From a virus: a stretch of DNA of 64,000 nt. Below the pieces are notes generated by a model, which saw only the letters and a list, made by a program, of their open reading frames with translations, searched no databases and was not told the origin of the DNA. The stretch's first letter is position 1, and the number at the start of each line of letters is the position of its first letter. The stretch lies in the IMG/VR virus record IMGVR_UViG_3300044614_002617, positions 1-64,000 of that record. The stretch is one strand, 5' to 3'. The position numbers were made by a program, and so were the translations under genes. Below, piece after piece: positions 1 through 64,000 of the stretch.

Positions 1-1
1 C

Positions 2-1318
2 CGCGCAGGCGTTGGCTCTGTTGAGCAAATGGCAAGTAACGTGTTTGGTATTTCTGCTGTTTCAGGTAAACAGGGAGACACTAAGCAACTTGAAAATATC
101 TTTGCTAAGGCTTTTGAGGCAGGACTCAAAGGTGCTCCAGCTATTCAAAGATTTTCACAAGCCGCCATGGAAATGTCCCAAGCGCTAAAGTTACAGTCGG
201 CCACAGGTGCATCGGGAATGTTGGGTACTCTGACAGGAGCTATGGCTGGCGCTAAAGGCTCTGCTGCTTTTTATATGGAAGAAGCCAGAAGTGGCTTAAC
301 GGGTCTTGCAGGAGCCACGGGCGCTACAACTGGACTTATGGGAACTTTGAAAGTTCTCTCAGGCGCTGCTTCTGGATTAGGTATGGGCACAGGCTTGGGA
401 ATGGTCAGCCGTTCTAATATAGTTCAAGCTCAAGAGGCTCTACAGCAGCTTCAAAAGAGCGACTATACTGAGATGACGGGCTTGGCTCGCAAGATGGTTG
501 GTTCTCAGGTCGCTTCGGGCGTGTCGCCAGCTCAAGCTATTGCAAATGTTCGCAGAGCGCTAGAAGGTCAAGTTGCGGCACAGGCAGCTCCTTTTTCAGC
601 GCAACTTGAGATGAGATACGGAGAAACCCTTTCTTCTTATCAAGACAAAGCAAAGCAGCTCGTTGCTCTATCAAAAAGCAAAGACCCCAAGGTAGCCGCA
701 AAAGCTAAAGAAGATTTAAAAAACCTAATGTTCCAGTTTGAAGACAAGACTACGGGTATGGCCGGCCTTGAAGCCGAAGGCTCTTCAACTGCCCTATTGT
801 TAGGTAAAGTTGAAACTGGAGACTTTAAACGCGCAAAGCAAATACTGGAACGTGAAAAAGGCAAAGGAGCAGCAAAAGCAGCAGCAGACTTCTCTACTGT
901 TCAATACAAGAAGGTTTTGAACCAAGCGGCCCTCGCAGCTCAAGGAGCAATTAGCGGAGTAGTTTCTGAAAAAGACTTGTTGGAAACTGCAAAATCTTTG
1001 GGTCTAGAAGGAACTCCCGCAGAACAGATGAAACAGCTTAGACAAGCTGCAGGTATTTCTAAAAATGAAGAATTTACTTTTAGTAAGCTTTCTGGTGCAA
1101 TGTCTGTGTTGGCAAACAAAGAAGGCGGGATTGGCGGCAGAATCAGTATGCTTGAAGATATTGGCGACGAAGCCTTAAGAAAATTAGCCGCTGCTATAAA
1201 AGGAGTTCCGCCGCCAACCAGTAATGCAATGCCCGCAAAACCCGGCGTTGGCTCTAAAGTAGTTCCAGCAAACGCACCACAAAATTTTGACGTACTTAGG
1301 AATATTAAGGCAGAGTAA
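2..1318 (+). CDS. Tail tape-measure-like protein, C-terminal part (frame open from window start)
   Basis: Ala/Gly/Leu/Met-rich helical sequence. It lies directly upstream of the hub, spike and wedge genes. There is no stop codon between position 2 and the ATG at 29. Confidence 0.6.
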   Translation, partial: RAGVGSVEQMASNVFGISAVSGKQGDTKQLENIFAKAFEAGLKGAPAIQRFSQAAMEMSQALKLQSATGASGMLGTLTGAMAGAKGSAAFYMEEARSGLTGLAGATGATTGLMGTLKVLSGAASGLGMGTGLGMVSRSNIVQAQEALQQLQKSDYTEMTGLARKMVGSQVASGVSPAQAIANVRRALEGQVAAQAAPFSAQLEMRYGETLSSYQDKAKQLVALSKSKDPKVAAKAKEDLKNLMFQFEDKTTGMAGLEAEGSSTALLLGKVETGDFKRAKQILEREKGKGAAKAAADFSTVQYKKVLNQAALAAQGAISGVVSEKDLLETAKSLGLEGTPAEQMKQLRQAAGISKNEEFTFSKLSGAMSVLANKEGGIGGRISMLEDIGDEALRKLAAAIKGVPPPTSNAMPAKPGVGSKVVPANAPQNFDVLRNIKAE

Positions 1319-1335
1319 CAATAAGGTGGATTTTT

Positions 1336-3261
1336 ATGAAAGTGAAATATTTAAATAATTCAACAAGATGGGAAGTTATCCTATTTGATTATATTGACGA
1401 TGTTCCAACTTCAGACCCCCCTAAAGTTGCAGTCTATAGCGGAAACAGAGGCGTTGTTGGAATTAGCGTATCAAGGTCAAAAGCCTCTATTCAGAGTACA
1501 GCCAGTATCAGTATTGTAGGCGAACTCAATGCTGCCTACACAGTTGGTAACTGGGTGATTATCAAGTCAAAAGTAGGTAAATTTAAAGAAAAGAGCGATG
1601 AAAAAAGCGCTTTTAAAGACGTGTCTCCTCTAAAAGAGGGAATCATTAGATTTATTGGACAAATTACTACTATTCAGAACTCATACTCTGTTGATGGTTC
1701 GGGCTTGTTAGTAAAAAGAGCCACTGTTCATATCAGAGAGTGGTCTAGTCTATTAAACATCCCTGTCCGTATTGATGCGTATTCAGTTTCTAGCTATACT
1801 AATCAAACCCAAGAGGCGTTGGGTAGACTTAGTTTTGTTGACGGCAATGTTTCAAAAGTAAACTACGTTCAGCCTAGAAATATTCAGTTTCAAAAACTTG
1901 CACAGCAGCTTATTGACCCATTTGTGGGCGCTGGATTGGTGTTGTCCATTATTGGTGGACTAAACACAGACTCTCAGACCGGAGCAAGTTTAGGTGTAGA
2001 CTTAGGAGAGTATCAAAAGGTAGTTAGTATGTCTAGACTAACCTCAAGGATGCCTAGTCTCCCTCAAGAACTGCTAGACTATTTAGAATTGCCTAAGACA
2101 ACTCAAACCAACAATGCGTTTGCAACGGGCTTTACTAATACACTACTAGGCGTAATGTACGCAAATTCATCTTTTGAGGGGTCTAAGTCAGGCGCGTTAG
2201 ATGGATATGGCAAAGAGGAACGCGACCCAAAATCTTTTAATGGATACTTTAATAGTTACAGTCAGTTAAAGTCAATGTTTTCAAATTATCAAGACAGGCC
2301 AGTAAAGTCAAACTTCTTTTCTTCTTTAGGGAAGGGTGCTTCTGCTTGGAGTCTAATTCAAGAGCACATTGACACTACGATTAATGAAGCCTTTACTGAC
2401 ATCTGGTATTTCAAGACAGAATCAGGAGCTACTACCTCATTGCCGATGATTATTTTGCGAGACAAGCCTTTTGCCCTCAAGACTTTTTTAACAGACCCAG
2501 ATAACCAAATTAAGCACACAAAGTGGACGGCGTTTGATGACCTTCCCAGAGTCTTTGTAGATGACGTAATGATACAAAGCGTGTCTACAACAAACAGCTT
2601 CTTTACTTCTCCTAACTTTATTGAGCCTCAGTTGCAAACAGGCGAAGTCGGCTCGTCAAGAACAGATGACCCTACGACAATCCTAACAACAGCCGTACAT
2701 CGTATTATTGATGATGGAGCGATTAATAGATTTGGAACTATTGAACATTATTGGAATACTGTTTATAGTGCTCCAACAGCTAAAACAAGTGAATCTGGCA
2801 CTGTATATGTTCCATGGTTTGAAGACACTAAAAAACTAATGTACTATTGGCATGCCTTGAGTTATCGTTTTGGAGATGCTAGTCTTACTTTGAAAGACAA
2901 TGACTTGCCAATCATGGTTGGTTGCAATCTATCTTTCCCTATGGGCAAGAATGTATTGTGCGGCCACGTTGAGTCGGTAAGCTGGAGTTTTAGTATTGGT
3001 ATGGACGGTTCGGCATCGACAACAACAAACGTCCAGCTTTCTTACTTGTGTAAAGTAAAGAGCAAGCTAGAAGATGATAAAGATGCAGGAGGGTTAACTT
3101 TGATTGGACCAGCAGGCTTTACTGATTTGACTGACCCAGAGCTTGCTGACTCTAACATTAGAGAAACATTTAAGTTTCCAGAATTTAAAACAGAAATACC
3201 TAAAACACAAGAATTATTACCAAAATTAAATTTACCTAAGTTACCGAAAGCGCCATTCTGA
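1336..3261 (+). CDS. Baseplate hub protein (gp27/gpD-like)
   Basis: 641 aa, between tape measure and spike. N-terminal beta-rich 'GNWVIIK...RFIGQITTI' and C-terminal 'GHVESVSWSF...TTTNVQL' are typical of hub proteins. Confidence 0.6.
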   Translation: MKVKYLNNSTRWEVILFDYIDDVPTSDPPKVAVYSGNRGVVGISVSRSKASIQSTASISIVGELNAAYTVGNWVIIKSKVGKFKEKSDEKSAFKDVSPLKEGIIRFIGQITTIQNSYSVDGSGLLVKRATVHIREWSSLLNIPVRIDAYSVSSYTNQTQEALGRLSFVDGNVSKVNYVQPRNIQFQKLAQQLIDPFVGAGLVLSIIGGLNTDSQTGASLGVDLGEYQKVVSMSRLTSRMPSLPQELLDYLELPKTTQTNNAFATGFTNTLLGVMYANSSFEGSKSGALDGYGKEERDPKSFNGYFNSYSQLKSMFSNYQDRPVKSNFFSSLGKGASAWSLIQEHIDTTINEAFTDIWYFKTESGATTSLPMIILRDKPFALKTFLTDPDNQIKHTKWTAFDDLPRVFVDDVMIQSVSTTNSFFTSPNFIEPQLQTGEVGSSRTDDPTTILTTAVHRIIDDGAINRFGTIEHYWNTVYSAPTAKTSESGTVYVPWFEDTKKLMYYWHALSYRFGDASLTLKDNDLPIMVGCNLSFPMGKNVLCGHVESVSWSFSIGMDGSASTTTNVQLSYLCKVKSKLEDDKDAGGLTLIGPAGFTDLTDPELADSNIRETFKFPEFKTEIPKTQELLPKLNLPKLPKAPF

Positions 3262-4133
3262 TGAGTAATATACCTTATGCACCATCAATTTCGGTTGGAG
3301 AGATAGTCGCTGTTCAGGAGCCAACTTCTGATACAGATAGAGTGACCAAGTATTTTGTAAGGATTGAAACAGATAACGGAACATCAACATTTGTGTCAAA
3401 CGTCGTTGCGTCTACCTTTATTGGTGGAGTTGCAGACGGCTTTAAGATTTATCGTCGTCCAACTACAGTTGATGATAAACCATATGAAATCGACAATAAG
3501 ACTCCATTTGGCGTAGGCGAAAGAGTTATCGTTGCCTTTATCAATAACGATATTAGACGTGGAATTATTATTGGCGGCTACAACAGAATCGTAGACCTAA
3601 TAGAGCTCCCTGAGCCAGAAGAAAAGAAACCTCAAATGCGTTTTCAGTATTTGGGCATGATTTTTGATATTGACACTAAGGGACAACTTACGATTACCCA
3701 TACAGGTGCCCCTAAGATTACAGACAGCCCTAGCGATGTCCCTGAAATAGACGAAAAGAAAGTTTCAGTCTTAACACTAAAAGATGATTCAAGTTTTGCT
3801 TTTGTGGACGCTAATAAGCAATCTATCGTGGTAGATGCAACTAAGAAAAAGATAGAAATATCTTCAGACAAAGAAAAAGTATCTATTGACCAAAAAGGCA
3901 CTATTAAAGTCGAGTCGTCTAAAGAAGTTATCGTTAAGGCACCCAAGGTTGCACTAGGGACTTCTTCTGCAGAACTACTTGATTTAATTGATAAATTATT
4001 AGAGGCATTACAAAAGTCAGCCCCTCAGCTAGTACAAACAGCAGTAGGGCCAGGAGCCATGGACCCTAATTTGATTACTGCCGTAGCAGAAATAAAAACT
4101 AAATTGTCTCAAATTAAAGGAAAAGTCGAATGA
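3261..4133 (+). CDS. Baseplate spike/puncturing protein (gpV/gp5-like OB fold plus beta-helix)
   Basis: 'GERVIVAFINNDIRRGIIIG' OB-fold motif, short beta repeats, and a C-terminal 'VQTAVGP' tip-like segment. Confidence 0.7.
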   Translation: MSNIPYAPSISVGEIVAVQEPTSDTDRVTKYFVRIETDNGTSTFVSNVVASTFIGGVADGFKIYRRPTTVDDKPYEIDNKTPFGVGERVIVAFINNDIRRGIIIGGYNRIVDLIELPEPEEKKPQMRFQYLGMIFDIDTKGQLTITHTGAPKITDSPSDVPEIDEKKVSVLTLKDDSSFAFVDANKQSIVVDATKKKIEISSDKEKVSIDQKGTIKVESSKEVIVKAPKVALGTSSAELLDLIDKLLEALQKSAPQLVQTAVGPGAMDPNLITAVAEIKTKLSQIKGKVE

Positions 4134-4171
4134 CCTGCGTCTCTTAAAATAGATGTAAGGGAGAGTGTAGC

Positions 4172-5254
4172 ATGAATTTAAAAGCTTTGGTAAAAGAAGC
4201 GATAGCGGGCGGCAAACGTGCCGTTGATTCTATGTTAGGAATTAAACCGCCTACACCTAAGCCCGATGGAGGCGCCAACTCCGTTGCTCAATTATTGAAA
4301 GAGGCTTATTCAAAAAAATCTCCTTTTTATTCTGTGACAGCAGAAGATTGGTATAAGACATTTCCTTATAGATTTAAGATAGTTGTAAAAGGTAAGCCTA
4401 CTTATTACTCCCTACCTATTCCCCCAGAAGCCCTCAGTTATCAGATGGTATCGGCGTCTCAGCTTATTCCGACTCTTGGCGGAGTTGTAGAAGAAACATC
4501 ACCAACTGTATTTTGGCAAATTGCACTGTCGGGAACAACAGGTATCGGCATCAGTCGTCCATATTCAGACGAAACAGACACTTTAGATAAGCCGGCCTCT
4601 GGTGAAAATAGTTTTAGAACTGTCCTAAAGGGCGGCCTTCTTGCTAACACTTTTAATAAAGTATTAAACGCAACCGACGCCGTCAAGGGCGCGTGGGGTC
4701 AAGGAGCTGAAGGCGCATTTGGTCTATTGGAAGGTCTAGCCTCAACAGCCCAAAGATATAATACTTCGGCGGTTAAGAATTACATACCCGAAGAAAGCCC
4801 CGGCTCTAAATTAGCCTCTGCCGTAGGATTAGACTTTTCTCGATTTGGTTCGCAAAAGCCGAACGCAACCAACGGCTACGTAGAAATTCATTTGTTGCAT
4901 AACTTTTTAAACTCATATTCACACTTGAAAGAAAACGACCCCGATAATGTTAGTCTTTATTTTGAATCACAAAAAGACAACATGCAATGGCAGGTTATCG
5001 TAAAGAATTTTGGATTTCAAAAAAACGCAGCACAACCTTATTTGTATAAATACAATATTGTTTTGCAGGGATTTGACTTATCTCAAGTCGGCGGAGGGGC
5101 TAGAACTCCAGTAGACAGATTCGGGACAGACGGCGACCTTGGAGGCGTTAGTTCTTTTACCCTTAGCGGAGCGAGCGAGCGTGCTCAGTCCTTAACACGT
5201 AAAATAAGCACAAACCCACTAGGGTTGATTGCTTCTAAACCACCAATTATTTGA
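4172..5254 (+). CDS. Baseplate/tail-tube initiator-like virion protein
   Basis: 'LPIPPEAL...PTLGGVVEE...IALSGTTG' and 'PYLYKYNIVL' patterns, plus position in the baseplate cluster. Confidence 0.5.
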   Translation: MNLKALVKEAIAGGKRAVDSMLGIKPPTPKPDGGANSVAQLLKEAYSKKSPFYSVTAEDWYKTFPYRFKIVVKGKPTYYSLPIPPEALSYQMVSASQLIPTLGGVVEETSPTVFWQIALSGTTGIGISRPYSDETDTLDKPASGENSFRTVLKGGLLANTFNKVLNATDAVKGAWGQGAEGAFGLLEGLASTAQRYNTSAVKNYIPEESPGSKLASAVGLDFSRFGSQKPNATNGYVEIHLLHNFLNSYSHLKENDPDNVSLYFESQKDNMQWQVIVKNFGFQKNAAQPYLYKYNIVLQGFDLSQVGGGARTPVDRFGTDGDLGGVSSFTLSGASERAQSLTRKISTNPLGLIASKPPII

Positions 5255-6819
5255 GGCTCGCAGTGGCTTATACGTATTTAGACCAAGTAATGACTGACTA
5301 TCTGGGGTACGTGAAAGTATCAAAGAATAGCCCGTTTACGTTGGCCGACGTACAGACGATAGCAATCAATAGATGGGATTGGGTTGTTCAAAACTGGGAA
5401 CTCAAACTACATCCTGAATTTAAAAGAACTTTGCCTAAATCTGACTTTTTTATTAATCTTCTTAAAGACTTAAACAACGAAATTACAACTCAAAAAATAT
5501 TCCCAACAACAAGCACCAATCCTTTTATTAACTTAACTAAGTTTATTAAATATAAGCCCATTCTCTCCTACATATCCCTGTCTGATATCTCTTTGACACA
5601 ATCAGAAGCACTGGTTCTTAAAGAAGAACAGAAACGCCTGTCTAACCTTTCTATTACTGAATTTACAGACATGGCATTCTTCTTGCGCAGTAGTGCAGCC
5701 ACAGCAGCTCAGATTGTCGGCTTAGGCGATGACGATGGTGCAATCGTACAGGGCTTTTCTATTACAGAAGCACAAAGAGGCTACTCTCCGCAAGAACTAG
5801 AGCAAGTCAGTGATATATTTGACTTAGCAGACGAAGTTGATGGTATTATTTATTTTCTACAGCAACAGACAGTGCAGCAACCTAACTTACTTGCCGTAGC
5901 TAATAGAAACACAGACCCAGATTCAAAAGTTGTCTTTAATCAATCCTACACGACCGCCGTATCTCTTCCATTTGTGACCTCTCTAGAATACATGGCAGAG
6001 CAGTTTATGGGCAATAAGGACTATTGGTTTGATATTGCAAGCATCAACAATCTGCAGCCTCCGTACGTAGACACCACAGGAACAAAAGAGTTTCTGTTAG
6101 GGCCGGGTACATTAGCTTCAGTCAAGATTTCATCAAATAAAGCAAACGATATAAAAGTTGGAACAAAAGTTAAGGTTGGTTCGTATACTGTAAGAGAAGA
6201 AACTCGTTCCGTCTTAAAAATTGTTAAATTTGACGACGGCACAATGATTCTTTCTCTGTCTGGCGCTCCAGACCTAGCCAAACTAAAAATCTCTGAAAAA
6301 GCCTATGTCAAAATCTACAAGCCACAAACAGCCAATGAAGATACGCTGCTTCTAATCCCTATTGACGCCGAGTCTGCGTTGGTTGAGGGTAAGCAGCCGT
6401 CCCTTGATGTGCTCAAGCGCCTAGACAAAGCCCTATTGGACTTTGGTGTTGATATTCGCAGGGACGAAAGAACAGGCGAAATTCAGATTGGCAAGAATGG
6501 AGACTTTGATATTGTTTATGGAATGCCAGCAGTCCGTCAAGCCATTCATTCTTTAATGTCTACTAATATCAATGAGTTGCCTTTTCATCCAGATTATGGC
6601 GTTCCGTTTGCCAACTCAATTGGCGACAGATTCTATGGCAACGTAGAGCTTGCTGCAGCTTTTTCCGAAGTATTACAAGAAGTTATTCTTGCTGATGGTA
6701 GGTACTCAAACGTCGTTATCCAAGATTTGACAGTGACAGAAACCTCTGTGTCTATCAATATGATTATCACTGTAGACGGCTCTAATGTCATAATTCCCCT
6801 GAGCTTTGTTTCAGGATAA
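5251..6819 (+). CDS. Baseplate wedge protein with LysM-like segment and C-terminal gp25-like domain
   Basis: 'SLEYMAEQFMG...WFDIASINNL' is LysM/gpX-like. C-terminal 'GDFDIVYG...ELPFHPDYG' is a gp25/gpW motif. The start codon is uncertain (TTG 5251 or ATG 5290). Confidence 0.65.
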   Translation: MRLAVAYTYLDQVMTDYLGYVKVSKNSPFTLADVQTIAINRWDWVVQNWELKLHPEFKRTLPKSDFFINLLKDLNNEITTQKIFPTTSTNPFINLTKFIKYKPILSYISLSDISLTQSEALVLKEEQKRLSNLSITEFTDMAFFLRSSAATAAQIVGLGDDDGAIVQGFSITEAQRGYSPQELEQVSDIFDLADEVDGIIYFLQQQTVQQPNLLAVANRNTDPDSKVVFNQSYTTAVSLPFVTSLEYMAEQFMGNKDYWFDIASINNLQPPYVDTTGTKEFLLGPGTLASVKISSNKANDIKVGTKVKVGSYTVREETRSVLKIVKFDDGTMILSLSGAPDLAKLKISEKAYVKIYKPQTANEDTLLLIPIDAESALVEGKQPSLDVLKRLDKALLDFGVDIRRDERTGEIQIGKNGDFDIVYGMPAVRQAIHSLMSTNINELPFHPDYGVPFANSIGDRFYGNVELAAAFSEVLQEVILADGRYSNVVIQDLTVTETSVSINMIITVDGSNVIIPLSFVSG

Positions 6820-6826
6820 ATTCTTC

Positions 6827-6855
6827 TTGAAAAATAACATAGTTCATCTTAAAAT
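6827..6855 (+). promoter_or_regulatory. sigma70-type promoter TTGAAA-N17-TAAAAT
   Basis: Intergenic, upstream of the GAGGAG RBS and the baseplate-J gene. Confidence 0.55.
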
Positions 6856-6889
6856 AGACTCACCTGAATCTTATTGAGGAGTTGGGCCT

Positions 6890-9800
6890 GTGACCGTTAC
6901 TATTAAATCAAAAGAGCAATTACTTGGCACTTGGGTCAGAAGAATCAAGAATAATACAGATATTACTGACTTTCAGCCCGGTGGTGCCCTTGTAACATTA
7001 ATGGAAGCAGTCGCTCAGCAAGTCTATCAAGCACAACTCTCTGTTCTCAAAGTTCTTGAAGTTACAGAAGTAGATAACCTTACAGACAAAAGACTAGATG
7101 ACCTTGCTGAGTCTCTTAAGATTCCAAATGGTCAGGGTGGAGTGGGCCGTCAGGCAGCGTTGCAGGCAACTGGCTCCGTTGTTATTAGCTCTGGGTTTAA
7201 AAAGATTTCAACACGCGCATATGCGGGTAAGCCAGCTCCTTATGCAGGCTCGAAGACTCTGTATGTTCAAGATGCTTCTGAAATGTTTGCTAAGACCCCA
7301 ACCAACGGCAAGATTTATATTGGCCGCAATACAGTAGACTCTTTTGAAGGCCCAATTTCTTATTCAAGTATTTCATCAACGGGTACATACTGGATTATTA
7401 ATCTTGTTGACCCTCTGACTAAAGACCACCCCTATACAGACGAGATTGTTCTTGCTCAAGGCGGCGACAGAAACATTAACGCATCAACAACTGTGCAAGT
7501 GCCAGCTTATTCAGATGCTCCTGCCATTCAGTTCACAACCGACGCTGCTGTTGTTCTTCCTGATGGAGAAGATTTGGTTACGGTTCCCGTTACGTGCACC
7601 CAATTTGGCGTCATTGGAAATGTTGCCTCAGGTGCCATCACAGAATTTTCTTCCGAACCGTTTGCTGGCGCAACTGTTATCAACAAACAACCATTCGTTA
7701 ATGGTTTTGATACAGAGTCTGACGCTTCGCTTCGTCAGCGCATTAAAGATTACCCAAACACCCTTGCTCGCGGAACCGTTGGTGCAATCAACTCCGCTCT
7801 TTTGTCAGTTGTAGACGCTGATACAAAGAAAAAAGTTGTATCAGCTTCTGTTATTCGACCACTTGAAAAAGGCGAGCCAACAACTGTCTACATCGACGAT
7901 GGCTCACTACTAGAGCCGGTTTTTCTTGGGCAAGACTATGAGCTATTGCTTGCAAAGGCTTCCGGTCTAGAGCAGAGTTTCAGAACCGCTCAGGCGCCAG
8001 TAACTCCCGCCGTTGTAACCGGTGCCCAGTCGGCTCCATATGTATTACAAGCCGGCATGTCGATTACTTTTCTTATCGACAATATTCCATATGTGTATAC
8101 AATCACCCCATCAAATTACAAAGACCTAACCGCCGCAACCGCCTATGAAGTGGTTCGAGATCTTAACTCGGATGCAGAAGGTATTTTGGATTTTCGTGTT
8201 ATTGAGAATGGCACGAAAATTGTTGCGATTGACAGAACCAATGCAGCCGAAGAGATTCGTGTAATTTCTGGTCAGCTACAGGCTGCACTAGGATTTCCGA
8301 CTATCGCTCAACGCCCTATTTATTTGTACAAAAATGGTATCCTGCAGTCTTTTAAGGGTAAAACAGCGACTATTTCGTCCAATCCTTTTTCTAACTGGTC
8401 AATCACAGGTGCTCCCTATACCGGACTAGAAGTCGTGATTGATGGTGTTTCAGTCGATGTTGCTGACATCACCAATGCGGACTTTTTGTCGCGCTTTGGT
8501 GTTGCGATGACAGCCGCTACGGCAGAAAACTGGCGAGAAGTTTTGCAAGCAAAAATTCCCGGAGTTACTGTAATTTTTCAAGACAATCGTTTTATTATTA
8601 GCTCAAATAAAGAAAACAACTCTTCCAGTGAAGTCACGATTAGTGCGGGAACTTGGATTGGGCCTGCTTCTGTCTTTTCGACAGAACTTGAGGAAAGGAC
8701 CTCTGTAGGTGCCTCAAAAGATTATACTTTCAATAGATATACCGGAGACATTCGTTTTGTTTCAAGATTGCAAGCCGGAGATATTGTTGAAATTGCTTCC
8801 GTAAATACTCGCGCCTTTATTAAGTCTACAACAACTTCTACTGGTCTGTATGATCTATCTAATGATTATCCGGGGTTTGGTCAGTCTAAGTTTATTGTTG
8901 CTATAGACGGCGATGTAAATGTCAAAACAACCGGAAGCGTTACAAATGGCTTAATAGAAGTAACGAATATTGATTTAAATGACCTAACCGTTTCACTTAA
9001 AGATTACTTAGGAAATGGGCTTTTTATCAATACAGAAATAGACGATTATATTTATCTAACCGCTATTAAAGAGAGTGAAACCACCCCTCTCGCTGGATTC
9101 TCTTCTTTTTCAGATGAGGCCGTGGGTTTTTACAGAATTAAAAAAATTGTGCGTGGCACTTCTCCCGCTAACTCAGACACAATCGTCGTTGAAGTGTCTT
9201 CCTATCAAGCAGCCTCTGCTTTTATCCTTGGAGACAAATACGACACTGCGTACTTAGGCGCACCGACTTTTAAGCTATTTTCATCCACGGTTGTTCCTCA
9301 GGTTGTATCGCTCATTCCGACTGCAGCCGCAATCGTAGAAGAGGTTGCCAATCAAATTAACGAACAAATCGTTGGAGGCGTGGCTGAAAGAAGCACCGGT
9401 CAGTATTTCTTTTTAAGAACAAATACTTATACAGGCGGGCAAATCTCTATTATTGCAACCTTTGGAAAAGCTAATAATCTGTTTACATCGGCATCGGGAT
9501 CGAACCTACAATCACACGTAGGCTCATCTTCTTCTTTGTATTTGGACGGCGGTTTTCCAGTTGTTACGGAAACAGTTTTACCATCGCAGCCTGCAGATGG
9601 ATACGCAGCCCGTGACTATTTAAAAGTTACTCCAAATTACACAGAAATCACTCAAACCACGGTAAATCCAATTGTACAGGCCGCTTCCGTTGTTGCTGAC
9701 TATCCAGTTGGCTTTCAAGAAACTTGGGTTACGGGTAAGTTGTCGGGGTGGACTGGTCGTGTTTATAACACAGAAACAACTGCACCTTTTGAAGGCTTTC

Positions 9801-12800
9801 TAAGAACTGATAGCTCAATTAAACCAATCGGTGCGATTAGTATAACTACTGACAACCTAGATAGATATTCCAATATTTCTTTTAGATTACAGGACTTGTC
9901 AGTAACTCCTTTTGATAAATTTGTTGTGGAAATGGATTTGGATTCTGCCAACAAAACGATTGCTTTACCTTTGTATAAAAAAGCAATTATTTCTGATGAG
10001 CAACAAATCGCAGTTTCTGGCAAAGGTCAAAAATTTCAGTTTACTTTAAAAGATCCAGAAGATTTTGAAAAAGAGTTTTTTGATATTACAAGTCCATTTA
10101 GAGACTTTGATTTCAACGACTTTAAAGTAGTCGGTAAGTCTGTCGGTGTGTATAAGCTAGACAGTGCAAGTGCTGGCTCAAACGAGCCCGCTCTTGTGAT
10201 TCGTTCGACGTCTTTTGGTGGAACAAATAGAATTAAGTTGAATGTTCTTTATCCTCAAACGCCGTCAAAAGGCGATATTACAATTAGTCATTCAAATGTT
10301 TATGAAAATGAAGAGGTGCAGACAACCGTAGTTGCCGAAATGGCTTCGCAGGCTGTCATTCCTTCTACTATCTTTAATTCCGGTACATACACGGTTACCA
10401 ACCTATCTACGTCAAATAATCTTACAGATATCACGCTGTCTACTTTTCGACCATCAACTACGGCAGTTGCAAAGTTTGAATCACTTAGCCCTGCGTTTGG
10501 ATTTTCATTTGGAGCTAGGTCTGCTGGCTATCCCGGAGTATTGGGCAATAATATTGAGCTTGTCATTCAAGATAGTGGAAAGCTAGGGGCTACAGCCGAA
10601 CCAGTTGCAATGATTGCGCAATCTACCAAAAAAGTAATACTTGATCTAAAGGGTTCCACGCCTACCGCTGCTCAGTTGACCAGCGCATTGAGTGTTAGTA
10701 CATACTTAGAAACAGTTACGGAGATGATTGTTGGAAGCGTCCTGTCGCTTGTAAAAATTCCAAACACTTACGGATACGCACCCGAAGTCGCTGCAAAAAT
10801 CTCAAACCCATTTTTTACCATTTCTTTTAATCAAGTGGACTACAACCCACGCTTAAGGGGCGCTGCAGGAAATGGATGGTCATTTAAGTGTATTAGTACG
10901 GGTACAGGCACACCAACTGTATTTATTAACACTGCACAAAAACTAATCGAGATTAACCTAAGAGGCTCTAGTCTTCTGTTAACCGATTTGGAAAATCTAC
11001 TAAATGGCAGTTCCGGATTTAATTCCGAAGTAATGAAGGTGGAAGTTTCAAACGGAAGTCAATATTTAGCCCCTTTTGGCCCAACATTTTTTTCCGGCGG
11101 AGTAACTGCATCAAATACAATTTATACTTCCGACGGCGCTGACGAAACAAATGGCGTTTTTGATGGTTTGTATTTAACAAATAATTTGTTGCAAGTTACG
11201 GGTACGCAATCGGTAGTCTCTATGCCAATCGGAGTGTGGCCGATTGTAGACAAGCCAATGCCAGCAGAACTAACAATTAGAGTTCCTAATTACAATGGGT
11301 TAGCTTCAGCGGTTGCAATTGGCACTGTTTTTAATGCTGCCCACTATCAGCTTCAGTCTTTTGCCGTTGCGCCAAAAACCCTTAAAGATTTGGCAGACGC
11401 CATTAATGCGTATTTACCCGAAACTCCAGTAGCAACAGCATCTATTTTGGGCCTAGAGACAACGGACGCGCTTATGCCCGGCAGCCCTCAAGTGCCTAGA
11501 GCTTCTTATATTAACTATACAAATTTAAATTCTTTGCCAAGTGTTGTGAACAATCCAAATTCCGCTCTATTGTTCCACGCTTTTTGGGCAAATCGCTCAG
11601 AAGGCTGCTCTATTTATGATTATGATTTGTTGGGCAACGCTATTAAAACGGTTGTTCAGTCAAACGACGCAATGTTTCCAAGCGGAAATGCTATTTTGGG
11701 GACAGCCTATTCTTCGGTAGGCGAAGAAGTTTATTTGCTACCAACCAATACAGCTACTTTTAGTCGATGGGCAAACTTTGCTCCCGCTTCTTCGTTGCCC
11801 ATTCAGGCAGACGTTGTGCGCGCTGAAGGCGCAACTAAGGTGCAAATCTCTTCAAAACTTCGTGGTACAAAGGGCGCCGTATATCCAAAAAGCACCTTAG
11901 CAAATAACTACAAGACAGCCACCCTTGAAGCTGCTTCTGCAGAAAACGGTTCTGCTTATTTCCCTCTATTGGTTTCTCAAACCAAACAATTACCCAAAGG
12001 GTCAGTTGTAAAAGTAACCAATGCACTTGTTTCTGATTTGCTAAGACCGTTTAGGGTTGTGTCTCCATTGGCAAACCTAACTCCGGCTAATACCGCAAAT
12101 GAAAAAACTTGGTTTAGAACTGGAACAAACATTATTTATGAACAAGCGAGCTCTACTCGCGGAAGATTGTATTTCCTCAGGCATGGCCAGTCTGTTACAA
12201 TCGGAAGTGTTTCCGTAACAGACACTGAGCCGTTGACCCCCGGAACAACGATTGATGTTATTTATAATACTCCATCAGTTGGTCTTGCTACAGTTTCTTG
12301 TTCAGCCGGCACCCTATCCGCACGAATTGGCGATATGATGTACGTGCGTTCTGCTGCATTTCCGAGTGAATTGAACTGCCCTCCGCTTGACTCAGGTCGT
12401 TGCATGAGCAGCAGTTTGTATGACAACCCGTATGGACTTACGGGCTATCCGGGCTATCCAGTTGTGCAGGTTAACAGCTCCACAGAAGTTGTAGTGATGG
12501 CGCCTAATCTAACACAAGATCATACAGGATTACCTTTGGCTGCAAGCACTGATTTGGTTTTTGTACCCAGTGTTTATGCAGAAAAAAATATTAAAACAAA
12601 TTACAAAGCTGGCCCTCAAGGGGTTGAAGTCTTGGGCAGTGTTGCTACACAGGGAACATCGGCGCAAGCTATTTCGGGTGTTTATTCTTATGGAATTGTT
12701 AAAAAGCTGTCAGATGGCTTTTCTGCTTTGATACTCTCTAATACATCAGATGGCGTTTCTGCTCCGGATCGGCCAAATGACACAATGCTTCTTGCTGAGT

Positions 12801-13888
12801 GCGGTGCTAATACAGATGACTATGTGTTTTTAAATGGCTTTGGACAAGGAGTTGATGGACAATATCAGCTCGTCGCTCATGATGGAAAAAATACAGCTAT
12901 TCTTTATAATCCAATTCTTCCAATTCAGGACGTTGTGCAAGACACTGCAACTCGTTCAAATGATATAGGAAAAAATTGGTGGGGCAGGGAGTTGCAGGTA
13001 ATCGACAACGATCCCGCCGACTATACAATTGACCCTCGTCCAGTGCGCGTTGTTGATGCTGAGTCGGTACTGCCTGGATGTAAACTATCGGTCGCTTCCG
13101 CTGCAGAGGGCACAAGCAATTGGTTTCCGCAGGCACTCGTTGGAATTTGGACTATAACAGAAATTGGTTTTTATGGGTCTTCGGCTAATATTTGTTCATA
13201 TATTGAATTTGATATGCCAACAGGTGCCCCCGCCGCAGCACAGTTAATTACAATTGCCGCTGCAAACGAAGAGAATATTGGATTTTTGGAAAAAGAACCG
13301 TTTTCTGGGTTTAGACTTGTGCAAGGATGGGCAATTGACCCTAAAAACGAAGAAAACGCTCAGGTTTATCTAACTCCAGCTAAATCTTATCAAAAAATTT
13401 CAAATTACTTGGGCTCAGAGATTGAATGTGTGCATAAGTTGGGTTACGAAACGGTTCCAAAAACTGGAATCGACGGATATAAGATTTTTGGTGGCTTGAT
13501 TCGAGAAGCGCAAAGAACCGTTGACGGTGTTCCGACATCAATCACTAGATATCCCGGAATTAAATCCACAGGTACAGACGTATCAATTTTGCCTCCAATT
13601 CCGCGTTCCGTTTCAGTTTCTTTCCGAGTTCGTGCTCGCGACGGTATTTCAATTAACACAATTGCTGCGGTTGTTCGTTCGGCGGTTGTTTCTTTTGTTG
13701 GAAGTTTGGGAATTGGTCAGTCGGTCATATTGTCTGAGCTCATTGGCCTAGTACAAGATATCCCCGGCGTGGTTTCTGTAGAAATTATTGAAACTCTACC
13801 ATTTGCAGTTGACGGACGCATTCCGGTCGCAGATAATGAAAAGGCCGTGGTAATAGACTCAGAAAATAACATTCTTGTTGGGCAATAA
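6890..13888 (+). CDS. Giant baseplate J/gp6-like wedge protein (2332 aa)
   Basis: N-terminal 'TDFQPGG...LMEAVA', 'GVIGNVASGAIT...NGFDTESDASLRQRI' and C-terminal 'LGIGQSVILSELIGLVQDIPGVVSV' baseplate-J motifs flank a very large beta-rich insertion. Confidence 0.75.
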   Translation: MTVTIKSKEQLLGTWVRRIKNNTDITDFQPGGALVTLMEAVAQQVYQAQLSVLKVLEVTEVDNLTDKRLDDLAESLKIPNGQGGVGRQAALQATGSVVISSGFKKISTRAYAGKPAPYAGSKTLYVQDASEMFAKTPTNGKIYIGRNTVDSFEGPISYSSISSTGTYWIINLVDPLTKDHPYTDEIVLAQGGDRNINASTTVQVPAYSDAPAIQFTTDAAVVLPDGEDLVTVPVTCTQFGVIGNVASGAITEFSSEPFAGATVINKQPFVNGFDTESDASLRQRIKDYPNTLARGTVGAINSALLSVVDADTKKKVVSASVIRPLEKGEPTTVYIDDGSLLEPVFLGQDYELLLAKASGLEQSFRTAQAPVTPAVVTGAQSAPYVLQAGMSITFLIDNIPYVYTITPSNYKDLTAATAYEVVRDLNSDAEGILDFRVIENGTKIVAIDRTNAAEEIRVISGQLQAALGFPTIAQRPIYLYKNGILQSFKGKTATISSNPFSNWSITGAPYTGLEVVIDGVSVDVADITNADFLSRFGVAMTAATAENWREVLQAKIPGVTVIFQDNRFIISSNKENNSSSEVTISAGTWIGPASVFSTELEERTSVGASKDYTFNRYTGDIRFVSRLQAGDIVEIASVNTRAFIKSTTTSTGLYDLSNDYPGFGQSKFIVAIDGDVNVKTTGSVTNGLIEVTNIDLNDLTVSLKDYLGNGLFINTEIDDYIYLTAIKESETTPLAGFSSFSDEAVGFYRIKKIVRGTSPANSDTIVVEVSSYQAASAFILGDKYDTAYLGAPTFKLFSSTVVPQVVSLIPTAAAIVEEVANQINEQIVGGVAERSTGQYFFLRTNTYTGGQISIIATFGKANNLFTSASGSNLQSHVGSSSSLYLDGGFPVVTETVLPSQPADGYAARDYLKVTPNYTEITQTTVNPIVQAASVVADYPVGFQETWVTGKLSGWTGRVYNTETTAPFEGFLRTDSSIKPIGAISITTDNLDRYSNISFRLQDLSVTPFDKFVVEMDLDSANKTIALPLYKKAIISDEQQIAVSGKGQKFQFTLKDPEDFEKEFFDITSPFRDFDFNDFKVVGKSVGVYKLDSASAGSNEPALVIRSTSFGGTNRIKLNVLYPQTPSKGDITISHSNVYENEEVQTTVVAEMASQAVIPSTIFNSGTYTVTNLSTSNNLTDITLSTFRPSTTAVAKFESLSPAFGFSFGARSAGYPGVLGNNIELVIQDSGKLGATAEPVAMIAQSTKKVILDLKGSTPTAAQLTSALSVSTYLETVTEMIVGSVLSLVKIPNTYGYAPEVAAKISNPFFTISFNQVDYNPRLRGAAGNGWSFKCISTGTGTPTVFINTAQKLIEINLRGSSLLLTDLENLLNGSSGFNSEVMKVEVSNGSQYLAPFGPTFFSGGVTASNTIYTSDGADETNGVFDGLYLTNNLLQVTGTQSVVSMPIGVWPIVDKPMPAELTIRVPNYNGLASAVAIGTVFNAAHYQLQSFAVAPKTLKDLADAINAYLPETPVATASILGLETTDALMPGSPQVPRASYINYTNLNSLPSVVNNPNSALLFHAFWANRSEGCSIYDYDLLGNAIKTVVQSNDAMFPSGNAILGTAYSSVGEEVYLLPTNTATFSRWANFAPASSLPIQADVVRAEGATKVQISSKLRGTKGAVYPKSTLANNYKTATLEAASAENGSAYFPLLVSQTKQLPKGSVVKVTNALVSDLLRPFRVVSPLANLTPANTANEKTWFRTGTNIIYEQASSTRGRLYFLRHGQSVTIGSVSVTDTEPLTPGTTIDVIYNTPSVGLATVSCSAGTLSARIGDMMYVRSAAFPSELNCPPLDSGRCMSSSLYDNPYGLTGYPGYPVVQVNSSTEVVVMAPNLTQDHTGLPLAASTDLVFVPSVYAEKNIKTNYKAGPQGVEVLGSVATQGTSAQAISGVYSYGIVKKLSDGFSALILSNTSDGVSAPDRPNDTMLLAECGANTDDYVFLNGFGQGVDGQYQLVAHDGKNTAILYNPILPIQDVVQDTATRSNDIGKNWWGRELQVIDNDPADYTIDPRPVRVVDAESVLPGCKLSVASAAEGTSNWFPQALVGIWTITEIGFYGSSANICSYIEFDMPTGAPAAAQLITIAAANEENIGFLEKEPFSGFRLVQGWAIDPKNEENAQVYLTPAKSYQKISNYLGSEIECVHKLGYETVPKTGIDGYKIFGGLIREAQRTVDGVPTSITRYPGIKSTGTDVSILPPIPRSVSVSFRVRARDGISINTIAAVVRSAVVSFVGSLGIGQSVILSELIGLVQDIPGVVSVEIIETLPFAVDGRIPVADNEKAVVIDSENNILVGQ

Positions 13889-13889
13889 C

Positions 13890-16421
13890 ATGTCAAATAT
13901 TCGTCAATATTTACCATTAATTGCAAAACCAAACAAAGAACAAGCACCTAGGCTAAATGCTTTGATAGACGGCGTCGATGATATTGTCAGCCATCTTGAA
14001 AATTACACAGAATATGCGCAAAATCAGTTTTTCTTCACAACGGCTGATGCTGAGTATGTTTTTAAGCTTGCGGCTCGTAATGGTTTTTATCTACCTAGAG
14101 ATGCCGGCCTAAATATTGAGGGCCTTAAGCCGCTTGCCCCCTTGATGATTAATCAGCCAAAGACTTCGTTAGAGATTCTCTTGCGAGTTTTAGAGATTTA
14201 TTTTTCTCAAACCCTTACTAGGCCAAGCGTTATTTCTGCTCAAGCTGAACCGTATCGTCTCAAGGAAAAAGACGATTTAATCATAAAGACAAGAGATGCG
14301 GAACATCGCTTAACTATTGATAAAACTATGTTTTCTAATATCAAAAACGTATCTGCTTCGGAATTGGCAACTTATATAAATTCTGTACAAGATCACTATA
14401 TTGCAACTGTTTTTTACGATAGAACCGCAGAAAAAAACAAGATTCGCTTGATGCCAAGCGGCTCTGGCCTCAACGAAATTATTCAGGTTACCGGCGGCAC
14501 TCTTCAAAATCTTTTACTTTTTCCAAATGTTATTCCAACTACAAACTCATTTCAAACTCGATGGTTTGTTTCTAAGATAGCCGATCATTCAGACATAGTG
14601 ACTTTTACATATATGGATGGGCCTCCACCTTCAACGCATTTAGCAAAAGTAGGCGATATTGTTACTATTAGAGGTCAGTTTGATGTAGGTGCGTCTGGAG
14701 CTGTTCAGGTGCCAGTTCAAGATATCTTTGGAAACGACGTAATCGACAATAATGGCAACTTGGTAACAATATTAATTTATTTAATTGAAGGCAATTATTC
14801 TGTACTAAACGGCACCCACGAAATTATTGAGGTTGGGTATAACTACTTTAAAATCAGAAACAAATACTTAAGATTGCCTAACAGCAATAACGGAGAAATC
14901 GTACAACTCTCCACGAGAGATGTTATTTTTACAGAAAACACGCCACACAGAGTCTACGATCAGGAAACATTTTCGTATATTACAGAAATGACGGACGATG
15001 AGCTAAACGTCACTGTTCCGGCAGTTCCTCCAATTGTAAAACGATTTTTGCAAGGCGCTTGGCATGCCTATGGCGCAAGATATTTGGTTAATGACTTTAC
15101 AAGAAACACTGTAAGAATTGATATTTTCTCAAGTGTCCAGATACCTCCACAAGGGGTCAGTTTTGTTTTAGATTCTGGATTATTTGCGGCAAATTATGCT
15201 CAAAAAAAATACAAGATACTAAACACTAACCCCTCCAATGGGATTGTAACGCTGGATACTTCGGATGAATACGGAGTCTTACCGTATACAACCCCTGCCC
15301 TTATCGGCAAAAACAACCCATTTTTTTGCGACTTAGAATCAAATACCGTTGAGGTGGATTTTAATTATCGGCATGGGTTGGTTGTGGGCTCAGAGATAGT
15401 GATTAATGCCGCTGCGATAAATCCAGAAAGCAACATAAATATAAACGGCTCTTGGGTAGTCGATAAGGTTTTGTCTGATACAAAAATTTCTTTTAAATTA
15501 AACGAGAAAAACATAGCACCCCCATCAAGTAGTGCAGCTGTTTTGTTTTCTTTAGGGGATAAGAAATATCGTTTACAATTTCCTTCTGCCATGACTCTTA
15601 ATTTATCAAAGATAAACGTAATTGGTAAAAAATTTAAGCTATATGAAGACGGTACAGCAAATGTTTTTAATACATACGCTTGGCAAAAATTAAAAACCAG
15701 ATACCTTATAGTAACTAGCGTAGGCGCAACGAGCATAGAGTTTGAGGTAATGGAAAATTGGTCTGTTGTGCCAAATGAACTTATTGCTGCAAATGTAAGA
15801 ATACAAACAACTCAGACCAACTGGGGAGAAGACAACTCTTCTTATTATTTCGACAAATCTGCCGCCCGAAACCAAGAAGTTTTTATAAACGGCCTGATAA
15901 TGACAATTGCTGACTACATTAAGCCAAACAGTCCTTTGTATTTAGGTTCTTATTTGTATGACCCTCAAGGGAAGGTTAATAGATACTTGCCCAGCGCAAT
16001 TGGAACTATTAGCCAAGCCCCTGTTTTGAGAGGCGAAAGCGGAGTTTTGGTAACCGTTGACTCAGCAGCTGAGTTTAATCAAAATGGCGGATATGTCGTA
16101 TTTGAGTATGGAACGGCAGTTCAAGAAGGGCCAGTTCCTTACATAACTCTTTCGGGAGGCCAGATTGTTATTGATCCTGCTTATGTTTTTAAAAAAACAC
16201 ACTCAAAGGGAGCTACCGTTAGGCAGGTGGAAATCCTAGAGCCGTTTATACCATCCACTAACGGCTTAATGTTTCAGCCATTTTTGACGGGAACGTCAAA
16301 AGCAAGAGACAGTTTTTTTGAAATTATCAAAACGATAATTTCCGCTGGAGTTTTTGTTACAGACGATGTATTGTATCCAAAGCTGCGATTTGCTGACGAA
16401 AGTATTGAGCCATACAAGTAG
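13890..16421 (+). CDS. Baseplate wedge/structural protein (gpI/gp7-like)
   Basis: Follows the J-like gene. N-terminal 'QFFFTTADAEY..KLA' and C-terminal 'IISAGV' patterns, with an internal 'HGLVVGSEIVI...NGSWVV' beta-barrel repeat. ATG 13890 is preferred as start. Confidence 0.55.
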   Translation: MSNIRQYLPLIAKPNKEQAPRLNALIDGVDDIVSHLENYTEYAQNQFFFTTADAEYVFKLAARNGFYLPRDAGLNIEGLKPLAPLMINQPKTSLEILLRVLEIYFSQTLTRPSVISAQAEPYRLKEKDDLIIKTRDAEHRLTIDKTMFSNIKNVSASELATYINSVQDHYIATVFYDRTAEKNKIRLMPSGSGLNEIIQVTGGTLQNLLLFPNVIPTTNSFQTRWFVSKIADHSDIVTFTYMDGPPPSTHLAKVGDIVTIRGQFDVGASGAVQVPVQDIFGNDVIDNNGNLVTILIYLIEGNYSVLNGTHEIIEVGYNYFKIRNKYLRLPNSNNGEIVQLSTRDVIFTENTPHRVYDQETFSYITEMTDDELNVTVPAVPPIVKRFLQGAWHAYGARYLVNDFTRNTVRIDIFSSVQIPPQGVSFVLDSGLFAANYAQKKYKILNTNPSNGIVTLDTSDEYGVLPYTTPALIGKNNPFFCDLESNTVEVDFNYRHGLVVGSEIVINAAAINPESNININGSWVVDKVLSDTKISFKLNEKNIAPPSSSAAVLFSLGDKKYRLQFPSAMTLNLSKINVIGKKFKLYEDGTANVFNTYAWQKLKTRYLIVTSVGATSIEFEVMENWSVVPNELIAANVRIQTTQTNWGEDNSSYYFDKSAARNQEVFINGLIMTIADYIKPNSPLYLGSYLYDPQGKVNRYLPSAIGTISQAPVLRGESGVLVTVDSAAEFNQNGGYVVFEYGTAVQEGPVPYITLSGGQIVIDPAYVFKKTHSKGATVRQVEILEPFIPSTNGLMFQPFLTGTSKARDSFFEIIKTIISAGVFVTDDVLYPKLRFADESIEPYK

Positions 16422-16453
16422 TAAAATCGCTGTATTAAGCAAGAGGAGCTAAA

Positions 16454-18928
16454 ATGTCAGTTCAGTCAAGAGTCAATTGGTTGGGTGGTCAACGCATTGA
16501 TCTTCCTGATTTGTTAGCAATTGATTCGTATATTGTAAATGACATTCGCAATTTGCTTATGTCGCTCACTGGCGGTGCTTCGTTTGTTGCAAGCGGATTG
16601 GAAGTAACCGAGTGGGCTGGCTTGTCCGTTAGTGTTAAAGTTTCGGATTGTTTGGTTTTTTGTCCAAGCAATGCTATTGCCCCCTTTTATAAAGGGCTTC
16701 CCGGAGACGCAAATCTTACAATTTCTCTTCAGTCAAACTCCGAAATCTTTTTAGAACTTGTGCTAGAGACTTCAACCAGCGGAGCTGTCTCAAAAGGTTT
16801 TTGGGATTCTCTAGCAATTACTCCAGATTCCGCAGCGGGCTCAGAATATGTAGAAACAGTCGATGCACAAAAAATCGTTGTTCCTAAATTAGTTCAAAGG
16901 TTTGGCGGATTTACCCCAAATTCCATTAAAATTGCAAAAATTAAAACAGGCGCTTCAGACATTACTGAAGTAACTGATTCGCGAGAGTTGTTTTTTAGAT
17001 TGGGCGCAGGAGGCTCTGTACCCAACCCATCGTATACTTTTCCATGGGACTCCACCTCGCGACAAGAGCCGCCTCAGAAATCAGAAATTGCTTCTCGATT
17101 GGCTCCAACCGATCCAGCATCTATTTATTATTCTAGTACCACAGACGGAACCATCCTGAACGACAAGGGACTAAAGACGTTCAAAGATTGGCTAAACGCA
17201 ATGATGTCCGTCTTGCGTGAAATTAAAGGCACACCGACTTGGTATCAAGATGCTGGAAGTTCGGTTGGCTTTCCGCTTAATCTATCTCTTTTGTCGTTGT
17301 TTTTTGATTCCACCGCTGGCCATTCAATTCTAGCGATCCCCTCAGCCACTATTTTTTGGGGCTCCACAACGGGAATTTTGGGCAACAGACTTCATAGCGA
17401 TGGAACGTCTACAGTTCAGTGGCAAGCCAACTATGGATACACTCTTAGGTGGCAGCTGGGCGGAACATATTCATCTAACCGTATTTACGACAATGTTAAG
17501 TTTACATCTCCGGAAATTGATGAGGGGGATGCTCTTTATCTAGCACTACAAAGAAATGTTCGCCTAACTGAAACCCCTGTTTTGTGGCGTCCGACCATTT
17601 CTCCGGGAGGCGGCCTAGACTCTGATAAATCCGTTGAAGGAAACGGTTTGTTTATTGGTGTCGCAGTTGGCGATTATATTAAAAAAGAATCGGAAGGGAT
17701 TCTTTCGTATTATAAAGTTACCAAGCTATACGACGGCACAACAGTTGTAGATACAGAAGGTTTCGTAGCGGGTCTTGCTGTAAGAGCGGTGGAGTTGGAT
17801 CGAACCATTCCCACTCAGTCTACCGAGCAATACAGATACTTTAGGTCTAGGTATTCAAATGTTGATTTGTATGTCCGAGGCTCAAATGACGTACCGCCAA
17901 ATGACGTCGATTGGTACTGGCTTGGTCGAAGAACTGGCTCTAGTTTTTATTTTAGAGATTACGGCAATCTTTCTCAAGGCGAAGAAATTGAAATCGTAGA
18001 TCCCGGAGCTACAGACGAAAGTCAGAACGATTTCGGAGTAGAGCCTATTTTGGTGCTACATCCAGATGTAGCCTATAAATCAAACACATTGGGATTCGCT
18101 CCTAATCCAGATTTGTCCACCCCCGCTGACGGATTGTTTTTAACTTTTTATAAAAGAAAATCAAACAATAGAGTTAATTCTGACTCTGCACAAAATCCAA
18201 CTATTTTTTCTTATGAGCTGAGCACTGCGGCTGTTTTAAATACAGATCAAGAACTCTGGGTAAAAATTTCAGATCTATATTCCGCCGCTCCATACTCTTT
18301 AACCGCCGGCGATGTGACAGATGTTACAGCAACAAACGTCTATCAGGTTAGAGATGCCACAGACTCTCCTTTAAGAAACTACGACAACCGCCAAGTCTTT
18401 ATGCTTGCTAAGCAAGTAACTATTGGCTCGGCTTCTTACGTTGTTTTCTTTGATGGAACTGTTGTGGGAGCCAAGGGTCGTGCTACTCCACAAAGACTTC
18501 AGATAGAAAATGTTTGGATTCATGACACAGAAATTGATGTAACAACGACTGCAACTCCTGCCCGTCTATTTGAAAATGCAAATTCAATTAAGATTGGTCA
18601 ACCCAGTAGTGTTACTCGAATTGAGGGCGCTCAGTCCGTCAAAAGAGCAAATGTTTCAGGTGTTTATACGGTTCAATCGACAGATCATATTCTTTCTGTT
18701 GACACCTCCTCCGCAGCTGCTACATTAACACTACCGGCTATTAGCACTGTAGGAGATGGTCATACTGTGATTGTAAAGGATAAATCAAATAATTCTTATA
18801 CAAATACAATTACACTTGCCCCCAGTGGTGGTAATACTGTAGACGGTCAACTTTCTCTCGTGATGCAATCAGACGGCGCGTCTTTTGTTCTTGTGGCTAA
18901 CGCAGCCGGAGACTGGGAACTTATGTAA
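16454..18928 (+). CDS. Baseplate-attached fibre/structural protein
   Basis: Strong GAGGAG RBS. The C-terminal 'DTSSAAATLTLPA..GHTVIVKD..NTITL..GNTVDG' domain is of the kind found in phage fibre/baseplate proteins. Confidence 0.55.
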   Translation: MSVQSRVNWLGGQRIDLPDLLAIDSYIVNDIRNLLMSLTGGASFVASGLEVTEWAGLSVSVKVSDCLVFCPSNAIAPFYKGLPGDANLTISLQSNSEIFLELVLETSTSGAVSKGFWDSLAITPDSAAGSEYVETVDAQKIVVPKLVQRFGGFTPNSIKIAKIKTGASDITEVTDSRELFFRLGAGGSVPNPSYTFPWDSTSRQEPPQKSEIASRLAPTDPASIYYSSTTDGTILNDKGLKTFKDWLNAMMSVLREIKGTPTWYQDAGSSVGFPLNLSLLSLFFDSTAGHSILAIPSATIFWGSTTGILGNRLHSDGTSTVQWQANYGYTLRWQLGGTYSSNRIYDNVKFTSPEIDEGDALYLALQRNVRLTETPVLWRPTISPGGGLDSDKSVEGNGLFIGVAVGDYIKKESEGILSYYKVTKLYDGTTVVDTEGFVAGLAVRAVELDRTIPTQSTEQYRYFRSRYSNVDLYVRGSNDVPPNDVDWYWLGRRTGSSFYFRDYGNLSQGEEIEIVDPGATDESQNDFGVEPILVLHPDVAYKSNTLGFAPNPDLSTPADGLFLTFYKRKSNNRVNSDSAQNPTIFSYELSTAAVLNTDQELWVKISDLYSAAPYSLTAGDVTDVTATNVYQVRDATDSPLRNYDNRQVFMLAKQVTIGSASYVVFFDGTVVGAKGRATPQRLQIENVWIHDTEIDVTTTATPARLFENANSIKIGQPSSVTRIEGAQSVKRANVSGVYTVQSTDHILSVDTSSAAATLTLPAISTVGDGHTVIVKDKSNNSYTNTITLAPSGGNTVDGQLSLVMQSDGASFVLVANAAGDWELM

Positions 18929-18940
18929 GGAGTTATCTTT

Positions 18941-19357
18941 ATGGGTAAAATTATTGATTTAAATGGAAAAATTAGACGAAAGACGCTTGCTTCAATAGTT
19001 CGCAAAGAAACCTTGGGCGTAGATCTTACTCAAAATCAAATATACAAACTAAGAGTCGGCACTGCACTTTGGTTTGACGCAGACGACGCTATTGTCGCTA
19101 TACAAAAGAACGGCGAAGACTTTAAGGTATTACTTTGTCCGATAAACAGAGATTTATTGGAAGCACGTTGGGATACGTTTGGGCGTTTGGCGTGGTTTTG
19201 GCTTCGTCACATTAAACTTAAGAGAGTTGGCAAGCACAGAGCTTCCTCGGATGAGTTTAAGATACTACTTCAAAGGACTTCCGGAGTTGACGCAGAGATT
19301 GAGTTTGTGAGAACATTACCTCAACTTCCGGAAATCAATCCGGCTTATTCGATGTAG
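18941..19357 (+). CDS. Hypothetical protein
   Basis: 138-aa ORF with an AGGAG RBS. Confidence 0.6.
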   Translation: MGKIIDLNGKIRRKTLASIVRKETLGVDLTQNQIYKLRVGTALWFDADDAIVAIQKNGEDFKVLLCPINRDLLEARWDTFGRLAWFWLRHIKLKRVGKHRASSDEFKILLQRTSGVDAEIEFVRTLPQLPEINPAYSM

Positions 19358-19375
19358 GTACTAAGAAAGGATTCG

Positions 19376-19394
19376 GTACATATTTAATATGTAC
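19376..19394. promoter_or_regulatory. Perfect 9-bp inverted repeat GTACATATT-T-AATATGTAC (operator-like)
   Basis: Intergenic, 7 bp upstream of the 19402 start. Confidence 0.35.
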
Positions 19395-19401
19395 TAAAAA
19401 T

Positions 19402-20082
19402 ATGGCTAAGGTCACTGAACAACAACTTGCTCAACAAAAACTCTTGAAAGAGCTTCAGGAGGCGTATGAGCGCGACCATGATTGGCTTACGGATGAGGAG
19501 CGCAATATTGCCGAAAGAGCATTAGCCGCTCAAAAGACGTTGGTTGTTAGTCCCTCTCAGGAAGCAGCCTTGTTCGGTGTGTACGCCATGGGCAGAACTT
19601 GTGTTCAGATTGCTAGACAATCAGGCCATTTGCCAGAAACTATCGTCTTGAGTCTACTGAGATACAACTGGTGCCTTCGGATGCAGATGGCCAATCAACA
19701 GGCAGATGGCAGTGTTCTAGAAGTCTTTGGAAAAGAGGCCATCGACACAATCTTTACTATGACCAAGATTGCTATTGAGAATGACTTGAAGAAAGTCTTA
19801 GCGGGCGAAATGGCAGCGGGTGAGTCTGGCTTTGTTCCCAAAAACATCAAAGAGATGAAAGATTTTTTAGGGATTGTTGGCGAGGTTCATAAGATAGACG
19901 CCTTTATGCGGCTTGGCGCTAAGCAGCCCCTTGTAAATGTCAGTAATCAAACTTTGACTCTTAATAACGGCCAGACGCAAAGCCAGACACAAGTTACAGA
20001 CGCTCAAACAGTGGAGCTACTTGAGACCTCCGAAAAACGCATCGAGGCTCTAAAAGCTCTTGAGGAAGATAGTAAAGAATAA
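19402..20082 (+). CDS. Putative terminase small subunit / HTH protein
   Basis: HTH-like 'GRTCVQIARQSGHLPETIV...YNW', helical middle region and a low-complexity tail. It lies upstream of TerL. Confidence 0.4.
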   Translation: MAKVTEQQLAQQKLLKELQEAYERDHDWLTDEERNIAERALAAQKTLVVSPSQEAALFGVYAMGRTCVQIARQSGHLPETIVLSLLRYNWCLRMQMANQQADGSVLEVFGKEAIDTIFTMTKIAIENDLKKVLAGEMAAGESGFVPKNIKEMKDFLGIVGEVHKIDAFMRLGAKQPLVNVSNQTLTLNNGQTQSQTQVTDAQTVELLETSEKRIEALKALEEDSKE

Positions 20083-20094
20083 TTAGGAGTTTTT

Positions 20095-20355
20095 ATGTTT
20101 AAGTATTTGTTTTTATTTATTTTAGTTGCTTGTAAGTCTACTCCGGTACCGCAGACACCGACAAAATCCCCTACCGAAACTTGCACAATGGTTTATGACC
20201 CGCATTTGTGTATTATTACGATTGACAGCACGACATTTACAGGGCATGGTTCAAATAAATGTATTGCTCTTAAGAAGCTTCGTAATAGTCTTTTAGAAAA
20301 AAACCATAATCCTTTAATTCTAGTTAGGGCTGAGTGCGGCAGAGTTTTTAACTGA
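20095..20355 (+). CDS. Lipoprotein with Kazal-like motif (paralog of 39994..40239)
   Basis: Lipobox LVAC and 'CTMVYDPHLC...TF...SNKC'. Confidence 0.6.
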   Translation: MFKYLFLFILVACKSTPVPQTPTKSPTETCTMVYDPHLCIITIDSTTFTGHGSNKCIALKKLRNSLLEKNHNPLILVRAECGRVFN

Positions 20356-20392
20356 CATTTGTTTTGACTTAGTCTTTAAATAAGAGACTTAT

Positions 20393-21028
20393 ATGATTCA
20401 TAAAGCAAAAGACCTAACTATTAGTCTATGTGATATTAAACAGATTAAAGAATTTGTTGAGAAGCATCATTACTCTCACTCTGTAAACGGCGTCAAGATA
20501 AAGTATTGTTTCAAAGTCGAGGCCGATGGTCAGTTGGTTGGCGGAGTGATTTTTGGAGCTATGTCAACCACTGCTTGGAAAAAGTTTGCTGATTCTGAAA
20601 AAAAAGTTTTAGAGCTAAGACGCTTAGTTTTGGCTGACTCTGCTGGCAGAAATTCAGAGAGTAGAACAATTGGTCATTGCTTAAGAGCTATTAAGAAAAT
20701 TGACAAAGATGTGTCGGTTATTGTTTCTTATGCAGATCCCTATCATGGCCATAGCGGAACTATTTACAGAGCATCAAACTTTACCTATGTTGGCATGAGC
20801 GGCGGCGATAACGGTTATTTAGACAAAGATACCGGAAAGGTTTATCATTCCCGCGCTTTGCGTACCAAATACAAAGGTGATTATAAGCCATTTGTTAAAA
20901 AACTTAGAGAAAAGCTAAAAAACGGCGTTTTAACTCCAATCCGTCTTCCTCCAAAACATTGTTTTATTTACAGTCTTTTAAAAAAGACAAAAAACACCTT
21001 CAATAGACTGGTCAATAGAAGTCAATAG
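20393..21028 (+). CDS. Mom-like adenine modification enzyme (GNAT fold)
   Basis: 'FVEKHHYSH', 'LELRRL', 'NSESR' and 'VSYADPYHGHSGTIYRASNF.Y.G' motifs are characteristic of the Mu Mom family. Confidence 0.75.
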   Translation: MIHKAKDLTISLCDIKQIKEFVEKHHYSHSVNGVKIKYCFKVEADGQLVGGVIFGAMSTTAWKKFADSEKKVLELRRLVLADSAGRNSESRTIGHCLRAIKKIDKDVSVIVSYADPYHGHSGTIYRASNFTYVGMSGGDNGYLDKDTGKVYHSRALRTKYKGDYKPFVKKLREKLKNGVLTPIRLPPKHCFIYSLLKKTKNTFNRLVNRSQ

Positions 21029-21064
21029 ATTGGTCAATAGAAGTCAATAGATTGGTCAATAGAA
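21000..21064. repeat. Tandem repeat: 3 x 22 bp, containing six TCAATAGA cores
   Basis: Cores start at 21000, 21012, 21022, 21034, 21044 and 21056. Confidence 0.95.
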
Positions 21065-21072
21065 TTTTTTAT

Positions 21073-21099
21073 TAAAGTTATTCTTGAGCGCGACGATAA
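21073..21099 (+). promoter_or_regulatory. sigma28/FliA-type promoter TAAA-N15-GACGATAA
   Basis: TAAAGTT...GACGATAA with canonical 15-nt spacing, followed by a GGGGG RBS and ATG 21120. Confidence 0.7.
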
Positions 21100-21119
21100 G
21101 TGTTATACAGGGGGTGCTT

Positions 21120-21338
21120 ATGTACATTGTTCTTGTTGAATCCGATGCTGCTCCGATGACTATGGTAAATTGGACTGTTGGTCAATCTTACGAAGCTGAA
21201 TTTGACACCTTGGGAGAGGCAGAAGCCTACGTGCGCTCGTTGGAGCGTTGGTCAGCTATGGACGCCCATGACGAGCTGTGGGCTTCTCACGGCCCACAAT
21301 TCAGAATTTTCTGCGAAGAGTCAGGCGAATACATTTAA
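21120..21338 (+). CDS. Small acidic hypothetical protein
   Basis: ATG 21120 follows an AGGGGG RBS within the 21084..21338 ORF. Confidence 0.6.
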   Translation: MYIVLVESDAAPMTMVNWTVGQSYEAEFDTLGEAEAYVRSLERWSAMDAHDELWASHGPQFRIFCEESGEYI

Positions 21339-21353
21339 CATTGGAGGCGTATT

Positions 21354-21725
21354 ATGCTTAAGTATTTGGTTTTTTTTGTTTTTTTGGTTGGTTGCGGGCA
21401 ACCGCCAACCCCAGATGAAGTAAAAGCAGAAAACCTTGTGTCTCAGTTTGCGGCTGATTGCAAAAACGTCTATGGGGATAGATGCGATATTCCTATAGTT
21501 GTCCACAGCCTTAGCGAGGCGGCCGACGATCAAACTTGTTGGTTTGAGGATGGAAATCCAGTTAGGCAACTTGTTTTACATAGAAAAATGGTAGTTCAAA
21601 ACAACAAAGAGGCTATTTATGAGTTTTTGTTTATGTGTTCTTTAAATTTAGGAACACTGGAAAAAAATCTTCTTAAGTTTGAAGAGTTTGCCTTGGTGTT
21701 GGGATTTTCTCAAATAAACGAATAA
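21354..21725 (+). CDS. Lipoprotein, likely inactive paralog of the 24675 metalloprotease
   Basis: Lipobox LVGC and a shared Cys pattern. The HExxH position reads 'YEFLF'. Confidence 0.55.
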   Translation: MLKYLVFFVFLVGCGQPPTPDEVKAENLVSQFAADCKNVYGDRCDIPIVVHSLSEAADDQTCWFEDGNPVRQLVLHRKMVVQNNKEAIYEFLFMCSLNLGTLEKNLLKFEEFALVLGFSQINE

Positions 21726-21729
21726 TTTC

Positions 21730-21758
21730 TTGAAAGACTTTTAAAAAGATAGTAAATT
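21730..21758 (+). promoter_or_regulatory. sigma70-type promoter TTGAAA-N17-TAAATT
   Basis: Intergenic, upstream of 21785. Confidence 0.45.
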
Positions 21759-21784
21759 ACCAAAAGTCAACGAGAGGATGCCCC

Positions 21785-22933
21785 ATGAAAAAAATCAATA
21801 TTGGAATTACTATCTTAGTTGAAGATTATAAGACTACAAATCTGTTTAGTAACGGGATTCGGCAAAATGTAATAACCCTTCAAAAACTTTTCAAAAAATG
21901 CAAAAATATAAATAATTCTTATATAATTAACACCTCTGGCATAAAAGGTAGTCCAGCCGGAACTGCGTGGGATGAGTACGCTCCGTTTATTATTACAAAG
22001 GAAGAAGCAAAACAAAAATGTGATTTAATCGTTGTTTGTCACGGCAGCCTTGCCGTAGAAGAATATGCTGCTTTTAGGGCAGCTGGCAAGAAAATAGTCA
22101 AGCAGATCCTCGGCGCGGAATTAGCAATGTTTAATGAACGAACATTATTTAATATTCCCGCTGGAGGTATCTATAAAAAAAATGAACATGTTTCCGCAGT
22201 TTGGCTTAGCCCTCACTTTTACGAGAGGGATCAGTATTTTTTTCAAGCAATCTACGGTTGCGAAACCCATATTGGCCCATACATTTGGGATAGTAAATTT
22301 ATTCAAGAGCACGTTGAGATTTTTAATAAAAATCAAAAATACAACTTTACTGCAAATTACGTCCCGAGTGGAGAAAAAGCAAAAAAAATTTCCACTATGG
22401 AGCCAAACTTAAATGTGGTAAAAACCTGCGCTGTTCCGTTAATTACGGCGGAGCTTTTGGAAAGAAAAAGTCCAGAAACCATAAAGTTTTTTAGCGTTTT
22501 TGGCGGAAAAGAAGTTATGGAAAAACCTGATATGATTCAAATGGTTAAAGACTTTGAAATTAACAAAAATAAAAAATGTTTTTTTGAGGCAAGATATCCA
22601 ATTGTGTGGACACTAAAGGAACATACCGATATTGTTTTGTGTCATCAAAATCAATGTGAATTAAATTATTTGTACTTAGATGCTGCATGGCTTGGGTATC
22701 CAGTGGTGCACAATAGTCCGATGATGAAAGAATTGGGTTGGTATTACCCGCAAAACGATTCAGAAACGGCAATTAAGCACTTAGAATACATAGCCAACCA
22801 TTTTGATACAAATGATTATGTAGACGAAAAATATTTAAAAAAATCAAGAGAATATGCGGCTCAATTCTTGCCGGATAACCCTAAGAATATTAAAGCGTAT
22901 GAAAAGCTAATTGAAAGGGTATATAACTCTTAA
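21785..22933 (+). CDS. DUF2827-like, glycosyltransferase-like (GT-B) protein
   Basis: 'IGIT...NGIRQN', 'MEPNLNVVKT' and 'HQNQCELNYLYLD..WLGYPVVHNS...GWYY' motifs. Confidence 0.65.
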   Translation: MKKINIGITILVEDYKTTNLFSNGIRQNVITLQKLFKKCKNINNSYIINTSGIKGSPAGTAWDEYAPFIITKEEAKQKCDLIVVCHGSLAVEEYAAFRAAGKKIVKQILGAELAMFNERTLFNIPAGGIYKKNEHVSAVWLSPHFYERDQYFFQAIYGCETHIGPYIWDSKFIQEHVEIFNKNQKYNFTANYVPSGEKAKKISTMEPNLNVVKTCAVPLITAELLERKSPETIKFFSVFGGKEVMEKPDMIQMVKDFEINKNKKCFFEARYPIVWTLKEHTDIVLCHQNQCELNYLYLDAAWLGYPVVHNSPMMKELGWYYPQNDSETAIKHLEYIANHFDTNDYVDEKYLKKSREYAAQFLPDNPKNIKAYEKLIERVYNS

Positions 22934-22944
22934 GGGGAAGTGCG

Positions 22945-23193
22945 ATGAAGGAAACATGGATTAGCGCAGCTAAAATAAAAAAAATGTTCAATCTTGAGCA
23001 AGAAGATTTAAATCAACTTGAACGAGAGGGAAAAGTTCAGACGATGTTGGCAGTCGGCAATCGAAAGCTTTATCTGGCCGCAAGCTTAGAGGGATACGAA
23101 AAAAAAACAAAGACCGTCTCGGAGCCGTCAAAGCACGACTCTTCAAAAACAAAACCAAGTTTTTTAAAAAGACTCCTGTCGAAATTTTTTTAA
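22945..23193 (+). CDS. Small MerR/excisionase-like HTH protein
   Basis: 'SAAKIKKMFNL...LEREGKV...GNRKLY'. Confidence 0.45.
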   Translation: MKETWISAAKIKKMFNLEQEDLNQLEREGKVQTMLAVGNRKLYLAASLEGYEKKTKTVSEPSKHDSSKTKPSFLKRLLSKFF

Positions 23194-23205
23194 CCAAGGA
23201 AAAAA

Positions 23206-23418
23206 ATGAAAGAATCTCAATGGCTTCTGGCGCAAAAAGCTTACGATAGAGTTCGGGAATTGTTAGCTGAAGACGGTCAGACGATGGAACAGGCGCAAAA
23301 AACGCTTGAAACGCTTGTGCTGTTTGTGGTTGGCAGTAAGCTAAATAAAGAAGAAAGCAATGTTCATCTAGCCAAGTTTTTAGAATCTGTGTTAAAAGGC
23401 GATAAGCCTCAGTGTTAG
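23206..23418 (+). CDS. Hypothetical protein
   Basis: 70-aa ORF with an AAGGA RBS. Confidence 0.55.
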   Translation: MKESQWLLAQKAYDRVRELLAEDGQTMEQAQKTLETLVLFVVGSKLNKEESNVHLAKFLESVLKGDKPQC

Positions 23419-23455
23419 TTAGAAATATTTTAATTTTTTTTAAACTGGATTTTTT

Positions 23456-23794
23456 ATGAAATATTTATTTTTATGCGCATTATTGATTGGTTGTGCGACA
23501 TCTCCGCAAGTTCCAAATTCGGCCTCACAGCCAACACCCTCCCCAGCCCCAATGCCCACGCGCAAGCCAAAATATAAAACCGGAGACTGTTTGATGATTG
23601 TGGATCTACCTAGCGGCGAGATCGAATCTCGTCATAGAGTCAGGATTGAGAGGATTGGCGTAGACCGATACTACTACAGATGGCTTCTTGACGGCAATCG
23701 TTGGGACTCGGAACTGTCGAGCGGTGCTGGCAAATTTGAAGTTTTAGAAAAGATTTCAAAAAAAGTATTTGACTGCCCTAAAGTTTCACCGTAA
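23456..23794 (+). CDS. Lipoprotein with Pro-rich linker and SH3-like beta domain
   Basis: Lipobox LIGC and 'KYKTGDC...RIERIG...DCP'. Similar to 62315..62653. Confidence 0.6.
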   Translation: MKYLFLCALLIGCATSPQVPNSASQPTPSPAPMPTRKPKYKTGDCLMIVDLPSGEIESRHRVRIERIGVDRYYYRWLLDGNRWDSELSSGAGKFEVLEKISKKVFDCPKVSP

Positions 23795-23805
23795 ATGGTC
23801 GATAA
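23779..23805 (+). promoter_or_regulatory. sigma28/FliA-type promoter TAAA-N15-GTCGATAA
   Basis: TAAAGTTT...GTCGATAA, followed by an AAGGAGG RBS and ATG 23844. Confidence 0.75.
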
Positions 23806-23843
23806 GTCTTATGTAAGCGGTTCAGCTTGCTAAGGAGGTTCTC

Positions 23844-24089
23844 ATGGCAATGCAGGTTTATGTAATTACATCTGTAGTCAACTCCGAGGAAAAGTCTTCA
23901 GATTACGGTGCTCCCGGCATTTGGTACGAGGTTTTTAGCAACAAAGATGCCGCAATTACTCTTCTTAAAGAATGGGGCTGCGAGCCATTACCAAATACTC
24001 CAGACGCCTTTCTTGCTAAGAAAGAGTTCAATGGAAAAATGTTCAATTTTTACTATAAGATTAACACTCAGTTTTTTGCGGGAGCCTAA
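23844..24089 (+). CDS. Hypothetical protein
   Basis: Strong RBS. First gene after a sigma28-type promoter. Confidence 0.65.
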   Translation: MAMQVYVITSVVNSEEKSSDYGAPGIWYEVFSNKDAAITLLKEWGCEPLPNTPDAFLAKKEFNGKMFNFYYKINTQFFAGA

Positions 24090-24092
24090 GAT

Positions 24093-24182
24093 ATGACTGA
24101 ATATCAATTGTTTTTAGTGTTTGCGGTCGTTGTTGCGGCTTTGTTTACGTTGGGGCTGACCGTTAATATTCTTCAAGACTAA
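24093..24182 (+). CDS. 29-aa single-TM peptide (MTEYQLFLVFAVVVAALFTLGLTVNILQD)
   Basis: Read manually. Fills the gap between two genes and has a GGAG RBS. Confidence 0.45.
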   Translation: MTEYQLFLVFAVVVAALFTLGLTVNILQD

Positions 24183-24193
24183 GGGGTCTTATC

Positions 24194-24472
24194 ATGGCTA
24201 ACCACAGAATCATGCTCCAAGCTTCGAGTTTTCTGACTCAAATGGGAATCCCGTTTCAGTCAGTTAAGATGTTTGGTAACCTGTTGGTTATCCACACCAA
24301 TGATTATCAGTCCGCAGAAGTTATTCAGAGTATCCTAAATGGCTCAGGGGTTAGCAAAACAGGCATTGAAGAGCCAGACAGAGCCAACGATGACTATGTG
24401 GTTACAGGACTTATTAATGACGCTTTAGGCGAAGCTCTTGATGATTTTGATGATATGGATGAAGAGCAATGA
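24194..24472 (+). CDS. Hypothetical protein with acidic tail
   Basis: 92-aa ORF with an AAGGGG RBS. Confidence 0.6.
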   Translation: MANHRIMLQASSFLTQMGIPFQSVKMFGNLLVIHTNDYQSAEVIQSILNGSGVSKTGIEEPDRANDDYVVTGLINDALGEALDDFDDMDEEQ

Positions 24473-24660
24473 AACACATTTATTTCGTCATTTTTTTTCA
24501 GATTTGCGGCAACACAATGGCTATTTTTGAGGACGGCAAGCCCACATTAGCTTGTCACTTGGTTAAGCAATTGTGCACAGACTTGACCGTTCCTCAATTA
24601 ATGATACTGCGTCAGACGTCTACTTGCACAAAAATAAAAGAGTTTAAAATTATTGAATAG
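24469..24660 (+). CDS. Small Cys-containing hypothetical protein
   Basis: ATGA overlap with the upstream gene. Confidence 0.45.
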   Translation: MKHIYFVIFFQICGNTMAIFEDGKPTLACHLVKQLCTDLTVPQLMILRQTSTCTKIKEFKIIE

Positions 24661-24674
24661 TTAAGAGGTAGTTT

Positions 24675-25274
24675 ATGCGTTTTGTTTTTATGTTAAGCCT
24701 GCTGGTTGGTTGCGGCACTGTGGAAACAAAAACCGTAGAAGTTGAAAAGCCTGTCCCACAGCCTTTTTACATAGACACAAAAAAAGTAGACGCTAAGTTA
24801 CTTCCCCATGTAATGGAGTTTGCCGCCTATTGTGAAAAGTTTGACACGTCCGATACATGTAAAGAAAATTTTAAAAAAATTCACTCAATACGAATTGTTG
24901 AGTCCTTTCCTGAAAAGTTTGTTATTGGTAAGTGTTATGTTTCTGCCACAAAACGCTGGATTGAAATTCTTGATTGGCGGGATACTGATTCTTTTTTGAC
25001 TAAAACCTTGGTAACTCATGAACTGGCTCACTGCGTTCTTGGCAATCCTTTCCCTCATTATGATGAGGAGGACGACATTATGAACTCTTACATCTTGTCA
25101 GAGCAAACTATTTTTCGCAGTTGGCCGCAACTTATTAAGGCTATGTTTTTGCGCGCTGGCGGCACTTTACCATTGACACAAGAAGAAAATGTCCCTACAA
25201 TTACTCAGTCAACTATTTCTGAGACGGGAGGGCTTGCCTGTGAAACCAGAGAAGATTCGCTATCAAAATATTGA
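24675..25274 (+). CDS. Lipoprotein zinc metalloprotease (metzincin/matrixin-like)
   Basis: Lipobox LVGC. 'HELAHCVLGNPFPH' zinc-binding motif followed by a 'DIMNS' Met-turn. Confidence 0.7.
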   Translation: MRFVFMLSLLVGCGTVETKTVEVEKPVPQPFYIDTKKVDAKLLPHVMEFAAYCEKFDTSDTCKENFKKIHSIRIVESFPEKFVIGKCYVSATKRWIEILDWRDTDSFLTKTLVTHELAHCVLGNPFPHYDEEDDIMNSYILSEQTIFRSWPQLIKAMFLRAGGTLPLTQEENVPTITQSTISETGGLACETREDSLSKY

Positions 25275-25611
25275 AGAGCAGTTTCCGCAACTTTTACAGT
25301 GTGGACTCGAAGTTAATGAGGGGTGGCTTCCTTTAATTTGGGATATGTGTGAGCAACTTTTGGCATCAAGAGAGGCTATTAATATTCCAATTTCAAAAGA
25401 AAATCCTTTGCACTTTGTTCAAATTAAAGAAAAGTTTGGAACCCTAAGGGCTTATGCTGTTACATCTACTGAGGAAGACGAAAAAATTATCTCTATGTTT
25501 GAGGACATGAGTCAGTTTATATGCGATGTTTGTGGAGATCCGGGAAAGATTAGAGGCAAACACTGGGTATATACAGCTTGTGATGCACACACAAAACCTT
25601 CTGATAAGTAA
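25240..25611 (+). CDS. Conserved phage protein with C-terminal zinc ribbon
   Basis: 'GW..LI...QIKEKFGTLR.Y...CDVCG.PG...W..T.C..H' pattern. GTG 25240 follows a GGGAGGG RBS. Confidence 0.6.
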   Translation: MKPEKIRYQNIEEQFPQLLQCGLEVNEGWLPLIWDMCEQLLASREAINIPISKENPLHFVQIKEKFGTLRAYAVTSTEEDEKIISMFEDMSQFICDVCGDPGKIRGKHWVYTACDAHTKPSDK

Positions 25612-25616
25612 AAGTT

Positions 25617-26519
25617 ATGAATTTTTTTAAGTTTTTACGAGTTACAGAAGCGGCAGCTATTGCCAGTTCTAAATGGATTGGTAAGATGGACAAAAATGCA
25701 GCGGACGGAGCCGCTGTAGACGCCATGAGAGCAGAATTTGAGTTTATGGACATTCAAGGCGTTGTGGCTATTGGCGAAGGTGAGTTAGACGAAGCTCCTA
25801 TGTTGTACATTGGAGAAAAGCTGGGAATGGGTTGTGGCGACAAGTGTGACATTGCCGTAGATCCGCTAGAGGGTACCGAATTGGTTGCTAAAGGTAGGCC
25901 CAACGCTATCTCCGTGATGGTCGTGGGGGAGCAGGATACCCTTATGCGAGCACCTGACTGTTATATGAACAAAATAGTTGTGGGGCCAAAAGCCAAGAAT
26001 GCTCCGGTAAGTCTGTTTAAGGCTCCTGAACAAAACCTTAAAGCAATTGCCGACACAATGAAAAAATCAGTCAAAGATCTGACTGTTTGTGTCCTAGATA
26101 GGCCAAGACATACTGATTTGATTAAAGAAATTACCGAATCAGGAGCTAAAATATCACTTATTAGTGACGGCGACGTACTCGCTGCTATTGGTGTGTGTAT
26201 TGGCAAGTACGATGTGCTGATGGGGATTGGCGGTGCTCCGGAGGGTGTTATTTCGGCTGCAGCAGTCAAGAGTCTGGGTGGAAGGATTCTGGGACGTTTA
26301 GTATTAGACACACTAGAGATCAAAGAACGAGCCGCCAAGATGTGTAAGTGCGATGATATAGAGTACGATACAGCAGATATGGCTTACGGTGAACATATAG
26401 CCTTTATTGCGACAGGAGTGACAGACTCTTTTTTGCTGAACGGAGTCACTCAAGATGAAGTTCACTCAGTCATACTGACTCCAAAAGAAAGAAGATTTAT
26501 AAAGACGACTTATGGCTAA
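25617..26519 (+). CDS. glpX: Class II fructose-1,6-bisphosphatase (GlpX), auxiliary metabolic gene
   Basis: 'RVTEAAA', 'IGEGELDEAPMLYIGE', 'DIAVDPLEGT', 'LDRPRH', 'ISDGDV', 'GIGGAPEGVISAAA' and 'ATGVTD' motifs are all present. Confidence 0.92.
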   Translation: MNFFKFLRVTEAAAIASSKWIGKMDKNAADGAAVDAMRAEFEFMDIQGVVAIGEGELDEAPMLYIGEKLGMGCGDKCDIAVDPLEGTELVAKGRPNAISVMVVGEQDTLMRAPDCYMNKIVVGPKAKNAPVSLFKAPEQNLKAIADTMKKSVKDLTVCVLDRPRHTDLIKEITESGAKISLISDGDVLAAIGVCIGKYDVLMGIGGAPEGVISAAAVKSLGGRILGRLVLDTLEIKERAAKMCKCDDIEYDTADMAYGEHIAFIATGVTDSFLLNGVTQDEVHSVILTPKERRFIKTTYG

Positions 26520-28488
26520 AAAGAAAGAACCAGAGCTAACAGAAGAGCAGCGGCTACGCATTGAGATGCGTAAACGTCTTTTGTTTACTATCTGTGAATC
26601 CAAAGAAGAGCTTCAGCAATTTATCAAGACTTTCTTGAAGCTAGACTTGCCGGACTGTACAGTAGATGAACTATCTACTTCCAATCCTATGGAGTCTGTT
26701 TGGCAAATTTACTGCACCATGAAGACCAACAAAGGTGCCCACCGTGTTGTTGTGGCTGCTTCCCGTAACTCAATGAAAACCGTTATATCCGCAGTCATTC
26801 ACTGGCTGGCTATGGTTCACTTTAGGCGCTCGTGTCTACAAATTGCCGCAATTAAAGATCAGTCTTATAAAGCAATTAAATATCTCAAAAAATTTCTTCG
26901 TATTCCGGAACTTCAAGATCATTTTGAAACTAACAGAGCCGGCGAGCTTAGACTATCTAATTTGCCTCCCAACTCATATACATCTAAAGACGATGCCGAC
27001 GTATTCGTGACGGCAGCAACCCTCGAAGGTGCCAACTCATCCCGCGCCTCTATAATTATTCGAGACGAGTGTGACTTGACACCTAGAGAAATCCTTTCAG
27101 AAGTCGCCATGGTTGCCGACCCCACTCAAGACGAGCATGGTTTCGAGCCAATTACAATTTCTCTGTCGTCTCGTAAGACTTCTCAAGGGCCTTTGCAGGA
27201 ACTTATGGAAGAAGCTGAAAAAGGCGAAGATTCCGATATTAGACTAGATAAATGGTCAGCGGTAGACTTTATGAAAAAGTGTCCGCCCGAAGTTCATGGA
27301 GAAAAAAGACTCAAAGCGTATCTTCATACCGAAAATCTTAAAGTTAGATGGGATGAAGAGACGTTCCAGGACGAGCCGCAGGCGATTAAGACTAAGTATA
27401 AAGAAATACTAGCTTATGAAGGTTGTGTTACTTGTCCTGCGTTTATTGCCTGCCAAGCCCGCGCTCCCAAGCAAACAGGCAAATCGAAAACACTTAGGAC
27501 AATCGCCTTTACGGGCAACTTCATCAAAGAGACTAAAGAAGCCAACAAGATTATTGCTCAGATTCTAAATTGGCGTCCTGAAACCGGCGGCCTAGTGTTT
27601 CCTACGTTTAGTCGTCATCTTCATGTAAGAAACATAGAAGAAACTTGGTATTGGATGACTGGCCAACAATGGAAAGCCAACAGGAAATGCACTAAGCAGG
27701 ATGTCTATGCTTGGGCAGTGACTAATAAATGGGAAGTAAGTTTTGGGGTTGACTGGGGCGTTAGAGATGCCGCCGTGGTTACAGTAATTCTGTATTCACA
27801 AACTCAATCACGCTGTATTGTCTTAAGCGTTCGCGCAGCTACTGGGTATCCTAACTCTCAATGGGCTGAAACCATTAGACAAAAAGAGTGTATGACATTT
27901 CCGCCAGATATTGTGTGTCCCGATATGGCCGATGCCGGATCCGCTCACTATTTTCAACCATATGGATTTGCTGTCAAATCTAAAAAACCAGCTCAAATTG
28001 AAACCGGTGTAAGTCAAATTCAATCGCTGCTGTGGAACGTAGAGCGACAAGAGTCCGACGTAGTATTTTGTAAGGCAGAAAACGATTCCGGTATGGATTT
28101 TGCTGTTGATTGCATGATTGGGTGGATGCACAAGAAAGACCCTCGTGGAGAATTTGACACGAGCAGATACGAAGATGATGATAATACTCACTTTCCCGAT
28201 GCCTTTCGTTATGCATTGGATAAGTACAGAACTTCTATGGAAATTCGTATTGCTAGCAAGAAAAACATCGAACAGGCGCCCACAACTCGCGAGCAAGCAT
28301 ACCGCAAGGATATTGACGCCGCTATGTATGATACCTATAAAGAAATGGGTGTGCCTTTAATGCCGTCTCAACTAGCTGAAATGACTATAGACGCTTATAG
28401 AAAAGCGGGCATGGGGCATCTTATTGAGGGAGACGCCCAAGGCTCTACGCCCGAACCAAAGAAAAAACTAATTAAGTTTAGTATCTAG
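26512..28488 (+). CDS. terL: Terminase large subunit
   Basis: Deviant Walker A 'VVVAASRNSMKT', Walker B 'IIIRDE', motif III 'SLSS', RNase H-like nuclease 'GVDWG' and 'HFPDAFRY'. Confidence 0.8.
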   Translation: MAKKKEPELTEEQRLRIEMRKRLLFTICESKEELQQFIKTFLKLDLPDCTVDELSTSNPMESVWQIYCTMKTNKGAHRVVVAASRNSMKTVISAVIHWLAMVHFRRSCLQIAAIKDQSYKAIKYLKKFLRIPELQDHFETNRAGELRLSNLPPNSYTSKDDADVFVTAATLEGANSSRASIIIRDECDLTPREILSEVAMVADPTQDEHGFEPITISLSSRKTSQGPLQELMEEAEKGEDSDIRLDKWSAVDFMKKCPPEVHGEKRLKAYLHTENLKVRWDEETFQDEPQAIKTKYKEILAYEGCVTCPAFIACQARAPKQTGKSKTLRTIAFTGNFIKETKEANKIIAQILNWRPETGGLVFPTFSRHLHVRNIEETWYWMTGQQWKANRKCTKQDVYAWAVTNKWEVSFGVDWGVRDAAVVTVILYSQTQSRCIVLSVRAATGYPNSQWAETIRQKECMTFPPDIVCPDMADAGSAHYFQPYGFAVKSKKPAQIETGVSQIQSLLWNVERQESDVVFCKAENDSGMDFAVDCMIGWMHKKDPRGEFDTSRYEDDDNTHFPDAFRYALDKYRTSMEIRIASKKNIEQAPTTREQAYRKDIDAAMYDTYKEMGVPLMPSQLAEMTIDAYRKAGMGHLIEGDAQGSTPEPKKKLIKFSI

Positions 28489-28567
28489 TGCTAAAATAAT
28501 CTCACCGAATGGTATTTAAAGTCTGCGTTTTATTTGTGGGCTATACACACAAACAGTGAGAGAAAAA

Positions 28568-31500
28568 ATGGCACTAAAGGATAAAACCAAATTACATATT
28601 AGATATAGCCTAGTTAATCCAGACGCAGCCGAGGATTTGATAAATAGCGTTGAGCAAAGATCAGACGCAGATATTGCCGCCGACGCCGAGCTTTTTGCTG
28701 CAATCCAAAATGAACAGGCAGCCAGAATTGCCTCAGACTCCACAATTCACAATAAAATCAACGCAGAAGCCGCCGCTCGTAATAATTCTTTGGCCATGGA
28801 GTCTGAAGCACGTCGCACAGCTGACGACGAACTAGAAGAGCGCTTAGATGTAGTACAGGGCTCCGACGCAGTCGCAGGGTCTATAGCAAATTCTTTAAAA
28901 AATGCAAAAGCTTATACGGACAGTTCTGTTAGCACAGAAAGCGCAAGGGCAATCAACGCTGAGGCGTCTTTAAGTGCAAAAATTAACAACATGGCGTCAA
29001 ACGTAGATCCCGTTGCCTTAGACTCTTTGTCTGAGATTGTAAGCGCTTTTCAAGACGCTGACTCAAATTTAAACAGCGCTATTACTACCTTGGCTAACAA
29101 TGGCACCGCTAATCTAAATGCAGAAAAAACTGCCCGCATGGCTGCTGATGCCTTATTAAGCGGTCGTTTAGATGTTTTAGAAGGCTCTGATACTGTTACC
29201 GGTTCGGTCGCAAAAGCTCTTAAGGATGCCAAGGCGCACACAGATGCAGAGAAGGCAGAAAGAATTGCAGCGGTTTCTGTGGAAAAAAATAGCCGCATAG
29301 CCGCAATCGACGTTGAGGCGACTGCAAGAGAACTTGCCGATAATATTGAAAAATCAGAAAGAGTCGCGGCGGACTCTGCCGAAAGGGCATCCCGCACCGC
29401 AGCTATTAGTGCGGAAGCGCAGTCCCGTAGAGATGCAGACGGTTTGCTGCAAGCCTCGATCGTTAATGCAGAACTTTCTCTTGCAGAATCATTAAATAAC
29501 CAAAAAAACACACTCGAAGCTTCAATTGATAACGAGGTTTTCGCTCGTACACAAGCCGATGCAAACTTGTCATCTTCGCTCTCTAGCGAAGTAAACCGCG
29601 CACAATCCGCTGAATCTGGCTTATCGAACGCTTTATTTGCGGAAGTGGCTCGCGCACAAGCCGCCGAAGTCGCGCTTCAGTCTTCTTTAGATGTAGAGAT
29701 TTCAGCAAGGCAAATCAGTGATGCGGATATGTCCGCCCTCCTTGGCGCAGAGCAAACTGCTCGTCAAAATGCAGACGCAATTTTACAGGCCAATATTTCG
29801 TCTGAGCAAGCGGCCAGAATTGCAGCCGACAATCAACTGCAAAATGCAATCAATATTGAGTCAACCTCCCGTAAAGCTGAAATCGCTGAAGAAATGTCTG
29901 CAAGAAAAGCAAACGACGTTAATCTTCAGAATATGATTGCACTTGAAAGCACTCAGAGAGCGGAGGCCGATTCGGCAATTCAAAATAGCCTTGCCTTAGA
30001 GTCAGCTTCTCGACAGAACTCTGATAATACTATACAAAATAATCTTAATGCTGAAATTGTCTTAAGGCAAAGTGCGCTCGCAACCGAGGCTGCGGCACGC
30101 CAAAGCGCAGACTTGGTTTTACAAGGAAATCTTGACGCTGAAAAAACAGCACGCGAAAACGCTGACAATTCTTTGCAAGTATCTATCAATAATGAAGTTT
30201 TGGCTAGACAGTCCGCTGTTGCAGCCGAAGCCGCAGCTCGTCAAGCCGCTGATGCCGCGCTTCAGGCGAGTATTAATAATGTTTTGTCCAATTTAGACAC
30301 AGGTGCGCTCGATTCGTTGTCAGAAATCGTTGCAGCGTTTCAGGATGCTGACTCCAACCTTCAGGGCGCCATTTCCAGCCTTGCCGTTAATAGCTCGTCC
30401 AAAGTGGACGATGAGGCGACCGCAAGGATTGCGGCGGACAATTCTCTTGCAGCTGCTATTGAGCTAGAAGCTCAAGAGAGAGACGAAGCATATCAGTCAC
30501 TTCAAAATCAGATGGACAGCGAAATTTCAACCCGTCAAGATGAAATCGACGCAGAAATTACCGCTCGTCAAAACGCAGATTCATCTCTAGAGGCAGCTAT
30601 TGCTGCGGAGCAGTCCAGCCGAGCTTCCGGAGACAACTTTTTGCAAATTCAAGTAGACGAGCTCGCCGACTACTTTAAAACACAGCAACAAGCATCTAGT
30701 ATATCCTCTACAAATGCACTTAACGCAGAAGCATCTTTACGTCAAAGCAGCGACGAGGCTCTTCAGGCGGCGATTGATTCCGAAGCCGCTCGCGCTCTTG
30801 CTGCGGAATCTGCACTTGCAGTAAGAATTGACAATGTTCTCTCAAATATTGATCCAGATGCTCTTGATTCTTTAGCGGAAGCTGTAACCGCATTTCAGGC
30901 TGCTGATTCTGAAATTCAAGCTGCCATCTCCAGCCTTGCTTCATCGGGCGCTGCTGGCTTGGATGAAGAGCGATCTGCTCGTGCCGCCGGCGATGTTGTT
31001 TTGGAAGCAAGTTTGTCCGCAGAGGCCGCAGCTCGTGAATTGGAAGATGCAAGTATTCGATCAGCTTTAAGTGCAGAAATTGCTGTCAGAGAAGCATCCA
31101 ATTTTGCTGAAATGTCTCGTGCAATTGCAGCGGAAGTTGCTGTTCAGGAAAATCTAAATGCCGAAGTTCTGCGCGCAGTCGGAGCAGAAGCTGCGCTTCA
31201 GGTGGCGCTAAGCGATGAAGCGTCTTCTCGCGTTGCAGCTGTTACAGAAGCTCAAGACTCCATCAATATTGAAAAAACAGCTCGCATGGCGGCCGACACT
31301 CAACTTCAAGAAAAAATTGATGTTGAAGTTTCTAACCGTATCGCTGCGGACAATTCAGAAAGCGCAGCCCGTTTGGCGGCTGATAATGATTTGTCAAATC
31401 GTATTGATATTCTAGAAGGCTCGGACGCAATTGTTGGCTCAGTTGCAAAAGCCCTTAAAGACGCCAAGGCGCACACAGATGCGGAAGTGTCTACCGAACA

Positions 31501-34456
31501 ACAAAGGGCAATGACTGCAGAAGCAGCCCTTGCAGCAAGAGTCGATGCAGTTCTCTCAAATATTGATCCGGATGCTCTTGATTCCTTGTCTGAAATTGTA
31601 ACTGCATTTCAAGCAGCCGATGCTAATATTCAAGGAACAATTTCAGAGCTTGCCAATAATGGTGCTGCCGGCATTCAAGCAGAAGCATCCGCTCGTGAAG
31701 CTGCTGACTTTGCAGAACAATCTGCTCGTATGGCAGCCGACAGTGCAATCGCAGCTGCGCTTGACGCCGAGATTGCCGCAAGAACAGCCGATGTTGCGAA
31801 CGAAAGTGCAGCTCGAATTGCGGCAATAAGTGCCGAAACAGTTGCCCGTCAAACCGAAGGCTCCGAATTGCGGGCAGAAATTGAAGCAGAAGCAGCTCGC
31901 GCTAATATTGCAGAGTCTTCTCTCCAGAATGCTTTGAGCGCAGAAATCGTTCGTGCCCAGACTGCCGAAGCCGATCTTCAATCTTTACTTAGCGCAGAAA
32001 CCTTTGAGCGCCAAAATGCTATTTCCGCTGAGATGTTAGCGCGCTCAGCCGCCGATAGCGGACTGCAGAACAACATCGACGCAGTTGCAATGAGTCTTGC
32101 TCAAGAGCTTCTAGATCGCACCTCTGGTGATGCAAGTGTATTGGCGTCTGCTCAGGCATATGCTGATCAAAAAATCTCTGACCTTGTTAATTCTGCTCCT
32201 GCAGTTCTTAACACTCTCAAAGAACTTTCCGATGCACTTGGCGGCGATCAGAATTTTGCAGCTACTGTCGCCGGTCAAATCGGTGACGTTCAAGCTAATG
32301 TTGATGCCGAAGAAGCAAGAGCGATTGCAGTTGAAGCTTCATTACAGGCTTCAGTAGCTATCCTTCAGGGTGCTCTTGATTCAGAAGTAATTGCACGAGC
32401 TGCCGCTGATGATTTGATTCAAGCTTCTATCGCAACAGAAGCATCTAATCGTGCTCAGGAAGTCGCCGATGAGATGACCGCTCGTCAAGCAGCCGATGCC
32501 GCTATCGCAGCAGACCTTGCCGATGAGGCGGCTCGCGCAACAAATGCGGAAGATGTTCTCGACGCTAAGATTGATCAGGAAATTTTTGACCGTTCAGAAG
32601 CAATTACAAGTGAACAGCAATCTCGCCAAAGCGCAGACAATGCTTTGCAAAGCTCAATTACCCTAGAGGCTTCAAATCGTTCTGCGGAAGATGCTGTATT
32701 AAATACAAAAATTGTTGATATTAACTTAAATCTTAATACACAGATTATTTCGCTATTTGAAAACAATGCCGCTGTATACGCCGATGCGCTTGCTGGCACT
32801 CAAGACCCAAACAATCGAGATGGTTGGTATTTTAAAAATGCTACTCAAGGGCAGAAAATTAACTGGTATTTCTTTGACGGATCTAAAGAGAATATTTCTC
32901 TTGGAGACTTTAGTGCATACGCGGTGGTAACTTTTGACTCAGTTGTTAGTAAGCCATTCTTGGCGGTTTATACAACTCCGACTGCATCCGGAAACGCAGC
33001 CAGCTGGTATAAATCAAGAGTAGTTTACGTTGCTGACAGTTCTGCTGTGGTTGGCGTTAAGTATCTCATGCACTTTGGTCAAGACCCTAAAGTTCACCCT
33101 GAGCTGCCTCGCCTATCTATGTCTCCATCATCTAGCTCAAATGGTACAAGAGACGCTTCTGAGCGCATATTGACAGCCGCACTTGGTTCAGATTCAGGAA
33201 CTTCTGCGAATAACTGTCAATTTGTTGCCGAGTCGGTCGGCGTTTATAGCCCTGCAATTAAACGTAAATCCAAGCTTGAGATTCGCAAGTCTTCTAGGAT
33301 TGACTTAAATGCTGAAATTACCAGCAGAACGGCTGGGGATGCTCAGGCTGTCCAGACAGCTAAAAGCTACACAGATGCTCAAATTGCAGCACTTAATTAC
33401 GTTTCATCTGTCAATGGTCTAGCTGGGGCAGTTAGCTTAGGGTCTGACCAAATTACTGAAGGTTCACAAAACCTTTACTTCACGGAAATGCGAGCAAAAA
33501 GCGCCGCCGTTGTTAATAATATGTCTGGTTCGCAATCGGACTTAGCTCCGTCCGTATCCGCAGTTAAAACTTATGCTGCCCAATACATGAAAAAAGGCTC
33601 TGCAATTTGGTGTTTGGCCGGCGGCGAATACCCAACTTTGCAAGCAGCTATTGATGCGGCTTCTCCCGGACAGGTGATTCTTCTTGGCGAAGGCACTTGG
33701 GGCGACGCAACACTTAAGGGGCGCGTTGATATTATTGGTTTAGGTGCTCCTAAAAATACTAATATCGTTGTTGGTAAACTTAGTTTTGCTCCAACGAGTG
33801 GTTCTGCTGTAGACAATCAAGTGTTTCTTTCAAATATGCTTATTAGCGCTAGTTCCACTGCTAGCGGCATATCACTTGGCGGTACGGCTCCGGTTCGTCT
33901 TAATTTAAATGGCTGTTATGTATATAGAGGTTCTGGCACGTCAACCTTAGTAAGCTTAGCAAATACAGACACAACCGCAACGACTGTAAGAATGGATGGG
34001 TGTGCTGTCATTTCCGGAGGAACGGACGGAACGCTTGTTACAAGCAGCGTTAGATACTTGAGAATCACGAGTTCGGAATTTTCAGGTGCCTCAAAAGCAT
34101 TTATTGTAAATGGTGGCCTTACCCAGATTGCTATTTCTAATATTGAAACAAACTCCGCTACGGAAATTATTCAAGTTACAGCAGGTGCAACATGTACGGT
34201 TAGTACATGCCTTGTTCGTAACCTAACAACAAACGGAAGCGGCGTTTCCGTTGCAACAAACGGCGTTTTTATTGCATCTACTCTTGCTATGTTTGATGTG
34301 GCAAGCGGGACAGGATACTGTGTAAGAGGTACGGGAACAATGATCTACGATATGATTTCTTTTAATCATATTGCTGTTTTGCAGCCAAGAAACATAAAAT
34401 TGCAAAACACTCTCAGCGTTGTTCAGCTGCCTTCTACACCCACCTTAGTGCCGTGA
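28568..34456 (+). CDS. Very long coiled-coil fibre protein with C-terminal beta-helix (pectin-lyase-like) head
   Basis: About 1350 aa of 'E..AR..AD..L' heptad-like repeats with recurring 'LDSLSEIV.AFQ.AD' nodes and a 'LNTLKELSDAL' fibre motif. The C-terminus has a 'YPTLQAAIDAA..G..I.L..G' beta-helix cap. Confidence 0.7.
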   Translation: MALKDKTKLHIRYSLVNPDAAEDLINSVEQRSDADIAADAELFAAIQNEQAARIASDSTIHNKINAEAAARNNSLAMESEARRTADDELEERLDVVQGSDAVAGSIANSLKNAKAYTDSSVSTESARAINAEASLSAKINNMASNVDPVALDSLSEIVSAFQDADSNLNSAITTLANNGTANLNAEKTARMAADALLSGRLDVLEGSDTVTGSVAKALKDAKAHTDAEKAERIAAVSVEKNSRIAAIDVEATARELADNIEKSERVAADSAERASRTAAISAEAQSRRDADGLLQASIVNAELSLAESLNNQKNTLEASIDNEVFARTQADANLSSSLSSEVNRAQSAESGLSNALFAEVARAQAAEVALQSSLDVEISARQISDADMSALLGAEQTARQNADAILQANISSEQAARIAADNQLQNAINIESTSRKAEIAEEMSARKANDVNLQNMIALESTQRAEADSAIQNSLALESASRQNSDNTIQNNLNAEIVLRQSALATEAAARQSADLVLQGNLDAEKTARENADNSLQVSINNEVLARQSAVAAEAAARQAADAALQASINNVLSNLDTGALDSLSEIVAAFQDADSNLQGAISSLAVNSSSKVDDEATARIAADNSLAAAIELEAQERDEAYQSLQNQMDSEISTRQDEIDAEITARQNADSSLEAAIAAEQSSRASGDNFLQIQVDELADYFKTQQQASSISSTNALNAEASLRQSSDEALQAAIDSEAARALAAESALAVRIDNVLSNIDPDALDSLAEAVTAFQAADSEIQAAISSLASSGAAGLDEERSARAAGDVVLEASLSAEAAARELEDASIRSALSAEIAVREASNFAEMSRAIAAEVAVQENLNAEVLRAVGAEAALQVALSDEASSRVAAVTEAQDSINIEKTARMAADTQLQEKIDVEVSNRIAADNSESAARLAADNDLSNRIDILEGSDAIVGSVAKALKDAKAHTDAEVSTEQQRAMTAEAALAARVDAVLSNIDPDALDSLSEIVTAFQAADANIQGTISELANNGAAGIQAEASAREAADFAEQSARMAADSAIAAALDAEIAARTADVANESAARIAAISAETVARQTEGSELRAEIEAEAARANIAESSLQNALSAEIVRAQTAEADLQSLLSAETFERQNAISAEMLARSAADSGLQNNIDAVAMSLAQELLDRTSGDASVLASAQAYADQKISDLVNSAPAVLNTLKELSDALGGDQNFAATVAGQIGDVQANVDAEEARAIAVEASLQASVAILQGALDSEVIARAAADDLIQASIATEASNRAQEVADEMTARQAADAAIAADLADEAARATNAEDVLDAKIDQEIFDRSEAITSEQQSRQSADNALQSSITLEASNRSAEDAVLNTKIVDINLNLNTQIISLFENNAAVYADALAGTQDPNNRDGWYFKNATQGQKINWYFFDGSKENISLGDFSAYAVVTFDSVVSKPFLAVYTTPTASGNAASWYKSRVVYVADSSAVVGVKYLMHFGQDPKVHPELPRLSMSPSSSSNGTRDASERILTAALGSDSGTSANNCQFVAESVGVYSPAIKRKSKLEIRKSSRIDLNAEITSRTAGDAQAVQTAKSYTDAQIAALNYVSSVNGLAGAVSLGSDQITEGSQNLYFTEMRAKSAAVVNNMSGSQSDLAPSVSAVKTYAAQYMKKGSAIWCLAGGEYPTLQAAIDAASPGQVILLGEGTWGDATLKGRVDIIGLGAPKNTNIVVGKLSFAPTSGSAVDNQVFLSNMLISASSTASGISLGGTAPVRLNLNGCYVYRGSGTSTLVSLANTDTTATTVRMDGCAVISGGTDGTLVTSSVRYLRITSSEFSGASKAFIVNGGLTQIAISNIETNSATEIIQVTAGATCTVSTCLVRNLTTNGSGVSVATNGVFIASTLAMFDVASGTGYCVRGTGTMIYDMISFNHIAVLQPRNIKLQNTLSVVQLPSTPTLVP

Positions 34457-34791
34457 TGATTGTTGGTCACCTAAAAGATGTTGTTAAGGGAAAAGCAAAG
34501 TTTTTCTCAAGACGCTCTTCTAGGTGGCCATCATTGCGTAAATCTTATCTGGAGACTCATAACTCATGTGCGGCTTGCGGCTGCACTGAGTTTTTAGAGG
34601 TACACCACATCGAACCTTTTCATGAGAACCCCGCCCTAGAGCTAGACGCAAACAATCTAATTACGTTATGCGACAAACCCGGTAAAGATAATTGTCATTT
34701 AGAAATAGGCCATCTTGGTAGTTTTAGAAACAAAAACCCCAACGTCCGAGAAGACGCAGCCAAAATTCTTCAAGAAAAAACTAAAGAATAG
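34453..34791 (+). CDS. HNH endonuclease
   Basis: 'CAACG....LEVHHI.P......LD..NLITLC....CH...GH'. Located between TerL and portal, as packaging-associated HNHs often are. Confidence 0.85.
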   Translation: MMIVGHLKDVVKGKAKFFSRRSSRWPSLRKSYLETHNSCAACGCTEFLEVHHIEPFHENPALELDANNLITLCDKPGKDNCHLEIGHLGSFRNKNPNVREDAAKILQEKTKE

Positions 34792-34808
34792 TTTCTACAA
34801 TCCGATAA
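34782..34808 (+). promoter_or_regulatory. sigma28/FliA-type promoter TAAA-N15-TCCGATAA
   Basis: Canonical spacing, followed by a GGGGG RBS and ATG 34828. Confidence 0.7.
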
Positions 34809-34827
34809 ATAATCATGGGGGTATCCT

Positions 34828-34932
34828 ATGAAATTTGTTTTGGGCGCAATCGGTGTGTTTTTTAGTTATTTCATAATTAAAATCACAATGTTCTGGATCG
34901 GATTGTGCGTGTGGATTTTAAATTTGCTGTAA
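34828..34932 (+). CDS. 34-aa hydrophobic membrane peptide
   Basis: Read manually: MKFVLGAIGVFFSYFIIKITMFWIGLCVWILNLL. GGGGG RBS. Confidence 0.5.
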   Translation: MKFVLGAIGVFFSYFIIKITMFWIGLCVWILNLL

Positions 34933-34967
34933 AATTAAGTTGGCTGCTCACCCAATAAAGGAAAGAA

Positions 34968-35288
34968 ATGAAAAATATTTACGTTTGCGCTCCGTGGCGT
35001 GACCCCAACTCTATCTTGCAGTTTAATCAAATCTGTAATAAAATCATTGAGATGGGTAATAATCCTGTATGTTGGGCTACGGCATATCACTCTCTTCTTG
35101 ACTTTTCCGATTACAAAAACAGAGACAAAGCCGTTGCCATGGGGCTAATGCTAATGCACGGATGTCACGAAATATGGGTTTTTGGAGCAAAAACGCCGAT
35201 AATGCTTCAGGAGCTAGAAGCCGCTGCCGAAAAAAACATTCAAATTATAGAATACTCTATTCTTGACTTTCTTTGCAGTTCAAGGTAA
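34968..35288 (+). CDS. DUF4406 / nucleoside deoxyribosyltransferase-like Rossmannoid protein
   Basis: 'IYVCAPW...GNNPV...CHEIWVFG....M..ELEAA' pattern. Confidence 0.55.
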   Translation: MKNIYVCAPWRDPNSILQFNQICNKIIEMGNNPVCWATAYHSLLDFSDYKNRDKAVAMGLMLMHGCHEIWVFGAKTPIMLQELEAAAEKNIQIIEYSILDFLCSSR

Positions 35289-35291
35289 AAT
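35263..35291 (+). promoter_or_regulatory. sigma70-type promoter TTGACT-N17-TAAAAT
   Basis: Upstream of the 35316/portal operon. Confidence 0.6.
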
Positions 35292-35315
35292 GTCAAAGAC
35301 TATAGGAGTTTTGGC

Positions 35316-36296
35316 ATGTCCTATCTATCCTTGACTTTAAATACAGCGGCTTCTTCGGTTGAAAATCCGCTCAAATCAACGACCGCCTCGACTATGAATT
35401 TTGAGGTCGGTGGCCTAAAGTTAGATATTGCTGAAGGGTTTTCTGTTTCTCTAGACCCCTACGAAGAAAGAGTAATTGCTTCTACTCGAAAATCATTGAG
35501 TTTAGACAGCACGACCCAGATTGAAATTATTCAACCGTACAACAGCTTAGATCAAGAATCTTTGTGGAGAGTCAGATGGATTGGAGGAACTAATCCAAAC
35601 TTTCGTGTTCGTCGTGCACTAACCGTTAATGATTTGACTACCGTAAGTGTAACTAGGCTAAACGATAATGTAACTCGCGTGCAATTTTCTGGCGCAATAG
35701 GCTCTAATGTTAAACTAAACGATATTCTTTTATTTGAAAAAGATAATGATATTGGACTGCAATCTCCGTTTAATGCAGTTAATACCGGAGTTCCATGTCG
35801 AATTGTAGGTATTAGTTCCAATTATTTAGATGTAGAAGATTTTGGAGTTTTGGTAAACGATCCAAATGTTTTGATGGGTTTTGATTATTTAGATATTTTA
35901 AAAGTTTTTTCTTCGTTTGGGGCGCAAACAACGGATACTTTAAATATCACGTCTACCGCTTTCAATTACGGAAACAGAGGCGCGTTTAAAATTGTTGCCG
36001 TCTCTGCCGATTATATTGACATCGAGGCACCGTCATTGGTGCCCGAAACGGTGACTAACATTACGGAAGGGTTTAGGATTTTTATTAATACTATTTATTA
36101 TATTGCACTAAAAGCAAAAGGCTCGTTTAAGTTAATGATTGACGAAAAAGAGCTTGACCTCTCTCCCTTAAATGATACAGCTATATTTGCAAGCTCTGTA
36201 ACTTGTTCAGAGATTATTGTTAAAAATCATTCAGACGGTATGCTTATGGTTGAAGGTTTGTGGTGTGCCTCTGGAATGAACGGAACTGCTTGTTAA
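35316..36296 (+). CDS. Beta-rich putative virion protein
   Basis: 326 aa with an AGGAG RBS, immediately upstream of portal. Confidence 0.5.
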   Translation: MSYLSLTLNTAASSVENPLKSTTASTMNFEVGGLKLDIAEGFSVSLDPYEERVIASTRKSLSLDSTTQIEIIQPYNSLDQESLWRVRWIGGTNPNFRVRRALTVNDLTTVSVTRLNDNVTRVQFSGAIGSNVKLNDILLFEKDNDIGLQSPFNAVNTGVPCRIVGISSNYLDVEDFGVLVNDPNVLMGFDYLDILKVFSSFGAQTTDTLNITSTAFNYGNRGAFKIVAVSADYIDIEAPSLVPETVTNITEGFRIFINTIYYIALKAKGSFKLMIDEKELDLSPLNDTAIFASSVTCSEIIVKNHSDGMLMVEGLWCASGMNGTAC

Positions 36297-36311
36297 TAAT
36301 AGGAAATTTCA

Positions 36312-38309
36312 ATGTCAGATGATAAGAAAATTACTATCAAAATAGCAGATGGCGTAAGTCCAGACGAAAATATTAACGTCAACTCTATTGACGACGTAAC
36401 TGGAATTATTAAGCAACGTCTTGGGCGCACAATGCTGTCTAAGTCCGATGTTCAAAAAATCAACGAAGAAGAGTTTAAGAAGCGCAAATACAAACAATCT
36501 AAAGTCAAGTTTGGTTCACGTTTTAATACTCGTATTGGCGTAGGCGACTCTCTTTCAAAAGAACCTAAGCGCCTCTCAGACGCTGAGCTCAAAGAACTTT
36601 CTCTTATCGACCCCTATATTGGGGCAATCATCAATACCCGCGTTGCCCAGATTTCCAGCTTCGGCGCTCGGTCTGAGTCTAAGTTTGACAAGGGTGTTCG
36701 CGTTATTGATTTAGAAGAAATTCGCCGCGAAGATTTTGATAACGAAGAAGCCTTCGAGCGTGAACTCAAGCTCCGCGAAGCAGAAAAGAAAGCTATTCTT
36801 GAGTGGGTATTAAAGTGCGGAACTTCTGACAAAAAAGTTCTTGACGAAATGTACGAGGCCGCCGATCCTACCTTTAAACACTGTTCGCTGAAAGATTACT
36901 TTCAGGCTCAAACTCGCGCCCTGTTGACATTTGGTCGCAGCGCTCGCCAGAACCTTTTGAACGCTGATGGGACTATCTGTGCCTTCAGGCCAACTCCGAT
37001 TGAGACTATTAAGCAAGTCAAGTTTGGTTCTAAGGTTCACGTAACGGCAGTCTCTGATATCGCGCAGCAGTCAGAGGCGGACGCCGCTGAATACAACAAG
37101 ATTCCTGTCAACGAAAAGCCCATTGCCTACGTTCAAGAGGTAGATGGCGTTCAGACTGGCTTTTTTACAGAAGAAGACCTGAAAGTTGTTTACTACCAAG
37201 TCCAGTCATTCCTCGACCTCAATGGTTATCCTATGGGGCCGATTGAGTTCGCTTTGTTTTTGGTTTATATCCATCAGCACACCCTCAGCTACCTTCGTAA
37301 TCAGTTTGTTAAAGGACAGCTCTCTAAGAGTATGATTGTGGTCAGGCCCACCGACCCATCAGTCAAAATCTCCGACGAAGATATTGAGTCTTTTAAAATG
37401 GAGATTCAAAACCTAGCGACAAGAACAGACAATAGTTCTGTTATTCCGGTTATTGGCGGCCCCGTTGAGCTTGAGCTCATCAAGACAACGGAAACTCCAA
37501 AAGACATGGAATGGATGCAAGTTGAACAGACTGTTATTCGTGCGTTATGCTCCGCTTTCCAAATCTCCCCTACAGAAGCTGGCTTTGGGCAGCTTGGCGA
37601 CACCGCAGGTATGGGTCAAGGCAGTCGTGACTACGAACTCGTTCAGGGTGAAGAGCGCGGCCTCAGGCTCCTTGTAGATATCTTAATGGAAGATGTCAAC
37701 GATGCTGTTTATCAAAACTTCCCAGAAGCTAAAAAACGCTACAGGGTTGCGGCGTTTGGTATTGGTAATGAAACACGCGAAGGTGTAATTCAGCGCCAAT
37801 CTCAAGAACTACAAACAACAGCGACTCTAAATTCGCTGTTCAGTGATTCTGACAAAAATCGTCAATTTGAGTTCGGCGGCGATGTTCCCTTAGCTCCTCT
37901 GTTTCATCAGAATGTGGCTCGATACATGACTTATGGAAAGTTTATGGAGGCGTATTTTGGAATGGAAGGTGCCTCTAAGCGTCCAGAGCTAGACTTTATT
38001 ATCGACCCTAGTCTTAACCAAGCTTATCAGCAACTTAAGATGGGTATGCAGCAGATGCAGGCTCAGCAGCAAGCGCTCGGGCTGGAAGGTCAAAAAATGC
38101 AGCTCGAGGCACAGCAAGCTCAGATGCAACAAGCGGCTCAGGGCGAGCAGCAAGCTCAACAGAGCCAACCACAGCCACAACCAGAAGAGCAGCAAAAGTC
38201 AGAAGACGTTGAGCTTCAAAAGGCATGGGAAGAATCCATGAAGGCTAATCACGAAAGTCTGTTAAAATCATGGCTTAGAGTTCATGACTCGAAGATTGAT
38301 GAAGAGTGA
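36312..38309 (+). CDS. Portal protein
   Basis: 'AIINTRVAQ', 'GYPMGPIE', 'KDMEW...IRALCSAFQISPTEAG' and 'RGLR.L' portal motifs. Gln-rich C-terminal tail. Confidence 0.85.
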   Translation: MSDDKKITIKIADGVSPDENINVNSIDDVTGIIKQRLGRTMLSKSDVQKINEEEFKKRKYKQSKVKFGSRFNTRIGVGDSLSKEPKRLSDAELKELSLIDPYIGAIINTRVAQISSFGARSESKFDKGVRVIDLEEIRREDFDNEEAFERELKLREAEKKAILEWVLKCGTSDKKVLDEMYEAADPTFKHCSLKDYFQAQTRALLTFGRSARQNLLNADGTICAFRPTPIETIKQVKFGSKVHVTAVSDIAQQSEADAAEYNKIPVNEKPIAYVQEVDGVQTGFFTEEDLKVVYYQVQSFLDLNGYPMGPIEFALFLVYIHQHTLSYLRNQFVKGQLSKSMIVVRPTDPSVKISDEDIESFKMEIQNLATRTDNSSVIPVIGGPVELELIKTTETPKDMEWMQVEQTVIRALCSAFQISPTEAGFGQLGDTAGMGQGSRDYELVQGEERGLRLLVDILMEDVNDAVYQNFPEAKKRYRVAAFGIGNETREGVIQRQSQELQTTATLNSLFSDSDKNRQFEFGGDVPLAPLFHQNVARYMTYGKFMEAYFGMEGASKRPELDFIIDPSLNQAYQQLKMGMQQMQAQQQALGLEGQKMQLEAQQAQMQQAAQGEQQAQQSQPQPQPEEQQKSEDVELQKAWEESMKANHESLLKSWLRVHDSKIDEE

Positions 38310-38310
38310 T

Positions 38311-38338
38311 TAAAGTTTGTTTTTATGTGTTCCGATAG
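38311..38338 (+). promoter_or_regulatory. sigma28/FliA-type promoter TAAAGTTT...TCCGATAG (N16)
   Basis: Directly after the portal stop, followed by a GGAGG RBS and ATG 38359. Confidence 0.65.
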
Positions 38339-38358
38339 TTAATGTGGAGGTACCTGTT

Positions 38359-38661
38359 ATGGCAAATAAAGCTCAAGAGGCGCGTGAAGTGGCAGATAGT
38401 TTTAATCAACCAGAACAAAAAGCTAAGCGTATGGCTGAATTGGTTGGTCATATTGTAGATATTTTGATTGAAGATGCGTTGGCTGCCGCCAAGCGCGGGC
38501 TATACGATATGTCGTATAAGATGGAAGATATGGAAAAAGAACGTATCCGTATTGCTAACCTTCAAGAAGAAGAGGTTACTCGCGGCGTTATTGAAAAAAT
38601 GAATGAACTTGGCTTTCAGGCAGGTTTTGCTCGTCCATATATTAATGTTTCATGGAAATAA
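38359..38661 (+). CDS. Hypothetical protein
   Basis: ATG 38359 after a GGAGG RBS. Confidence 0.6.
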   Translation: MANKAQEAREVADSFNQPEQKAKRMAELVGHIVDILIEDALAAAKRGLYDMSYKMEDMEKERIRIANLQEEEVTRGVIEKMNELGFQAGFARPYINVSWK

Positions 38662-38888
38662 ATCAGTCTCTTGATCAGCTCATTGAGTTGGTCAAAAAAA
38701 TCCTATTAAAAAAGAAAACAAAAGTTATTGGAATTGAAGATTTAGGCAGATCTGCCCAAAAAGCAGATATAAAAGTTTTTCTTGACGAAGATAATGTTGC
38801 CGAGTTATGTTTTAGGCTGCGCGAAGAGAATATAATCGCTCGACCTCAAGGGAGGGGCATCTTTCGCCACATTAGAATTGTGGAGTAG
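38652..38888 (+). CDS. Hypothetical protein
   Basis: Overlaps the upstream gene in operon-like packing. Confidence 0.5.
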   Translation: MEINQSLDQLIELVKKILLKKKTKVIGIEDLGRSAQKADIKVFLDEDNVAELCFRLREENIIARPQGRGIFRHIRIVE

Positions 38889-38890
38889 TT

Positions 38891-39328
38891 ATGTCTGAAC
38901 ACGAAAAAATAGTAGAAACGCTGCTTGGTCGCAAAAGTAGATTGATTGCTGGTTCTAAGTCAGGCTATAGACGCCGTCATCCCAAAAACCTTATTTGCTT
39001 TAATGCGAATGTAGTCGTTGAGGGCTTGGGCAAGGTTTGGTATGGAGACTTGGACATTACCTTAGACGAGGCCTTGTTGGTTAGGCTGGCTCAGCTTCTT
39101 GAGAGAGAAGTTTATGTGCTCCAAGAGATGGACGGGCGGTTTGACAATGAAGAAGCACCTAAAGTTGAAAAGGCTGTATATAAGGTTGCCAAAATACCTT
39201 TTTTAAGCTGGCATGTGTACGAAGGTGAGATTCGCATTGAATATTATGAAAGAAGCAAGAAGAGCGGCGTTATTCAAGAAAAATCAAAAAAACAGATAGA
39301 CAAGATTATAGAAAGGCTTAAAGAGTAG
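38891..39328 (+). CDS. Conserved phage hypothetical protein
   Basis: 'GSKSGY...FNANV...KVWYGDLDIT.D...YVL.E.DGRF' pattern. GGAG RBS. Confidence 0.6.
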   Translation: MSEHEKIVETLLGRKSRLIAGSKSGYRRRHPKNLICFNANVVVEGLGKVWYGDLDITLDEALLVRLAQLLEREVYVLQEMDGRFDNEEAPKVEKAVYKVAKIPFLSWHVYEGEIRIEYYERSKKSGVIQEKSKKQIDKIIERLKE

Positions 39329-39382
39329 AGCGGAAAGCAGCTTTTGTTTAAATGAAAACATACTTTTCTTTATGGTGTTTAA

Positions 39383-39997
39383 GTGAAACCAAATCTTCCT
39401 ACAGTGACTCTTATTATTGCTGATTGCGTTGATTACGACAGAGCTAGATTGTCTTTTGAGCACTGTAGGGCGTTGTGTAATTTTGGGGACGCCAAGCTTC
39501 TAACTCACTTTGATACCCAAGATTCTAATGTAGTCAAAATCCCCCCAATCAAGTCTATTGAAGAATACTCTCACTTTATGATCAAAGACTTGGCCAACTA
39601 TTTTGACACTCAGCACGTCTTGGTGGCTCAATGGGATGGGTTTGTTTGGAAGCCAGAGCTGTGGGACAACAAGTTCCTGCAGTACGACTACATTGGCGCT
39701 CCATGGCCTGAGAGCGTTCTATTCAAGGGAGTTCCTAAGCATTTCAACGTCGGTAATGGTGGATTCTCTTTAAGAAGTAAAAGACTTCAAGATTTTTTAC
39801 GAGATGACGATAAGATTACTATGCACAGGGCAGAAGATGTAGCCATCTGTCAGCTCAATAGGGCATACTTGGAAGCCAAGGGGTTTACGTTTGCTCCGTT
39901 TGAGTTGGCCGAGAAGTTTAGTTGGGAATGTTTAGAAATGAGTCCAGCGTTTGGAGTTCATGCTAGGCTAAGGCTTGTTAATAGGAACAAAAGATGA
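39383..39997 (+). CDS. DUF5672-like glycosyltransferase-like (GT-A) protein
   Basis: 'QWDGFV', 'YDYIGAPW', 'VGNGGFSLRS', 'EDV' and 'FGVH' motifs. Confidence 0.75.
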   Translation: MKPNLPTVTLIIADCVDYDRARLSFEHCRALCNFGDAKLLTHFDTQDSNVVKIPPIKSIEEYSHFMIKDLANYFDTQHVLVAQWDGFVWKPELWDNKFLQYDYIGAPWPESVLFKGVPKHFNVGNGGFSLRSKRLQDFLRDDDKITMHRAEDVAICQLNRAYLEAKGFTFAPFELAEKFSWECLEMSPAFGVHARLRLVNRNKR

Positions 39998-40239
39998 TCA
40001 GACTACTACTGTTACTACTATTGGTTGGTTGTGCAACTGCTCCAAAGCCAAAACAGCCAGACTTGTGTGCAACTGTTTATGACCCTCATCTTTGCCTTAT
40101 TACTATTGACAGCACGACATTTGCCGCCCATGGCAGTAATCGTTGTGTTGCTGTTAGAAAGTTAAAAAAAACACTCGAAGAAAGAAACCACAATCCACTA
40201 ATAGTAGAAAAAGCGGAATGCGGAAGAGTCCATGAATAA
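39994..40239 (+). CDS. Lipoprotein with Kazal-like motif (paralog of 20095..20355)
   Basis: Lipobox LVGC and 'CATVYDPHLC...TF...SNRC'. Confidence 0.6.
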   Translation: MIRLLLLLLLVGCATAPKPKQPDLCATVYDPHLCLITIDSTTFAAHGSNRCVAVRKLKKTLEERNHNPLIVEKAECGRVHE

Positions 40240-40417
40240 TCTTTTGCAATTACAGAAAATTTATGATTTGGCAGTTGAGCTGTTCGGCGATAAAAAAACA
40301 GCAAATGAGTGGTTAAATACGCCAAATCATTTATTTTTTGATAAAACGCCGCTTGAGTATGCTCATAGTGTAAACGCTCAGAGTGTTATTGATACGTTGT
40401 TGGAAATGATGTTGTAA
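40232..40417 (+). CDS. Orphan Xre/MbcA/ParS C-terminal (DUF2384-like) antitoxin domain
   Basis: 'AVELFGD...ANEWLNTPN..F..KTPLE' motif. No HTH and no RES toxin nearby. Confidence 0.7.
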   Translation: MNNLLQLQKIYDLAVELFGDKKTANEWLNTPNHLFFDKTPLEYAHSVNAQSVIDTLLEMML

Positions 40418-40501
40418 GTGAAAATGATTTTATGTCTTGTTTATGTTTGAATCTGTGTATCGCAAAGCGACGGTAAACAAATGGGAGCCGGAGGACAAGC
40501 C

Positions 40502-40840
40502 ATGAAAGCCGTTTCAAAGTTTAGTTACATGACTATAGACGGTATCGGTTACTTCGAGCCAGAAGAAGCAATGACCTACGACGAGGCGCTGCAATGGGCA
40601 AAGATACGCGGCCTACGTCTTCTGACTCGTGGTGAGTGGTGTGATTTATGGGACCATAAGGAAGAGTTTAGAAAGAGTTGCCGAAATGCTGTTTATTGGA
40701 CGGCTTCGGTGTGTGCTAATAATGGTCTATATGTGTGGTTCTTTAATGGATTCAATGGGGACCTAGAATCCACCGGTCGTTATGGTTCTTATGTAGTTCG
40801 TGCAGTGCAAGAAGACGCAGAGGCTAATTATGGCTATTGA
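40502..40840 (+). CDS. DUF1566/Lcl-C-like C-type-lectin-fold protein
   Basis: 'MTYDEALQWA...RLLT..E..L...YWTAS...VWFFNG.NG......YVVRAV'. Confidence 0.6.
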   Translation: MKAVSKFSYMTIDGIGYFEPEEAMTYDEALQWAKIRGLRLLTRGEWCDLWDHKEEFRKSCRNAVYWTASVCANNGLYVWFFNGFNGDLESTGRYGSYVVRAVQEDAEANYGY

Positions 40841-40931
40841 AGAACGCATTGAAGTCGCCTGCGACAATGCAGCTTGGTTTGTACACCAGTACCTCGTCCG
40901 ATATGGTTGTTAATTAGGGGGAGTATGGCAA

Positions 40932-41240
40932 ATGAGACGGTCGGAGATGATTGAGCACATTGCACAAGAACTGATTGATGTGGCTGTCGATGAAAGGTCA
41001 CGCAACACAGCGTACCATGGCTACTTCCAACGCAAAGCCGCAGACCTACTGGACATGATTGAGGGGTTTGGGATGCAGCCGCCGTCTGCAGTCTTCGTGA
41101 TAGATTGGGACAGATGGGACCCTGACAGAAAAGAATGGTATCCGAGCAAAGAAAGAATCCACTCGAACAAATGGGAAAACGAGTTATCCAAAGAATTAGG
41201 AGAACTGGTAGAGAAGGAGCCAGAAGATGAAACGAAGTGA
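40932..41240 (+). CDS. MKRS...GMxPP...WE family protein 1
   Basis: Paralogous to 41227 and 41836. GGGGGAG RBS. Confidence 0.65.
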   Translation: MRRSEMIEHIAQELIDVAVDERSRNTAYHGYFQRKAADLLDMIEGFGMQPPSAVFVIDWDRWDPDRKEWYPSKERIHSNKWENELSKELGELVEKEPEDETK

Positions 41241-41451
41241 GCTAGTTAACAAAATAAGTGAATACTTAAAAGAAGCTGGTTATAGTGCTGACATATCAGA
41301 CTACAATACAGTTCACCGGATTGTTTTTTTGGCTGAAATGGAAGGAATGCTTCCTCCAGCAATCAAAGTGCCCACAACCGGACAAGAAGATGGCGAAGTT
41401 TTTGAGCTAAACCTGCTAGTTAATGAGTGGGAGCCGGAGGAAAAACAATGA
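41227..41451 (+). CDS. MKRS...GMxPP...WEPE family protein 2
   Basis: Paralogous motifs. Overlaps both neighbours. Confidence 0.65.
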   Translation: MKRSELVNKISEYLKEAGYSADISDYNTVHRIVFLAEMEGMLPPAIKVPTTGQEDGEVFELNLLVNEWEPEEKQ

Positions 41452-41801
41452 ACAACCAACAAGCATTTAATAAGATGGTAAGACACCTGAGAAGACAGAA
41501 TAAACGTAGCTCTAACCAAGACGGCGGGATTTGTAGCTATCGTACTTACGATGGACTGAGGTGCGCGGTTGGTGCCCTGATTCCAAATCGCCTTTACGAT
41601 TCACATATTGAACATCAAACTATTGAATATGCAATGAAAACACATCCCCCTTTGGGTGAATATCTTGCAGGAGTCTCTCTTAACCTAATGAAGCACATGC
41701 AAGAAATACATGACGACGAGCCTGTGGGCAAATGGGAACAGTGCTTTGAGGAGGCTGCAAAAAAGTTCAACCTAACACTTCCGAAGAAAGCACAGAGCTA
41801 G
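41448..41801 (+). CDS. Conserved phage hypothetical protein
   Basis: 'QQAFNKMVRHL..Q...CSYR..DGLRCAVGALIP...QEIHD' pattern. ATG 41448 follows a GGAGG RBS. Confidence 0.6.
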   Translation: MNNQQAFNKMVRHLRRQNKRSSNQDGGICSYRTYDGLRCAVGALIPNRLYDSHIEHQTIEYAMKTHPPLGEYLAGVSLNLMKHMQEIHDDEPVGKWEQCFEEAAKKFNLTLPKKAQS

Positions 41802-41835
41802 CGGAAAGTGACAACAAACGAACGGGAGCCAGAAA

Positions 41836-42264
41836 ATGAAACGCAGTGGCCTACAGCAGATACTTAAAGACAGAATCGAAATGCGCATAAGAGAAGGTCA
41901 TTATGCGTCCGACAATACAGACTATGAAAGATGGGCGTTTGCACATTTTCTCGCGGATGAGCTAATCTCTTTGATTGAAGAGCAAGGAATGCAACCCCCA
42001 TCTGCCCCATTCCGGGTACGCAATAAACGCTGGAACCCAAAGAAAGAAGAATGGTACGAAATTGAAGAGTGGGCAATGTTAGACCAATGGGAGCCGGAGG
42101 GGGAAGCAACGCCGGATGGTTATGCTAATACTCTGCCAGATGGAGGCACTGCTGTAGGGCAGGGTGAGCCAAGTTTTACCTCTTTTAAAGACCTAACTGA
42201 AGAAGAGTGGGCGGTGCTAGACGAAAGTTTAAAACATGTAGGTCTTAGGACAAAAAATGAATAA
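41836..42264 (+). CDS. MKRS...GMxPP...WEPE family protein 3 (C-terminally extended)
   Basis: Paralogous motifs. The WEPE motif is internal, followed by about 50 extra aa. Confidence 0.65.
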   Translation: MKRSGLQQILKDRIEMRIREGHYASDNTDYERWAFAHFLADELISLIEEQGMQPPSAPFRVRNKRWNPKKEEWYEIEEWAMLDQWEPEGEATPDGYANTLPDGGTAVGQGEPSFTSFKDLTEEEWAVLDESLKHVGLRTKNE

Positions 42265-42532
42265 CAAAATCATTGATGAAATCCTTGATGAATTCGATTT
42301 TGAAAGAGTCCACAAGGTCATGAAGGCACTCAACTGGACTTGGCACGATACAGACGGCGTACCTACCATCGGCGACCTACGACGACAGGCAAGGACACTG
42401 CTGCAGGAACTGCTCAAGCACAACTACTACTGCACAGGTACGGGCGGGCTGTTTGCCTACAGAATAGCCGATACTGTGGGACTGCGATTTGAGGTCACTA
42501 GTTATGAAGTGGAAAAGGATTTGTCGGTATGA
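42257..42532 (+). CDS. Conserved phage hypothetical protein
   Basis: 'FDFERVHKVM..LNWTW....VP....L...AR..L.......TGGL' pattern. Confidence 0.6.
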   Translation: MNNKIIDEILDEFDFERVHKVMKALNWTWHDTDGVPTIGDLRRQARTLLQELLKHNYYCTGTGGLFAYRIADTVGLRFEVTSYEVEKDLSV

Positions 42533-42825
42533 AAGTCTACATCATCTGCTTCGACGGTGACCACATCTGTCATCCCACGGCATTTCTTGACCGAGAGAAG
42601 GCAGAGGAGCGTCTCAGAATTATGCAAGACGAGATGGATGCGGACGCAGATAAACATCAATGCAAGAGTTATTCGCAATGGTACTCGGTGGAGGAGTTAG
42701 AAATGGAACGCCCCATTAAGTTGAGCACCGAAGGTACTTTGAAGTTCCTTGAAATGCTAGACGGACAGGCTGAACCAAACGAAAACCTCAGAAAGGCTGC
42801 ATTGGAATCAGAAGACGCAACTTAA
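42529..42825 (+). CDS. Phage protein with DUF1778 (TacA/AtaR-type antitoxin)-like C-terminal tail
   Basis: C-terminal 'IKLSTEGTLKFLEMLDGQAEPNENLRKAA'. Confidence 0.5.
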   Translation: MKVYIICFDGDHICHPTAFLDREKAEERLRIMQDEMDADADKHQCKSYSQWYSVEELEMERPIKLSTEGTLKFLEMLDGQAEPNENLRKAALESEDAT

Positions 42826-42898
42826 ATTTCACATTTATGAAACTTAGATTACGCACTGACGAAATAATAGCTTTATTCTCTTTTAAAAAGAATAACTA

Positions 42899-42926
42899 TA
42901 AAGTTATATCAATCAGAATCCGATAA
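42899..42926 (+). promoter_or_regulatory. sigma28/FliA-type promoter TAAAGTT...TCCGATAA (N16)
   Basis: Intergenic, followed by a GGGGGG RBS and ATG 42948. Confidence 0.65.
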
Positions 42927-42947
42927 ATAAAACAAAGGGGGGTAGTT

Positions 42948-43127
42948 ATGTTTTACACTATTTCAGCAACGATTGATGACGAAGTTTACGTAGTTGCTAC
43001 AAATGTTCCAGATGACGAGCTTGAGGGCGAGCTACAGCATTTAACCCGCAGACATGCATTTAAGAATGTTGTAAGATTTGAAATAACACAAGAGATTGTT
43101 TTAGATCATTCCCCTATCCTAAAATAA
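42948..43127 (+). CDS. 59-aa hypothetical protein (below ORF-track cutoff)
   Basis: Read manually: MFYTISATIDDEVYVVATNVPDD...HSPILK. Strong RBS. Confidence 0.55.
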   Translation: MFYTISATIDDEVYVVATNVPDDELEGELQHLTRRHAFKNVVRFEITQEIVLDHSPILK

Positions 43128-43155
43128 CTAAAACTTAATTTTAACTTCCATCAAA

Positions 43156-43184
43156 TTGACAAATCTCTAGACATTGCCTATCCT
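43156..43184 (+). promoter_or_regulatory. sigma70-type promoter TTGACA-N17-TATCCT
   Basis: Upstream of an AAGGAG RBS and 43205. Confidence 0.6.
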
Positions 43185-43204
43185 TACTTTAAAGGAGAGG
43201 CGGT

Positions 43205-43507
43205 ATGTCTGATTTGCTTAATAATCTTGATTCGGTCGAACAAAACGCAGAAAAACAACAAGAATTCTTTAAAATGCTAGACGAAATGGTGTCTTCTTAT
43301 GGGCATCTTGTCCTGGAAGTTCAATCCATGGGGCAAAAAATTCAAGAATTAGCCGGACTTGCTCATTGGACAAAAGAACATACTGAGTATCTTTTAGCAA
43401 AAGATGAAGAGTATATGGCAGCCGTTAAAGCATTTATGGACTCAAAGGAGAGCAGCGATGGCAGCGAAGCCGACGCGGTTTCAGCAGACGTGTCCGAGAA
43501 AGCTTGA
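43205..43507 (+). CDS. Acidic coiled-coil hypothetical protein
   Basis: 100 aa with a strong RBS. Confidence 0.6.
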   Translation: MSDLLNNLDSVEQNAEKQQEFFKMLDEMVSSYGHLVLEVQSMGQKIQELAGLAHWTKEHTEYLLAKDEEYMAAVKAFMDSKESSDGSEADAVSADVSEKA

Positions 43508-44105
43508 AAAGCTTCCATCGACACACTGCCCACTAGCCGTAGAGTCTATCGAAGCAATCAAGGCGGGACAGCCAGACAAAGTCACCTGTCCTTTCTTTGT
43601 TAACGACATGCATTCTAATTATTGCTTTTGGAAATTTATGGATGAGGACGGCGAGGCTATTGACTCTGCCCGCAGGATTGCACAGCTTAATGTTATACAA
43701 GAAGCAGAAGTCAAAGAAATCATTTCAAATACCGCAAAAACTATTTTAACAACGGTAGATGTAGAAGATGTTCAGCTTTTTAAAGAATCAGTCTATGAGG
43801 CCATGCCAGAAGCGTCTTATGATATTTACACTCAAGAATCGTGGGTGGAAGAAGTTGTAGGAGCGGAAGGTCTGCCACAAGAGCCGGGCAAACCGGGACG
43901 TAAAAAGAAGGTTAAAATTCAAGCACCTAAGGGGTTTTCGGGTGGACATGCTCTGCATAAGTCGGGAAAGAGAACTCAGTTGACAGGACTGTCTTCTAAA
44001 TGGCACGAGCACGTTAAGGAGTTTCAAAAAGGCGATACACCTATCCGTATGTCTTCTAATACTATGACAAAAAAGAAGAAAGACGAAAAAGATGAAGACG
44101 CATGA
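43458..44105 (+). CDS. Cys-rich protein with possible sigma-region-4-like HTH
   Basis: 'CPRK...CP...CPFF...NYCFW' followed by 'RRIAQL...EAEVKEI..NT.K'. ATG 43458 follows an AAGGAG RBS. Confidence 0.45.
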   Translation: MAAKPTRFQQTCPRKLEKLPSTHCPLAVESIEAIKAGQPDKVTCPFFVNDMHSNYCFWKFMDEDGEAIDSARRIAQLNVIQEAEVKEIISNTAKTILTTVDVEDVQLFKESVYEAMPEASYDIYTQESWVEEVVGAEGLPQEPGKPGRKKKVKIQAPKGFSGGHALHKSGKRTQLTGLSSKWHEHVKEFQKGDTPIRMSSNTMTKKKKDEKDEDA

Positions 44106-44298
44106 AGCGATTGAAAAACTAAAGTCGAGTAACCCAAGCGATCGCGAAGATGGGGTATGGGTTCTCTATGTGAACTCATTACATTGTTATAAAACCTTAA
44201 AATATCACGCGGAGCGCGAAGCAGACTGGAAACTAAAAGACTTACTAAATAAAATGCTAAGCGATTTTAGGATTTTGCATGAAAAAGAAAACAGTTAA
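44092..44298 (+). CDS. Small helical (HEAT-like) protein
   Basis: 'LKSSNPSDREDGVWVL' resembles one HEAT repeat. Confidence 0.45.
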   Translation: MKTHEAIEKLKSSNPSDREDGVWVLYVNSLHCYKTLKYHAEREADWKLKDLLNKMLSDFRILHEKENS

Positions 44299-45415
44299 AA
44301 ATATTAAACCAGTTTTAAAAACAATACAACATCTCAAGTTTATTAAGCAACTTGAGAAAAACGGCAATTTAGCTTACCAAATAGTCGCTGACAGGATGAT
44401 TGATGATATTGTAAGTTATCTTAAGTCAGAAAAGCTCGCTAAAGCCGAAGACTCTCACAATATTCCAAAAAATTGGACAAAGCTAGTTCCTCGTATTCAA
44501 ATCAATGTAAACAATACACTTGGTCCAATTATTGAAAAATATATGCTTGCTCTTAAGTATGCGCTATTGGGTAAGGCCGCCGGGCAAGATGCCGAAAATG
44601 CCGTTGAAGAGCTAGGACTAAAAACATATTTACCAAAAGGGCTGCTGTTTCAAGGTTTTTTTGACGCGGTGGACACTCAGTCCGATTACTTTTCCAAGGC
44701 TCTAAAGTTACCTAAAATCAAGACAGATGCATCTAAAGATCCTTTTATCGAGTATACTTTTAGGTTCATCAAAGAAAAGACGGCAAGACATCTCGATAAA
44801 ACGCTTGTCGAAATGAAGACCAAAGCCTTAACCGCAATTGAACAGGTTATCACAGAACACAACCATGAAAATACCTCAAATGTTCATCGGGTTGCCAACC
44901 AACTTGCATCTGAGCTAACAGAAACGAAGAAAAAACGCGAAGCCGTTCATGATGCTGTCAAAGCGGTTGCTGAGCATAAGCTCAGTTTGACCAAAGCAAA
45001 GCAGACCCTTAAAGATACTTTTAAAGACTATTCAACAAACTGGGACTTGGTTGTTAGAACCGAGGTAGGCATGGCATCGGCCACAGCAACAAGCCAAGCA
45101 ATCATGAATTTAGCCGGCTCTAAAGACAAGGATGTAATTGTTACTATCGTTTCGATTGAAGACGATAGGGTGTCTGAAGAGTGTAAGAATTGGTCAAGAA
45201 ACGACGACGGCTCTCTGAAATACTTTAGGCTTACATCTTTAAGGCCAGCAGGCTATAATTTGGGAAAAAAGAAAGCACAATGGGAAAACTGTCAACCACT
45301 GCGCCATTTTAGATGTCGTTGTACTTTGGTATACGTTCCAAGGGGTTACAAAGTGGATAGCTTTGGTTCGTTGGTAAAATTAGCCGAGGGCGAAGAAATT
45401 AAACTAGAGCGTTAA
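44279..45415 (+). CDS. Head morphogenesis protein (SPP1 gp7/MuF-like)
   Basis: 'NWDLVVRTE' ... 'DDRVS..C' ... 'PLRHFRCRCTL' motifs. Confidence 0.75.
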   Translation: MKKKTVKNIKPVLKTIQHLKFIKQLEKNGNLAYQIVADRMIDDIVSYLKSEKLAKAEDSHNIPKNWTKLVPRIQINVNNTLGPIIEKYMLALKYALLGKAAGQDAENAVEELGLKTYLPKGLLFQGFFDAVDTQSDYFSKALKLPKIKTDASKDPFIEYTFRFIKEKTARHLDKTLVEMKTKALTAIEQVITEHNHENTSNVHRVANQLASELTETKKKREAVHDAVKAVAEHKLSLTKAKQTLKDTFKDYSTNWDLVVRTEVGMASATATSQAIMNLAGSKDKDVIVTIVSIEDDRVSEECKNWSRNDDGSLKYFRLTSLRPAGYNLGKKKAQWENCQPLRHFRCRCTLVYVPRGYKVDSFGSLVKLAEGEEIKLER

Positions 45416-45417
45416 TT

Positions 45418-45681
45418 TTACGCATCCTCTTCTCTGCTTTTAATAATATGAATTTTTTCTTGTTTTAGATATGTACTAAACACCTTAACGAGATGTTTTT
45501 CTACAGCGACTTTCCAGCTTTCGCTGAGAGGGGAAAGATTTGCTGTATTTCCAGATTGGGCATTATATGCAATTGCATGAGCCATTTTAATAAGATCTTG
45601 CGCATAAATAACTAAATGATAGTCACCTGTTCTGCCGTCTGCAATCAAATCGTCAATCTCTTCCTTTGAGTATATTTTCAT
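45418..45681 (-). CDS. Hypothetical protein
   Basis: Last gene of a tightly packed minus-strand operon. Confidence 0.5.
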   Translation of the reverse strand: MKIYSKEEIDDLIADGRTGDYHLVIYAQDLIKMAHAIAYNAQSGNTANLSPLSESWKVAVEKHLVKVFSTYLKQEKIHIIKSREEDA

Positions 45682-45998
45682 TCCGCGCCCTTTCTGGATA
45701 GACTACTATTAATACTATTTTTTGCCGTTTTCCATTTGTCTGCAGAAATCCTTATTTGCCTTTCTGCTAAACCAACTATCTCCCACTGATTGTCTAAAGA
45801 CATTAAGGTGGTACGACCAAATTTAACAATTTCATCGCTTTCTGTCAATATATAAATAGTCATCTTGTTGAGCATAATAATTACCCCACAACAAGAGTCT
45901 GCTTCTTGATTTGTAAACTCAACGGTATCGCCCAGCTCAGCTTCCATTAGCTGTAGCTCATCGTAAGCCCATGGCGTTGTAACTGTTTCTGCACTCAT
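45678..45998 (-). CDS. Hypothetical protein (SH3/KOW-like beta domain)
   Basis: GGAG RBS. 'ELGDTVEF...GVII' pattern. Confidence 0.55.
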   Translation of the reverse strand: MSAETVTTPWAYDELQLMEAELGDTVEFTNQEADSCCGVIIMLNKMTIYILTESDEIVKFGRTTLMSLDNQWEIVGLAERQIRISADKWKTAKNSINSSLSRKGAE

Positions 45999-46009
45999 AG
46001 TCTACTCCA

Positions 46010-46285
46010 TTAGGGTGCTGGTATAAGTTTCCAAAAAGGGTTGTCGCTGGAATAAGAGTAAATTAAAATTTTTTTATAATACCAACCATCCGGACGATGA
46101 ATTTTTAATCCATCAATATATTCATCTGTATACCCCTCCAGCTGGTTGCAGTCTCTCAGGACTTGCAAAATCTCTTCTTTTGAAGGCATTGAAGACATCA
46201 TCACAACAGAATGATAATCGTCTTGGTTTGTGTTCCAGTACGAAACAATATACAGCTTATATCTATGCGGAAGAGAAAAGCTCAT
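46010..46285 (-). CDS. Hypothetical protein
   Basis: 91-aa ORF in the operon. Confidence 0.5.
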   Translation of the reverse strand: MSFSLPHRYKLYIVSYWNTNQDDYHSVVMMSSMPSKEEILQVLRDCNQLEGYTDEYIDGLKIHRPDGWYYKKILIYSYSSDNPFWKLIPAP

Positions 46286-46296
46286 TGTCTACCCTA

Positions 46297-47223
46297 TTAA
46301 AAAATATTAAGCCTTTCTAAGGCGCTGATAAATTTAAACGCAGACATTTTTGAAACACATTCAGCCACTTCCATTTTTCTTGGGCAATTTGAAAAATCCC
46401 AAAAGTTTAAATTCCAATCTGATTCGCAAAAATTACAAATTATATTCGGAACAACCGGAATCGTTTGGGCTATGCCTCTATACGGAATGCGCAATTCAGG
46501 CTTAATTGTAGTAAAACCGCATACCACTGGAGTTTGGGTTGTCCATGCAATGTGAATAGGGCCGCCATCCATACCAACAACGGCTCTAGACTTGCTCATA
46601 ATAGCAGCAAGCTCTCTAAATGATGTTTTATCTCTTAAGTCTACTCCAAATCCCGGATACTCAAAGTCGCTCATTGCCAAATTGTTTTTCCATATACTGA
46701 TAGATCCTGTTTTTCCTACATAAACAGGAATCAGCCCTTTTGCATAAACGTATTCCGCTATTTTTTTAATTTCGGTTGGCAGAATAGTTCTTTGCTTATC
46801 TCTGTATGTAGTTATGATTACAACCGCTTTACTGAAATCTACGCCGTACTTACTAACATCCACTGGCTTTAGGGGCACATATTGCAATTCAGCGTCGCTG
46901 AGTATTTTTGCCATTAAGCCAATACAAGCGTAGTGAGTTAACTTAAGCCTCGAAGGAGTCAGCTTACATAGATTGCCGCCCGGAGCAGGAATATTTAGAT
47001 AGCGAACTGAATAATCTTTGTCGTAACTTCCGCTGATTTCTGTAAATTTTTCTTCTGGAACAAAAGGAAACAAATCTTTAAAATCTGGATAGATTCCAAC
47101 TTTATAGTCGGTTTGCTGATGATACGTTTCGATTGCATGCTTAAGAATAGGAGCAGCGGCAATCAAGTCACCTACGGCGGCGCTATTAAGGCAATAAATT
47201 GTTTTATTCGCAAACATAATCAA
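46297..47223 (-). CDS. Glycosyltransferase family 9 (heptosyltransferase-like, GT-B)
   Basis: 'AVGDLIAAAP', 'DLRDKTSFRELAAIM' and 'VVGMDGGPIHIA...PVVCGF'. Confidence 0.75.
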   Translation of the reverse strand: MIMFANKTIYCLNSAAVGDLIAAAPILKHAIETYHQQTDYKVGIYPDFKDLFPFVPEEKFTEISGSYDKDYSVRYLNIPAPGGNLCKLTPSRLKLTHYACIGLMAKILSDAELQYVPLKPVDVSKYGVDFSKAVVIITTYRDKQRTILPTEIKKIAEYVYAKGLIPVYVGKTGSISIWKNNLAMSDFEYPGFGVDLRDKTSFRELAAIMSKSRAVVGMDGGPIHIAWTTQTPVVCGFTTIKPELRIPYRGIAQTIPVVPNIICNFCESDWNLNFWDFSNCPRKMEVAECVSKMSAFKFISALERLNIF

Positions 47224-48671
47224 ACCTCTTTATAAACAATATCATCCGTTATTGTTTCATAAACGCCATATCTTGATTTAGCATACTGTTTAAAAATATC
47301 AAAGAACTTTTCGCTATCACTATTCCAAATTCCATAACCAGCAGTTGTAATATCAATAAAGATAAGTTTTTTTCCTTTCTTGTACCGTAACCCACGACCA
47401 ATAACCTGTCGAGTCAGAGCCTCCGCCGAGTTTTGAACGCAAGAAATCATAAAGTCAACATCGGGCAAGTCGATGCCCTCTCCCAGTAGGCTGCTGTTGG
47501 AAACCAGCAAATTAGTCTTTCCGTCTTTGAATTTATAAAAAGGATTTCGATAGCCACTGTGGGCGGGCTCGCAGTTTACTCCCATCTCAGTTGCATATTC
47601 ACAAAATTCTGCTGATGGCTCTACGGTTTTAAATAGTACCAAGACCTTAAGGCCTCTGTTTAGTCCACTTTTTACTAAATTAAGCACCGTATGAAGTGCT
47701 TTTTCATGAGTCGAAAGCATCTTATAAGCTGTCTGCTGATGGGTCATCTCTCGAACGCGCCCCAGTCCAGTGACCGTAAGGCAAGTGATGGCTACGGGAC
47801 AAAGGTACTCATTATCAATAGCCCACTTACTGTCTCTTTGAAAGACGATAGGCCCAACAATTCCATGAAAGCCCAACTCTAAATTATCCGCTCTAACTGG
47901 CGTTGCGGTAAACCCATAAATATATTTAGCTCGACTTCCAAAAATAGCCAGCTCTTTATACATATTAGAGGAGGAATGGTGAGCTTCGTCAATAATAATA
48001 GCATCGAAGATGTCTGAATAGTTACGGCCACTATTAACAGTAGCAATAGCAATATCAACACCCTCTTTAAATTTATGTTTTCCACCGATGCCGCAACTTT
48101 TAGGAGCAATCTGTTTGATATCTTTAAGCATCTGAGAGATAAGTTCGACAGTGGGAACAACGATGAGGACTCGGAGGCCGCGCTCGATGAGGGCGCGGCT
48201 TAGTAGACTGATACACATTGACTTGCCAGTTCCTGTAGGCAGGACAATACAACCTCTCTTGTACTGAAGGGCTGTTCTGACTGCTTCGGCTTGATAGTCT
48301 CTTGGAACTTTAGGTCCAACGGGAGATAGGTTAAGCTCTCTGTCTTTTTCTTTATGGCCTTCCATATTGGGAACAAGCCACCAGAATCCGGGAGGTACGC
48401 TCAAAGTACCGTCTTCATTATCGCCATAAAACTCAACTTTGGTTTCTAACTCTAACTGTTTAATTTCATTTTTAATTTTGATTGCGTGTTTGTCGTTGTA
48501 AGGTTTTTGGCGTTTGAGTTGTTTAATCTTTGAAATAACGCCCTTATTTTCAACCGTCAAGAGTTTCTTGACAGTTTCAAGTACGTCTGAAGAGCCAGAC
48601 AGGGTAATTTCATTATTTTTATATTCACCTATAAGACCGTGTATGGGCTCAAAGGCATTATCTTTAGCCAT
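47220..48671 (-). CDS. Superfamily 2 DNA helicase (UvsW/XPB-like)
   Basis: Q motif 'RDYQ', Walker A 'PTGTGKS', 'DEAH', 'TAT', 'EGIDLP' and 'QVIGRGLR'. Confidence 0.9.
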   Translation of the reverse strand: MAKDNAFEPIHGLIGEYKNNEITLSGSSDVLETVKKLLTVENKGVISKIKQLKRQKPYNDKHAIKIKNEIKQLELETKVEFYGDNEDGTLSVPPGFWWLVPNMEGHKEKDRELNLSPVGPKVPRDYQAEAVRTALQYKRGCIVLPTGTGKSMCISLLSRALIERGLRVLIVVPTVELISQMLKDIKQIAPKSCGIGGKHKFKEGVDIAIATVNSGRNYSDIFDAIIIDEAHHSSSNMYKELAIFGSRAKYIYGFTATPVRADNLELGFHGIVGPIVFQRDSKWAIDNEYLCPVAITCLTVTGLGRVREMTHQQTAYKMLSTHEKALHTVLNLVKSGLNRGLKVLVLFKTVEPSAEFCEYATEMGVNCEPAHSGYRNPFYKFKDGKTNLLVSNSSLLGEGIDLPDVDFMISCVQNSAEALTRQVIGRGLRYKKGKKLIFIDITTAGYGIWNSDSEKFFDIFKQYAKSRYGVYETITDDIVYKEV

Positions 48672-48754
48672 AAGTTCTCCGTTTTGTTTGTATTACCAAA
48701 CACAAACATATGAGTCAATGATAAAATATAACAAGTATTTCATAGGGGTTTCAG

Positions 48755-49537
48755 ATGGGACTAAAAGTCTTTGGATTGGGTGCAGTACAATCAGTCGATA
48801 AACAAGGCGAACTGATTGAAATTGCTAATATTGATACATCCAATCTACGTATGATTACAGACGAGCATAATTCTGACCAAAAGGGAGCTTGGTGTATTGT
48901 TGGCGGGATTACTGCCCACAAAAAGATTATGTCTGAAAAAGACTGCGAAACTCCCCGTCAAAAGAAGTGCTGGGACTTGGTAAAAGTTCCATATCTTTAT
49001 GTTGAAGGAGAACTCGCCGATGGACACCCTAACGCTGACGCCGCTGCTGCTCTTATCCGGTACACTGCTGCTAATCCTGATATTCCCCTAAAGATCGGTA
49101 TGTCAATTGAAGGGCTTATCTTGAAACGCGGTGGCCCAGAGGGCTCTGCCGAGCATAAAGTCATCAAGCAATCTTCTGCGGACGCTATCGCTATTACGGC
49201 CAAACCCTGTAATCCACAGGCCCAAATGTTTCCAATGAACGATCTTATGAAATCTTCGATTGAGCCTCCCCCTGCAGAATATCTACAGAAGTTCATGAAG
49301 TCCGAAGGGGCTACCGAGTCGTTTAAACACCGCCCAGAAATTCGTCTTCAGCAGAAGCTCCAAGAGTTGAAAAAATCTTTGGAAGATGTTTTAAAAGGTG
49401 GTACATGCTCTGTTAAGTGCTGGAACTGTGGTGACACTGAGCGCATGTTCAAAGCATCGAGAGAGTGGAGCAATCGTTGCAAAAAATGCGGAGATGCTCG
49501 TAGTATGAAAGACATCTGGAACGCTTTAAACCAATAA
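48755..49537 (+). CDS. Prohead protease-like protein with C-terminal zinc ribbon
   Basis: 'VDKQGE', 'LYVEGEL', 'GMSIEG' and 'AITAKPCNP' resemble HK97-type proteases. C-terminal 'CWNCG...CKKCG'. Confidence 0.7.
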   Translation: MGLKVFGLGAVQSVDKQGELIEIANIDTSNLRMITDEHNSDQKGAWCIVGGITAHKKIMSEKDCETPRQKKCWDLVKVPYLYVEGELADGHPNADAAAALIRYTAANPDIPLKIGMSIEGLILKRGGPEGSAEHKVIKQSSADAIAITAKPCNPQAQMFPMNDLMKSSIEPPPAEYLQKFMKSEGATESFKHRPEIRLQQKLQELKKSLEDVLKGGTCSVKCWNCGDTERMFKASREWSNRCKKCGDARSMKDIWNALNQ

Positions 49538-49546
49538 GAGGATGAT

Positions 49547-49924
49547 ATGCCAAACATTTTTTCTGACAATGGTGTAGCTGGACTAAAGCTAGATTACGGC
49601 GAAGCAACAAAAGCCGCTTTGGCTGCAGCCACGGAGCTTGCCCCGGTAATGTTGATTACGTTGGCAGATCAGTCTCATAAAATTATTTTCCATAATGATT
49701 CTGACCAAGAAGTGCAAGTTTTGATTGCAAACCCATCTAGCTTGGAAGGAGCTTGGCAAAAACTACTTTGTCTTGCTCCCGGGCAAAGTTTGCCAATTGA
49801 AAACTATGCTGGGCCTATGTGCCTATTTCCGCCTCGCACTAAATTTGCAGCATATTCTCTTGGATCGCATGTTGGAATCGCCGATCCGGAAGGCAAGTGC
49901 AGAGTTTACGCTTGGTTGGCGTAA
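49547..49924 (+). CDS. Small beta-rich putative virion protein
   Basis: GAGGA RBS. Follows the protease gene. Confidence 0.5.
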   Translation: MPNIFSDNGVAGLKLDYGEATKAALAAATELAPVMLITLADQSHKIIFHNDSDQEVQVLIANPSSLEGAWQKLLCLAPGQSLPIENYAGPMCLFPPRTKFAAYSLGSHVGIADPEGKCRVYAWLA

Positions 49925-49930
49925 ATAATT

Positions 49931-49956
49931 AAGGGGAGCTATGCTCCCCTTTTTTT
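49931..49956 (+). terminator. Rho-independent terminator AAGGGGAGC-TAT-GCTCCCCTT-T-tract
   Basis: Perfect 9-bp stem followed by a T-tract, between convergent genes. Confidence 0.8.
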
Positions 49957-50506
49957 ATTTCTTGCCCAGTCTTGCTACTTCTTGAACTATCACATCAAAG
50001 ACAGAAGTGCTTCTCTCGTCAGCCATCTCAAGTAGTCGCTTCAGAAGAAGCTCAAGGGTTTTATTAGCTATTTGTTTATCGTAATCAGCCTGAGCAGCCC
50101 CATGAACAATAATGCGATAATCACCCGTCGTAGCAACATCCTGGGTTTTATCTTTTAGAACCTTTGAAAGAACTTCTGGCTTTTTTGACCTCGCTTTTGA
50201 TGGGGTTTTCTTAGAAGAATTATTAAGAACAAACACATCTGGCTTGGGTGTAGGCTTAGCAACGGATGCCTTCTTGGATTTATTTTTTGATTTCTTGGAG
50301 GCAAACTCAGCCCTTAGTGCACTCAAGATTGGCAGCTCTTCAGAGGCGTTTTCTTTGTTTTCTTCTTGGTTAAGTGCCTGCTTAGCCTCCTCAAGAGAGG
50401 AAAACCGTCCCAAGTAGATCCTCTTGGAGTCACGAACGACTCTGACAAGATATTTACGTTCAGTTGCGCTGTAAGAAATACCCTTAATTCCAATTTTCAT
50501 AATCAT
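49955..50506 (-). CDS. AP2-domain DNA-binding protein
   Basis: 'KGISY....KYLVRV....RIYLGRFSSLEEA' AP2 motif, followed by a Lys-rich linker. No HNH domain. Confidence 0.65.
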   Translation of the reverse strand: MIMKIGIKGISYSATERKYLVRVVRDSKRIYLGRFSSLEEAKQALNQEENKENASEELPILSALRAEFASKKSKNKSKKASVAKPTPKPDVFVLNNSSKKTPSKARSKKPEVLSKVLKDKTQDVATTGDYRIIVHGAAQADYDKQIANKTLELLLKRLLEMADERSTSVFDVIVQEVARLGKK

Positions 50507-50766
50507 TCTCCCTCTTTAACAAATCTTTTGGTTACTGCACACCACTCTCCAAACATTCCATCGCGAGCAAAACGCCTATTGTCTTCAGCGGGATCGCCCA
50601 CATGAAGATGAGCAAGCCCTAGTTCATCCAATCTATGAACAGCCAAATTGAACATAGATGGCGCGTAGGTGCTACGCTCGTCGGCGTATCTTTGAGCCAT
50701 CCACATGGTATCTTCAATAATCTGTTTTAGTTTTTCATTTTCTTCCTTTAATTTTTTCATCGTCAC
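50503..50766 (-). CDS. Conserved phage hypothetical protein
   Basis: 'WMAQRYADERSTYAP...ARDGMFG' pattern. GGAGG RBS. Confidence 0.6.
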   Translation of the reverse strand: MTMKKLKEENEKLKQIIEDTMWMAQRYADERSTYAPSMFNLAVHRLDELGLAHLHVGDPAEDNRRFARDGMFGEWCAVTKRFVKEGE

Positions 50767-50854
50767 AGGACACCTCCCTTTCGCTGATAGTTAGCAGCAG
50801 CATCAAAGAAGATACCAAAACAGTCCCAAAAATTGCAAGAAGAATATTTTGCAT
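50735..50854 (-). CDS. 39-aa membrane-anchored peptide
   Basis: Read manually: MQNILLAIFGTVLVSSLMLLLTISERE... GGGGGG RBS. Confidence 0.45.
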   Translation of the reverse strand: MQNILLAIFGTVLVSSLMLLLTISEREVSCDDEKIKGRK

Positions 50855-50875
50855 AACTTACCCCCCATATCCTTC

Positions 50876-50902
50876 TATTCGGAAATTGCTTGAAAAACTT
50901 TA
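50876..50902 (-). promoter_or_regulatory. sigma28/FliA-type promoter TAAAGTTT...TCCGAATA (N15)
   Basis: The minus strand reads TAAA-GTTTTTCAAGCAATT-TCCGAATA, upstream of the minus-strand accessory operon. Confidence 0.55.
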
Positions 50903-50918
50903 GCCGTTATTGTAAAAT
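50890..50918 (+). promoter_or_regulatory. sigma70-type promoter TTGAAA-N17-TAAAAT
   Basis: Upstream of the fibre gene at 50960. Overlaps the divergent sigma28-type site. Confidence 0.55.
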
Positions 50919-50959
50919 AAGCCTATATTGTTGCACCCAAAATTCCCTAAGAGGGCAAA

Positions 50960-53900
50960 ATGTCTGAAATTTTACACAAAGACTTGATTGGCGAAGACAT
51001 TCACGAGTTGCGTATTGCGATTGGATCGTCTGCCCCTTCTTCTATGCCTTTGTTTGTCGGGCAGGGATATTACGATATTGTCAATAAAAAGTTTTATGTT
51101 TCGCAAGGAACGGCTACAATTTCTGATTGGGTTACCACGGAAATCCCTCCCTTTTTAGCATTTATGGATACAAGGACTATTACTTGGACTTCTAATACAG
51201 CTGGAAATCAAATCACTTACAGCGCAAATGTTGAAGAGGCTGAGCTAATCCTTACATCTGAAAATGTTACTGATTTTTCAAATGCTGTTTTGACTATTCC
51301 TCAAATTGTTTCCTTGTTGGCGGATCAACACACTCGTTTGATTATGAGAACCGGCGGCGAACCTCAGCCAACTGTTTGGAATCCTGTTTATTTCAATGGT
51401 CTAGAGCTCGATAGCGATTCTCAAAAAATCAGATTGTCACAAGATTTGTCGGATATTGGTACTCCTACTTTTAATGAAGTGACGCTTACTGTTAGAGCAA
51501 AAACCCCTATCCTAACTTTGACTCCGGATGGTGTGCCCGCTTCCGCATCGCTTTATCTTGATGCTGATAAAGGCATGGTTGCAAGAGGATACGCTGGTTC
51601 AACGTCTAGCTTTACGCTTCAGAACGAGGCTGGCACGGACGTACTTAACAATCCGGTTGGTTCTAATCAACTAATCGCCCCCTCGCTAGCGGCTGGAGCT
51701 GGAGCGTCGGGCGTGGTGCATTCCAACGCAAACGGTCTTTTAAGTGCATCTAAAATTGTCGATGCAGACGTTGATGCTGCAGCGGCAATTCAGGGAACCA
51801 AAATCGTCCCTGATTTTGGAAGTCAAGATATTACGACAACTGGCAGTATTTTTGTTGATACAATTGAATCGAATACTGATGATATTGGTATTTTGACAGG
51901 AAACGCAAACAAAAATATTTCGATTGGTACAGGCTCTGGATACAATACAATTACGCTTGGCGGCATAAACTCTACCGTTAATATCTCAGGAGCAACATAC
52001 ACCACTCCAATTGAGTATGTCTCTGAAGATAAAAACATTGTCGTAAACTTTAATGCATCTGGCCAGGATTCGCAGGACTCAGGCGTTTATGTTCAAGAAG
52101 AATACGCCGGTGCTCATATTGATTTGTTGGATGTCACCTGGCAATCTGGAAATACAGTTAGATATGCAGTTGACGGAGCCGGAAGCGGAGTTGATGGGCT
52201 TACTGCCGGCGAATATATTCGTGTTACTGGTTTTGTAAACAGTCAAAATAATGGAACTTTTAAGGCACTTACGGTAGATCCTGCATATATTGATGCCATT
52301 AACCCTAAAAGAACTGATGCCTCATTAGACGAAACCGGAGTTGCTGCTTCAAGCGCAGCTCGTTTGTTGCTAAACGGATATGTTCATGTGGGCTCTACTC
52401 GCATGAGCTGGGAAGTTCGAGCGCCTGCTCACTTGGGAATTATTGAACTAAAACCACAAGCAGTTGCAAAAACATTACTTTTAACTAGCGAATCCGCAGA
52501 CAACGTAACCGTTAAATTTAATACAAATTTGACGATTGATCAAGATTTGCAAAAAACCTCGGCGGTTGAGTTTTCTGAACTAACGGTTTCTGATTTAACT
52601 ACGGGCGTTCTGCATGCCGATGTGGACGGCAAGGTCTCTTCATCTTTGATTGTTAATGCCGATGTTGACGGTGCGGCTGCAATTGCAGGAACTAAAATTG
52701 TTCCTGACTTTGGAAGCCAAGATATTACAACGACTGGGCACTCTTCTTCTGCAAGTGTAAAAATTACCGGCACTGAACCAGTTGGAGGAGCTAATTTATT
52801 TTCTAGCCCCTCTAATGGATTAGTAGTTAGGGGAATTGCAGGAACAGGTTCTCAATTTAAATTTATAAGTGATTTGGGTGTAAATTTAGTAACAATTTCA
52901 GACACATCTGTTACTCTACATAACTTAACAAGTGGCCTAGTTAAATCATCCGCAGGTGTACTGTCGTCTTCCTTGCTTGTTGATGCCGATGTTGATGCAG
53001 CGGCTAATATTCAGGGCAGTAAGATTGAAGCGGCTAGTGCAACAAATGCGGGCGCCGTTACTACATCTTCGCAGTCATTTTCTGGAGATAAAACATTTAC
53101 CGGAAGCTTAACTTTTTCTAGTTTTGCTACGGCGGGAGTCGTTCATAACGATGAATACGGTTTGTTGTCTACATCGTTAATAATGAACGCCGACGTTGAT
53201 CCAATGGCAGCGATTTCTGCTTCTAAAATCGCCAATCAGCCAGCAGGAAACATTGCAGCCACGGACGTTCAAAGTGCGATCAATGAGATTGACACGGACA
53301 AAGTAGCAAAAGCCGGCGATAGTATGACCGGCAACCTATCCTTTTCCTCAAATTTTGGAATTGAGTCATCAGCCGCCTTAAGCACTTTAAATGTTGGTAC
53401 CGCTCCAAACACTTCTGTTCTTAATTTAGGAACAGGAAGCTCAACGAATGTGATTAATTTGGGAACGGGCTCTGGCGTAACCACAATTAATATTGGTGGC
53501 GCAGGCGATACAATTAATATTACGGGCACCCTAAACAGCGTTAATGTTACAGACATGGATGTAACTGATAAAAATATTACGCTCAATAAACAAGGGGCAC
53601 TAGCATCCGGAGACGGCGCCGGCCTTAATATTGAAGAAAATGCAGTTATTGCTGGATATGCTAAAGTTATAAACAGCCGAACAAGTTGGGGCTTTAAAGC
53701 GCCAGCAAATCAAGGAGAAGTTCAATTAACACCACCCGTTGGCTCATATATTGCAGAATTTAAGATCCCCGCATTAACAGCGTCGGCAGTTTATACGTTC
53801 CCCGCCGCAACCGACACCTTGGTTGGCCGAAATAGCACTGATAGTTTGTCTAACAAAACTCTTCTTGATCCGATTATTGATCAGATTAGTCCGTACAACG

Positions 53901-55867
53901 TAGATAAAACACTAAAAATTAACAGTACGGCAGCATTAAAAATTCCTGCTGGAACCGACGCACAGCGAGCTGCGTTTACTGCAGAAGACGGAATGGTTAG
54001 GTACAATACAACAAGTAATTTTTTTGAAGGTCATTCAGGCGGCGGGTGGTCACCGCTAAGCGGAGGAAAGGTTGTTACCGTATCTTCTTTTACTACTTTA
54101 TCTAATGAAATTAGATATTTAACAAACACATTTGCGGCACCGTTTGCGGTTACCTTGCCATTTGGCGTTTTAAATTCAAGAATTGAAATCAAAGATTCTA
54201 CATATACATGGAAAAACAACAACCTAACTGTTATCCCTGCATCGGGGCAAAGGATCGATGGGTTTGCGATCGATGAGCATTTAGTTTGCGATGTTGACGG
54301 TGGATGGATTACCCTAGATTGGGATTCTGCTAACTCTCGATGGAATCTTTCAACCAACGCAATTGTTGACCTAAACGACACATACGCGACTGAGAGTTAT
54401 GCCGGTATTGTTAGCACAGGGATTCAAACTTTTGCAGGCACAAAGACTTTTAACGATGGAATTGTGCTAAAAACAAATACAACTCCTGCGATTGCTCCCG
54501 CAGATGGGATTCAGGTTTACGCCAAAAATGATAACAAACTATACACGCTTAACTCTTTGGGTATTGAGCAGGCGGTTGGTTCCGGCGGATCTGTACTGTC
54601 TATTTCTCAAGCCGCACATGGTTTTACATTTAACGATATCGGTCGTCCCTTGTATCTTAACGGTTCAGTATATGCTTTTGCGCAAGCTGATACTGAAGCA
54701 AAAGCCGAAGTTGCTGCTCTGCTTAGTCGCGTTGTTGATGTTGATAATTTTGAAATTTGTCTTGGCGGGGAAGTGTCACCAGTTGGCGCAAACTTGATCG
54801 TCGGTGGCGGCGCTCTTACACCCGGAGAAGTGTATTTCCTCTCCGCATCCGAAGCTGGTAAGATTTCAACTACTCCACCTTCTGTTGTAGGTCAAATTTC
54901 CAAGCCCGTTGGTATTGCCCGAACTACGACTGAGCTTGATTTCTTCAATATGACCGGTTCTACAGTTGGCGGCACAAACGTATACACGCAGATTGGCCTT
55001 ACTAATAACGCGGTTACAACCATTCAAAATGCTTCGGCTTATGACAGCGTTGAGCTTTCTGGTTGGGTTTATGTTAACGCAACTGTTAAATATCGTTTTG
55101 CTATCAAAGTTCAGGTAACTAAAAAGGGCGATAATACTAATTATTTGGTAAGCTTCCAACATTCCGGTGACACTCCACCGTCTGGATTTGACGTTGACGC
55201 TACGGCGGCTGGTCTTGTGCAAGTCACATTACCCTCAATTGCCGGATTCACGTCTGCAGTTATTCAGTTTAATCTAAATGGCCCTGCGGTTGGCGCTAGC
55301 TTGCCGTTGCAAATCGAATCAACTAATGTAAGTTTTAGTACGGTACAGGCTAAAGATAGTACCGGTATTGCCTTTAAAAATTCATCCGGAACCACGGTCG
55401 CAACCTTAAATAATAGCGGCCATTTACTTTTGCCAAAAATTCCAGCGTTTTATGCATGGCGGCCTGGTGGCAATCAATCGACTTTAACGGGTGCGTTTGG
55501 AACGATTGCGCCCGTATTTAACACAACAAGAGTAAATGTTGATAACTGTTATAACACAACAAATGGTCGTTTTACCGCACCAGTTGCGGGTATTTATGAA
55601 TTCCAGTTTGGCATTACCGCAAGATGGGTGTCTGCGGTAGGAAATCTAGAACCAACATTCTATGTAGATGGTTCAAATGTTTCACCCAGAGGTTGTGGAT
55701 ATACAACATTAACTGCGGTTCAAGACCACGACTTTATGCATGTTTATGTAATGGTATCGCTCAATGCCGGACAATACGTTCAGTGCGGAATTCATGCTTG
55801 CTCCGCAGGTGTTGATTACTACTATGGTGAAAATTTAGCGTATTTTTCTGGTAAATTAATAGGTTAA
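50960..55867 (+). CDS. Long tail fibre protein with C-terminal C1q-like head
   Basis: Internal repeats 'IVDADVD..AAI.GTKIVPDFGSQDITTTG' and 'Q.F.G.KTF' fibre motifs. C-terminal 'PAF...GRFTAPVAGIYEF...FSGKLIG'. Confidence 0.75.
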   Translation: MSEILHKDLIGEDIHELRIAIGSSAPSSMPLFVGQGYYDIVNKKFYVSQGTATISDWVTTEIPPFLAFMDTRTITWTSNTAGNQITYSANVEEAELILTSENVTDFSNAVLTIPQIVSLLADQHTRLIMRTGGEPQPTVWNPVYFNGLELDSDSQKIRLSQDLSDIGTPTFNEVTLTVRAKTPILTLTPDGVPASASLYLDADKGMVARGYAGSTSSFTLQNEAGTDVLNNPVGSNQLIAPSLAAGAGASGVVHSNANGLLSASKIVDADVDAAAAIQGTKIVPDFGSQDITTTGSIFVDTIESNTDDIGILTGNANKNISIGTGSGYNTITLGGINSTVNISGATYTTPIEYVSEDKNIVVNFNASGQDSQDSGVYVQEEYAGAHIDLLDVTWQSGNTVRYAVDGAGSGVDGLTAGEYIRVTGFVNSQNNGTFKALTVDPAYIDAINPKRTDASLDETGVAASSAARLLLNGYVHVGSTRMSWEVRAPAHLGIIELKPQAVAKTLLLTSESADNVTVKFNTNLTIDQDLQKTSAVEFSELTVSDLTTGVLHADVDGKVSSSLIVNADVDGAAAIAGTKIVPDFGSQDITTTGHSSSASVKITGTEPVGGANLFSSPSNGLVVRGIAGTGSQFKFISDLGVNLVTISDTSVTLHNLTSGLVKSSAGVLSSSLLVDADVDAAANIQGSKIEAASATNAGAVTTSSQSFSGDKTFTGSLTFSSFATAGVVHNDEYGLLSTSLIMNADVDPMAAISASKIANQPAGNIAATDVQSAINEIDTDKVAKAGDSMTGNLSFSSNFGIESSAALSTLNVGTAPNTSVLNLGTGSSTNVINLGTGSGVTTINIGGAGDTINITGTLNSVNVTDMDVTDKNITLNKQGALASGDGAGLNIEENAVIAGYAKVINSRTSWGFKAPANQGEVQLTPPVGSYIAEFKIPALTASAVYTFPAATDTLVGRNSTDSLSNKTLLDPIIDQISPYNVDKTLKINSTAALKIPAGTDAQRAAFTAEDGMVRYNTTSNFFEGHSGGGWSPLSGGKVVTVSSFTTLSNEIRYLTNTFAAPFAVTLPFGVLNSRIEIKDSTYTWKNNNLTVIPASGQRIDGFAIDEHLVCDVDGGWITLDWDSANSRWNLSTNAIVDLNDTYATESYAGIVSTGIQTFAGTKTFNDGIVLKTNTTPAIAPADGIQVYAKNDNKLYTLNSLGIEQAVGSGGSVLSISQAAHGFTFNDIGRPLYLNGSVYAFAQADTEAKAEVAALLSRVVDVDNFEICLGGEVSPVGANLIVGGGALTPGEVYFLSASEAGKISTTPPSVVGQISKPVGIARTTTELDFFNMTGSTVGGTNVYTQIGLTNNAVTTIQNASAYDSVELSGWVYVNATVKYRFAIKVQVTKKGDNTNYLVSFQHSGDTPPSGFDVDATAAGLVQVTLPSIAGFTSAVIQFNLNGPAVGASLPLQIESTNVSFSTVQAKDSTGIAFKNSSGTTVATLNNSGHLLLPKIPAFYAWRPGGNQSTLTGAFGTIAPVFNTTRVNVDNCYNTTNGRFTAPVAGIYEFQFGITARWVSAVGNLEPTFYVDGSNVSPRGCGYTTLTAVQDHDFMHVYVMVSLNAGQYVQCGIHACSAGVDYYYGENLAYFSGKLIG

Positions 55868-55878
55868 CGGAGTAAAAC

Positions 55879-56331
55879 ATGGCAAAAACTACATTAATAG
55901 AAAAAGGCCAAATACTCCAATGCGCATATTATGGGGAGTTTAACGGCAGCGGTTCTAACAACAACTGGTCTTTGGTTTTAGGAACTGCGGCATTCACTCC
56001 AAGAAAAGCAAATTCTCAAATCTTAATAATGTACAACGGTACTCTTTATAACAACTCAACGCCATCCTCCGCAGGTGGTGGAGCGCGATTAAAAAGAAAT
56101 GGAGTTGTGATTCAGTCTGCTCAAAATGCGGATGGTGGAGGAACATCGCCATATGCAATGTATGCTTCTGGGTTGGGTAATATGGCTACGAGACTTCATT
56201 ACCAATACTTAGATACACCAAATACAACATCATCAATTAATTATTCAATAGAAGTATGTTCATATACTTCACCTGGTTCATCATTTACTGCGTTTGGTTG
56301 GTCAGTAGTGATAATGGAGATAGCGGGGTAA
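55879..56331 (+). CDS. Small beta-sandwich fibre-tip/adhesin protein
   Basis: 'FTPRKANSQILI...YLDTPNTTSSINY...MEIAG' pattern seen in phage fibre C-termini. Confidence 0.55.
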   Translation: MAKTTLIEKGQILQCAYYGEFNGSGSNNNWSLVLGTAAFTPRKANSQILIMYNGTLYNNSTPSSAGGGARLKRNGVVIQSAQNADGGGTSPYAMYASGLGNMATRLHYQYLDTPNTTSSINYSIEVCSYTSPGSSFTAFGWSVVIMEIAG

Positions 56332-56333
56332 GT

Positions 56334-56798
56334 ATGGCAAAAGTACCATTAATACAAAGCAGTTATCCAGTTTTCCCTGAACGACCATCATTTTTTATAG
56401 GTTGGCCTGGGGCAATGTCCTTAACTGGAACCGCTGCTCTTCCTCCTACGGGAGGAACGGTAAAATTTAATAATGGCTCTCATTTTAATACGTCAACAAT
56501 GCGATTTACTTGCCCTGTTGCTGGGCTGTATTTAATAGGTGCAAGCTATTTGCGACAAAATGCAAACAATGTTGTAGTTCGCATGAATGCTTTTAAAAAT
56601 GGAACTAATGAAAACCAACAATTGCGTTCTACTGAAGCATATACTGGTTTTAATTATACAGCTGGACAATGGTGGTTATTAAGAGCAAACATCGGAGATA
56701 TTTTAGATGTTAGGATTTCTGCAGATTCAGCAACAACTTTATATGCAGATGGTGGTAATGGTGAATATAATTGGATTTGTGGATATTTAGTGGGGTAA
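56334..56798 (+). CDS. Stand-alone C1q-like domain protein
   Basis: 'RPSF...RFTCPVAGLY...CGYLVG'. ATG 56334 preferred. Confidence 0.65.
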   Translation: MAKVPLIQSSYPVFPERPSFFIGWPGAMSLTGTAALPPTGGTVKFNNGSHFNTSTMRFTCPVAGLYLIGASYLRQNANNVVVRMNAFKNGTNENQQLRSTEAYTGFNYTAGQWWLLRANIGDILDVRISADSATTLYADGGNGEYNWICGYLVG

Positions 56799-56801
56799 TA
56801 T

Positions 56802-57509
56802 ATGTCATCGTCAGTAATTAAACAACAATCTTCGGGTATTGCGACAGAAACGCAAAGTGGACTAGTTAGCACTGATACACAATCGTTCGGTGGCGACAAA
56901 ACGTTTGCGGGCACTAAAGTAGTGGTAAATGGCAATGTTGGAGTGGGCACTGCAACGCCGGGCGCTAAAATGCAACTTTCCGCAGGAGATGCTTCGTATG
57001 CTTGGTACGGCCCAAATACAACATGGGGTGGATTTCTTATAGTTGGTGCATGTCCGAATCAAGTTACTACACTTAAAGCACAAATCATTTCAACCGATGG
57101 CAATATGCATTTAGACTCAGCAACATCAAAAAGTGCTTATATAAATTATTACTCACAAGGCAATACATATATTAATGGGCAAGCCGGAAATGTTGGAATA
57201 GGAACATTAACGCCTAGTTATAAGTTACATGTGAACGGTTCTGGATTTTTTAGTTCAAGCGTTTTTTGTAATAAAGGTGGATTTTCAAGCGGAGATGGAA
57301 ACTATCTTAACGGATTAGACGGATTCTACGGTTCAAGTTACGATGGTTATTATCTTATGAATCGACCAGGATTTAGCAGTGCATTTTGGCAACATGACCA
57401 TGGTGGTTCTACTGGAACTATTCAATGGGCAACTTCGTACGGTCAAGCTTTATATAGAAGAAATCGAACTGATAATAATACTTGGACAGCATGGAGGCAG
57501 GTTGACTAA
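56802..57509 (+). CDS. Short fibre protein
   Basis: N-terminal 'ATETQSGLVST.TQSFGGDKTF', two 'GNVG.GT.TP..KL' repeats and a C-terminal 'WTAWRQ'. Confidence 0.65.
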   Translation: MSSSVIKQQSSGIATETQSGLVSTDTQSFGGDKTFAGTKVVVNGNVGVGTATPGAKMQLSAGDASYAWYGPNTTWGGFLIVGACPNQVTTLKAQIISTDGNMHLDSATSKSAYINYYSQGNTYINGQAGNVGIGTLTPSYKLHVNGSGFFSSSVFCNKGGFSSGDGNYLNGLDGFYGSSYDGYYLMNRPGFSSAFWQHDHGGSTGTIQWATSYGQALYRRNRTDNNTWTAWRQVD

Positions 57510-57856
57510 TGATCTTATATTTAAACATTAAAGAAAACAGAATAGAAGCCATCTTAAAACGTCCAGACCCTAACAACCCCTTTAAACCATATTGTAAGGA
57601 GTTAGAACTTCCTGATGATTTTAATATTCAAGTTGAATATTTAAATGCTGAGGGGGAATCTCGCCTTAGGGAAATGACGGTCGAAGAGTTAGAAACTGCG
57701 TTGAGCTACAGAGAACGAAGATATAATAATTATCCAAAACTTGCAGAACAGATGGATATGCTTTGGCATGCTATGGACAAAGGGGAATTACCCAAGGTTG
57801 AATCTTTTTACAATGCTATTAAACAAGTTAAAGAACAATTTCCTAAAGATAACTAA
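57509..57856 (+). CDS. Tail fibre assembly chaperone-like protein
   Basis: 'YRERR...YP...EQMDMLWH...IKQVKEQFPK' motif, following a fibre gene. Confidence 0.6.
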   Translation: MILYLNIKENRIEAILKRPDPNNPFKPYCKELELPDDFNIQVEYLNAEGESRLREMTVEELETALSYRERRYNNYPKLAEQMDMLWHAMDKGELPKVESFYNAIKQVKEQFPKDN

Positions 57857-57881
57857 TTTTGGACTATTTGTGGAGTAAGAA

Positions 57882-58826
57882 ATGTCATCCTCGGTAATAT
57901 CTCAACAATCCTTAGGGCTAGCGACCGAGACTCAGAGCGGATTGGTTGGTACTGGGACACAATCGTTCAGTGGGGATAAGACGTTTGCCGGCGCGTATAC
58001 TGTTAGGGCAATTCAGCAGGTGGGCGTGCCAAATATAGGAACGCACGCAGGATATCTTATACTTGCAAAAGCGTATGTAAGCGGATTGCAAGAAGTTTCT
58101 GAAATTACAGGAACATTTTTGTTAAGCAGAGGTGGCACCGGAACCGGCAACAGAGGAGACACTTATACAGTTGTATCAAGATCGGCATACAATGGAGAGG
58201 GCTTAACTGTTCAGGTTTCAGTTGCGGGTAATCGTTTTTTTGTGAGAACAGTCAAGGTTACTTACCAAGGAACGATATACCATGCAATAGAAACTACTGT
58301 AACTGGGGGCGAACCAAATAATGGCATTTCATTCCAAGGTGTTATCAAAAATGCAACCCCGATTTATGTAGATGCTACATATGTTTCAAGTATTTCTGCC
58401 TTTGGAAACTTTACGATTTTAGAAAACGGAATACTTCAAAAACCTCAAACTCCGTCTTTTAGTGGTTCGTTTTCTACATATACATCGAATACGTCAAATT
58501 ATAACCCCAACCTAGCGACTTCTTTTAATGTTGGATTTGCTGTAAATGCTGGGCAATCTAGGATTACGGTTCCAGTTGCAGGAAAATATTTTGTTCAGGC
58601 TCAGCAGCTTGTAAATACCGTTGGAACAAGTGTTTATTTACATATAAGGAAAAATTCAAACACAGTAAGATATGCGTATAGCAATAATGACGATACATAC
58701 GACATGAACGTGTCTGCTATGGTAGATTGTGCAGCAAACGATTATATTGATTTTTATTATTCTGGAACGACAACATATTCGTGGGCAGACCCTCACTCCG
58801 GTGTTATTTGCTATTTAATAGGATAA
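57882..58826 (+). CDS. Short fibre protein with C1q-like head
   Basis: Same N-terminus as 56802. 'TPSF...RITVPVAGKY...CYLIG'. Confidence 0.65.
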   Translation: MSSSVISQQSLGLATETQSGLVGTGTQSFSGDKTFAGAYTVRAIQQVGVPNIGTHAGYLILAKAYVSGLQEVSEITGTFLLSRGGTGTGNRGDTYTVVSRSAYNGEGLTVQVSVAGNRFFVRTVKVTYQGTIYHAIETTVTGGEPNNGISFQGVIKNATPIYVDATYVSSISAFGNFTILENGILQKPQTPSFSGSFSTYTSNTSNYNPNLATSFNVGFAVNAGQSRITVPVAGKYFVQAQQLVNTVGTSVYLHIRKNSNTVRYAYSNNDDTYDMNVSAMVDCAANDYIDFYYSGTTTYSWADPHSGVICYLIG

Positions 58827-58839
58827 AAAGGAGAATAAT

Positions 58840-59094
58840 ATGCAGGACATAACAATAAGTCTCACGGAAACCGAGTTCAAAGCGTTGAATGTGGCAGCTC
58901 TTTCGCCTCAAGAGTGGGCTAAAAACGCCGTCAAGAGCCGTGCCCAAATCGCGATCGATGAAATTGTTCAATTGTGTGTCGCAAAAAGTCTTGAAGAACA
59001 GGTACAGATTCCTAGTTCCAAAGAAGAAATTGTAGACTTGGCAATCGCTAAGGGATGGGTTAAGATAGCTTCATCGGAGGTGTCAAATGGCTGA
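58840..59094 (+). CDS. Small fibre-associated protein
   Basis: 'ITISLTETE.KAL...PQEW..NA...RA..AIDEI' pattern. AGGAG RBS. Confidence 0.55.
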   Translation: MQDITISLTETEFKALNVAALSPQEWAKNAVKSRAQIAIDEIVQLCVAKSLEEQVQIPSSKEEIVDLAIAKGWVKIASSEVSNG

Positions 59095-59482
59095 TTTAAG
59101 TACAATTGCTACGGCTGGTAGAGATTTTCAAGATGGTGGATTTAAAATCAATTATGGCGTATATAGCCCTACCGTAACTACCGTTTCTGGAATTGCAAAC
59201 GCAAATTTTGGCAACTCCTTTAGAGATATGAGAACTGGGAACAGAACCATTAATGTTCATAATCTCAAAGATGGACAATCTTTAACAATTTTGGTTCAGG
59301 GCGCACTGAACAATGTTATTACAATAGCTGTGTTTAGCGATGCGGGAGTCACTTCCGTTCCCGTAAAATACGGAGCAGGACAAAGCGGCACCATGGCATC
59401 CGCCTACTCGCTTTTTACCGTTTATCGTGTTGGGGGGGATTTAAATTTTGCAGTGATTGGGCCAATTCACGGGATATCGTAA
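59087..59482 (+). CDS. Small beta-rich virion protein
   Basis: GGAGG RBS. Located in the fibre cluster. Confidence 0.55.
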   Translation: MADLSTIATAGRDFQDGGFKINYGVYSPTVTTVSGIANANFGNSFRDMRTGNRTINVHNLKDGQSLTILVQGALNNVITIAVFSDAGVTSVPVKYGAGQSGTMASAYSLFTVYRVGGDLNFAVIGPIHGIS

Positions 59483-59483
59483 T

Positions 59484-60878
59484 ATGTTTTTTAATAATGC
59501 CGTTGGTGTGCTAGCAACACAAAAAGCAACTGAAACAGAAGAAAAAATTACATCTTCTATAACAAAAACAATGACATCCGCATACGTACCTCAAAGTATT
59601 AAAGTTTGGGGCACTGGCGGGGGAGCCGGTGGAGCCAATGGAGCAAATGGGGCAAATGGTAATACCGGCGGCTCAGGAGTAAACGGAGGTACCGGTATAG
59701 CTGGATCCGGAGACAGCGGAGGTCGTGGCTGGTCGAGCGGCGGATACGGTTACGGTGGAGCCGGCGGAGCTGGCGGAGCCGCTGGCAACGGAGGAGCAGG
59801 CGGAGCCGGTGGAGCAGGCGGAGCAGGCGGTGGAAAAGGATCCGGAAATTTAAATAATTACATTTCTGAAAATTACAATACATATGATTTTTTTTCTGAT
59901 TTTATTGGCGGGGTTGATATCGCAATTGTTGTTGGAAACGGAGGGAACGCTCAAACAAACGGAAGTTCATCTGGCCTAAGTGTTAATGGGGTTCAAAAAA
60001 TTATGTATTCAGGTGGGCTCATAAACCAATCACCTGGAACGCCGGGAGCAAACGGAACAAACGGTACGGCTGGCAGCGGCGGAGCCGGTGGAGCCGGGGG
60101 TGCGCTCGTCGGAGGATCTGGAGTAAATGGCGGAGGCGCAGGAGGAGGAAGTGGCGGAGCTGGTGGCAGCGGACGAGGAGCCGGTGGAACCGGGGGCGCC
60201 GGTGGGATTGGTGGAAGCAAGAACATTGGTTTCGTCTTAAATGGTATAGAATACGGAACCGGGGGCGCCGGTGGTAACGGGGGCGCCGGTGGTAACGGTG
60301 GAATTGGTGGACTTGGTGGAAATGGCGGAAATGGCGGAAATGGTTATGGAGGGGGAGGCGGAGGACAGTCTGTTTATCAAACAGACTTTTGGTACTCTTA
60401 CGCTGGAAACTCCGGAGGTTGGGGCTGGGGCGGCGGCGGCGGTAGCGGGGCGGCTGATATCTTCGCAGCTTTACCTGGAGGAAACGGAGGCTCTTCGGTA
60501 AATGGATACAGTGGAGGAGCCGGAGGTGTGCTTCCGCCTAGTAGTTATGGAGGGGGAAGCGGAGGCGGCGGCGGTGCCGGCTCCGGCGGAAATGGCGGTG
60601 GCGGTGGCGTTGGGTATTATTCAGGAGATGTGTACTATCCGGGCGGCGGAGGCGGCGGTGGCTGGGGCGGCGGAGGAAATGGCGGACGAGGGCAAGGATA
60701 TTTGGGGCCATACTCCGGGGGCTCAGAAAGCGGCTATGGCGGAAGCGGTGGAGGATACGGAGGAGCAGGCGGAGCCGGGGGTGCTTCTGGTGGGGCAGGA
60801 ACATCCGGAACTGCCGGTCAAGCTGGACAAGCTGGCAAAAATGGCATAATAATTATTAGATATAAAGTGTTTGAGTAG
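59484..60878 (+). CDS. Glycine-rich (GGxGGx) adhesin-like protein
   Basis: Extensive GGAGGAGG/GGNGG runs interspersed with aromatic loops. C-terminal 'GIIIIRY'. Confidence 0.7.
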   Translation: MFFNNAVGVLATQKATETEEKITSSITKTMTSAYVPQSIKVWGTGGGAGGANGANGANGNTGGSGVNGGTGIAGSGDSGGRGWSSGGYGYGGAGGAGGAAGNGGAGGAGGAGGAGGGKGSGNLNNYISENYNTYDFFSDFIGGVDIAIVVGNGGNAQTNGSSSGLSVNGVQKIMYSGGLINQSPGTPGANGTNGTAGSGGAGGAGGALVGGSGVNGGGAGGGSGGAGGSGRGAGGTGGAGGIGGSKNIGFVLNGIEYGTGGAGGNGGAGGNGGIGGLGGNGGNGGNGYGGGGGGQSVYQTDFWYSYAGNSGGWGWGGGGGSGAADIFAALPGGNGGSSVNGYSGGAGGVLPPSSYGGGSGGGGGAGSGGNGGGGGVGYYSGDVYYPGGGGGGGWGGGGNGGRGQGYLGPYSGGSESGYGGSGGGYGGAGGAGGASGGAGTSGTAGQAGQAGKNGIIIIRYKVFE

Positions 60879-60896
60879 AAACTAGAATACAAAAAT

Positions 60897-60925
60897 TTGA
60901 CTTTAAAAAAACTGTTTTGTAAAAT
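60897..60925 (+). promoter_or_regulatory. sigma70-type promoter TTGACT-N17-TAAAAT
   Basis: Intergenic, followed by a GGAGG RBS and 60944. Confidence 0.6.
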
Positions 60926-60943
60926 TTTTTTGGAGGTTCTTAT

Positions 60944-61678
60944 ATGTCAGATATTATTGTAAGAAATGCTGGCACAGCCGTTTCTACTATTCTAGAAACA
61001 ATTAAGCCAATGTCGGTCATCAAAAAAGAAGATCAGCAGTTTCTTGTTGAGCATAAAGAGCATTTTGCTCAGGTATTTGAAAAAACGCACATCTGGAGAA
61101 CAGACACACAAAAGCTTTCAATTGTTTCGGATAGCTATCACCCAACTCTACACTCTAAGTTTCATCAAGCAATTCTAGAACAAAAAGTTCAATTAGACCA
61201 GACTTTCTATTTGGCAAAAGATTTTGAAATGAAAAAAATTGAAATTGAAGAACTAATGCTAGATCTAGAGGATCTGGGCGATACCGCTAGGGACGAACTT
61301 AAAAGACGTAAATTTGAAATTGAACTTCAGTTTAAAAAGTATGAACTAGATCAAATGGTTATTTCCATGAATTATAGAATGGCGGAAGTAAAAGGTTGGC
61401 AAAAAATTCAAGAAGATCTTTTAATTAAACTGCGAGAATCGGGAATGGACGAGGAAACAATTTGGAGCAAAGACGCTGGAGAGGTGGAGTCAATGTTCTT
61501 TGGTACACTTACTCGCTTGCAGGGTCTGGCCAAAACAACGGACGGTGCCGAAGCAAATAACCTAATAGCTTTGGCTCAGTTTTACGTACAAAAAGTTCAA
61601 GAAAGTGGAAGACTTCCGGAATTAAAAAAGAAATGCAATAAGGCTCAACTGGACTCTCTTAAATTTTTAGGATATTAA
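60944..61678 (+). CDS. Coiled-coil hypothetical protein
   Basis: 244 aa, 'WRT...PT..SKF.QA..EQ' pattern. Confidence 0.6.
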   Translation: MSDIIVRNAGTAVSTILETIKPMSVIKKEDQQFLVEHKEHFAQVFEKTHIWRTDTQKLSIVSDSYHPTLHSKFHQAILEQKVQLDQTFYLAKDFEMKKIEIEELMLDLEDLGDTARDELKRRKFEIELQFKKYELDQMVISMNYRMAEVKGWQKIQEDLLIKLRESGMDEETIWSKDAGEVESMFFGTLTRLQGLAKTTDGAEANNLIALAQFYVQKVQESGRLPELKKKCNKAQLDSLKFLGY

Positions 61679-61681
61679 TAT

Positions 61682-61708
61682 TAAAGTTCTTGCAACAAAA
61701 GACGATAA
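61682..61708 (+). promoter_or_regulatory. sigma28/FliA-type promoter TAAA-N15-GACGATAA
   Basis: Canonical spacing, followed by GGGAGGTTCTCATG (ATG 61736). Confidence 0.75.
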
Positions 61709-61735
61709 GATTTATGGTAAGCATGGGAGGTTCTC

Positions 61736-61804
61736 ATGCTTATTAGCTTTTTTTTAATTATTTTGATGGCTTACGTATTCGCCAGAACAGGGAGAACTTT
61801 ATGA
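61736..61804 (+). CDS. 22-aa hydrophobic peptide
   Basis: Read manually. Strong RBS and ATGA overlap with 61801. Confidence 0.4.
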   Translation: MLISFFLIILMAYVFARTGRTL

Positions 61805-61989
61805 AAATGATTTATACACTAATGGATTACGAAAACGGTAAACTAAACGCAGAAGAAACAATTAAATTGTTTCAGAATTTGATTGACAGTGGGCTTATTT
61901 TTGGTCTGCAGGGTCATTATTTGGAAGTAGCTAGAGATTTGGTAGAAGCTGGCTTGGTTAATCTCACAACTGCTGACATTGAGGAGTGA
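61801..61989 (+). CDS. Conserved small phage protein
   Basis: 'YENG.L...E.I.LFQ.LIDSG....LQGHY...A..L..AG' pattern. Confidence 0.6.
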   Translation: MKMIYTLMDYENGKLNAEETIKLFQNLIDSGLIFGLQGHYLEVARDLVEAGLVNLTTADIEE

Positions 61990-61991
61990 TT

Positions 61992-62144
61992 ATGGTAATG
62001 GAAATGTTTGTTAATAGAATTTTAAATATCTTGCTAAATAAAAATACACTTATTCATACAACAAAAGAAATAGCAGAAGCTCAAAACATGGCTCGCCGAG
62101 CAATTGCTACCTATGAGGCGGTTGTTACAGGGAATATCTTATGA
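61992..62144 (+). CDS. 50-aa hypothetical protein
   Basis: Read manually. GAGGAG RBS and ATGA overlap with the next ORF. Confidence 0.45.
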   Translation: MVMEMFVNRILNILLNKNTLIHTTKEIAEAQNMARRAIATYEAVVTGNIL

Positions 62145-62305
62145 CCAATAAGCATGATGACGAAGAGGGTCGTCCACCAGAAACATTAAATGAAGCTCTG
62201 ATGTTTCTGGCCTACCACACAGGAATGTTTGCTTTAAAAGTGGCAGCTATTATTGCTGTCTGGGTTATGTTAGTAGACCTTTTAAGAAGCCTTATGATGC
62301 CCTAG
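62141..62305 (+). CDS. 54-aa membrane protein
   Basis: Read manually. C-terminal hydrophobic helix. Confidence 0.45.
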   Translation: MTNKHDDEEGRPPETLNEALMFLAYHTGMFALKVAAIIAVWVMLVDLLRSLMMP

Positions 62306-62314
62306 GGAGTTTTT

Positions 62315-62653
62315 ATGCTTAACATTATTATTATAGCTGGTATTGTTTTAGGTGGCATGTCTCTTTCCGCTGCAAAAAGAAAGCCATTGCCTGTAGGCAG
62401 CTGCATTGCCGATAAGTTACTCTGTAATGCAAACGACCCTAATCTTGATCCATGGCAAGTCGAGTGTTACAACGGCGCATTGCTGAGAATCGAGGCGGTC
62501 GGAAAGCATTCTTACAAAACGGGTTGCGTTGAAGAAACTTTTCATTGTAAAGGATTTGTTTCTTTTAGAGACGCAAGAGATTTTTTCTTTCCGATTGAAT
62601 GTCCACCCAAGGTGATGCGTCTTCGTAATTCCGTTCCGCTTCCAAAGGAGTAA
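62315..62653 (+). CDS. Exported Cys-rich protein, related to the 23456 lipoprotein
   Basis: Signal/TM N-terminus and 'VGSCI...RIEAVG..SY...ECP'. Confidence 0.55.
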   Translation: MLNIIIIAGIVLGGMSLSAAKRKPLPVGSCIADKLLCNANDPNLDPWQVECYNGALLRIEAVGKHSYKTGCVEETFHCKGFVSFRDARDFFFPIECPPKVMRLRNSVPLPKE

Positions 62654-62656
62654 GCA

Positions 62657-62842
62657 ATGCCACAAACACTGATCTTGCTGACTTGTGTAATGGTGTTACT
62701 AGCTTGTTTACTTTATGTTGCCGACATGGCAAATAATTTTGTTGACACAGCGACTCAAATTTATTGCGAGCAACGAGCTGATTTTAGTAAATGCTCTCAA
62801 GAATTTAAAGAAAAAATGTCAACTCTGATGAAAAGGCACTAA
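62657..62842 (+). CDS. Small membrane-anchored protein
   Basis: N-terminal TM helix. AAGGAG RBS. Confidence 0.5.
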   Translation: MPQTLILLTCVMVLLACLLYVADMANNFVDTATQIYCEQRADFSKCSQEFKEKMSTLMKRH

Positions 62843-62856
62843 TTCTACGGTTTTTT

Positions 62857-63036
62857 ATGTCTCTAAATATTAAAAAGCTCAGAGAGCAAATAATTCTAAC
62901 AAAAGAAGGCGATGACTATGTCGCCACTCACCCTTCTCATCCTACACTTTCTGTTTGTGCACCGACAATTTTTGAAGCAGAGCAAGAAATCTTACAATAT
63001 GTTATGTATATGATTTTACTAGAAAATATAAAATAA
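62857..63036 (+). CDS. 59-aa HicB-like antitoxin N-terminal domain (below ORF-track cutoff)
   Basis: Read manually. 'IILTKEGDDYVATHPSHPTLSVCAPTIFEAEQEI' matches the HicB beta-beta-P..P-beta-T..EA pattern. The RBS is weak. Confidence 0.5.
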   Translation: MSLNIKKLREQIILTKEGDDYVATHPSHPTLSVCAPTIFEAEQEILQYVMYMILLENIK

Positions 63037-63104
63037 AAGTTTATATTTTCTGCTTTTGATTACATTCTGTGTAATCGTTAACAGAAAATACAAACCCAAG
63101 AAGT

Positions 63105-63557
63105 TCAAATCGGATTTGACATTTTTTGAATCAGACTAAGCGTTGTTTTAGCTCTGTAAATTTCGTATTTTTTACCCTCGATTGAGCATCTTTTCTCATC
63201 CTTGTGCATTGCAGCCTTAACTTGTTTTACCTCTTCTTCAATCTCAGGAGAATAGTTTTTGCCGTCCTCTAGCAGCACTTTTACGTAAACAGTAACCATA
63301 TCGTTACTTAAAGCGGCCACTGTTAGATAAGGTGCCCCAAGGGTTACGTTTGTTTTACTAGTAACCGCTGAACCAAGAGCATTTGCCATTTCGCTGGGAG
63401 AAAGCAATACAACTCCTAATGCGTCGGACGCTTTGGTTAGCTCAGCCACTTCATCAACGCAAGACGTTGTTGGCTCTTCAAGAATTTTATTAATAGCCAA
63501 ACCACTTAATGTTATTACCGCCGCTGCTGCCAAACCAAACTTTGTTACTCTTTTCAT
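63105..63557 (-). CDS. Membrane-anchored exported protein
   Basis: N-terminal signal/TM segment. AGGAGG RBS. Confidence 0.6.
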   Translation of the reverse strand: MKRVTKFGLAAAAVITLSGLAINKILEEPTTSCVDEVAELTKASDALGVVLLSPSEMANALGSAVTSKTNVTLGAPYLTVAALSNDMVTVYVKVLLEDGKNYSPEIEEEVKQVKAAMHKDEKRCSIEGKKYEIYRAKTTLSLIQKMSNPI

Positions 63558-63847
63558 TACTCACCTCCTGTTTCATTATCGTATTTTTTATTAGAAACTT
63601 TAATATTTTCTTTATCGTCGCCATTCCACTCTTTTTTTACATGCTCATCTAATTTAGGCTTGTGTTTCAGCGGATAGTAATGATTTGTAATTACGTTCAG
63701 CACCATGGCTACATGCTGAGCTTTAAAACCTTCAGGCAATTTACTTGCCAGCTCTTCAGTTAAGTGATCAAAACATAATTTTTTTGAAAACATTGGAGTA
63801 ACCATCGCGTCGCATTTTTTGCATTTTTGCCACCGCTCATTTTCCAT
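63557..63847 (-). CDS. Small protein with N-terminal CxxC...CxxH zinc finger
   Basis: 'CKKC...LCFDH'. AGGAG RBS. Confidence 0.55.
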   Translation of the reverse strand: MENERWQKCKKCDAMVTPMFSKKLCFDHLTEELASKLPEGFKAQHVAMVLNVITNHYYPLKHKPKLDEHVKKEWNGDDKENIKVSNKKYDNETGGE

Positions 63848-64000
63848 AAGTCTCCTAATTAAAAAAAGATTTCTTCAAACTCTTCATAATCTTTTTCAAA
63901 AATTCGCATAGTCTTATCTTTGTCAGAAATAGCTTTTAAGATGGGGGTTTTGCCCACATTATCTATTTCCGTAAAAATCCACTTAGTTCTGGTGGACTTA

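Follow-up and report, generated by a model that had tools for sequence, protein, structure and literature searches.

Sigma-28 (FliA)-type promoters in a clade of freshwater phages, probably served by a sigma factor of the host

Lytic phages typically start transcription with the housekeeping sigma factor of their host and then bring in factors of their own. Phages of the SPO1, T4, and phiEco32 types have their own sigma factor, and such phage proteins are sometimes too divergent to be recognized by Pfam models. The late promoters of T4 consist of a −10 box only, TATAAATA, which is read by gp55, and the middle and late promoters of Thermus phage P23-45 are of the extended −10 type. Sigma-28 (FliA) recognizes the consensus TAAAGTTT-n11-GCCGATAA (PMC2859248), whose −10 box spans positions −15 to −8 (PMC12784957), and reads the class 3 flagellar promoters of E. 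coli, Salmonella, and Pseudomonas (PMC2859248; PMC4183435/PMC4203485; PMC12784957). In the predator Bdellovibrio bacteriovorus HD100, FliA-type promoters drive the attack phase, most genes of which are under sigma-28 control (Karunker et al, 2013; PMC3627812); the initial annotation of the DNA analysed here had cited this role, and the published data agree with it. Phages of Alphaproteobacteria carry CtrA-binding sites, an arrangement termed "lytic deferment" (PMC9437464). No paper on phage gene blocks started from host sigma-28 promoters was found in the literature.

The window (the whole stretch of DNA that was analysed, 64 kb) originates from an uncultured freshwater (lake) myovirus with a genome of ∼160 kb, of which Myxococcus phage Mx1 is a distant relative. 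It is part of a 110-kb record (G000), to which a complete relative of 162.7 kb (G001) and a further genome (G002) were compared. Of the listed sequencing runs that contain this DNA, none is recorded as RNA. Megablast with 25 kb of phage DNA found no match among isolated phages, and tblastn with two highly expressed-looking phage proteins found none either. Most of the genes lack annotation and no tRNA genes were found; the portal gene (36312–38309) was identified via Pfam PF04860 and its similarity to the Mx1 portal, and genes for LPS-heptose (GT9; SIS_2) are present in the phage genomes.

Seven sigma-28-type sites had been listed for the window, and all of them are present at the coordinates and on the strands given (Table 1), including the distance of 15–16 nt from TAAA to the −10 octamer. 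Three more were found: 63576–63602 (−), a TCAAG variant at 39787–39813 (+), and, outside the window, genome position 102920–102945 (−). The sites of this class (class A) have the form (c/t)TAAAG(T/G)TT, 11 or 12 nt, (C)CGATAAG, and occur 8–9 times in the window, ∼10 times in the 110-kb record, and 17–25 times in the complete relative. Comparison with a shuffled background, which had been proposed as a check, revealed clear enrichment: TAAAG-N16-CGATA has five exact matches in the window (0.12 expected) and TAAAG-N17-CGATA has two (0.11 expected), together seven versus ∼0.2, and none of 100 shuffles reached either count. A chance or base-composition effect is thus ruled out. In three relatives, 18, 8, and 6 exact matches were counted; the reversed pattern, used as a control, gave 2, 0, and 0. 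With a position weight matrix (PWM), 12 matches of at least 14 bits were obtained in G000 (0.33 in random sequence) and 25 in G001 (0.55), statistics that, unlike the plain-pattern counts, involve some circularity, since sites from these two genomes served to train the matrix. Scanning IMG/VR with the exact 16-base pattern yielded 20 single matches and no new dense carriers.

Table 1. Candidate promoters of both classes (window coordinates unless stated otherwise).
Position	Strand	Feature	Score (bits)	Setting	Counterparts in relatives
6827–6855	+	Class B, TTGAAA-N17-TAAAAT		Before gene for 2332-aa Baseplate_J-like protein (6890–13888)	Conserved in G001 at 21190
21073–21099	+	Sigma-28-type promoter, exact match	26.7	21 nt to ATG at 21120; heads run 21120–23794 (72, 123, 382 [DUF2827], 82, 70, 66–112 aa)	Orthologue in G001 at 34987
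23779–23805	+	Sigma-28-type promoter, exact match	27.0	39 nt to ATG; run from 23844 (81, 92, 63 aa), onward to glpX (25617–26519); palindrome ATAAGTCTTAT spans −10 box and predicted start	Orthologues in G001 at 36458 and in L005/L011; both boxes kept, spacer different
28489–28497	+	Class B box TGCTAAAAT, without −35 element		70 nt before gene for 1966-aa coiled-coil/Ig-like protein	
34782–34808	+	Sigma-28-type promoter, exact match	24.2	Before 34-aa hydrophobic ORF (34828–34932)	Orthologues in L009, L013; G001 copy degenerate (CGATGA, 17.3 bits)
35263–35291	+	Class B, TTGACT-N17-TAAAAT		Before 326-aa gene and portal gene	Conserved in G001 at 42282
38311–38338	+	Sigma-28-type promoter, N17 pattern	20.3	Adjoins portal stop codon; 21 nt to ATG at 38359; small-gene run 38359–42825	Covered by alignment A1
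39787–39813	+	Candidate internal sigma-28-type site, TCAAG variant	19.5	Within 204-aa gene	Also in G001 at 46802 and in L147/L148
42899–42926	+	Sigma-28-type promoter, N17 pattern	23.4	22 nt to ATG; before 59-aa gene (42948–43127)	Orthologues in G001 at 49255 and in L013
50876–50902	−	Weaker sigma-28-type site, CCGAATA variant	12.4	22 nt to start at 50854; heads leftward genes of 39, 87, 183 aa; overlaps rightward TAAAAT promoter	Also in G001 at 57521 and in L008/L009
50890–50918	+	Class B, TTGAAA-N17-TAAAAT		Before gene for 1635-aa fibre-like protein (50960–55867), C1q C-terminal domain	
60897–60925	+	Class B, TTGACT-N17-TAAAAT		Before 244-aa gene (60944–61678)	
61682–61708	+	Sigma-28-type promoter, exact match	28.2	Before 22-aa hydrophobic ORF (61736–61804), then small genes to 63036	Identical site in G001 at 65762
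63576–63602	−	Sigma-28-type promoter, exact match	23.9	Inside 3′ end of 96-aa gene; 19 nt to 150-aa gene (63105–63557)	Orthologue in G001 at 68559
102920–102945 (genome)	−	Sigma-28-type site outside window		Replication module, before DnaB-like helicase	

The proposed identity of the motif with the sigma-28 (FliA) consensus held, as both boxes and the spacing agree. The −35 consensus of the phage sites is cTAAAGTTTT, in which the T/G and the TT following TAAAG contribute 0.7–0.9 bits, TAAAG itself being demanded by the site search. The −10 box is CGATAA, preceded by C in most sites, and the full GCCGATAA is found in distant members of the clade. The canonical 11-nt spacing is present in 30 of 42 phage sites, and in the other 12 it is one base longer. 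When the matrix built from the phage was applied to 50 kb of the E. coli K-12 genome (1.96–2.01 Mb), PfliC (15.8 bits), Ptar (19.3 bits), and PmotA (7.5 bits) together occupied ranks 1, 2, and 4 among only six matches of at least 5 bits (FliA promoters cross-checked with Table 2 of PMC4203485). Although both boxes and their spacing are those of class 3 flagellar promoters, the phage sites differ from these in lying in a virus genome, 17–25 per genome and before non-flagellar genes, in their very short predicted leaders, in the G following CGATAA, and in the longer spacer of 12 of the 42. Capture of host flagellar genes was considered as an origin and rejected, since the genes downstream of the sites are not flagellar.

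The G directly after CGATAA distinguishes between the two reference regulons. It is present in 24/31 and 18/20 phage sites (77–90%) and in 26/35 promoters of B. bacteriovorus (74%), but only in 1/24 of E. coli (4%), with the reference counts made by eye and those for Bdellovibrio taken from Table S2 of PMC3627812 (Fisher p = 2e-8 for phage versus E. coli, 1.0 versus Bdellovibrio). This CCGATAAG flavour is common to the phage sites and the attack-phase promoters of strain HD100; in both, TAAAG-CCGATA distances of 15 and 16 nt are mixed, leaders are short, and the sigma-28 programme (a putative one in the phage) is far broader than flagella. In contrast, the −35 boxes of Bdellovibrio are far more degenerate, and the printed consensus of B. 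bacteriovorus, TTAAG-N16-CCGATA, has no match in G000 and G001, versus 8 and 18, respectively, for TAAAG-N16-CGATA.

Every site in the window is oriented like the gene that follows it. The PWM matches, too, are nearly all co-oriented with genes, and the high-scoring ones end 19–41 nt ahead of a start codon. The strong G-rich ribosome-binding sites (RBS) described by the initial annotation are indeed there (GGAGG/GGGGG), with 19–39 nt between the end of the site and the start codon. Orthologous class A sites have 65% identity in the spacer and 51% in the sequence downstream, whereas identity of the boxes themselves would be a circular measure, because the boxes were demanded by the site search. 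In alignment A1, which was made without this demand, TTAAAGTT and C(C/T)GATA are kept and the spacer is variable; two loci have a single C-to-T exchange in the −10 box, the sole change in either box. A subclass of the sites carries a palindrome, ATAAG-N-CTTAT, across the −10 box, which could suit a dimeric regulator, so that the two-box motif might serve as an operator for a DNA-binding protein of the phage, or act at the RNA level, and resemble FliA promoters by coincidence. We consider this very improbable: only a minority of sites has the palindrome; two short invariant boxes, a spacer that varies in sequence but not in length, a strict sense orientation, and a constant distance to the start codon are what a sigma-dependent promoter looks like; and the matrix also detects genuine FliA promoters of E. 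coli. Read as promoters, the sites would start transcripts 7–8 nt past CGATAA, and the predicted leaders of 12–14 nt (∼30 nt in a second subclass) would hold little beyond the RBS.

Such promoters could be read by a factor of the phage or of its host. A search with the sigma-family profiles Sigma70_r2, r4, r4_2, and TIGR02937 (PF04542, PF04545, PF08281), which gave matches in control genomes, returned nothing at E ≤ 1 in G000, the complete G001, and G002. Thus, the suggestion to look for a sigma factor of the phage's own ended with none recognizable in the record or in its complete relative. FlgM and a T7-type polymerase were likewise not found in the complete 162.7-kb relative, and the 25 families listed, out of 72 matched, in a Pfam scan of 102 of its mid-size proteins include none of the sigma type. 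Because no phage sigma factor is detectable, the phage probably relies on sigma-28 of its host for the class A promoters.

The distribution of the motif has to be weighed against this conclusion. In a tree of portal proteins (a quick IQ-TREE tree, for which distant loci were gathered by a search for related loci), the motif marks a single clade of 26 loci with GC contents of 38–56%, with sites in 20 of the 26. Neither the ∼210 kb from the sister clade of 12 loci nor the 169.6 kb of Mx1 contains a class A site. A lineage trait of this kind, present across a wide GC range and absent from the sister clade, is what a conserved phage gene would produce, and the many genes without annotation leave room for an unrecognized factor. 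The motif may accordingly be read by a very divergent sigma factor or a sigma-appropriating protein of the phage, its likeness to sigma-28 promoters being due to convergence or to an ancient captured fliA that is no longer recognizable. However, a protein reading both sigma-28 boxes at their proper spacing should have retained regions 2.4 and 4.2 and hence be detectable, and yet the complete relative yields no sigma70-family region at E ≤ 1. Moreover, the consensus of sigma-28 is maintained from one bacterial phylum to another, so that hosts can share it despite different GC contents, and the G after CGATAA agrees with a cellular sigma-28 regulon. A phage-encoded reader is, in our judgement, unlikely.

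The structural genes had been assigned to "sigma70-type" promoters (class B). The five sites named exist, but the two-hexamer consensus on which the assignment was based is not enriched, with counts of 34 versus 34.0 and 44 versus 44.0 in shuffles. What is in excess is the −10 box alone: intergenic TAAAAT occurs 48 times in G001 (12.1 expected) and 29 times in G000 (7.6 expected), co-oriented with the genes and at a median of 34 nt ahead of the start codon. TTGA is found at the proper distance from TAAAAT in just 6 of 48 cases, which makes the label "sigma70-type" uncertain for this class. Class B is therefore better described as a −10-only TAAAAT box, often TGnTAAAAT, before large structural genes. 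In mostly lacking a −35 box and preceding structural genes, it resembles the −10-only promoters of T4 and P23-45; in contrast to these, no gp55-like or −35-blocking factor was identified in this phage.

The two classes also differ in the genes behind them. The first gene after a class A site has a median size of 90–106 aa, versus 273–326 aa after a TAAAAT box (p = 1e-3 and 2e-4). That class A heads runs of accessory genes is correct insofar as small unannotated genes are concerned, but replication genes (DnaB-like helicase and others) follow such sites as well. PHROGs and Pfam provided almost no annotation for the genes downstream of class A sites, and the label "host-takeover genes" has no annotation behind it.

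We consider it fairly probable that the phage has two promoter classes, one of which (class A) would be read by the host's own sigma-28-family (FliA-type) RNA polymerase holoenzyme, while the −10-only class B precedes structural genes. Under class A control would be the blocks of small genes lacking annotation, the block with glpX and DUF2827, and sub-operons within the replication module; class A may represent the early/middle programme. If the host's sigma-28 reads class A, expression would consequently require a host in which free sigma-28 is available, namely a motile cell or a predator in its attack phase. In the CtrA-site phages (PMC9437464), gene expression is similarly wired to a regulator of the host that signals whether the cell bears flagella or pili; there, however, a response-regulator site is added to ordinary promoters, whereas here a whole promoter class would replace sigma specificity.

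Coupling to motility would be lost if the host factor were a sigma-28 relative not tied to swimming, such as a developmental factor (chlamydial sigma-28, actinobacterial WhiG) or a near-constitutive one. Non-flagellar programmes are under control of the sigma-28 family in Chlamydia (according to PMC12282069), most attack-phase genes of Bdellovibrio are under sigma-28 (PMC3627812), and the phage sequence bears no sign of flagellum dependence. On the other hand, the LPS-heptose genes (GT9, SIS_2) favour a Gram-negative host and speak against actinobacteria, and the −10 flavour is that of Bdellovibrio, in which sigma-28 activity coincides with the motile phase. We regard a factor of this kind as a poor candidate, too.

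Which hosts are concerned is a matter for more tentative statements. The best cellular matches of glpX have at most 51% identity and are scattered over archaea and bacteria, and for DUF2827 the protein Atlas gives "Pseudomonadota / viruses" only. It is conceivable, but in our view rather doubtful, that predatory Bdellovibrionota are the hosts of this entire clade of ∼160-kb freshwater phages. The phage programme would in that case follow the life stage of the predator. Accessory and replication genes would then be under the attack-phase sigma-28 and virion genes under −10-only promoters, infection would begin in the free-swimming, non-growing hunter, and the motif-free sister clade would have another strategy or another host group.

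The CCGATAAG flavour provides a promoter-based clue to the host of an abundant group of uncultured lake phages, and the class A consensus fits FliA of E. coli, too. The sister clade without the motif offers a natural comparison. If reliance on the host's sigma-28 is true, accessory and replication genes would be expressed only where the flagellar sigma factor is free, and these phages would possess a built-in sensor of host physiology, responding to motile cells or to the attack phase of a predator.

All seven sigma-28 (FliA)-type sites that the initial annotation had placed before accessory genes are present in the window as described (Table). This motif (class A, TAAAG-N16/17-CGATA) was enriched over shuffled background, with five occurrences of TAAAG-N16-CGATA against 0.12 expected and two of TAAAG-N17-CGATA against 0.11. 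A two-block matrix derived from 35 sites gave, at ≥14 bits, 12 matches in the record (0.33 in random sequence) and 25 in the complete relative G001 (0.55). Because its training sites came from the same genomes as were scanned, the independent evidence is the plain-pattern counts, which were 18, 8, and 6 in G001 and the further relatives G002 and G003, whereas the pattern reversed, as a control, occurred 2, 0, and 0 times. Just two of 35 distinct matrix matches in G001 (≥9 bits) were antisense to a gene, and strong sites end 19–41 nt 5′ of a start codon whose ribosome-binding site is GGAGG/GGGGG. Orthologous sites share 65% identity in the spacer and 51% downstream, box identity being circular here, as the search required the boxes; in a single alignment made without this requirement, both boxes were kept, the sole change being C to T in the −10 box at two loci. 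Tiny hydrophobic ORFs directly 3′ of three sites could encode membrane peptides or serve simply as leader ORFs.

The class A consensus, cTAAAG(T/G)TT followed by 11 nt (30 sites) or 12 nt (12 sites) and (C)CGATAAG, agrees with the sigma-28 promoter consensus TAAAGTTT-n11-GCCGATAA (PMC2859248), as the FliA assignment had claimed. When the phage matrix was run, as a cross-check, over 50 kb of E. coli K-12 (1.96–2.01 Mb), the top matches were Ptar (19.3 bits) and PfliC (15.8 bits), and PmotA (7.5 bits) was the fourth of six at ≥5 bits; Fitzgerald et al (PMC4203485, Table 2) list each of these three as a FliA site. Since the −10 box lies at −15 to −8 in the Pseudomonas open complex (PMC12784957), class A transcripts should start 7–8 nt 3′ of CGATAA. 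A short-leader subclass has a conserved cATGG(G/A)GG at the predicted start position, which suggests leaders of 12–14 nt. In a subclass of the sites, the palindrome ATAAG-N-CTTAT spans the −10 box and predicted start and may act as an operator.

Features of the window and, where stated, of related sequences
Feature	Position	Strand
Class A sites (first position)	21073, 23779, 34782, 38311, 42899, 61682	+
Class A site (first position)	50876	-
Further class A site	63576-63602	-
Further class A site, 5′ of DnaB-like helicase	genome 102920-102945	-
Conserved TCAAG variant of class A	39787	
ATAAG-N-CTTAT palindrome	23800-23812; G001 ~34577, 49109, 111911, 158193	
Hydrophobic ORF, 34 aa	34828-34932	+
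Hydrophobic ORF, 22 aa	61736-61804	+
Hydrophobic ORF, 39 aa	50735-50854	-
Baseplate_J-like giant	6890-13888	
DUF2827	21785-22933	
glpX	25617-26519	
Portal	36312-38309	
Heptosyltransferase (GT9)	46297-47223	-
SF2 helicase	47220-48671	-
Perfect bidirectional terminator hairpin	49931-49951	
C1q-tipped fibre-like protein	50960-55867	
DnaE and DnaB-like helicase	outside window	

The five sigma70-type sites proposed to head structural genes also exist, and four share TTGA(C/A)N-N17-TAAAAT (two of these conserved in G001), but the full two-hexamer consensus showed no excess over shuffles (34 versus 34.0 and 44 versus 44.0). The fifth, 43156-43184, has TTGACA with a poor −10 box (TATCCT) and adjoins an imperfect palindrome (GACAAATC...GACATTG) that G001 has kept; rather than a promoter, it may thus be a site for a regulator. 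TAAAAT itself (class B) occurs in intergenic DNA 48 times in G001 (12.1 expected) and 29 times in the record (7.6 expected), co-oriented with genes and at a median of 34 nt 5′ of the start codon. Of the 48 boxes, 29 have T at −3, 11 have TGn, and 40 are followed by a purine at 7 nt downstream. TTGA is found at the −35 position in six only; thus, class B is a −10-only box, which may represent an extended −10 sigma-70 promoter or require a phage factor. Large genes that it precedes include those of the Baseplate_J giant, a 1966-aa protein, and the C1q fibre, as well as the pair formed by the portal gene and the one before it; the first gene downstream has a median length of 273–326 aa, versus 90–106 aa for class A (p = 2e-4 and 1e-3). 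The proposed accessory/structural split is real in outline, but class A is not purely "accessory," because parts of the replication module, too, begin with it.

The 110,367-bp IMG/VR record, of which the window (42% GC) is bases 1–64000, is 67% complete by estimate. No near relative of the window DNA was found among isolated phages; the record's DnaE-type polymerase and portal are closest to those of Myxococcus phage Mx1 (32% and 24% identity, respectively). Portals 89–95% identical to the window's are encoded on ten IMG/VR contigs, among them G001 (162,747 bp, classed as complete), whose positions 14458–131898 are collinear with the record at ∼75–80% nucleotide identity. The phage sequence recurs in metagenomes of lakes and rivers, with at least 38% of sampled words present in nine runs, each from a different study. 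With a terminal repeat of only 127 bp, G001 may be a circularly permuted genome with arbitrary ends; these carry three tail-collar-domain paralogues, of which the two at the right (L022:1081-1866 and L022:1906-2694) share 78% and 75% identity with the left-end copy (L014:114-905). The terminator hairpin in the window (9 pairs, six G-C) separates convergent genes 49547-49924 (+) and 49955-50506 (−).

A factor reading both sigma-28 boxes at sigma-28 spacing should resemble a sigma-28. Six-frame searches with Sigma70_r2, r4, r4_2, and TIGR02937 gave zero matches in the record, G002, and complete G001, even at E ≤ 1, while control genomes gave matches. Neither FlgM nor, in a search without positive control, a T7-type polymerase was found. 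Scanning 102 mid-size proteins of G001 against Pfam gave no sigma family among the matches listed (25 of 72 families), which comprised nucleotide-metabolism, lysozyme, Clp protease, Mom, SIS, and other families. Individual proteins among these listed matches were dCMP deaminases, dNMP kinase, the RNR small chain, Clp protease, a Mom-family protein, a deoxyhypusine synthase homologue, and an alliinase-like protein; of these, the hypusine and Mom genes stand out as unusual cargo. With no sigma-28-like factor detected in the phage, the host's own is the economical reading, and it probably reads class A.

Searching with an alignment of distant portals recruited 52 loci, and a portal tree was computed with quick IQ-TREE. 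In a 26-row portal clade (support 93), 20 loci (GC 38–56%) had at least one site of ≥15 bits; no such site occurred in the 12-row sister clade (support 99; ∼210 kb scanned), and Mx1 (169.6 kb) had zero exact matches to the class A pattern. The trait is old and stable within one lineage, which fits a shared phage factor as well as a shared host group; a cryptic phage-encoded factor as the reader of class A is nevertheless unlikely, given the lack of any sigma70-family match in the three genomes searched.

Concerning the host whose sigma-28 would be used, G follows CGATAA in 24/31 near-clade sites and in 18/20 sites from distant members of the clade, for which the corresponding matrix columns were set to zero as a guard against bias. 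By our counts, the same holds for 26/35 B. bacteriovorus attack-phase promoters that carry a FliA flag (PMC3627812, Table S2) and 1/24 FliA sites of E. coli (published table, PMC4203485). The phage differs from E. coli (Fisher p = 2e-8) and not from Bdellovibrio (p = 1.0), in a comparison of two reference organisms only and with mutually non-independent phage sites. Bdellovibrio promoters resemble class A in using spacers of two lengths and have very short leaders, as predicted for class A; unlike class A, the printed B. bacteriovorus consensus is TTAAG-N16-CCGATA (PMC3627812), which has no match in the phage. The GT9 heptosyltransferase and a GmhA-like SIS-domain (SIS_2) protein in G001, which are phage-borne LPS-heptose genes, point to a Gram-negative host, with surface remodelling perhaps their role. 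No host signal came from glpX, DUF2827, cluster look-ups, or a tRNA search.

The observation behind the initial annotation is confirmed, and its interpretation is partly supported. Full-text literature searches turned up no paper in which sigma-28 promoters form a promoter class of a phage; the nearest concept is CtrA sites in phages of Alphaproteobacteria (PMC9437464). Class A would belong to a known kind, the host-sigma-dependent phage promoter class, and its novelty would lie in the flagellar sigma factor used.

What the first reader, a model, noticed from the sequence alone, without database searches (positions are those of the whole stretch)
40232..63036. Set of three unrelated orphan antitoxin-like toxin-binding domains, all lacking DNA-binding parts and toxins
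Seen in sequence: 40232..40417 is an Xre/MbcA/ParS-C-like domain only. 42529..42825 ends in a DUF1778-like tail. 62857..63036 is a HicB-N-like domain only. No RES, GNAT-toxin or HicA partner is adjacent, and all three lie downstream of sigma28-type promoters (38311 or 61682). Established: these antitoxin families neutralise RES NAD-consuming toxins, GNAT tRNA-acetylating toxins and HicA RNases respectively, and TA modules can act in phage defence. Inference: the phage carries a minimal antitoxin-mimic arsenal expressed early to disarm several host TA classes.
Basis: partly seen in the sequence, partly recalled or inferred. Interest (0 to 1): 0.8.

Follow-up and report, generated by a model that had tools for sequence, protein, structure and literature searches.

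The report
Toxin-less antitoxin pieces in a phage
A large uncultured phage carries two small genes built from the toxin-gripping parts of bacterial antitoxins (one against RES toxins, one against GNAT toxins) and a third with only a loose HicB-like shape. It carries none of the matching toxins, so these genes are probably antidotes against host suicide toxins, an idea already published for other antitoxin families and untested here.

Summary
Observation partly confirmed. All three ORFs are real genes under purifying selection (dN/dS 0.03-0.33).

- **40232-40417:** a clear stand-alone Xre/MbcA/ParS C-terminal toxin-binding domain (Pfam 36.5 bits, cut-off 24.5). It is conserved in two complete relatives (163 and 169 kb). 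Its closest cellular relatives, in Pseudobdellovibrionaceae, Oligoflexia and lake "proteobacterium" MAGs, are full-length antitoxins, each followed directly by a RES toxin gene.
- **42529-42825:** an unrelated 56-residue head plus a tail matching the neutralising C-terminal region of DUF1778/TacA antitoxins. The Pfam score is borderline (20.7 bits, cut-off 21). The tail is 46-49% identical to the tail of genuine TacA antitoxins in two of those MAGs. Only 17 of 59 family members keep the whole tail.
- **62857-63036:** HicB-N/UPF0150-like by predicted fold only (Z 8.1 to 2DSY). It has no sequence-profile match, and the fold is very common among small phage proteins.

No RES or HicA gene is in this record or in the complete relatives. 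A weak GNAT domain 44 kb away is unrelated to GNAT toxins.

The "arsenal" reading is plausible for the first two genes and weak for the third. "Early expression" is unsupported. The three genes are not a co-inherited set.

The kind is known (AdfN; SMV1 gp44). This scan has noted the same thing before on other phage DNA.

The parts
40232..40417 (+). 61-aa stand-alone Xre/MbcA/ParS C-terminal (DUF2384) toxin-binding domain, with no HTH half
   Evidence: Pfam PF09722 36.5 bits; NCBIfam NF049845 positions 49-105 of 112. Aligns to the C-terminal part of Xre antitoxin structures 6GW6_B and 8GUG_B. 42-48% identical to the C-domains of cellular antitoxins that precede RES genes, and ends at the same position as they do. 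dN/dS 0.06-0.33.
42529..42696 (+). Head of the 98-aa protein (residues 1-56): conserved small domain of unknown function, not a ribbon-helix-helix
   Evidence: Family of 59 proteins shares this head. Predicted beta-beta-alpha-beta at low confidence. Only sub-threshold DUF7336 matches. dN/dS 0.03.
42697..42825 (+). DUF1778/TacA-like toxin-neutralising tail (residues 57-92) plus an acidic end
   Evidence: PF08681 profile positions 41-76 of 80. 15 of 18 homologues match. Weak profile hits to AtaR chains, including the 46-residue DUF1778 chain 6GTQ_C. 46-49% identity to TacA tails of L031 and L032. Tail dN/dS 0.07. Low pLDDT, as expected of a segment that folds on binding.
62857..63036 (+). 59-aa protein with a HicB-N/UPF0150-like (dsRBD-like) predicted fold
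   Evidence: pLDDT 91.5. 2DSY Z 8.1; HicB N-domains Z 5.0-6.3. ESM Atlas HicB-named clusters at 0.88, a lead only. No sequence-family match. Family of 9 proteins. dN/dS 0.10-0.23.
38311..38337 (+). Sigma28-like motif TAAAGTT-N15-CGATA, between the portal gene stop and the first small gene of the block that holds the first two ORFs
   Evidence: Sequence read. The motif class has 10 sites against 1.26 expected, all pointing at same-strand genes.
61682..61707 (+). Sigma28-like motif TAAAGTT-N14-CGATA, upstream of the small-gene block that ends with the third ORF
   Evidence: A 14-pair hairpin plus T-run follows at 61715-61745.
40418..42947 (+). Variable small-gene island that holds the 98-aa gene; replaced by other genes in relatives
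   Evidence: Synteny portal-g31..g35-DUF2384 gene-[island]-g44..g47 holds in L007 and L008 with different island content. In G001 the 98-aa gene's relatives lie in another island.

Best explanation
The phage has captured toxin-binding modules of cellular type II antitoxins and expresses them without the DNA-binding half and without a toxin. The 61-aa protein is the complete C-terminal domain of an Xre-type antitoxin. It most likely binds a RES-family (NAD+-consuming or ADP-ribosylating) toxin of the host and blocks its active site, standing in for the host antitoxin when that is degraded or no longer made during infection. The 98-aa protein carries, on an unrelated head, the disordered C-terminal peptide with which DUF1778 antitoxins (AtaR, TacA) wrap and silence GNAT toxins that acetylate aminoacyl-tRNA; it would do the same to a host GNAT toxin. 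The 59-aa protein has the shape of the HicA-binding half of HicB and may bind a HicA-type RNase, but that is much less certain. Shown here: domain identity, absence of toxins, purifying selection, and kinship to real antitoxins. Inferred: binding of a host toxin, the benefit to the phage, and the timing of expression.
For: Domain identity. Orphan status: no RES, HicA or TacA-partnered GNAT in the 110-kb record or in complete relatives G001 and G002, including a search with a profile of the divergent RES toxins. Nearest cellular relatives of the 61-aa protein are 132-144-aa antitoxins, each followed directly by a RES gene (PF08808 31.6, 23.2 and 21.9 bits; the fourth one scanned, L027, has no Pfam match). 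They share 42-47% identity and the same C-terminal end. ParS and MbcA block their toxins with that C-terminus (PMC7758455). Two of the same MAGs hold TacA-GNAT pairs whose antitoxin tail is 46-49% identical to the phage tail. AtaR neutralises through exactly this disordered region (PMC7758455). All three ORFs are under purifying selection. The DUF2384 gene is kept in all three phage genomes. Stand-alone 58-95-aa forms are 12 of 32 hits in an exhaustive search. Precedent: the orphan DarG-like AdfN in T4-like phages (PMC11825919) and a viral Phd homologue that neutralises host Doc (PMC11065993).
Against: No binding or rescue data exist. The host is unknown: there is no DNA or spacer match to the candidate MAGs. 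In G001 the DUF2384 domain is fused to a 75-residue C-terminal extension, which would bury a C-terminal plug. Only 17 of 59 head-family members keep the full tail, 12 have a 7-residue deletion inside it, and both complete relatives lack it. The tail's Pfam score is just under the cut-off. The third protein has no sequence link to any HicB and no relative in the candidate MAGs, and many unrelated small phage proteins share its fold.
Confidence: 0.5

Rival explanations
1. The modules have been put to another use. They bind a non-toxin partner (a phage or host protein, or RNA in the case of the dsRBD-like 59-aa protein), and their antitoxin ancestry no longer says what they do.
For: The 59-aa fold also matches dsRBD, RF1 and ribosome-hibernation domains at Z 5-6.6 and dozens of uncharacterised phage proteins. 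The DUF1778 tail is dispensable in most family members, whereas the head is the conserved part. The DUF2384 domain tolerates a C-terminal fusion in G001.
Against: The 61-aa protein keeps 42-48% identity to working antitoxin domains over its whole length, with the same end point. The tail keeps the conserved DUF1778 neutralising motif under purifying selection (dN/dS 0.07).
Confidence: 0.27
2. Self-immunity: the small proteins neutralise the phage's own toxin-like enzyme domains, for example the GNAT domain at the start of the 886-aa protein at genome 86412-89072, until these are packaged or delivered.
For: A weak GNAT match exists in this phage and in G001: 19.8-21.1 bits, with the G001 copy just over the 20.7-bit cut-off. 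The same protein has a PI3/PI4-kinase-like domain. An earlier scan note reads it as a multi-enzyme polyprotein.
Against: G001 keeps the GNAT domain but lacks any DUF1778 tail. The phage GNAT shows no similarity to a TacT-type toxin (E 1.3). No RES-like domain is in any of the three phage genomes. The genes are 44 kb apart.
Confidence: 0.08
3. The targets are toxins of rivals rather than of the host's own TA modules: RES or GNAT toxins brought by co-infecting phages, plasmids or contact-dependent polymorphic toxin systems.
For: RES domains also occur in polymorphic toxin systems and in Caudovirales (PMC3482391). The tail's patchy distribution fits a variable threat.
Against: Nothing is specific to this reading. 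The closest relatives found are chromosomal two-gene TA pairs.
Confidence: 0.1

Closest known systems
Xre/MbcA/ParS antitoxins of RES-Xre type II TA modules (P. putida Xre-RES 6GW6; MbcA-MbcT; ParS-ParT)
   Same: The 61-aa protein is the C-terminal toxin-binding domain (PF09722) and ends where the closest cellular antitoxins end.
   Different: It has no HTH half and no RES gene beside it or anywhere in the phage. It belongs to a divergent 'PNHLFF' subgroup whose cellular members sit in Bdellovibrionota-like MAGs.
DUF1778 antitoxins AtaR/TacA of GNAT-RHH TA modules (6AJM, 6GTQ)
   Same: Residues 57-92 match the disordered C-terminal region that wraps and inhibits the GNAT toxin.
   Different: The ribbon-helix-helix DNA-binding head is replaced by an unrelated conserved phage head. 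No GNAT toxin partner is present. The tail is present in only a minority of head-family members.
HicB N-terminal domain / UPF0150 (TTHA0281 2DSY; HicB 6G1C, 6HPB)
   Same: Three strands plus a helix, with rmsd 1.4-2.1 A over 52-59 residues.
   Different: No sequence-profile match, no fourth strand, no RHH or HTH tail, and no HicA. The fold is shared with dsRBD-like domains.
Proven viral orphan antitoxins: AdfN NADAR of T4-like phages against DarTG1 (PMC11825919); SMV1 gp44 Phd homologue against host Doc (PMC11065993)
   Same: A virus-borne homologue of a cellular antitoxin with no toxin gene, proposed to replace the host antitoxin during infection.
   Different: The antitoxin families differ. 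Here only the toxin-binding piece is kept, and nothing has been tested.

Membership tests
Xre/MbcA/ParS antitoxin (RES-Xre TA) | C-terminal toxin-binding domain PF09722 | tested here: met
   36.5 bits against a cut-off of 24.5; 42-48% identity to cellular members.
Xre/MbcA/ParS antitoxin (RES-Xre TA) | N-terminal HTH DNA-binding domain | tested here: not met
   The protein is 61 aa. NCBIfam positions 1-48 are unmatched, whereas cellular relatives carry about 75 extra N-terminal residues.
Xre/MbcA/ParS antitoxin (RES-Xre TA) | Adjacent RES toxin gene | tested here: not met
   Neighbours have no toxin family. PF08808 and a profile of the divergent RES toxins find nothing in G000, G001 or G002.
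Xre/MbcA/ParS antitoxin (RES-Xre TA) | Neutralises a RES toxin | not testable with these tools
   Needs co-expression or complex modelling.
DUF1778 / TacA / AtaR antitoxin | C-terminal toxin-neutralising region | tested here: met
   20.7 bits against 21, which is borderline. 15 of 18 homologues match, best E 7.7e-6. 46-49% identity to genuine TacA tails.
DUF1778 / TacA / AtaR antitoxin | N-terminal ribbon-helix-helix | tested here: not met
   Profile positions 1-40 are unmatched. The head is predicted beta-beta-alpha-beta at low confidence.
DUF1778 / TacA / AtaR antitoxin | Adjacent GNAT toxin | tested here: not met
   The only GNAT-like stretch is 44 kb away and unrelated to a TacT-type toxin.
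HicB antitoxin | N-terminal HicA-binding fold | tested here: inconclusive
   Z 8.1 to UPF0150 2DSY and Z 5.0-6.3 to HicB chains, but unrelated dsRBD and RF1 domains score Z 5-6.6.
HicB antitoxin | Sequence-profile match to a HicB/UPF0150 family | tested here: not met
   No Pfam, NCBIfam or PHROG match at E up to 10. The ESM Atlas score of 0.88 is a lead only.
HicB antitoxin | HicA partner and C-terminal DNA-binding domain | tested here: not met
   The protein is 59 aa. PF07927 is absent from G000, G001 and G002.
Viral orphan-antitoxin counter-defence | Viral homologue of a cellular antitoxin with no toxin in the virus | tested here: met
   Met for the first two genes.
Viral orphan-antitoxin counter-defence | Protects the virus from a host TA system | not testable with these tools
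   The host is unknown and uncultured.

The most novel reading that the evidence does not exclude
The 98-aa family is a display scaffold: a conserved phage head that acquires, trims and loses short toxin-binding peptides captured from host antitoxins. The phage lineage would then retune which host toxins it disarms by mosaic recombination in the tail, with the head supplying stability or multimerisation in place of the lost DNA-binding domain. The 61-aa DUF2384 gene would be the fixed, core member of the same strategy in phages of Bdellovibrionota-like bacteria.
Probability: 0.15. Interest if true: 0.7.

Novelty: new member of a known kind. Interest (0 to 1): 0.45.

Why it matters
Toxin-antitoxin modules are a major class of anti-phage defence. 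The proven phage antidotes are few and come mostly from other families (Dmd, pseudo-ToxI, AdfA/AdfN, the DarG-like macrodomain, an archaeal Phd homologue). My literature searches found no phage-borne inhibitor of RES NADase/ART toxins or of GNAT tRNA-acetylating toxins.

This locus supplies concrete pairs that can be tested: the phage 61-aa protein against the RES toxins of L026 or L028, and the phage tail against the GNAT toxin of L031. It also shows the minimal piece that evolution kept, which helps define the neutralising core of these antitoxins.

It gives a weak host clue as well (Bdellovibrionota/Oligoflexia-like lake bacteria) for a clade of about 165-kb phages distantly related to Myxococcus phage Mx1.

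Tried and rejected
- **DNA search against cultured phages:** megablast found nothing. tblastn of the 61-aa protein against 50,697 phage records also found nothing.
- **Word-index homologue search for the 61-aa protein:** it found only itself. The exhaustive search was needed.
- **The search for related loci:** The first genome scan found nothing.
- **PDB sequence search of the 886-aa protein:** nothing.
- **Model of the 98-aa protein:** too uncertain (pLDDT 58) for a fold search.
- **Alternative tails in the head family:** no antitoxin family matched, so "many different antitoxin tails" is not supported.
- **Host link:** no spacer or DNA link between the phage and the candidate MAGs. The 59-aa family has no relative there.
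- **Tree of the DUF2384 domains:** too short to resolve who gave what to whom.
- **Strict E. coli sigma28 consensus:** no exact match. Only the relaxed motif is enriched.
Full report
**Source.** The window is bases 1-64000 of a 110,367-bp IMG/VR virus record judged 67% complete. It has no near DNA match among cultured phages. Its portal protein is closest, at 24% identity, to Myxococcus phage Mx1. Two complete relatives were found: G001 (162,747 bp, with terminal repeats) and G002 (169,059 bp).

**ORF 40232-40417 (61 aa).**
- Pfam PF09722 (Xre_MbcA_ParS_C) scores 36.5 bits against a cut-off of 24.5.
- NCBIfam NF049845 matches only positions 49-105 of 112, so the HTH half is missing.
- It aligns to the C-terminal part of the Xre antitoxin structures 6GW6_B and 8GUG_B.
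- The domain occurs in G001 and G002 as well. The gene sits at the same place after the portal block in G001 and L007, and elsewhere in G002. dN/dS is 0.06-0.33.
- An exhaustive HMMER search gave 32 hits. Twelve of them are 58-95-aa stand-alone forms.
- One cluster of 62-aa "DUF2384 family" proteins lies on contigs of exactly the same lengths as contigs that carry relatives of the 98-aa gene. I infer that these belong to the same phage clade.
- A scan of one genome per prokaryote species found five cellular relatives, in Pseudobdellovibrionaceae, Oligoflexia and lake "proteobacterium" MAGs. Each is a 132-144-aa protein with an extra N-terminal HTH-like part, followed directly by a 250-264-aa gene (177 aa in L029).
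- I scanned four of these downstream genes and three match RES: PF08808 at 31.6, 23.2 and 21.9 bits (cut-off 23.2). The fourth, L027, has no Pfam match.
- The phage protein is 42-47% identical to four of those C-domains (28% to L030). It ends at the same position...LLEMML against ...LQEMTA.
- This matters because ParS and MbcA block their toxins with the C-terminus (PMC7758455).
- PF08808 and a profile built from these divergent RES proteins find nothing in G000, G001 or G002.
- One caveat: in G001 and L007 the domain runs on into a 75-residue extension with no known family.

**ORF 42529-42825 (98 aa).**
- Residues 57-92 match positions 41-76 of the 80-position TacA1/DUF1778 profile, at 20.7 bits against a cut-off of 21.
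- The family has 59 members. Of 18 tail-bearing members, 15 match PF08681, best E 7.7e-6.
- A family profile weakly hits AtaR chains, including the 46-residue DUF1778 chain 6GTQ_C.
- The MAGs that carry the RES pairs also carry TacA1 (88.5 bits) plus GNAT toxin pairs. The tails of those antitoxins are 46-49% identical to the phage tail over 39 residues.
- AtaR neutralises AtaT through exactly this disordered C-terminal region (PMC7758455). The phage tail is modelled with low confidence, as such segments are.
- The head (residues 1-56) is not a ribbon-helix-helix. It is the conserved part of the family.
- Only 17 members keep the full tail. Twelve have a 7-residue deletion inside it, and 30 lack it. 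Many members end instead in a ...TLEEVYDL motif.
- G001 and G002 have no DUF1778 match at all.
- The tail is nevertheless under purifying selection against L010 (dN/dS 0.07).
- The gene lies in a variable island (40418-42947) whose content differs in relatives.

**ORF 62857-63036 (59 aa).**
- It has no sequence-family match and belongs to a small family of nine proteins.
- The model is confident (pLDDT 91.5): a short helix, three strands and a long helix.
- The best PDB match is TTHA0281 (2DSY, a UPF0150/HicB-like protein) at Z 8.1 and rmsd 1.9 A over all 59 residues.
- HicB N-domains score Z 5.0-6.3, but RF1 and dsRBD domains score Z 5-6.6.
- Dozens of uncharacterised small phage proteins share the fold.
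- The ESM Atlas points to HicB-named clusters at 0.88, below the level that tool calls reliable.
- HicA is absent from the three phage genomes. The candidate MAGs have HicA but no relative of this protein.

**Toxins elsewhere in the phage.**
- The only candidate is a weak GNAT stretch (19.8-21.1 bits) at the start of an 886-aa protein at genome 86412-89072, and in its G001 homologue.
- It shows no similarity to a TacT-type toxin.
- G001 keeps it while lacking any DUF1778 tail, which argues against a self-immunity pair.

**Promoters.**
- The relaxed motif TAAAG-NN-N13-16-CGATA occurs 10 times against 1.26 expected, always pointing at same-strand genes. The sites include 38311, 42899 and 61682.
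- The strict E. coli sigma28 consensus has no exact match.
- No strong terminator lies between 38311 and 42825.
- Activity, the sigma factor used and the timing are all untested, so "early" is unsupported.

**Literature.**
- Orphan antitoxins as phage counter-defence are proven for DarG-like enzymes (PMC11825919; PMC13309987) and for a viral Phd homologue (PMC11065993).
- Free-standing antitoxin genes in large aquatic phages have been noted and interpreted the same way (PMC12619734).
- A defence role for HicAB is itself only proposed (PMC11594946).
- I found no paper on phage DUF2384-only or DUF1778-tail proteins.
- This scan's own notes report the same kind of gene on other phages. I treat those as unchecked leads.

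**Verdict.** Two genuine antitoxin-derived toxin-binding modules and one look-alike, all without toxins. They are most likely counter-defence antidotes, and so a new member of a known kind. They are not shown to be a coordinated or early-expressed set.

Noticed in passing
window 21073, 23779, 34782, 38311, 42899, 61682 (+) and 63602 (-); genome 91512, 98217, 102945 (-): A sigma28-like motif (TAAAG-NN-N13-16-CGATA) occurs 10 times against 1.26 expected. Every site points at a same-strand gene start 6-186 bases away. It may be a phage or host alternative-sigma promoter class.
   Followed up: partly
window 61715-61745: A 14-pair hairpin followed by eight T begins about 8 bases after the -10-like element of the 61682 motif. 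It could stop read-through from the upstream operon, while transcripts that start inside the stem escape it.
   Followed up: no
window 40418-42947; L008:3962-4405: The small-gene island after the DUF2384 gene differs between relatives. Genes are joined by a repeated junction that encodes W-E-P-E. In G001 and L007 the DUF2384 ORF reads through a similar junction (KEWSEEP) into a 75-residue extension with no known family.
   Followed up: partly
L026-L030 (cellular MAGs): A divergent RES-Xre subgroup occurs in Pseudobdellovibrionaceae, Oligoflexia and lake MAGs. The antitoxins carry a 'PNHLFF' motif, and the RES toxins barely reach the Pfam cut-off (31.6, 23.2 and 21.9 bits; one is undetected). 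This hints that the phage clade infects Bdellovibrionota-like bacteria, but no DNA or spacer link was found.
   Followed up: partly
genome 86412-89734 (L004:2413-5735): An 886-aa protein has a weak N-terminal GNAT match and a PI3/PI4-kinase-like domain (27-28 bits). It is followed by a NUDIX protein (62.9 bits). Another note's ART-like domain got no Pfam support.
   Followed up: partly
L012:3055-4017 (G001): A deoxyhypusine synthase homologue (PF01916, 138.8 bits) sits between the relatives of 62657-62842 and 62857-63036 in G001, overlapping the start of the latter. A comparable gap lies at the same place in L013 and L014 but was not read. The gene is absent from this window.
   Followed up: no
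window 20095-20355 and 39994-40239: Two paralogous small lipoproteins (55% identity, lipobox LVGC). One lies directly upstream of, and overlaps, the DUF2384 gene.
   Followed up: no
window 39383-39997 and 46297-47223 (-): A DUF5672 protein (79.4 bits) and a family-9 glycosyltransferase (heptosyltransferase-like, 36.6 bits). These suggest a Gram-negative host and modification of its surface sugars.
   Followed up: no
L011:3564-4216; L010:4288-4464; L008:5250-5435: The head of the 98-aa protein occurs as tandem or nearby paralogues in relatives, without a DUF1778 tail. This points to a larger family of small 'MKVY...' head proteins in this phage clade.
   Followed up: partly

Follow-up and report, generated by a model that had tools for sequence, protein, structure and literature searches.

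A C-terminal phage protein motif overprinted with the predicted ribosome-binding site of the neighbouring gene

An undescribed family of small (60-100 aa) phage proteins has WEPE as its C-terminal anchor. The codons of this motif very probably carry, overprinted, the ribosome-binding site (RBS) of the neighbouring gene, and homology between phages starts and stops at three anchors of the family, namely its start, GMxPP and WEPE. The window analysed is a stretch of 64,000 nucleotides belonging to a virus record of 110,367 bp. Within it, a 1.8-kb stretch is a scarred, high-turnover array in which 3 intact family members stand together with 3 tail relics and 2 truncated passenger genes (Table 1).

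Results

A repeated 13-mer in an array of small genes

The 13-mer TGGGAGCCGGAGG is made of the four W-E-P-E codons plus the initial G of the following codon. The search returned three exact copies in the window, all on the + strand and where the original prediction had placed them, and these are the only sites with fewer than 2 mismatches. With up to 3 mismatches allowed, 28 sites were found, against a mean of 7.1 after dinucleotide shuffling, and as none of 100 shuffles reached 28, a chance origin of the repeat is excluded. Counted over the whole 110,367-bp record at no more than 1 mismatch, the motif still has 3 matches, that is no copy beyond the window (reversed control, 0). The two variants predicted at 41214 (AAGGAGCCAGAAGATGAAACGAAGTG) and 41823 (CGGGAGCCAGAAAATGAAACGCAGTG) are present as well, and came out of a repeat search as a single pair, 86% over 29 nt.

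Table 1. Features of the array (positions in the window)
Feature	Position	Strand	Remarks
Relic 1	40443..40505	+	final 20 codons (MFESVYRKATVNKWEPEDKP) of a family member; ATGA overlap with next gene
13-mer copy 1	40482..40494	+	WEPE codons; GGAGG 7 nt 5' of ATG 40502
Passenger gene MKAVSKFSY..., 112 aa	40502..40840	+	weak Lcl_C-like match
Truncated passenger gene MAIEERIEV..., 27 codons	40830..40913	+	L005 counterpart has 126 codons
Paralog A	40932..41240	+	GMQPP 41070-41084; own motif WENE 41172-41183
Passenger N-terminus remnant (ELSKELGELVE)	41181..41213	+	MKPELSKE-type; in-frame part of A's tail
Relic 3 / junction variant 1	41214..41240	+	KEPEDETK*, a decayed WEPEDETK* tail
Paralog B	41227..41451	+	GMLPP 41344-41358; tail WEPEEKQ*
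13-mer copy 2	41428..41440	+	WEPE codons; GGAGG 7 nt 5' of ATG 41448
Passenger gene MNNQQAFNK..., 117 aa	41448..41801	+	phrog_17693, E=1.3e-14, a PHROG of unknown function
Relic 2 / junction variant 2	41802..41848	+	...TTNEREPENETQ, a decayed family tail, TGG to CGG
Paralog C	41836..42264	+	GMQPP 41986-42000; WEPE 42088-42099; 54-codon extension 42100-42261
13-mer copy 3	42088..42100	+	no start codon after it; frame runs 54 codons further
Passenger gene MNNKIIDEILDEFDFE..., 91 aa	42257..42532	+	start overlaps end of paralog C by 8 nt
Passenger gene MKVYIICF..., 98 aa	42529..42825	+	TacA1-like tail

Three full paralogs had been announced, and three are found (A, B and C), with a mutual identity of 26-36%. 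The two C-terminal relics also exist, and relic 1 even scores in the family HMM (E=0.0016, with the later HMM). Its stretch 40458-40492 matches at 83% the tail of the L005 5001 gene, and its peptide resembles ...FMFEDVYRKI.VNEWEPEDKQ of proteins P0046, P0055 and P0077. One assignment had to be revised: KEPEDETK, previously taken for paralog A's own motif, is a third relic, A's motif being WENE, and at the corresponding position L161 keeps the intact form AATGGGAGCCAGAAGATGAAACGAAGTGA. Just before this relic, the remnant of a passenger N-terminus matches at 88% L008 810-842, the start of the L008 802-1104 gene. Relic 2 accompanies the MNNQQ gene in L122, L161 and L165; in L161 the MNNQQ reading frame runs on into the relic, which thereby forms the end of the protein.

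Relatives of the passenger genes were found in several other loci. Homologs of the 40502..40840 gene (Pfam PF07603, E=0.009, under the cutoff) occur in L005, L008 and L162, where the preceding gene is unrelated and ends ...GDKQ*; homology to the window begins there at 40494 (L005, L162) or 40499 (L008). The MAIEERIEV gene is full length at L005 6838-7218, homology to the window stopping at 40907. The MNNQQ gene also stands after other family tails in L122 and L165, and homologs of the 42257..42532 gene adjoin family genes in L008, L163 and L165. The MKVYIICF gene, whose product matches PF08681 with E=4e-4 and 20.7 bits for a cutoff of 21, has two copies in L005, each after a family gene. Comparison of two passenger proteins with viral sequences gave just two relatives, both already found.

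Promoter-like sites inside the array (6 for 11.1 expected) and terminator-like sites (5 for 5.9 expected) are without excess, which rules out a promoter or terminator element as the nature of the repeat.

Copy 3 of the 13-mer differs from the others in that the frame continues, and modules similar to the extension of paralog C (...D.ALEH.G...) are found in other family members. L163, which has the same C module, ends WEPEDEE*, with CCGGAGG 7 nt before a start. At this site L161 and L162 have TGGGAACCGGAGT, in which 2 of the 13 bases differ.

The identity of the three 13-mers might simply be the trace of a recent event among the paralogs, a duplication or a gene conversion, and be devoid of functional meaning as DNA. 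All three sites are in paralogs, within a span of at most 1.6 kb, and 40473-40506 matches 41419-41452 at 79% over 34 nt. However, identity ends at the 13-mer, its flanks being at 79% and 65% over 34 nt, the paralog proteins are just 26-36% identical, and the same rare codons are repeated in another genome, L163, exactly where the ATG is 20 nt off. Such an origin is disfavoured, and we give it very little credit.

Codon choice at WExE tracks the distance to the next start

A start codon for the next gene had been predicted at four of the five motif sites; it is there at 40502, 41227, 41448 and 41836, and lacking at 42088. The ATGs at 40502 and 41448 lie 20 nt past TGG, are preceded by GGAGG at 7 nt and form ATGA stop/start overlaps (40502-40505, 41448-41451). 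Those at 41227 and 41836 lie 13 nt past the first base of a decayed W codon, with GGAG at 7 nt, supplied by relics 3 and 2 respectively; relic 3 overlaps paralog B by 14 nt (41227-41240). A further overlap, of 8 nt, is found at 42257-42264. All four Shine-Dalgarno (SD) sequences are inside the upstream ORF. SD-like cores precede 64 of 133 ORFs, compared with 4 and 8 at control offsets.

Codon choice was tabulated for 45 junctions with DNA, the motif filter of the table leaving aside six HMM matches (two with WTPE, one with WEEG, one with a terminal KWED, one whose WEPE is too far from GMxPP, and a weak one). Codon choice at WExE tracks the distance to the next gene's start. When the ATG is 11-14 nt past TGG, the first Glu codon is GAG in 16 cases and GAA in 3 (16/19), compared with 106 GAG among 346 Glu codons elsewhere in family genes (binomial p=2e-6) and with 12 GAG and 11 GAA at the other junctions (Fisher p=0.048), bearing in mind that junctions within one genome are non-independent and that G012 gives 6 identical ones in this class. 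When the ATG is 20-21 nt past TGG, it is the second Glu codon that is GAG, in 6 of 6 junctions, placing GGAGG or GAGGAG 7 nt 5' of the ATG; the proportion is 2/20 in the 11-14 class (p=1e-4) and 7 GAG for 11 GAA in the far class (p=0.016). The Pro codon is CCG in the 4 junctions out of 4 with the ATG at 20 nt. For the set as a whole, L161 is a 93% relative of the window. L165 can do without GAG, as TGGGAA stands at three of its junctions that have the ATG at +13.

We conclude that the motif doubles as WEPE codons and as the predicted SD of the following gene, as originally proposed. Could the identity of the 13-mers be mere conservation of the WEPE peptide, the overlap with an RBS being incidental? 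The peptide is indeed well kept: WExE is found in 238 of 242 GMxPP-bearing proteins, also where no gene follows (4 such cases, all ending WEPED..., 2 of them with GAG), and W has one codon only. Against this, genome codon usage (GAG 0.315, CCG 0.158) predicts GAG-CCG-GAG for E-P-E at ~0.016 per site, and it is seen in 3/3; codon choice varies with the position of the start across genomes; and the relics drop the W codon (to AAG or CGG) yet retain GGAG. Since synonymous sites follow the next start, conservation at the protein level alone fails to explain the DNA identity, and a purely peptide-based reading is very unlikely.

Family genes are arranged in tight runs, with the predicted SD and start of the next gene written within the last codons, and the downstream genes would be translated from these sites. 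There are two main layouts. In the first, the ATG lies 13 nt past TGG, inside the D-E codons, and TGG-GAG gives GGGAG at 7 nt from it; whenever a family member comes next, the start anchor ATGAAACGNAGTGA also supplies the upstream stop, producing tails like -DETK*. In the second, the ATG lies 20-21 nt past TGG with an ATGA overlap, and CCG-GAG-G or CCA-GAG-GAG gives GGAGG 7 nt upstream. The three exact copies would share the rare GAG-CCG-GAG because all belong to the second layout or descend from it. For copy 3, which no start follows, the codons would be explained only by descent from an L163-like form.

At the start anchor, 34 of 38 genes have AGT for Ser. In 21 of the 38, the TGA within AGTGA ends an upstream ORF of at least 40 codons; by table reading, about 11 of these 21 upstream genes are non-family, and they end in -ETK or -ETQ. 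AGT is also found in 14 of the 17 genes whose anchor TGA ends no upstream ORF of at least 40 codons.

An undescribed family of small phage proteins

Family members begin with MKRSEM and end with WExE plus a short acidic tail; in between lies GM(Q/L)PP, which separates an N module from a C module, both of them variable. The N module looks helical. A 7-member profile retrieved 274 proteins at E<=1e-3 from a set of 5.8 billion proteins, and a 118-member profile 3,798 of 1.84 billion cluster representatives at the same threshold (194 at E<=1e-10). Among 246 members compared, GMxPP is present in 242 and W[ED]x[ED] in 238, at most 8 residues from the C-terminus in 206; the usual spelling is WEPE (158), followed by WEDE (30) and WEKE (13). 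All 16 viral records examined have the family, with 1-7 matches apiece. A degenerate start-pattern search of viral contigs gave at least 120 stretches, with family genes recognised by HMM in at least 12 loci, at least 10 of them in further records. In the present genome, the family HMM recovers paralogs A, B and C only.

Searches in reference collections were mostly negative. No Pfam family matched the three paralogs at E<=0.1, PHROGs v4 gave no significant match (marginal E=0.002-0.0075 for 2 of 118 members), and the best E-value of the family among PDB sequences was 0.48. Paralog A, compared by tblastn with 50,697 phage records, had no match, nor had 39000-44000, compared by blastn with phage records, and the ESM Atlas yielded nothing of use. 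A search of 8,000 candidates of 260-2000 aa for longer fused forms was negative at E<=0.001, which is weak evidence. The exact junction pattern had 0 matches in bacterial and archaeal genomes; a looser one had 2, neither of which scores in the family HMM, and gave no clue to the host. Our literature search found no paper treating WEPE in phage, and nothing specific on C-terminal composition bias from an overlapping SD.

As to function, one may guess that these small proteins are host-directed or serve in counter-defence, and that they are under pressure to diversify. Precursor peptides of a RiPP-like system, with recognition motifs flanking a hypervariable core, were also considered, given the small multi-copy genes, the hypervariable 20-35-aa segment between two fixed motifs, and a 2OG-Fe(II) oxygenase gene after one member in L149. 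But the would-be leader, the N-terminal part, is itself hypervariable (17 clusters), no modifying enzyme recurs beside the arrays in the loci read, and the variable segments are not Cys/Ser/Thr-rich by eye, so that this idea is hardly credible.

Modules and passenger genes are exchanged

GMxPP is the point at which N and C modules reassort. Clustering of 114 full-length proteins gave 17 N and 43 C clusters, which occur in 67 combinations, and all four combinations of N1/N2 with C1/C2 are found; in these counts the module parse shortened the WDRWD-type C module, and single linkage at 50% lumps N clusters. The original prediction had taken GMxPP as a family signature, which it is, but it is not merely that, being with 28 homology-block ends among the most frequent exchange points. 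In L165, the N module of paralog C is joined to the C module of B, with an overlap zone of 16 nt at the G-M codons. G012 has a 368-nt internal duplicate, at 91%, which begins at GMxPP, takes in a passenger gene and stops at the following family start.

The ends of homology blocks were mapped within family genes +-40 nt. Anchor zones, which make up 44% of that space, contain 94 of the 101 ends, and the interior of the N module none for 26% expected, a contrast whose p-value is overstated, local alignments tending by construction to stop at conserved anchors. The sole DNA common to this genome and G002, an otherwise unrelated phage, is an 811-bp cassette (window 41444-42254, 95%), limited 4 nt 5' of one start and 3 nt 5' of the next. 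In both L122 and L165, the tail QA[GR]DTGDEQ* and the MNNQQ gene come directly after WEPE, the C module before it being a different one in each, and P0034 (protein only) ends with the same tail. At least 3 different tails and partners are found past the WEPE of a single C module. Reassortment of N and C modules takes place at GMxPP, and exchange of passenger genes at the tail and start anchors.

Is the motif a crossover site?

The original prediction also held that recombination takes place at the junction motif. Its first half stands, as alignment of related phages reveals changes in gene content at junctions; its second half is no more than a possibility, as homology, where a downstream gene is shared, begins 1-9 nt before its ATG and not at WEPE.

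In the wider form of this reading, the junction motif and the other anchors would be real crossover sites, where short-homology recombination between copies excises, inserts or swaps genes and modules in a PeSL-like manner, and recombination may be part of the reason why the anchors are conserved as DNA. The clustering of block ends at anchors, the block joined to different C modules in L122 and L165, the various partners of one C module, the crossover zone of L165 and the anchor-bounded duplicate of G012 all go in this direction. So do the synonymous-site conservation of the start anchor and the 23-26 identical bases that connect otherwise unrelated genes. Also in favour, a putative RecA/UvsX-like protein gene, recognised by sequence reading, lies beside the array in L005 and L163. 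In L161, an HNH endonuclease gene adjoins the array.

On the other hand, runs of exact match through the anchors are short (medians of 8 nt at the start, 4 nt at GM and 6 nt at W), reaching at least 12 nt in 24%, 5% and 8% of pairs, respectively. GMxPP is without synonymous-site conservation, so nothing suggests its upkeep as a DNA signal. Moreover, at least 8 scars end off any anchor, as expected of illegitimate events after which the SD is retained: in the window relics 1, 2 and 3, the truncated MAIEE gene and the ELSKE remnant, and in relatives a fusion inside a passenger gene in L163, a relic in L161 and an MNTELSKE remnant in L005. Finally, survivorship is just as good an explanation of the clean joints, since chimeras would persist only if they are in frame and have a working RBS. 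We hold crossover sites at the anchors to be possible, but less likely than not.

The relics differ in length: their breakpoints are scattered 5' of the motif, and the SD-bearing tail alone is always retained. This points to illegitimate events, after which selection preserved the RBS, and the scars would then have arisen by illegitimate or microhomology recombination filtered by RBS retention.

Discussion

Several known systems resemble this array in part. PeSLs are reportedly treated by Comeau et al. (2014) as mobile regulatory cassettes of T4-type phages. According to Arbiol et al. 2010 (PMC2839356), the PeSL is an intergenic element that acts on transcription and combines, over ~100 bp, a terminator stem-loop and an early promoter of sigma70 type; PeSLs flank small non-essential genes in hyperplastic regions, and indels or replacements between relatives coincide with them. 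Excised mini-circles are a further trait of such cassettes. As with PeSLs, short repeats flank small genes here, gene changes between relatives coincide with them (94/101 block ends at anchors), and the element carries the expression signal of the gene with which it travels. Unlike PeSLs, the present elements are of 13-34 nt, are coding and provide translation signals (SD, start, stop), and the array has no excess of promoters or terminators.

The boundary-sequence or modular view of mosaicism and that of illegitimate recombination are reportedly discussed by Clark (2001) and Hendrix, and a paper on Rad52-like relaxed recombination is said to bear on phage mosaicism. PMC3974807 sets conserved boundary sequences and modularity against illegitimate recombination plus selection. 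A short conserved stretch at a gene boundary joining otherwise unrelated flanks is common to both cases, and so is the question whether crossover is targeted, or breakage random and then filtered by function. With respect to those boundary sequences, ours differ in being a protein motif overprinted with the start and stop of the neighbour, and in coming from a single multi-copy family whose genes alternate with passengers.

The gp38 adhesins of T2/T6-like phages, according to Trojet et al. 2011 (PMC3157838), have glycine-rich motifs separating hypervariable segments. The parallel lies in fixed short motifs around interchangeable hypervariable segments. We found no sequence relation; gp38 is a virion adhesin of known role, whereas the present family has two modules and lies in accessory gene runs.

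In CDI modules the joint is marked by the VENN motif. The orphan cdiA-CT/cdiI and rhs-CT modules, according to Poole et al. 2011 (PMC3150448), are fragments with a conserved joint and a variable end that stand beside full genes, and modules move between systems, as seems to be the case here. Those are large toxins with immunity partners, and the fragments retain the upstream joint; the present relics retain the downstream tail, because it carries the RBS of the next gene.

Translational coupling in compact operons commonly involves an SD inside the upstream ORF and an ATGA or longer stop/start overlap. The array junctions have both, and coupling is predicted; in contrast to ordinary coupling, the coupling site is a family-wide protein motif, constrained on three levels, that recurs as a repeat. 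With integron gene cassettes, which are marked by an integrase gene and attC recombination sites, the likeness is in the cassette logic only, the repeat here being coding.

One short sequence answers to three constraints, the protein motif, the RBS and start of a neighbour and the stop of a neighbour, and few natural cases of this are so clean. The family of small phage proteins now delimited is very large, and is absent from Pfam, PHROGs and solved structures, and from a cultured-phage collection searched with one member. For annotation, recurrent -ETK/-ETQ protein ends and tiny WEPE ORFs are to be read as overprinting and scars.

A further idea, which we find rather doubtful, is that the three anchors form a self-contained, integrase-free cassette system, in which family genes and passengers alternate, each passenger starting in the preceding WEPED tail and stopping in the following ATGAAACGNAGTGA. 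If this were true, translation signals would come ready-made with every passenger or protein half moved by a crossover between anchors, and the system would be a combinatorial library of small host-directed proteins as well as a route to the capture of foreign genes. With its many reassorted modules, passengers and dated-looking relics, the family offers a good test bed for an old question of phage evolution, whether mosaic joints are targeted to short sequences, or random and then selected.

The array and its junction repeat

The virus record is 110,367 bp long, with an estimated completeness of 67%, and the window is its first 64 kb. The exact 13-mer TGGGAGCCGGAGG, made of the WEPE codons plus the next G, was confirmed at 40482, 41428 and 42088, and the pair of longer variants (41214 and 41823) matched their earlier description. 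A genome-wide count added no site with fewer than 2 mismatches in the window, or with at most 1 mismatch in the genome. Dense near matches at 59620-60781 (GG(A/C)GCCGG(T/G)GG and similar, spaced 9-90 nt) belong to a glycine-rich repeat coding region, unrelated to the WEPE family.

From 38.9 to 42.8 kb, every gene lies on the + strand with tight packing (see the table), and promoter-like and terminator-like sites inside the array showed no excess over shuffled expectation. Across the genome, an HMM of the family, built from eight members, detected paralogs A, B and C only; a later family profile scored relic 1, a leftover gene tail, at E=0.0016. An 81-aa ORF at 39994-40239 begins with MIRLLLLLLLVGC, which on inspection resembles a lipoprotein signal with a putative lipobox.

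Features of the gene array (window positions)
Feature	Position	Strand	Remark
Mini-ORF, relic 1	40443-40505	+	
Passenger gene MKAVS...	40502-40840	+	
Stump of gene	40830-40913	+	126 codons long in L005
Paralog A	40932-41240	+	
Paralog B	41227-41451	+	
Passenger gene MNNQQ...	41448-41801	+	phrog_17693, no assigned function
Relic 2	41802-41848	+	
Paralog C	41836-42264	+	
Further passenger gene	42257-42532	+	
Further passenger gene	42529-42825	+	

Codon choice at the junctions

From 44 distinct HMM hits, 38 family junctions with DNA were tabulated, six hits being left out by a motif filter independent of their result; seven junctions from metagenome loci brought the total to 45 (locus L162 was omitted as a duplicate of L161). 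In the commonest layout, found at 20 of the 45, the next ATG lies 11-14 nt after the T of TGG. Its typical form is TGGGAGCC(T/A)GAAGATG, in which the W-E codons provide GGGAG, followed by seven bases and an ATG within the D-E codons. The first Glu codon of this class was GAG in 16 cases, GAA in 3 and replaced by Asp GAC in 1, compared to 106 GAG among 346 Glu codons in the rest of the family genes (p=2e-6), and to 12 GAG and 11 GAA at the other junctions (Fisher p=0.048). All three GAA cases come from one locus, L165, and count against a strict GAG rule. When the ATG is 20-21 nt after TGG (six junctions, two in the window and one each in L161, L163, L005 and L008), the second Glu was GAG in 6/6, against 2/20 in the near class (p=1e-4); the far class has 7 GAG to 11 GAA (p=0.016 for the comparison). 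At exactly 20 nt, Pro was CCG in 4/4, giving CCGGAGG. Since GAG makes up 31.5% of Glu and CCG 15.8% of Pro codons in the genome, ~1.6% of random WEPE would be spelled GAG-CCG-GAG. Shine-Dalgarno (SD)-like cores precede 64 of the 133 genome ORFs, versus 4 and 8 at control offsets. We conclude that the predicted double role of the motif, as WEPE codons and as SD of the next gene, is well supported, codon choice tracking start distance.

A protein-level constraint on WEPE, separate from the SD constraint, is also real; four members without a following gene still end WEPED..., with GAG in just 2 of the 4. Conversely, relics that have ceased to code for protein have lost the W codon and kept GGAG. 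The 41214 site reads AAGGAG, with TGGGAG retained in L161, and the 41823 site reads CGGGAG (W codon lost, GGAG kept).

The third copy (42088) has no start codon downstream. In L163, the same C module as that of paralog C ends in WEPEDEE and a stop, spelled TGGGAACCGGAGGACGAGGAATG, and the next start lies 20 nt further along, so that paralog C most likely took over CCGGAGG from an L163-like form prior to gaining its extension. L161 and L162 read TGGGAACCGGAGT at this site, meaning that the 13-mer itself is not conserved there. Paralog C also contains a 24-nt direct repeat (42064-42087 and 42202-42225, 83% identity), whose first copy, immediately ahead of WEPE, codes for EEWAMLDQ and whose second, within the extension, codes for EEWAVLDE; this suggests that the extension comes partly from duplication of the segment ahead of the motif.

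The start anchor

The start anchor ATGAAACGNAGTGA is nearly invariant, and is dual-use as well. Its Ser codon is AGT in 34 of 38 genes, and in 21 of the 38 the TGA within AGTGA is the stop of an upstream ORF (40 codons or longer). About 11 of these 21 upstream genes (table read by eye) are non-family, and their products end in -ETK or -ETQ because their stop sits inside the AGTGA of the family start. In the viral genome G012, family genes alternate five times with unrelated passengers, all five of which start within a WEPEDE tail, and in 4 of 5 pairs stop within the next family start. At this locus (L156, about 64-66.5 kb), an identical 16-mer, TGGGAGCCTGAAGATG, is present at all five junctions; the passengers include an Imm5-like one (E=6e-6) and a pair of zinc-ribbon-like paralogs.

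Reassortment of modules and cassettes

Among 123 proteins, two were left out for want of GMxPP and seven as partial or without motif; the 114 full-length ones were cut at GMxPP and the halves clustered at 50% identity. This gave 17 N and 43 C clusters in 67 combinations, numbers that are approximate, one C type having been cut short by the parse and N1 lumped by single linkage. All four combinations of N1/N2 with C1/C2 were found, and the sequences make the reticulation itself evident. All-against-all blastn of 19 array loci yielded 206 merged HSP ends, 101 of them within family genes ±40 nt. Anchors received 94 of the 101 (start 29, GMxPP 28, tail 37), the 40-nt flanks 5, the C-module interior 2 and the N-module interior 0, with anchor zones occupying 44% of the family genes plus flanks; these counts are descriptive only, as ends are non-independent and alignments stop at conserved patches by construction.

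L005 matches the window at 89% from 3 nt before the ATG of paralog C through the last GMQPP base, and not past it. L165 joins the N module of C to the C module of B, across a 16-nt zone (GAAGGAATGC region) matching both partners. G012 carries a 368-nt internal duplicate (91% identity) that begins 15 nt before GMxPP, spans a passenger gene and ends 18 nt into the family start that follows.

Whole genes are exchanged too. In the 14.8 kb compared of G002, a 34-kb fragment, only window 41444-42254 is shared with this genome (95%): the MNNQQ gene, relic 2 and paralog C. This block opens 4 nt ahead of one ATG and closes 3 nt short of the following one. Three upstream arrangements of the MNNQQ gene were seen. 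It follows the tail of B, WEPEEK(Q/K) and stop, in the window and L161; in L122 (the G002 locus) it follows another C module, whose tail is WEPEQAGDTGDEQ and stop, and in L165 a third C module, WEPEQARDTGDE and stop. The switch point is always directly past WEPE, and P0034, known from its protein alone, ends likewise. Ahead of the MKAVS gene lies relic 1 in the window, and in L005 and L162 an unrelated 141-142-aa gene ending ...GDKQ; in these two loci, homology to the window begins at 40494. In L122, the C-like paralog is followed by a non-family gene (14262-14507, no GMxPP) with an internal KWEPKW and the ending CLQNAWEPKKEEEK; a 38-nt stretch of this gene matches, at 87%, the tail region of the family gene that lies two positions upstream of it.

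In three relatives (L161, L163 and L005), the array is directly downstream of a RecA/UvsX-like gene block. Here that block (73-76% identity, 93,260-95,711 of G000, this genome) lies ~50 kb away on the other strand, so array or block has moved. In L161, an HNH_3 endonuclease gene (1926-2249, E=1e-11) is directly upstream of a B-like family gene, separated only by a 20-odd-nt WEPEDETK relic; a homing endonuclease could boost local exchange. Two related ~155-kb phages carry tandem repeats (L150 1133-1389, L156 6595-6784), visible as numerous overlapping HSPs at 75-91% and situated 45-300 nt ahead of the start of a family gene.

Scars and the mode of exchange

Relic 1 corresponds to the C-terminal 22 residues of a module that P0046, P0055 and P0077 carry intact. 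The tail of paralog A is composite: its own WENE, then eleven codons of an MKPELSKE-type passenger N-terminus (88% to L008 810-842), then a decayed WEPEDETK and stop. In L163, a passenger broken mid-gene has been fused out of frame with a family gene at (G)MQPP, and the family gene that comes next is still fed by the tail of this fusion. A short stump, MNTELSKE..., is present in L005. Scar endpoints are scattered, and the constant element is that the SD-bearing tail is kept.

The original prediction had genes swapped by recombination at the junction motif. The swapping holds, gene content switching directly after WEPE ahead of the MNNQQ gene; the mechanism may be either targeted short-homology crossover or random breakage with selection, since the data are compatible with both. 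We regard targeted exchange as a possible, rather doubtful candidate for the main process: conservation of the start anchor well above protein need and the runs of 23-26 identical bases linking unrelated genes speak for some guidance by homology, whereas identity runs through the anchors are short for a purpose-built recombination signal (medians 8, 4 and 6 nt), and GMxPP lacks synonymous-site conservation, yet ranks among the three most frequent joints.

Of the systems described so far, PeSL-mediated shuffling in T4-type phages (PMC2839356) comes closest, and it follows the same logic. PeSLs, as presented there, are intergenic promoter and terminator elements, whereas the WEPE and start anchors are coding and carry SD, start and stop. 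Close parallels are also offered by accounts of the gp38 GRM/HVS architecture (PMC3157838), of orphan cdiA-CT modules (PMC3150448) and of the debate on boundary sequences versus illegitimate recombination (PMC3974807).

The protein family and its setting

A seven-member profile retrieved 274 proteins at E<=1e-3; with 118 members, 3,798 representatives of 1.84 billion were retrieved at E<=1e-3 and 194 at <=1e-10. Nearly all members are 60-100 aa long. Among 246 collected, G[MI]xPP is present in 242 and W[ED]x[ED] at least 8 residues past it in 238, at most 8 residues from the C-terminus in 206 and with longer extensions in 32; the tail is spelled WEPE in 158, WEDE in 30 and WEKE in 13. Paralogs A, B and C matched no Pfam family, PHROGs gave only marginal matches for 2 of 118 members, the best E-value against PDB sequences was 0.48, tblastn of paralog A found no match in 50,697 phage records, and a literature search found no paper with both 'WEPE' and 'phage'.

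All 16 viral records examined contain the family (1-7 matches per record). They include complete genomes of 62, 82, 96, 157 and 163 kb, therefore the family is spread across several phage types. In L150 (2326-2760), a member with a very short C module and WEPEE is fused to a Sigma70_r4-like (sigma-70 region 4) helix-turn-helix domain (E=2.8e-5, 24.0 bits for a cutoff of 24.1). Near the array, at 40232-40417, is an Xre/MbcA/ParS-C antitoxin-like domain (E=4.9e-9), one passenger has a TacA1-like tail that scores slightly below the Pfam cutoff, and neighbours and passengers also include an Imm5-like protein, an HNH endonuclease and a 2OG oxygenase. The setting of the family thus looks like an accessory or counter-defence one.
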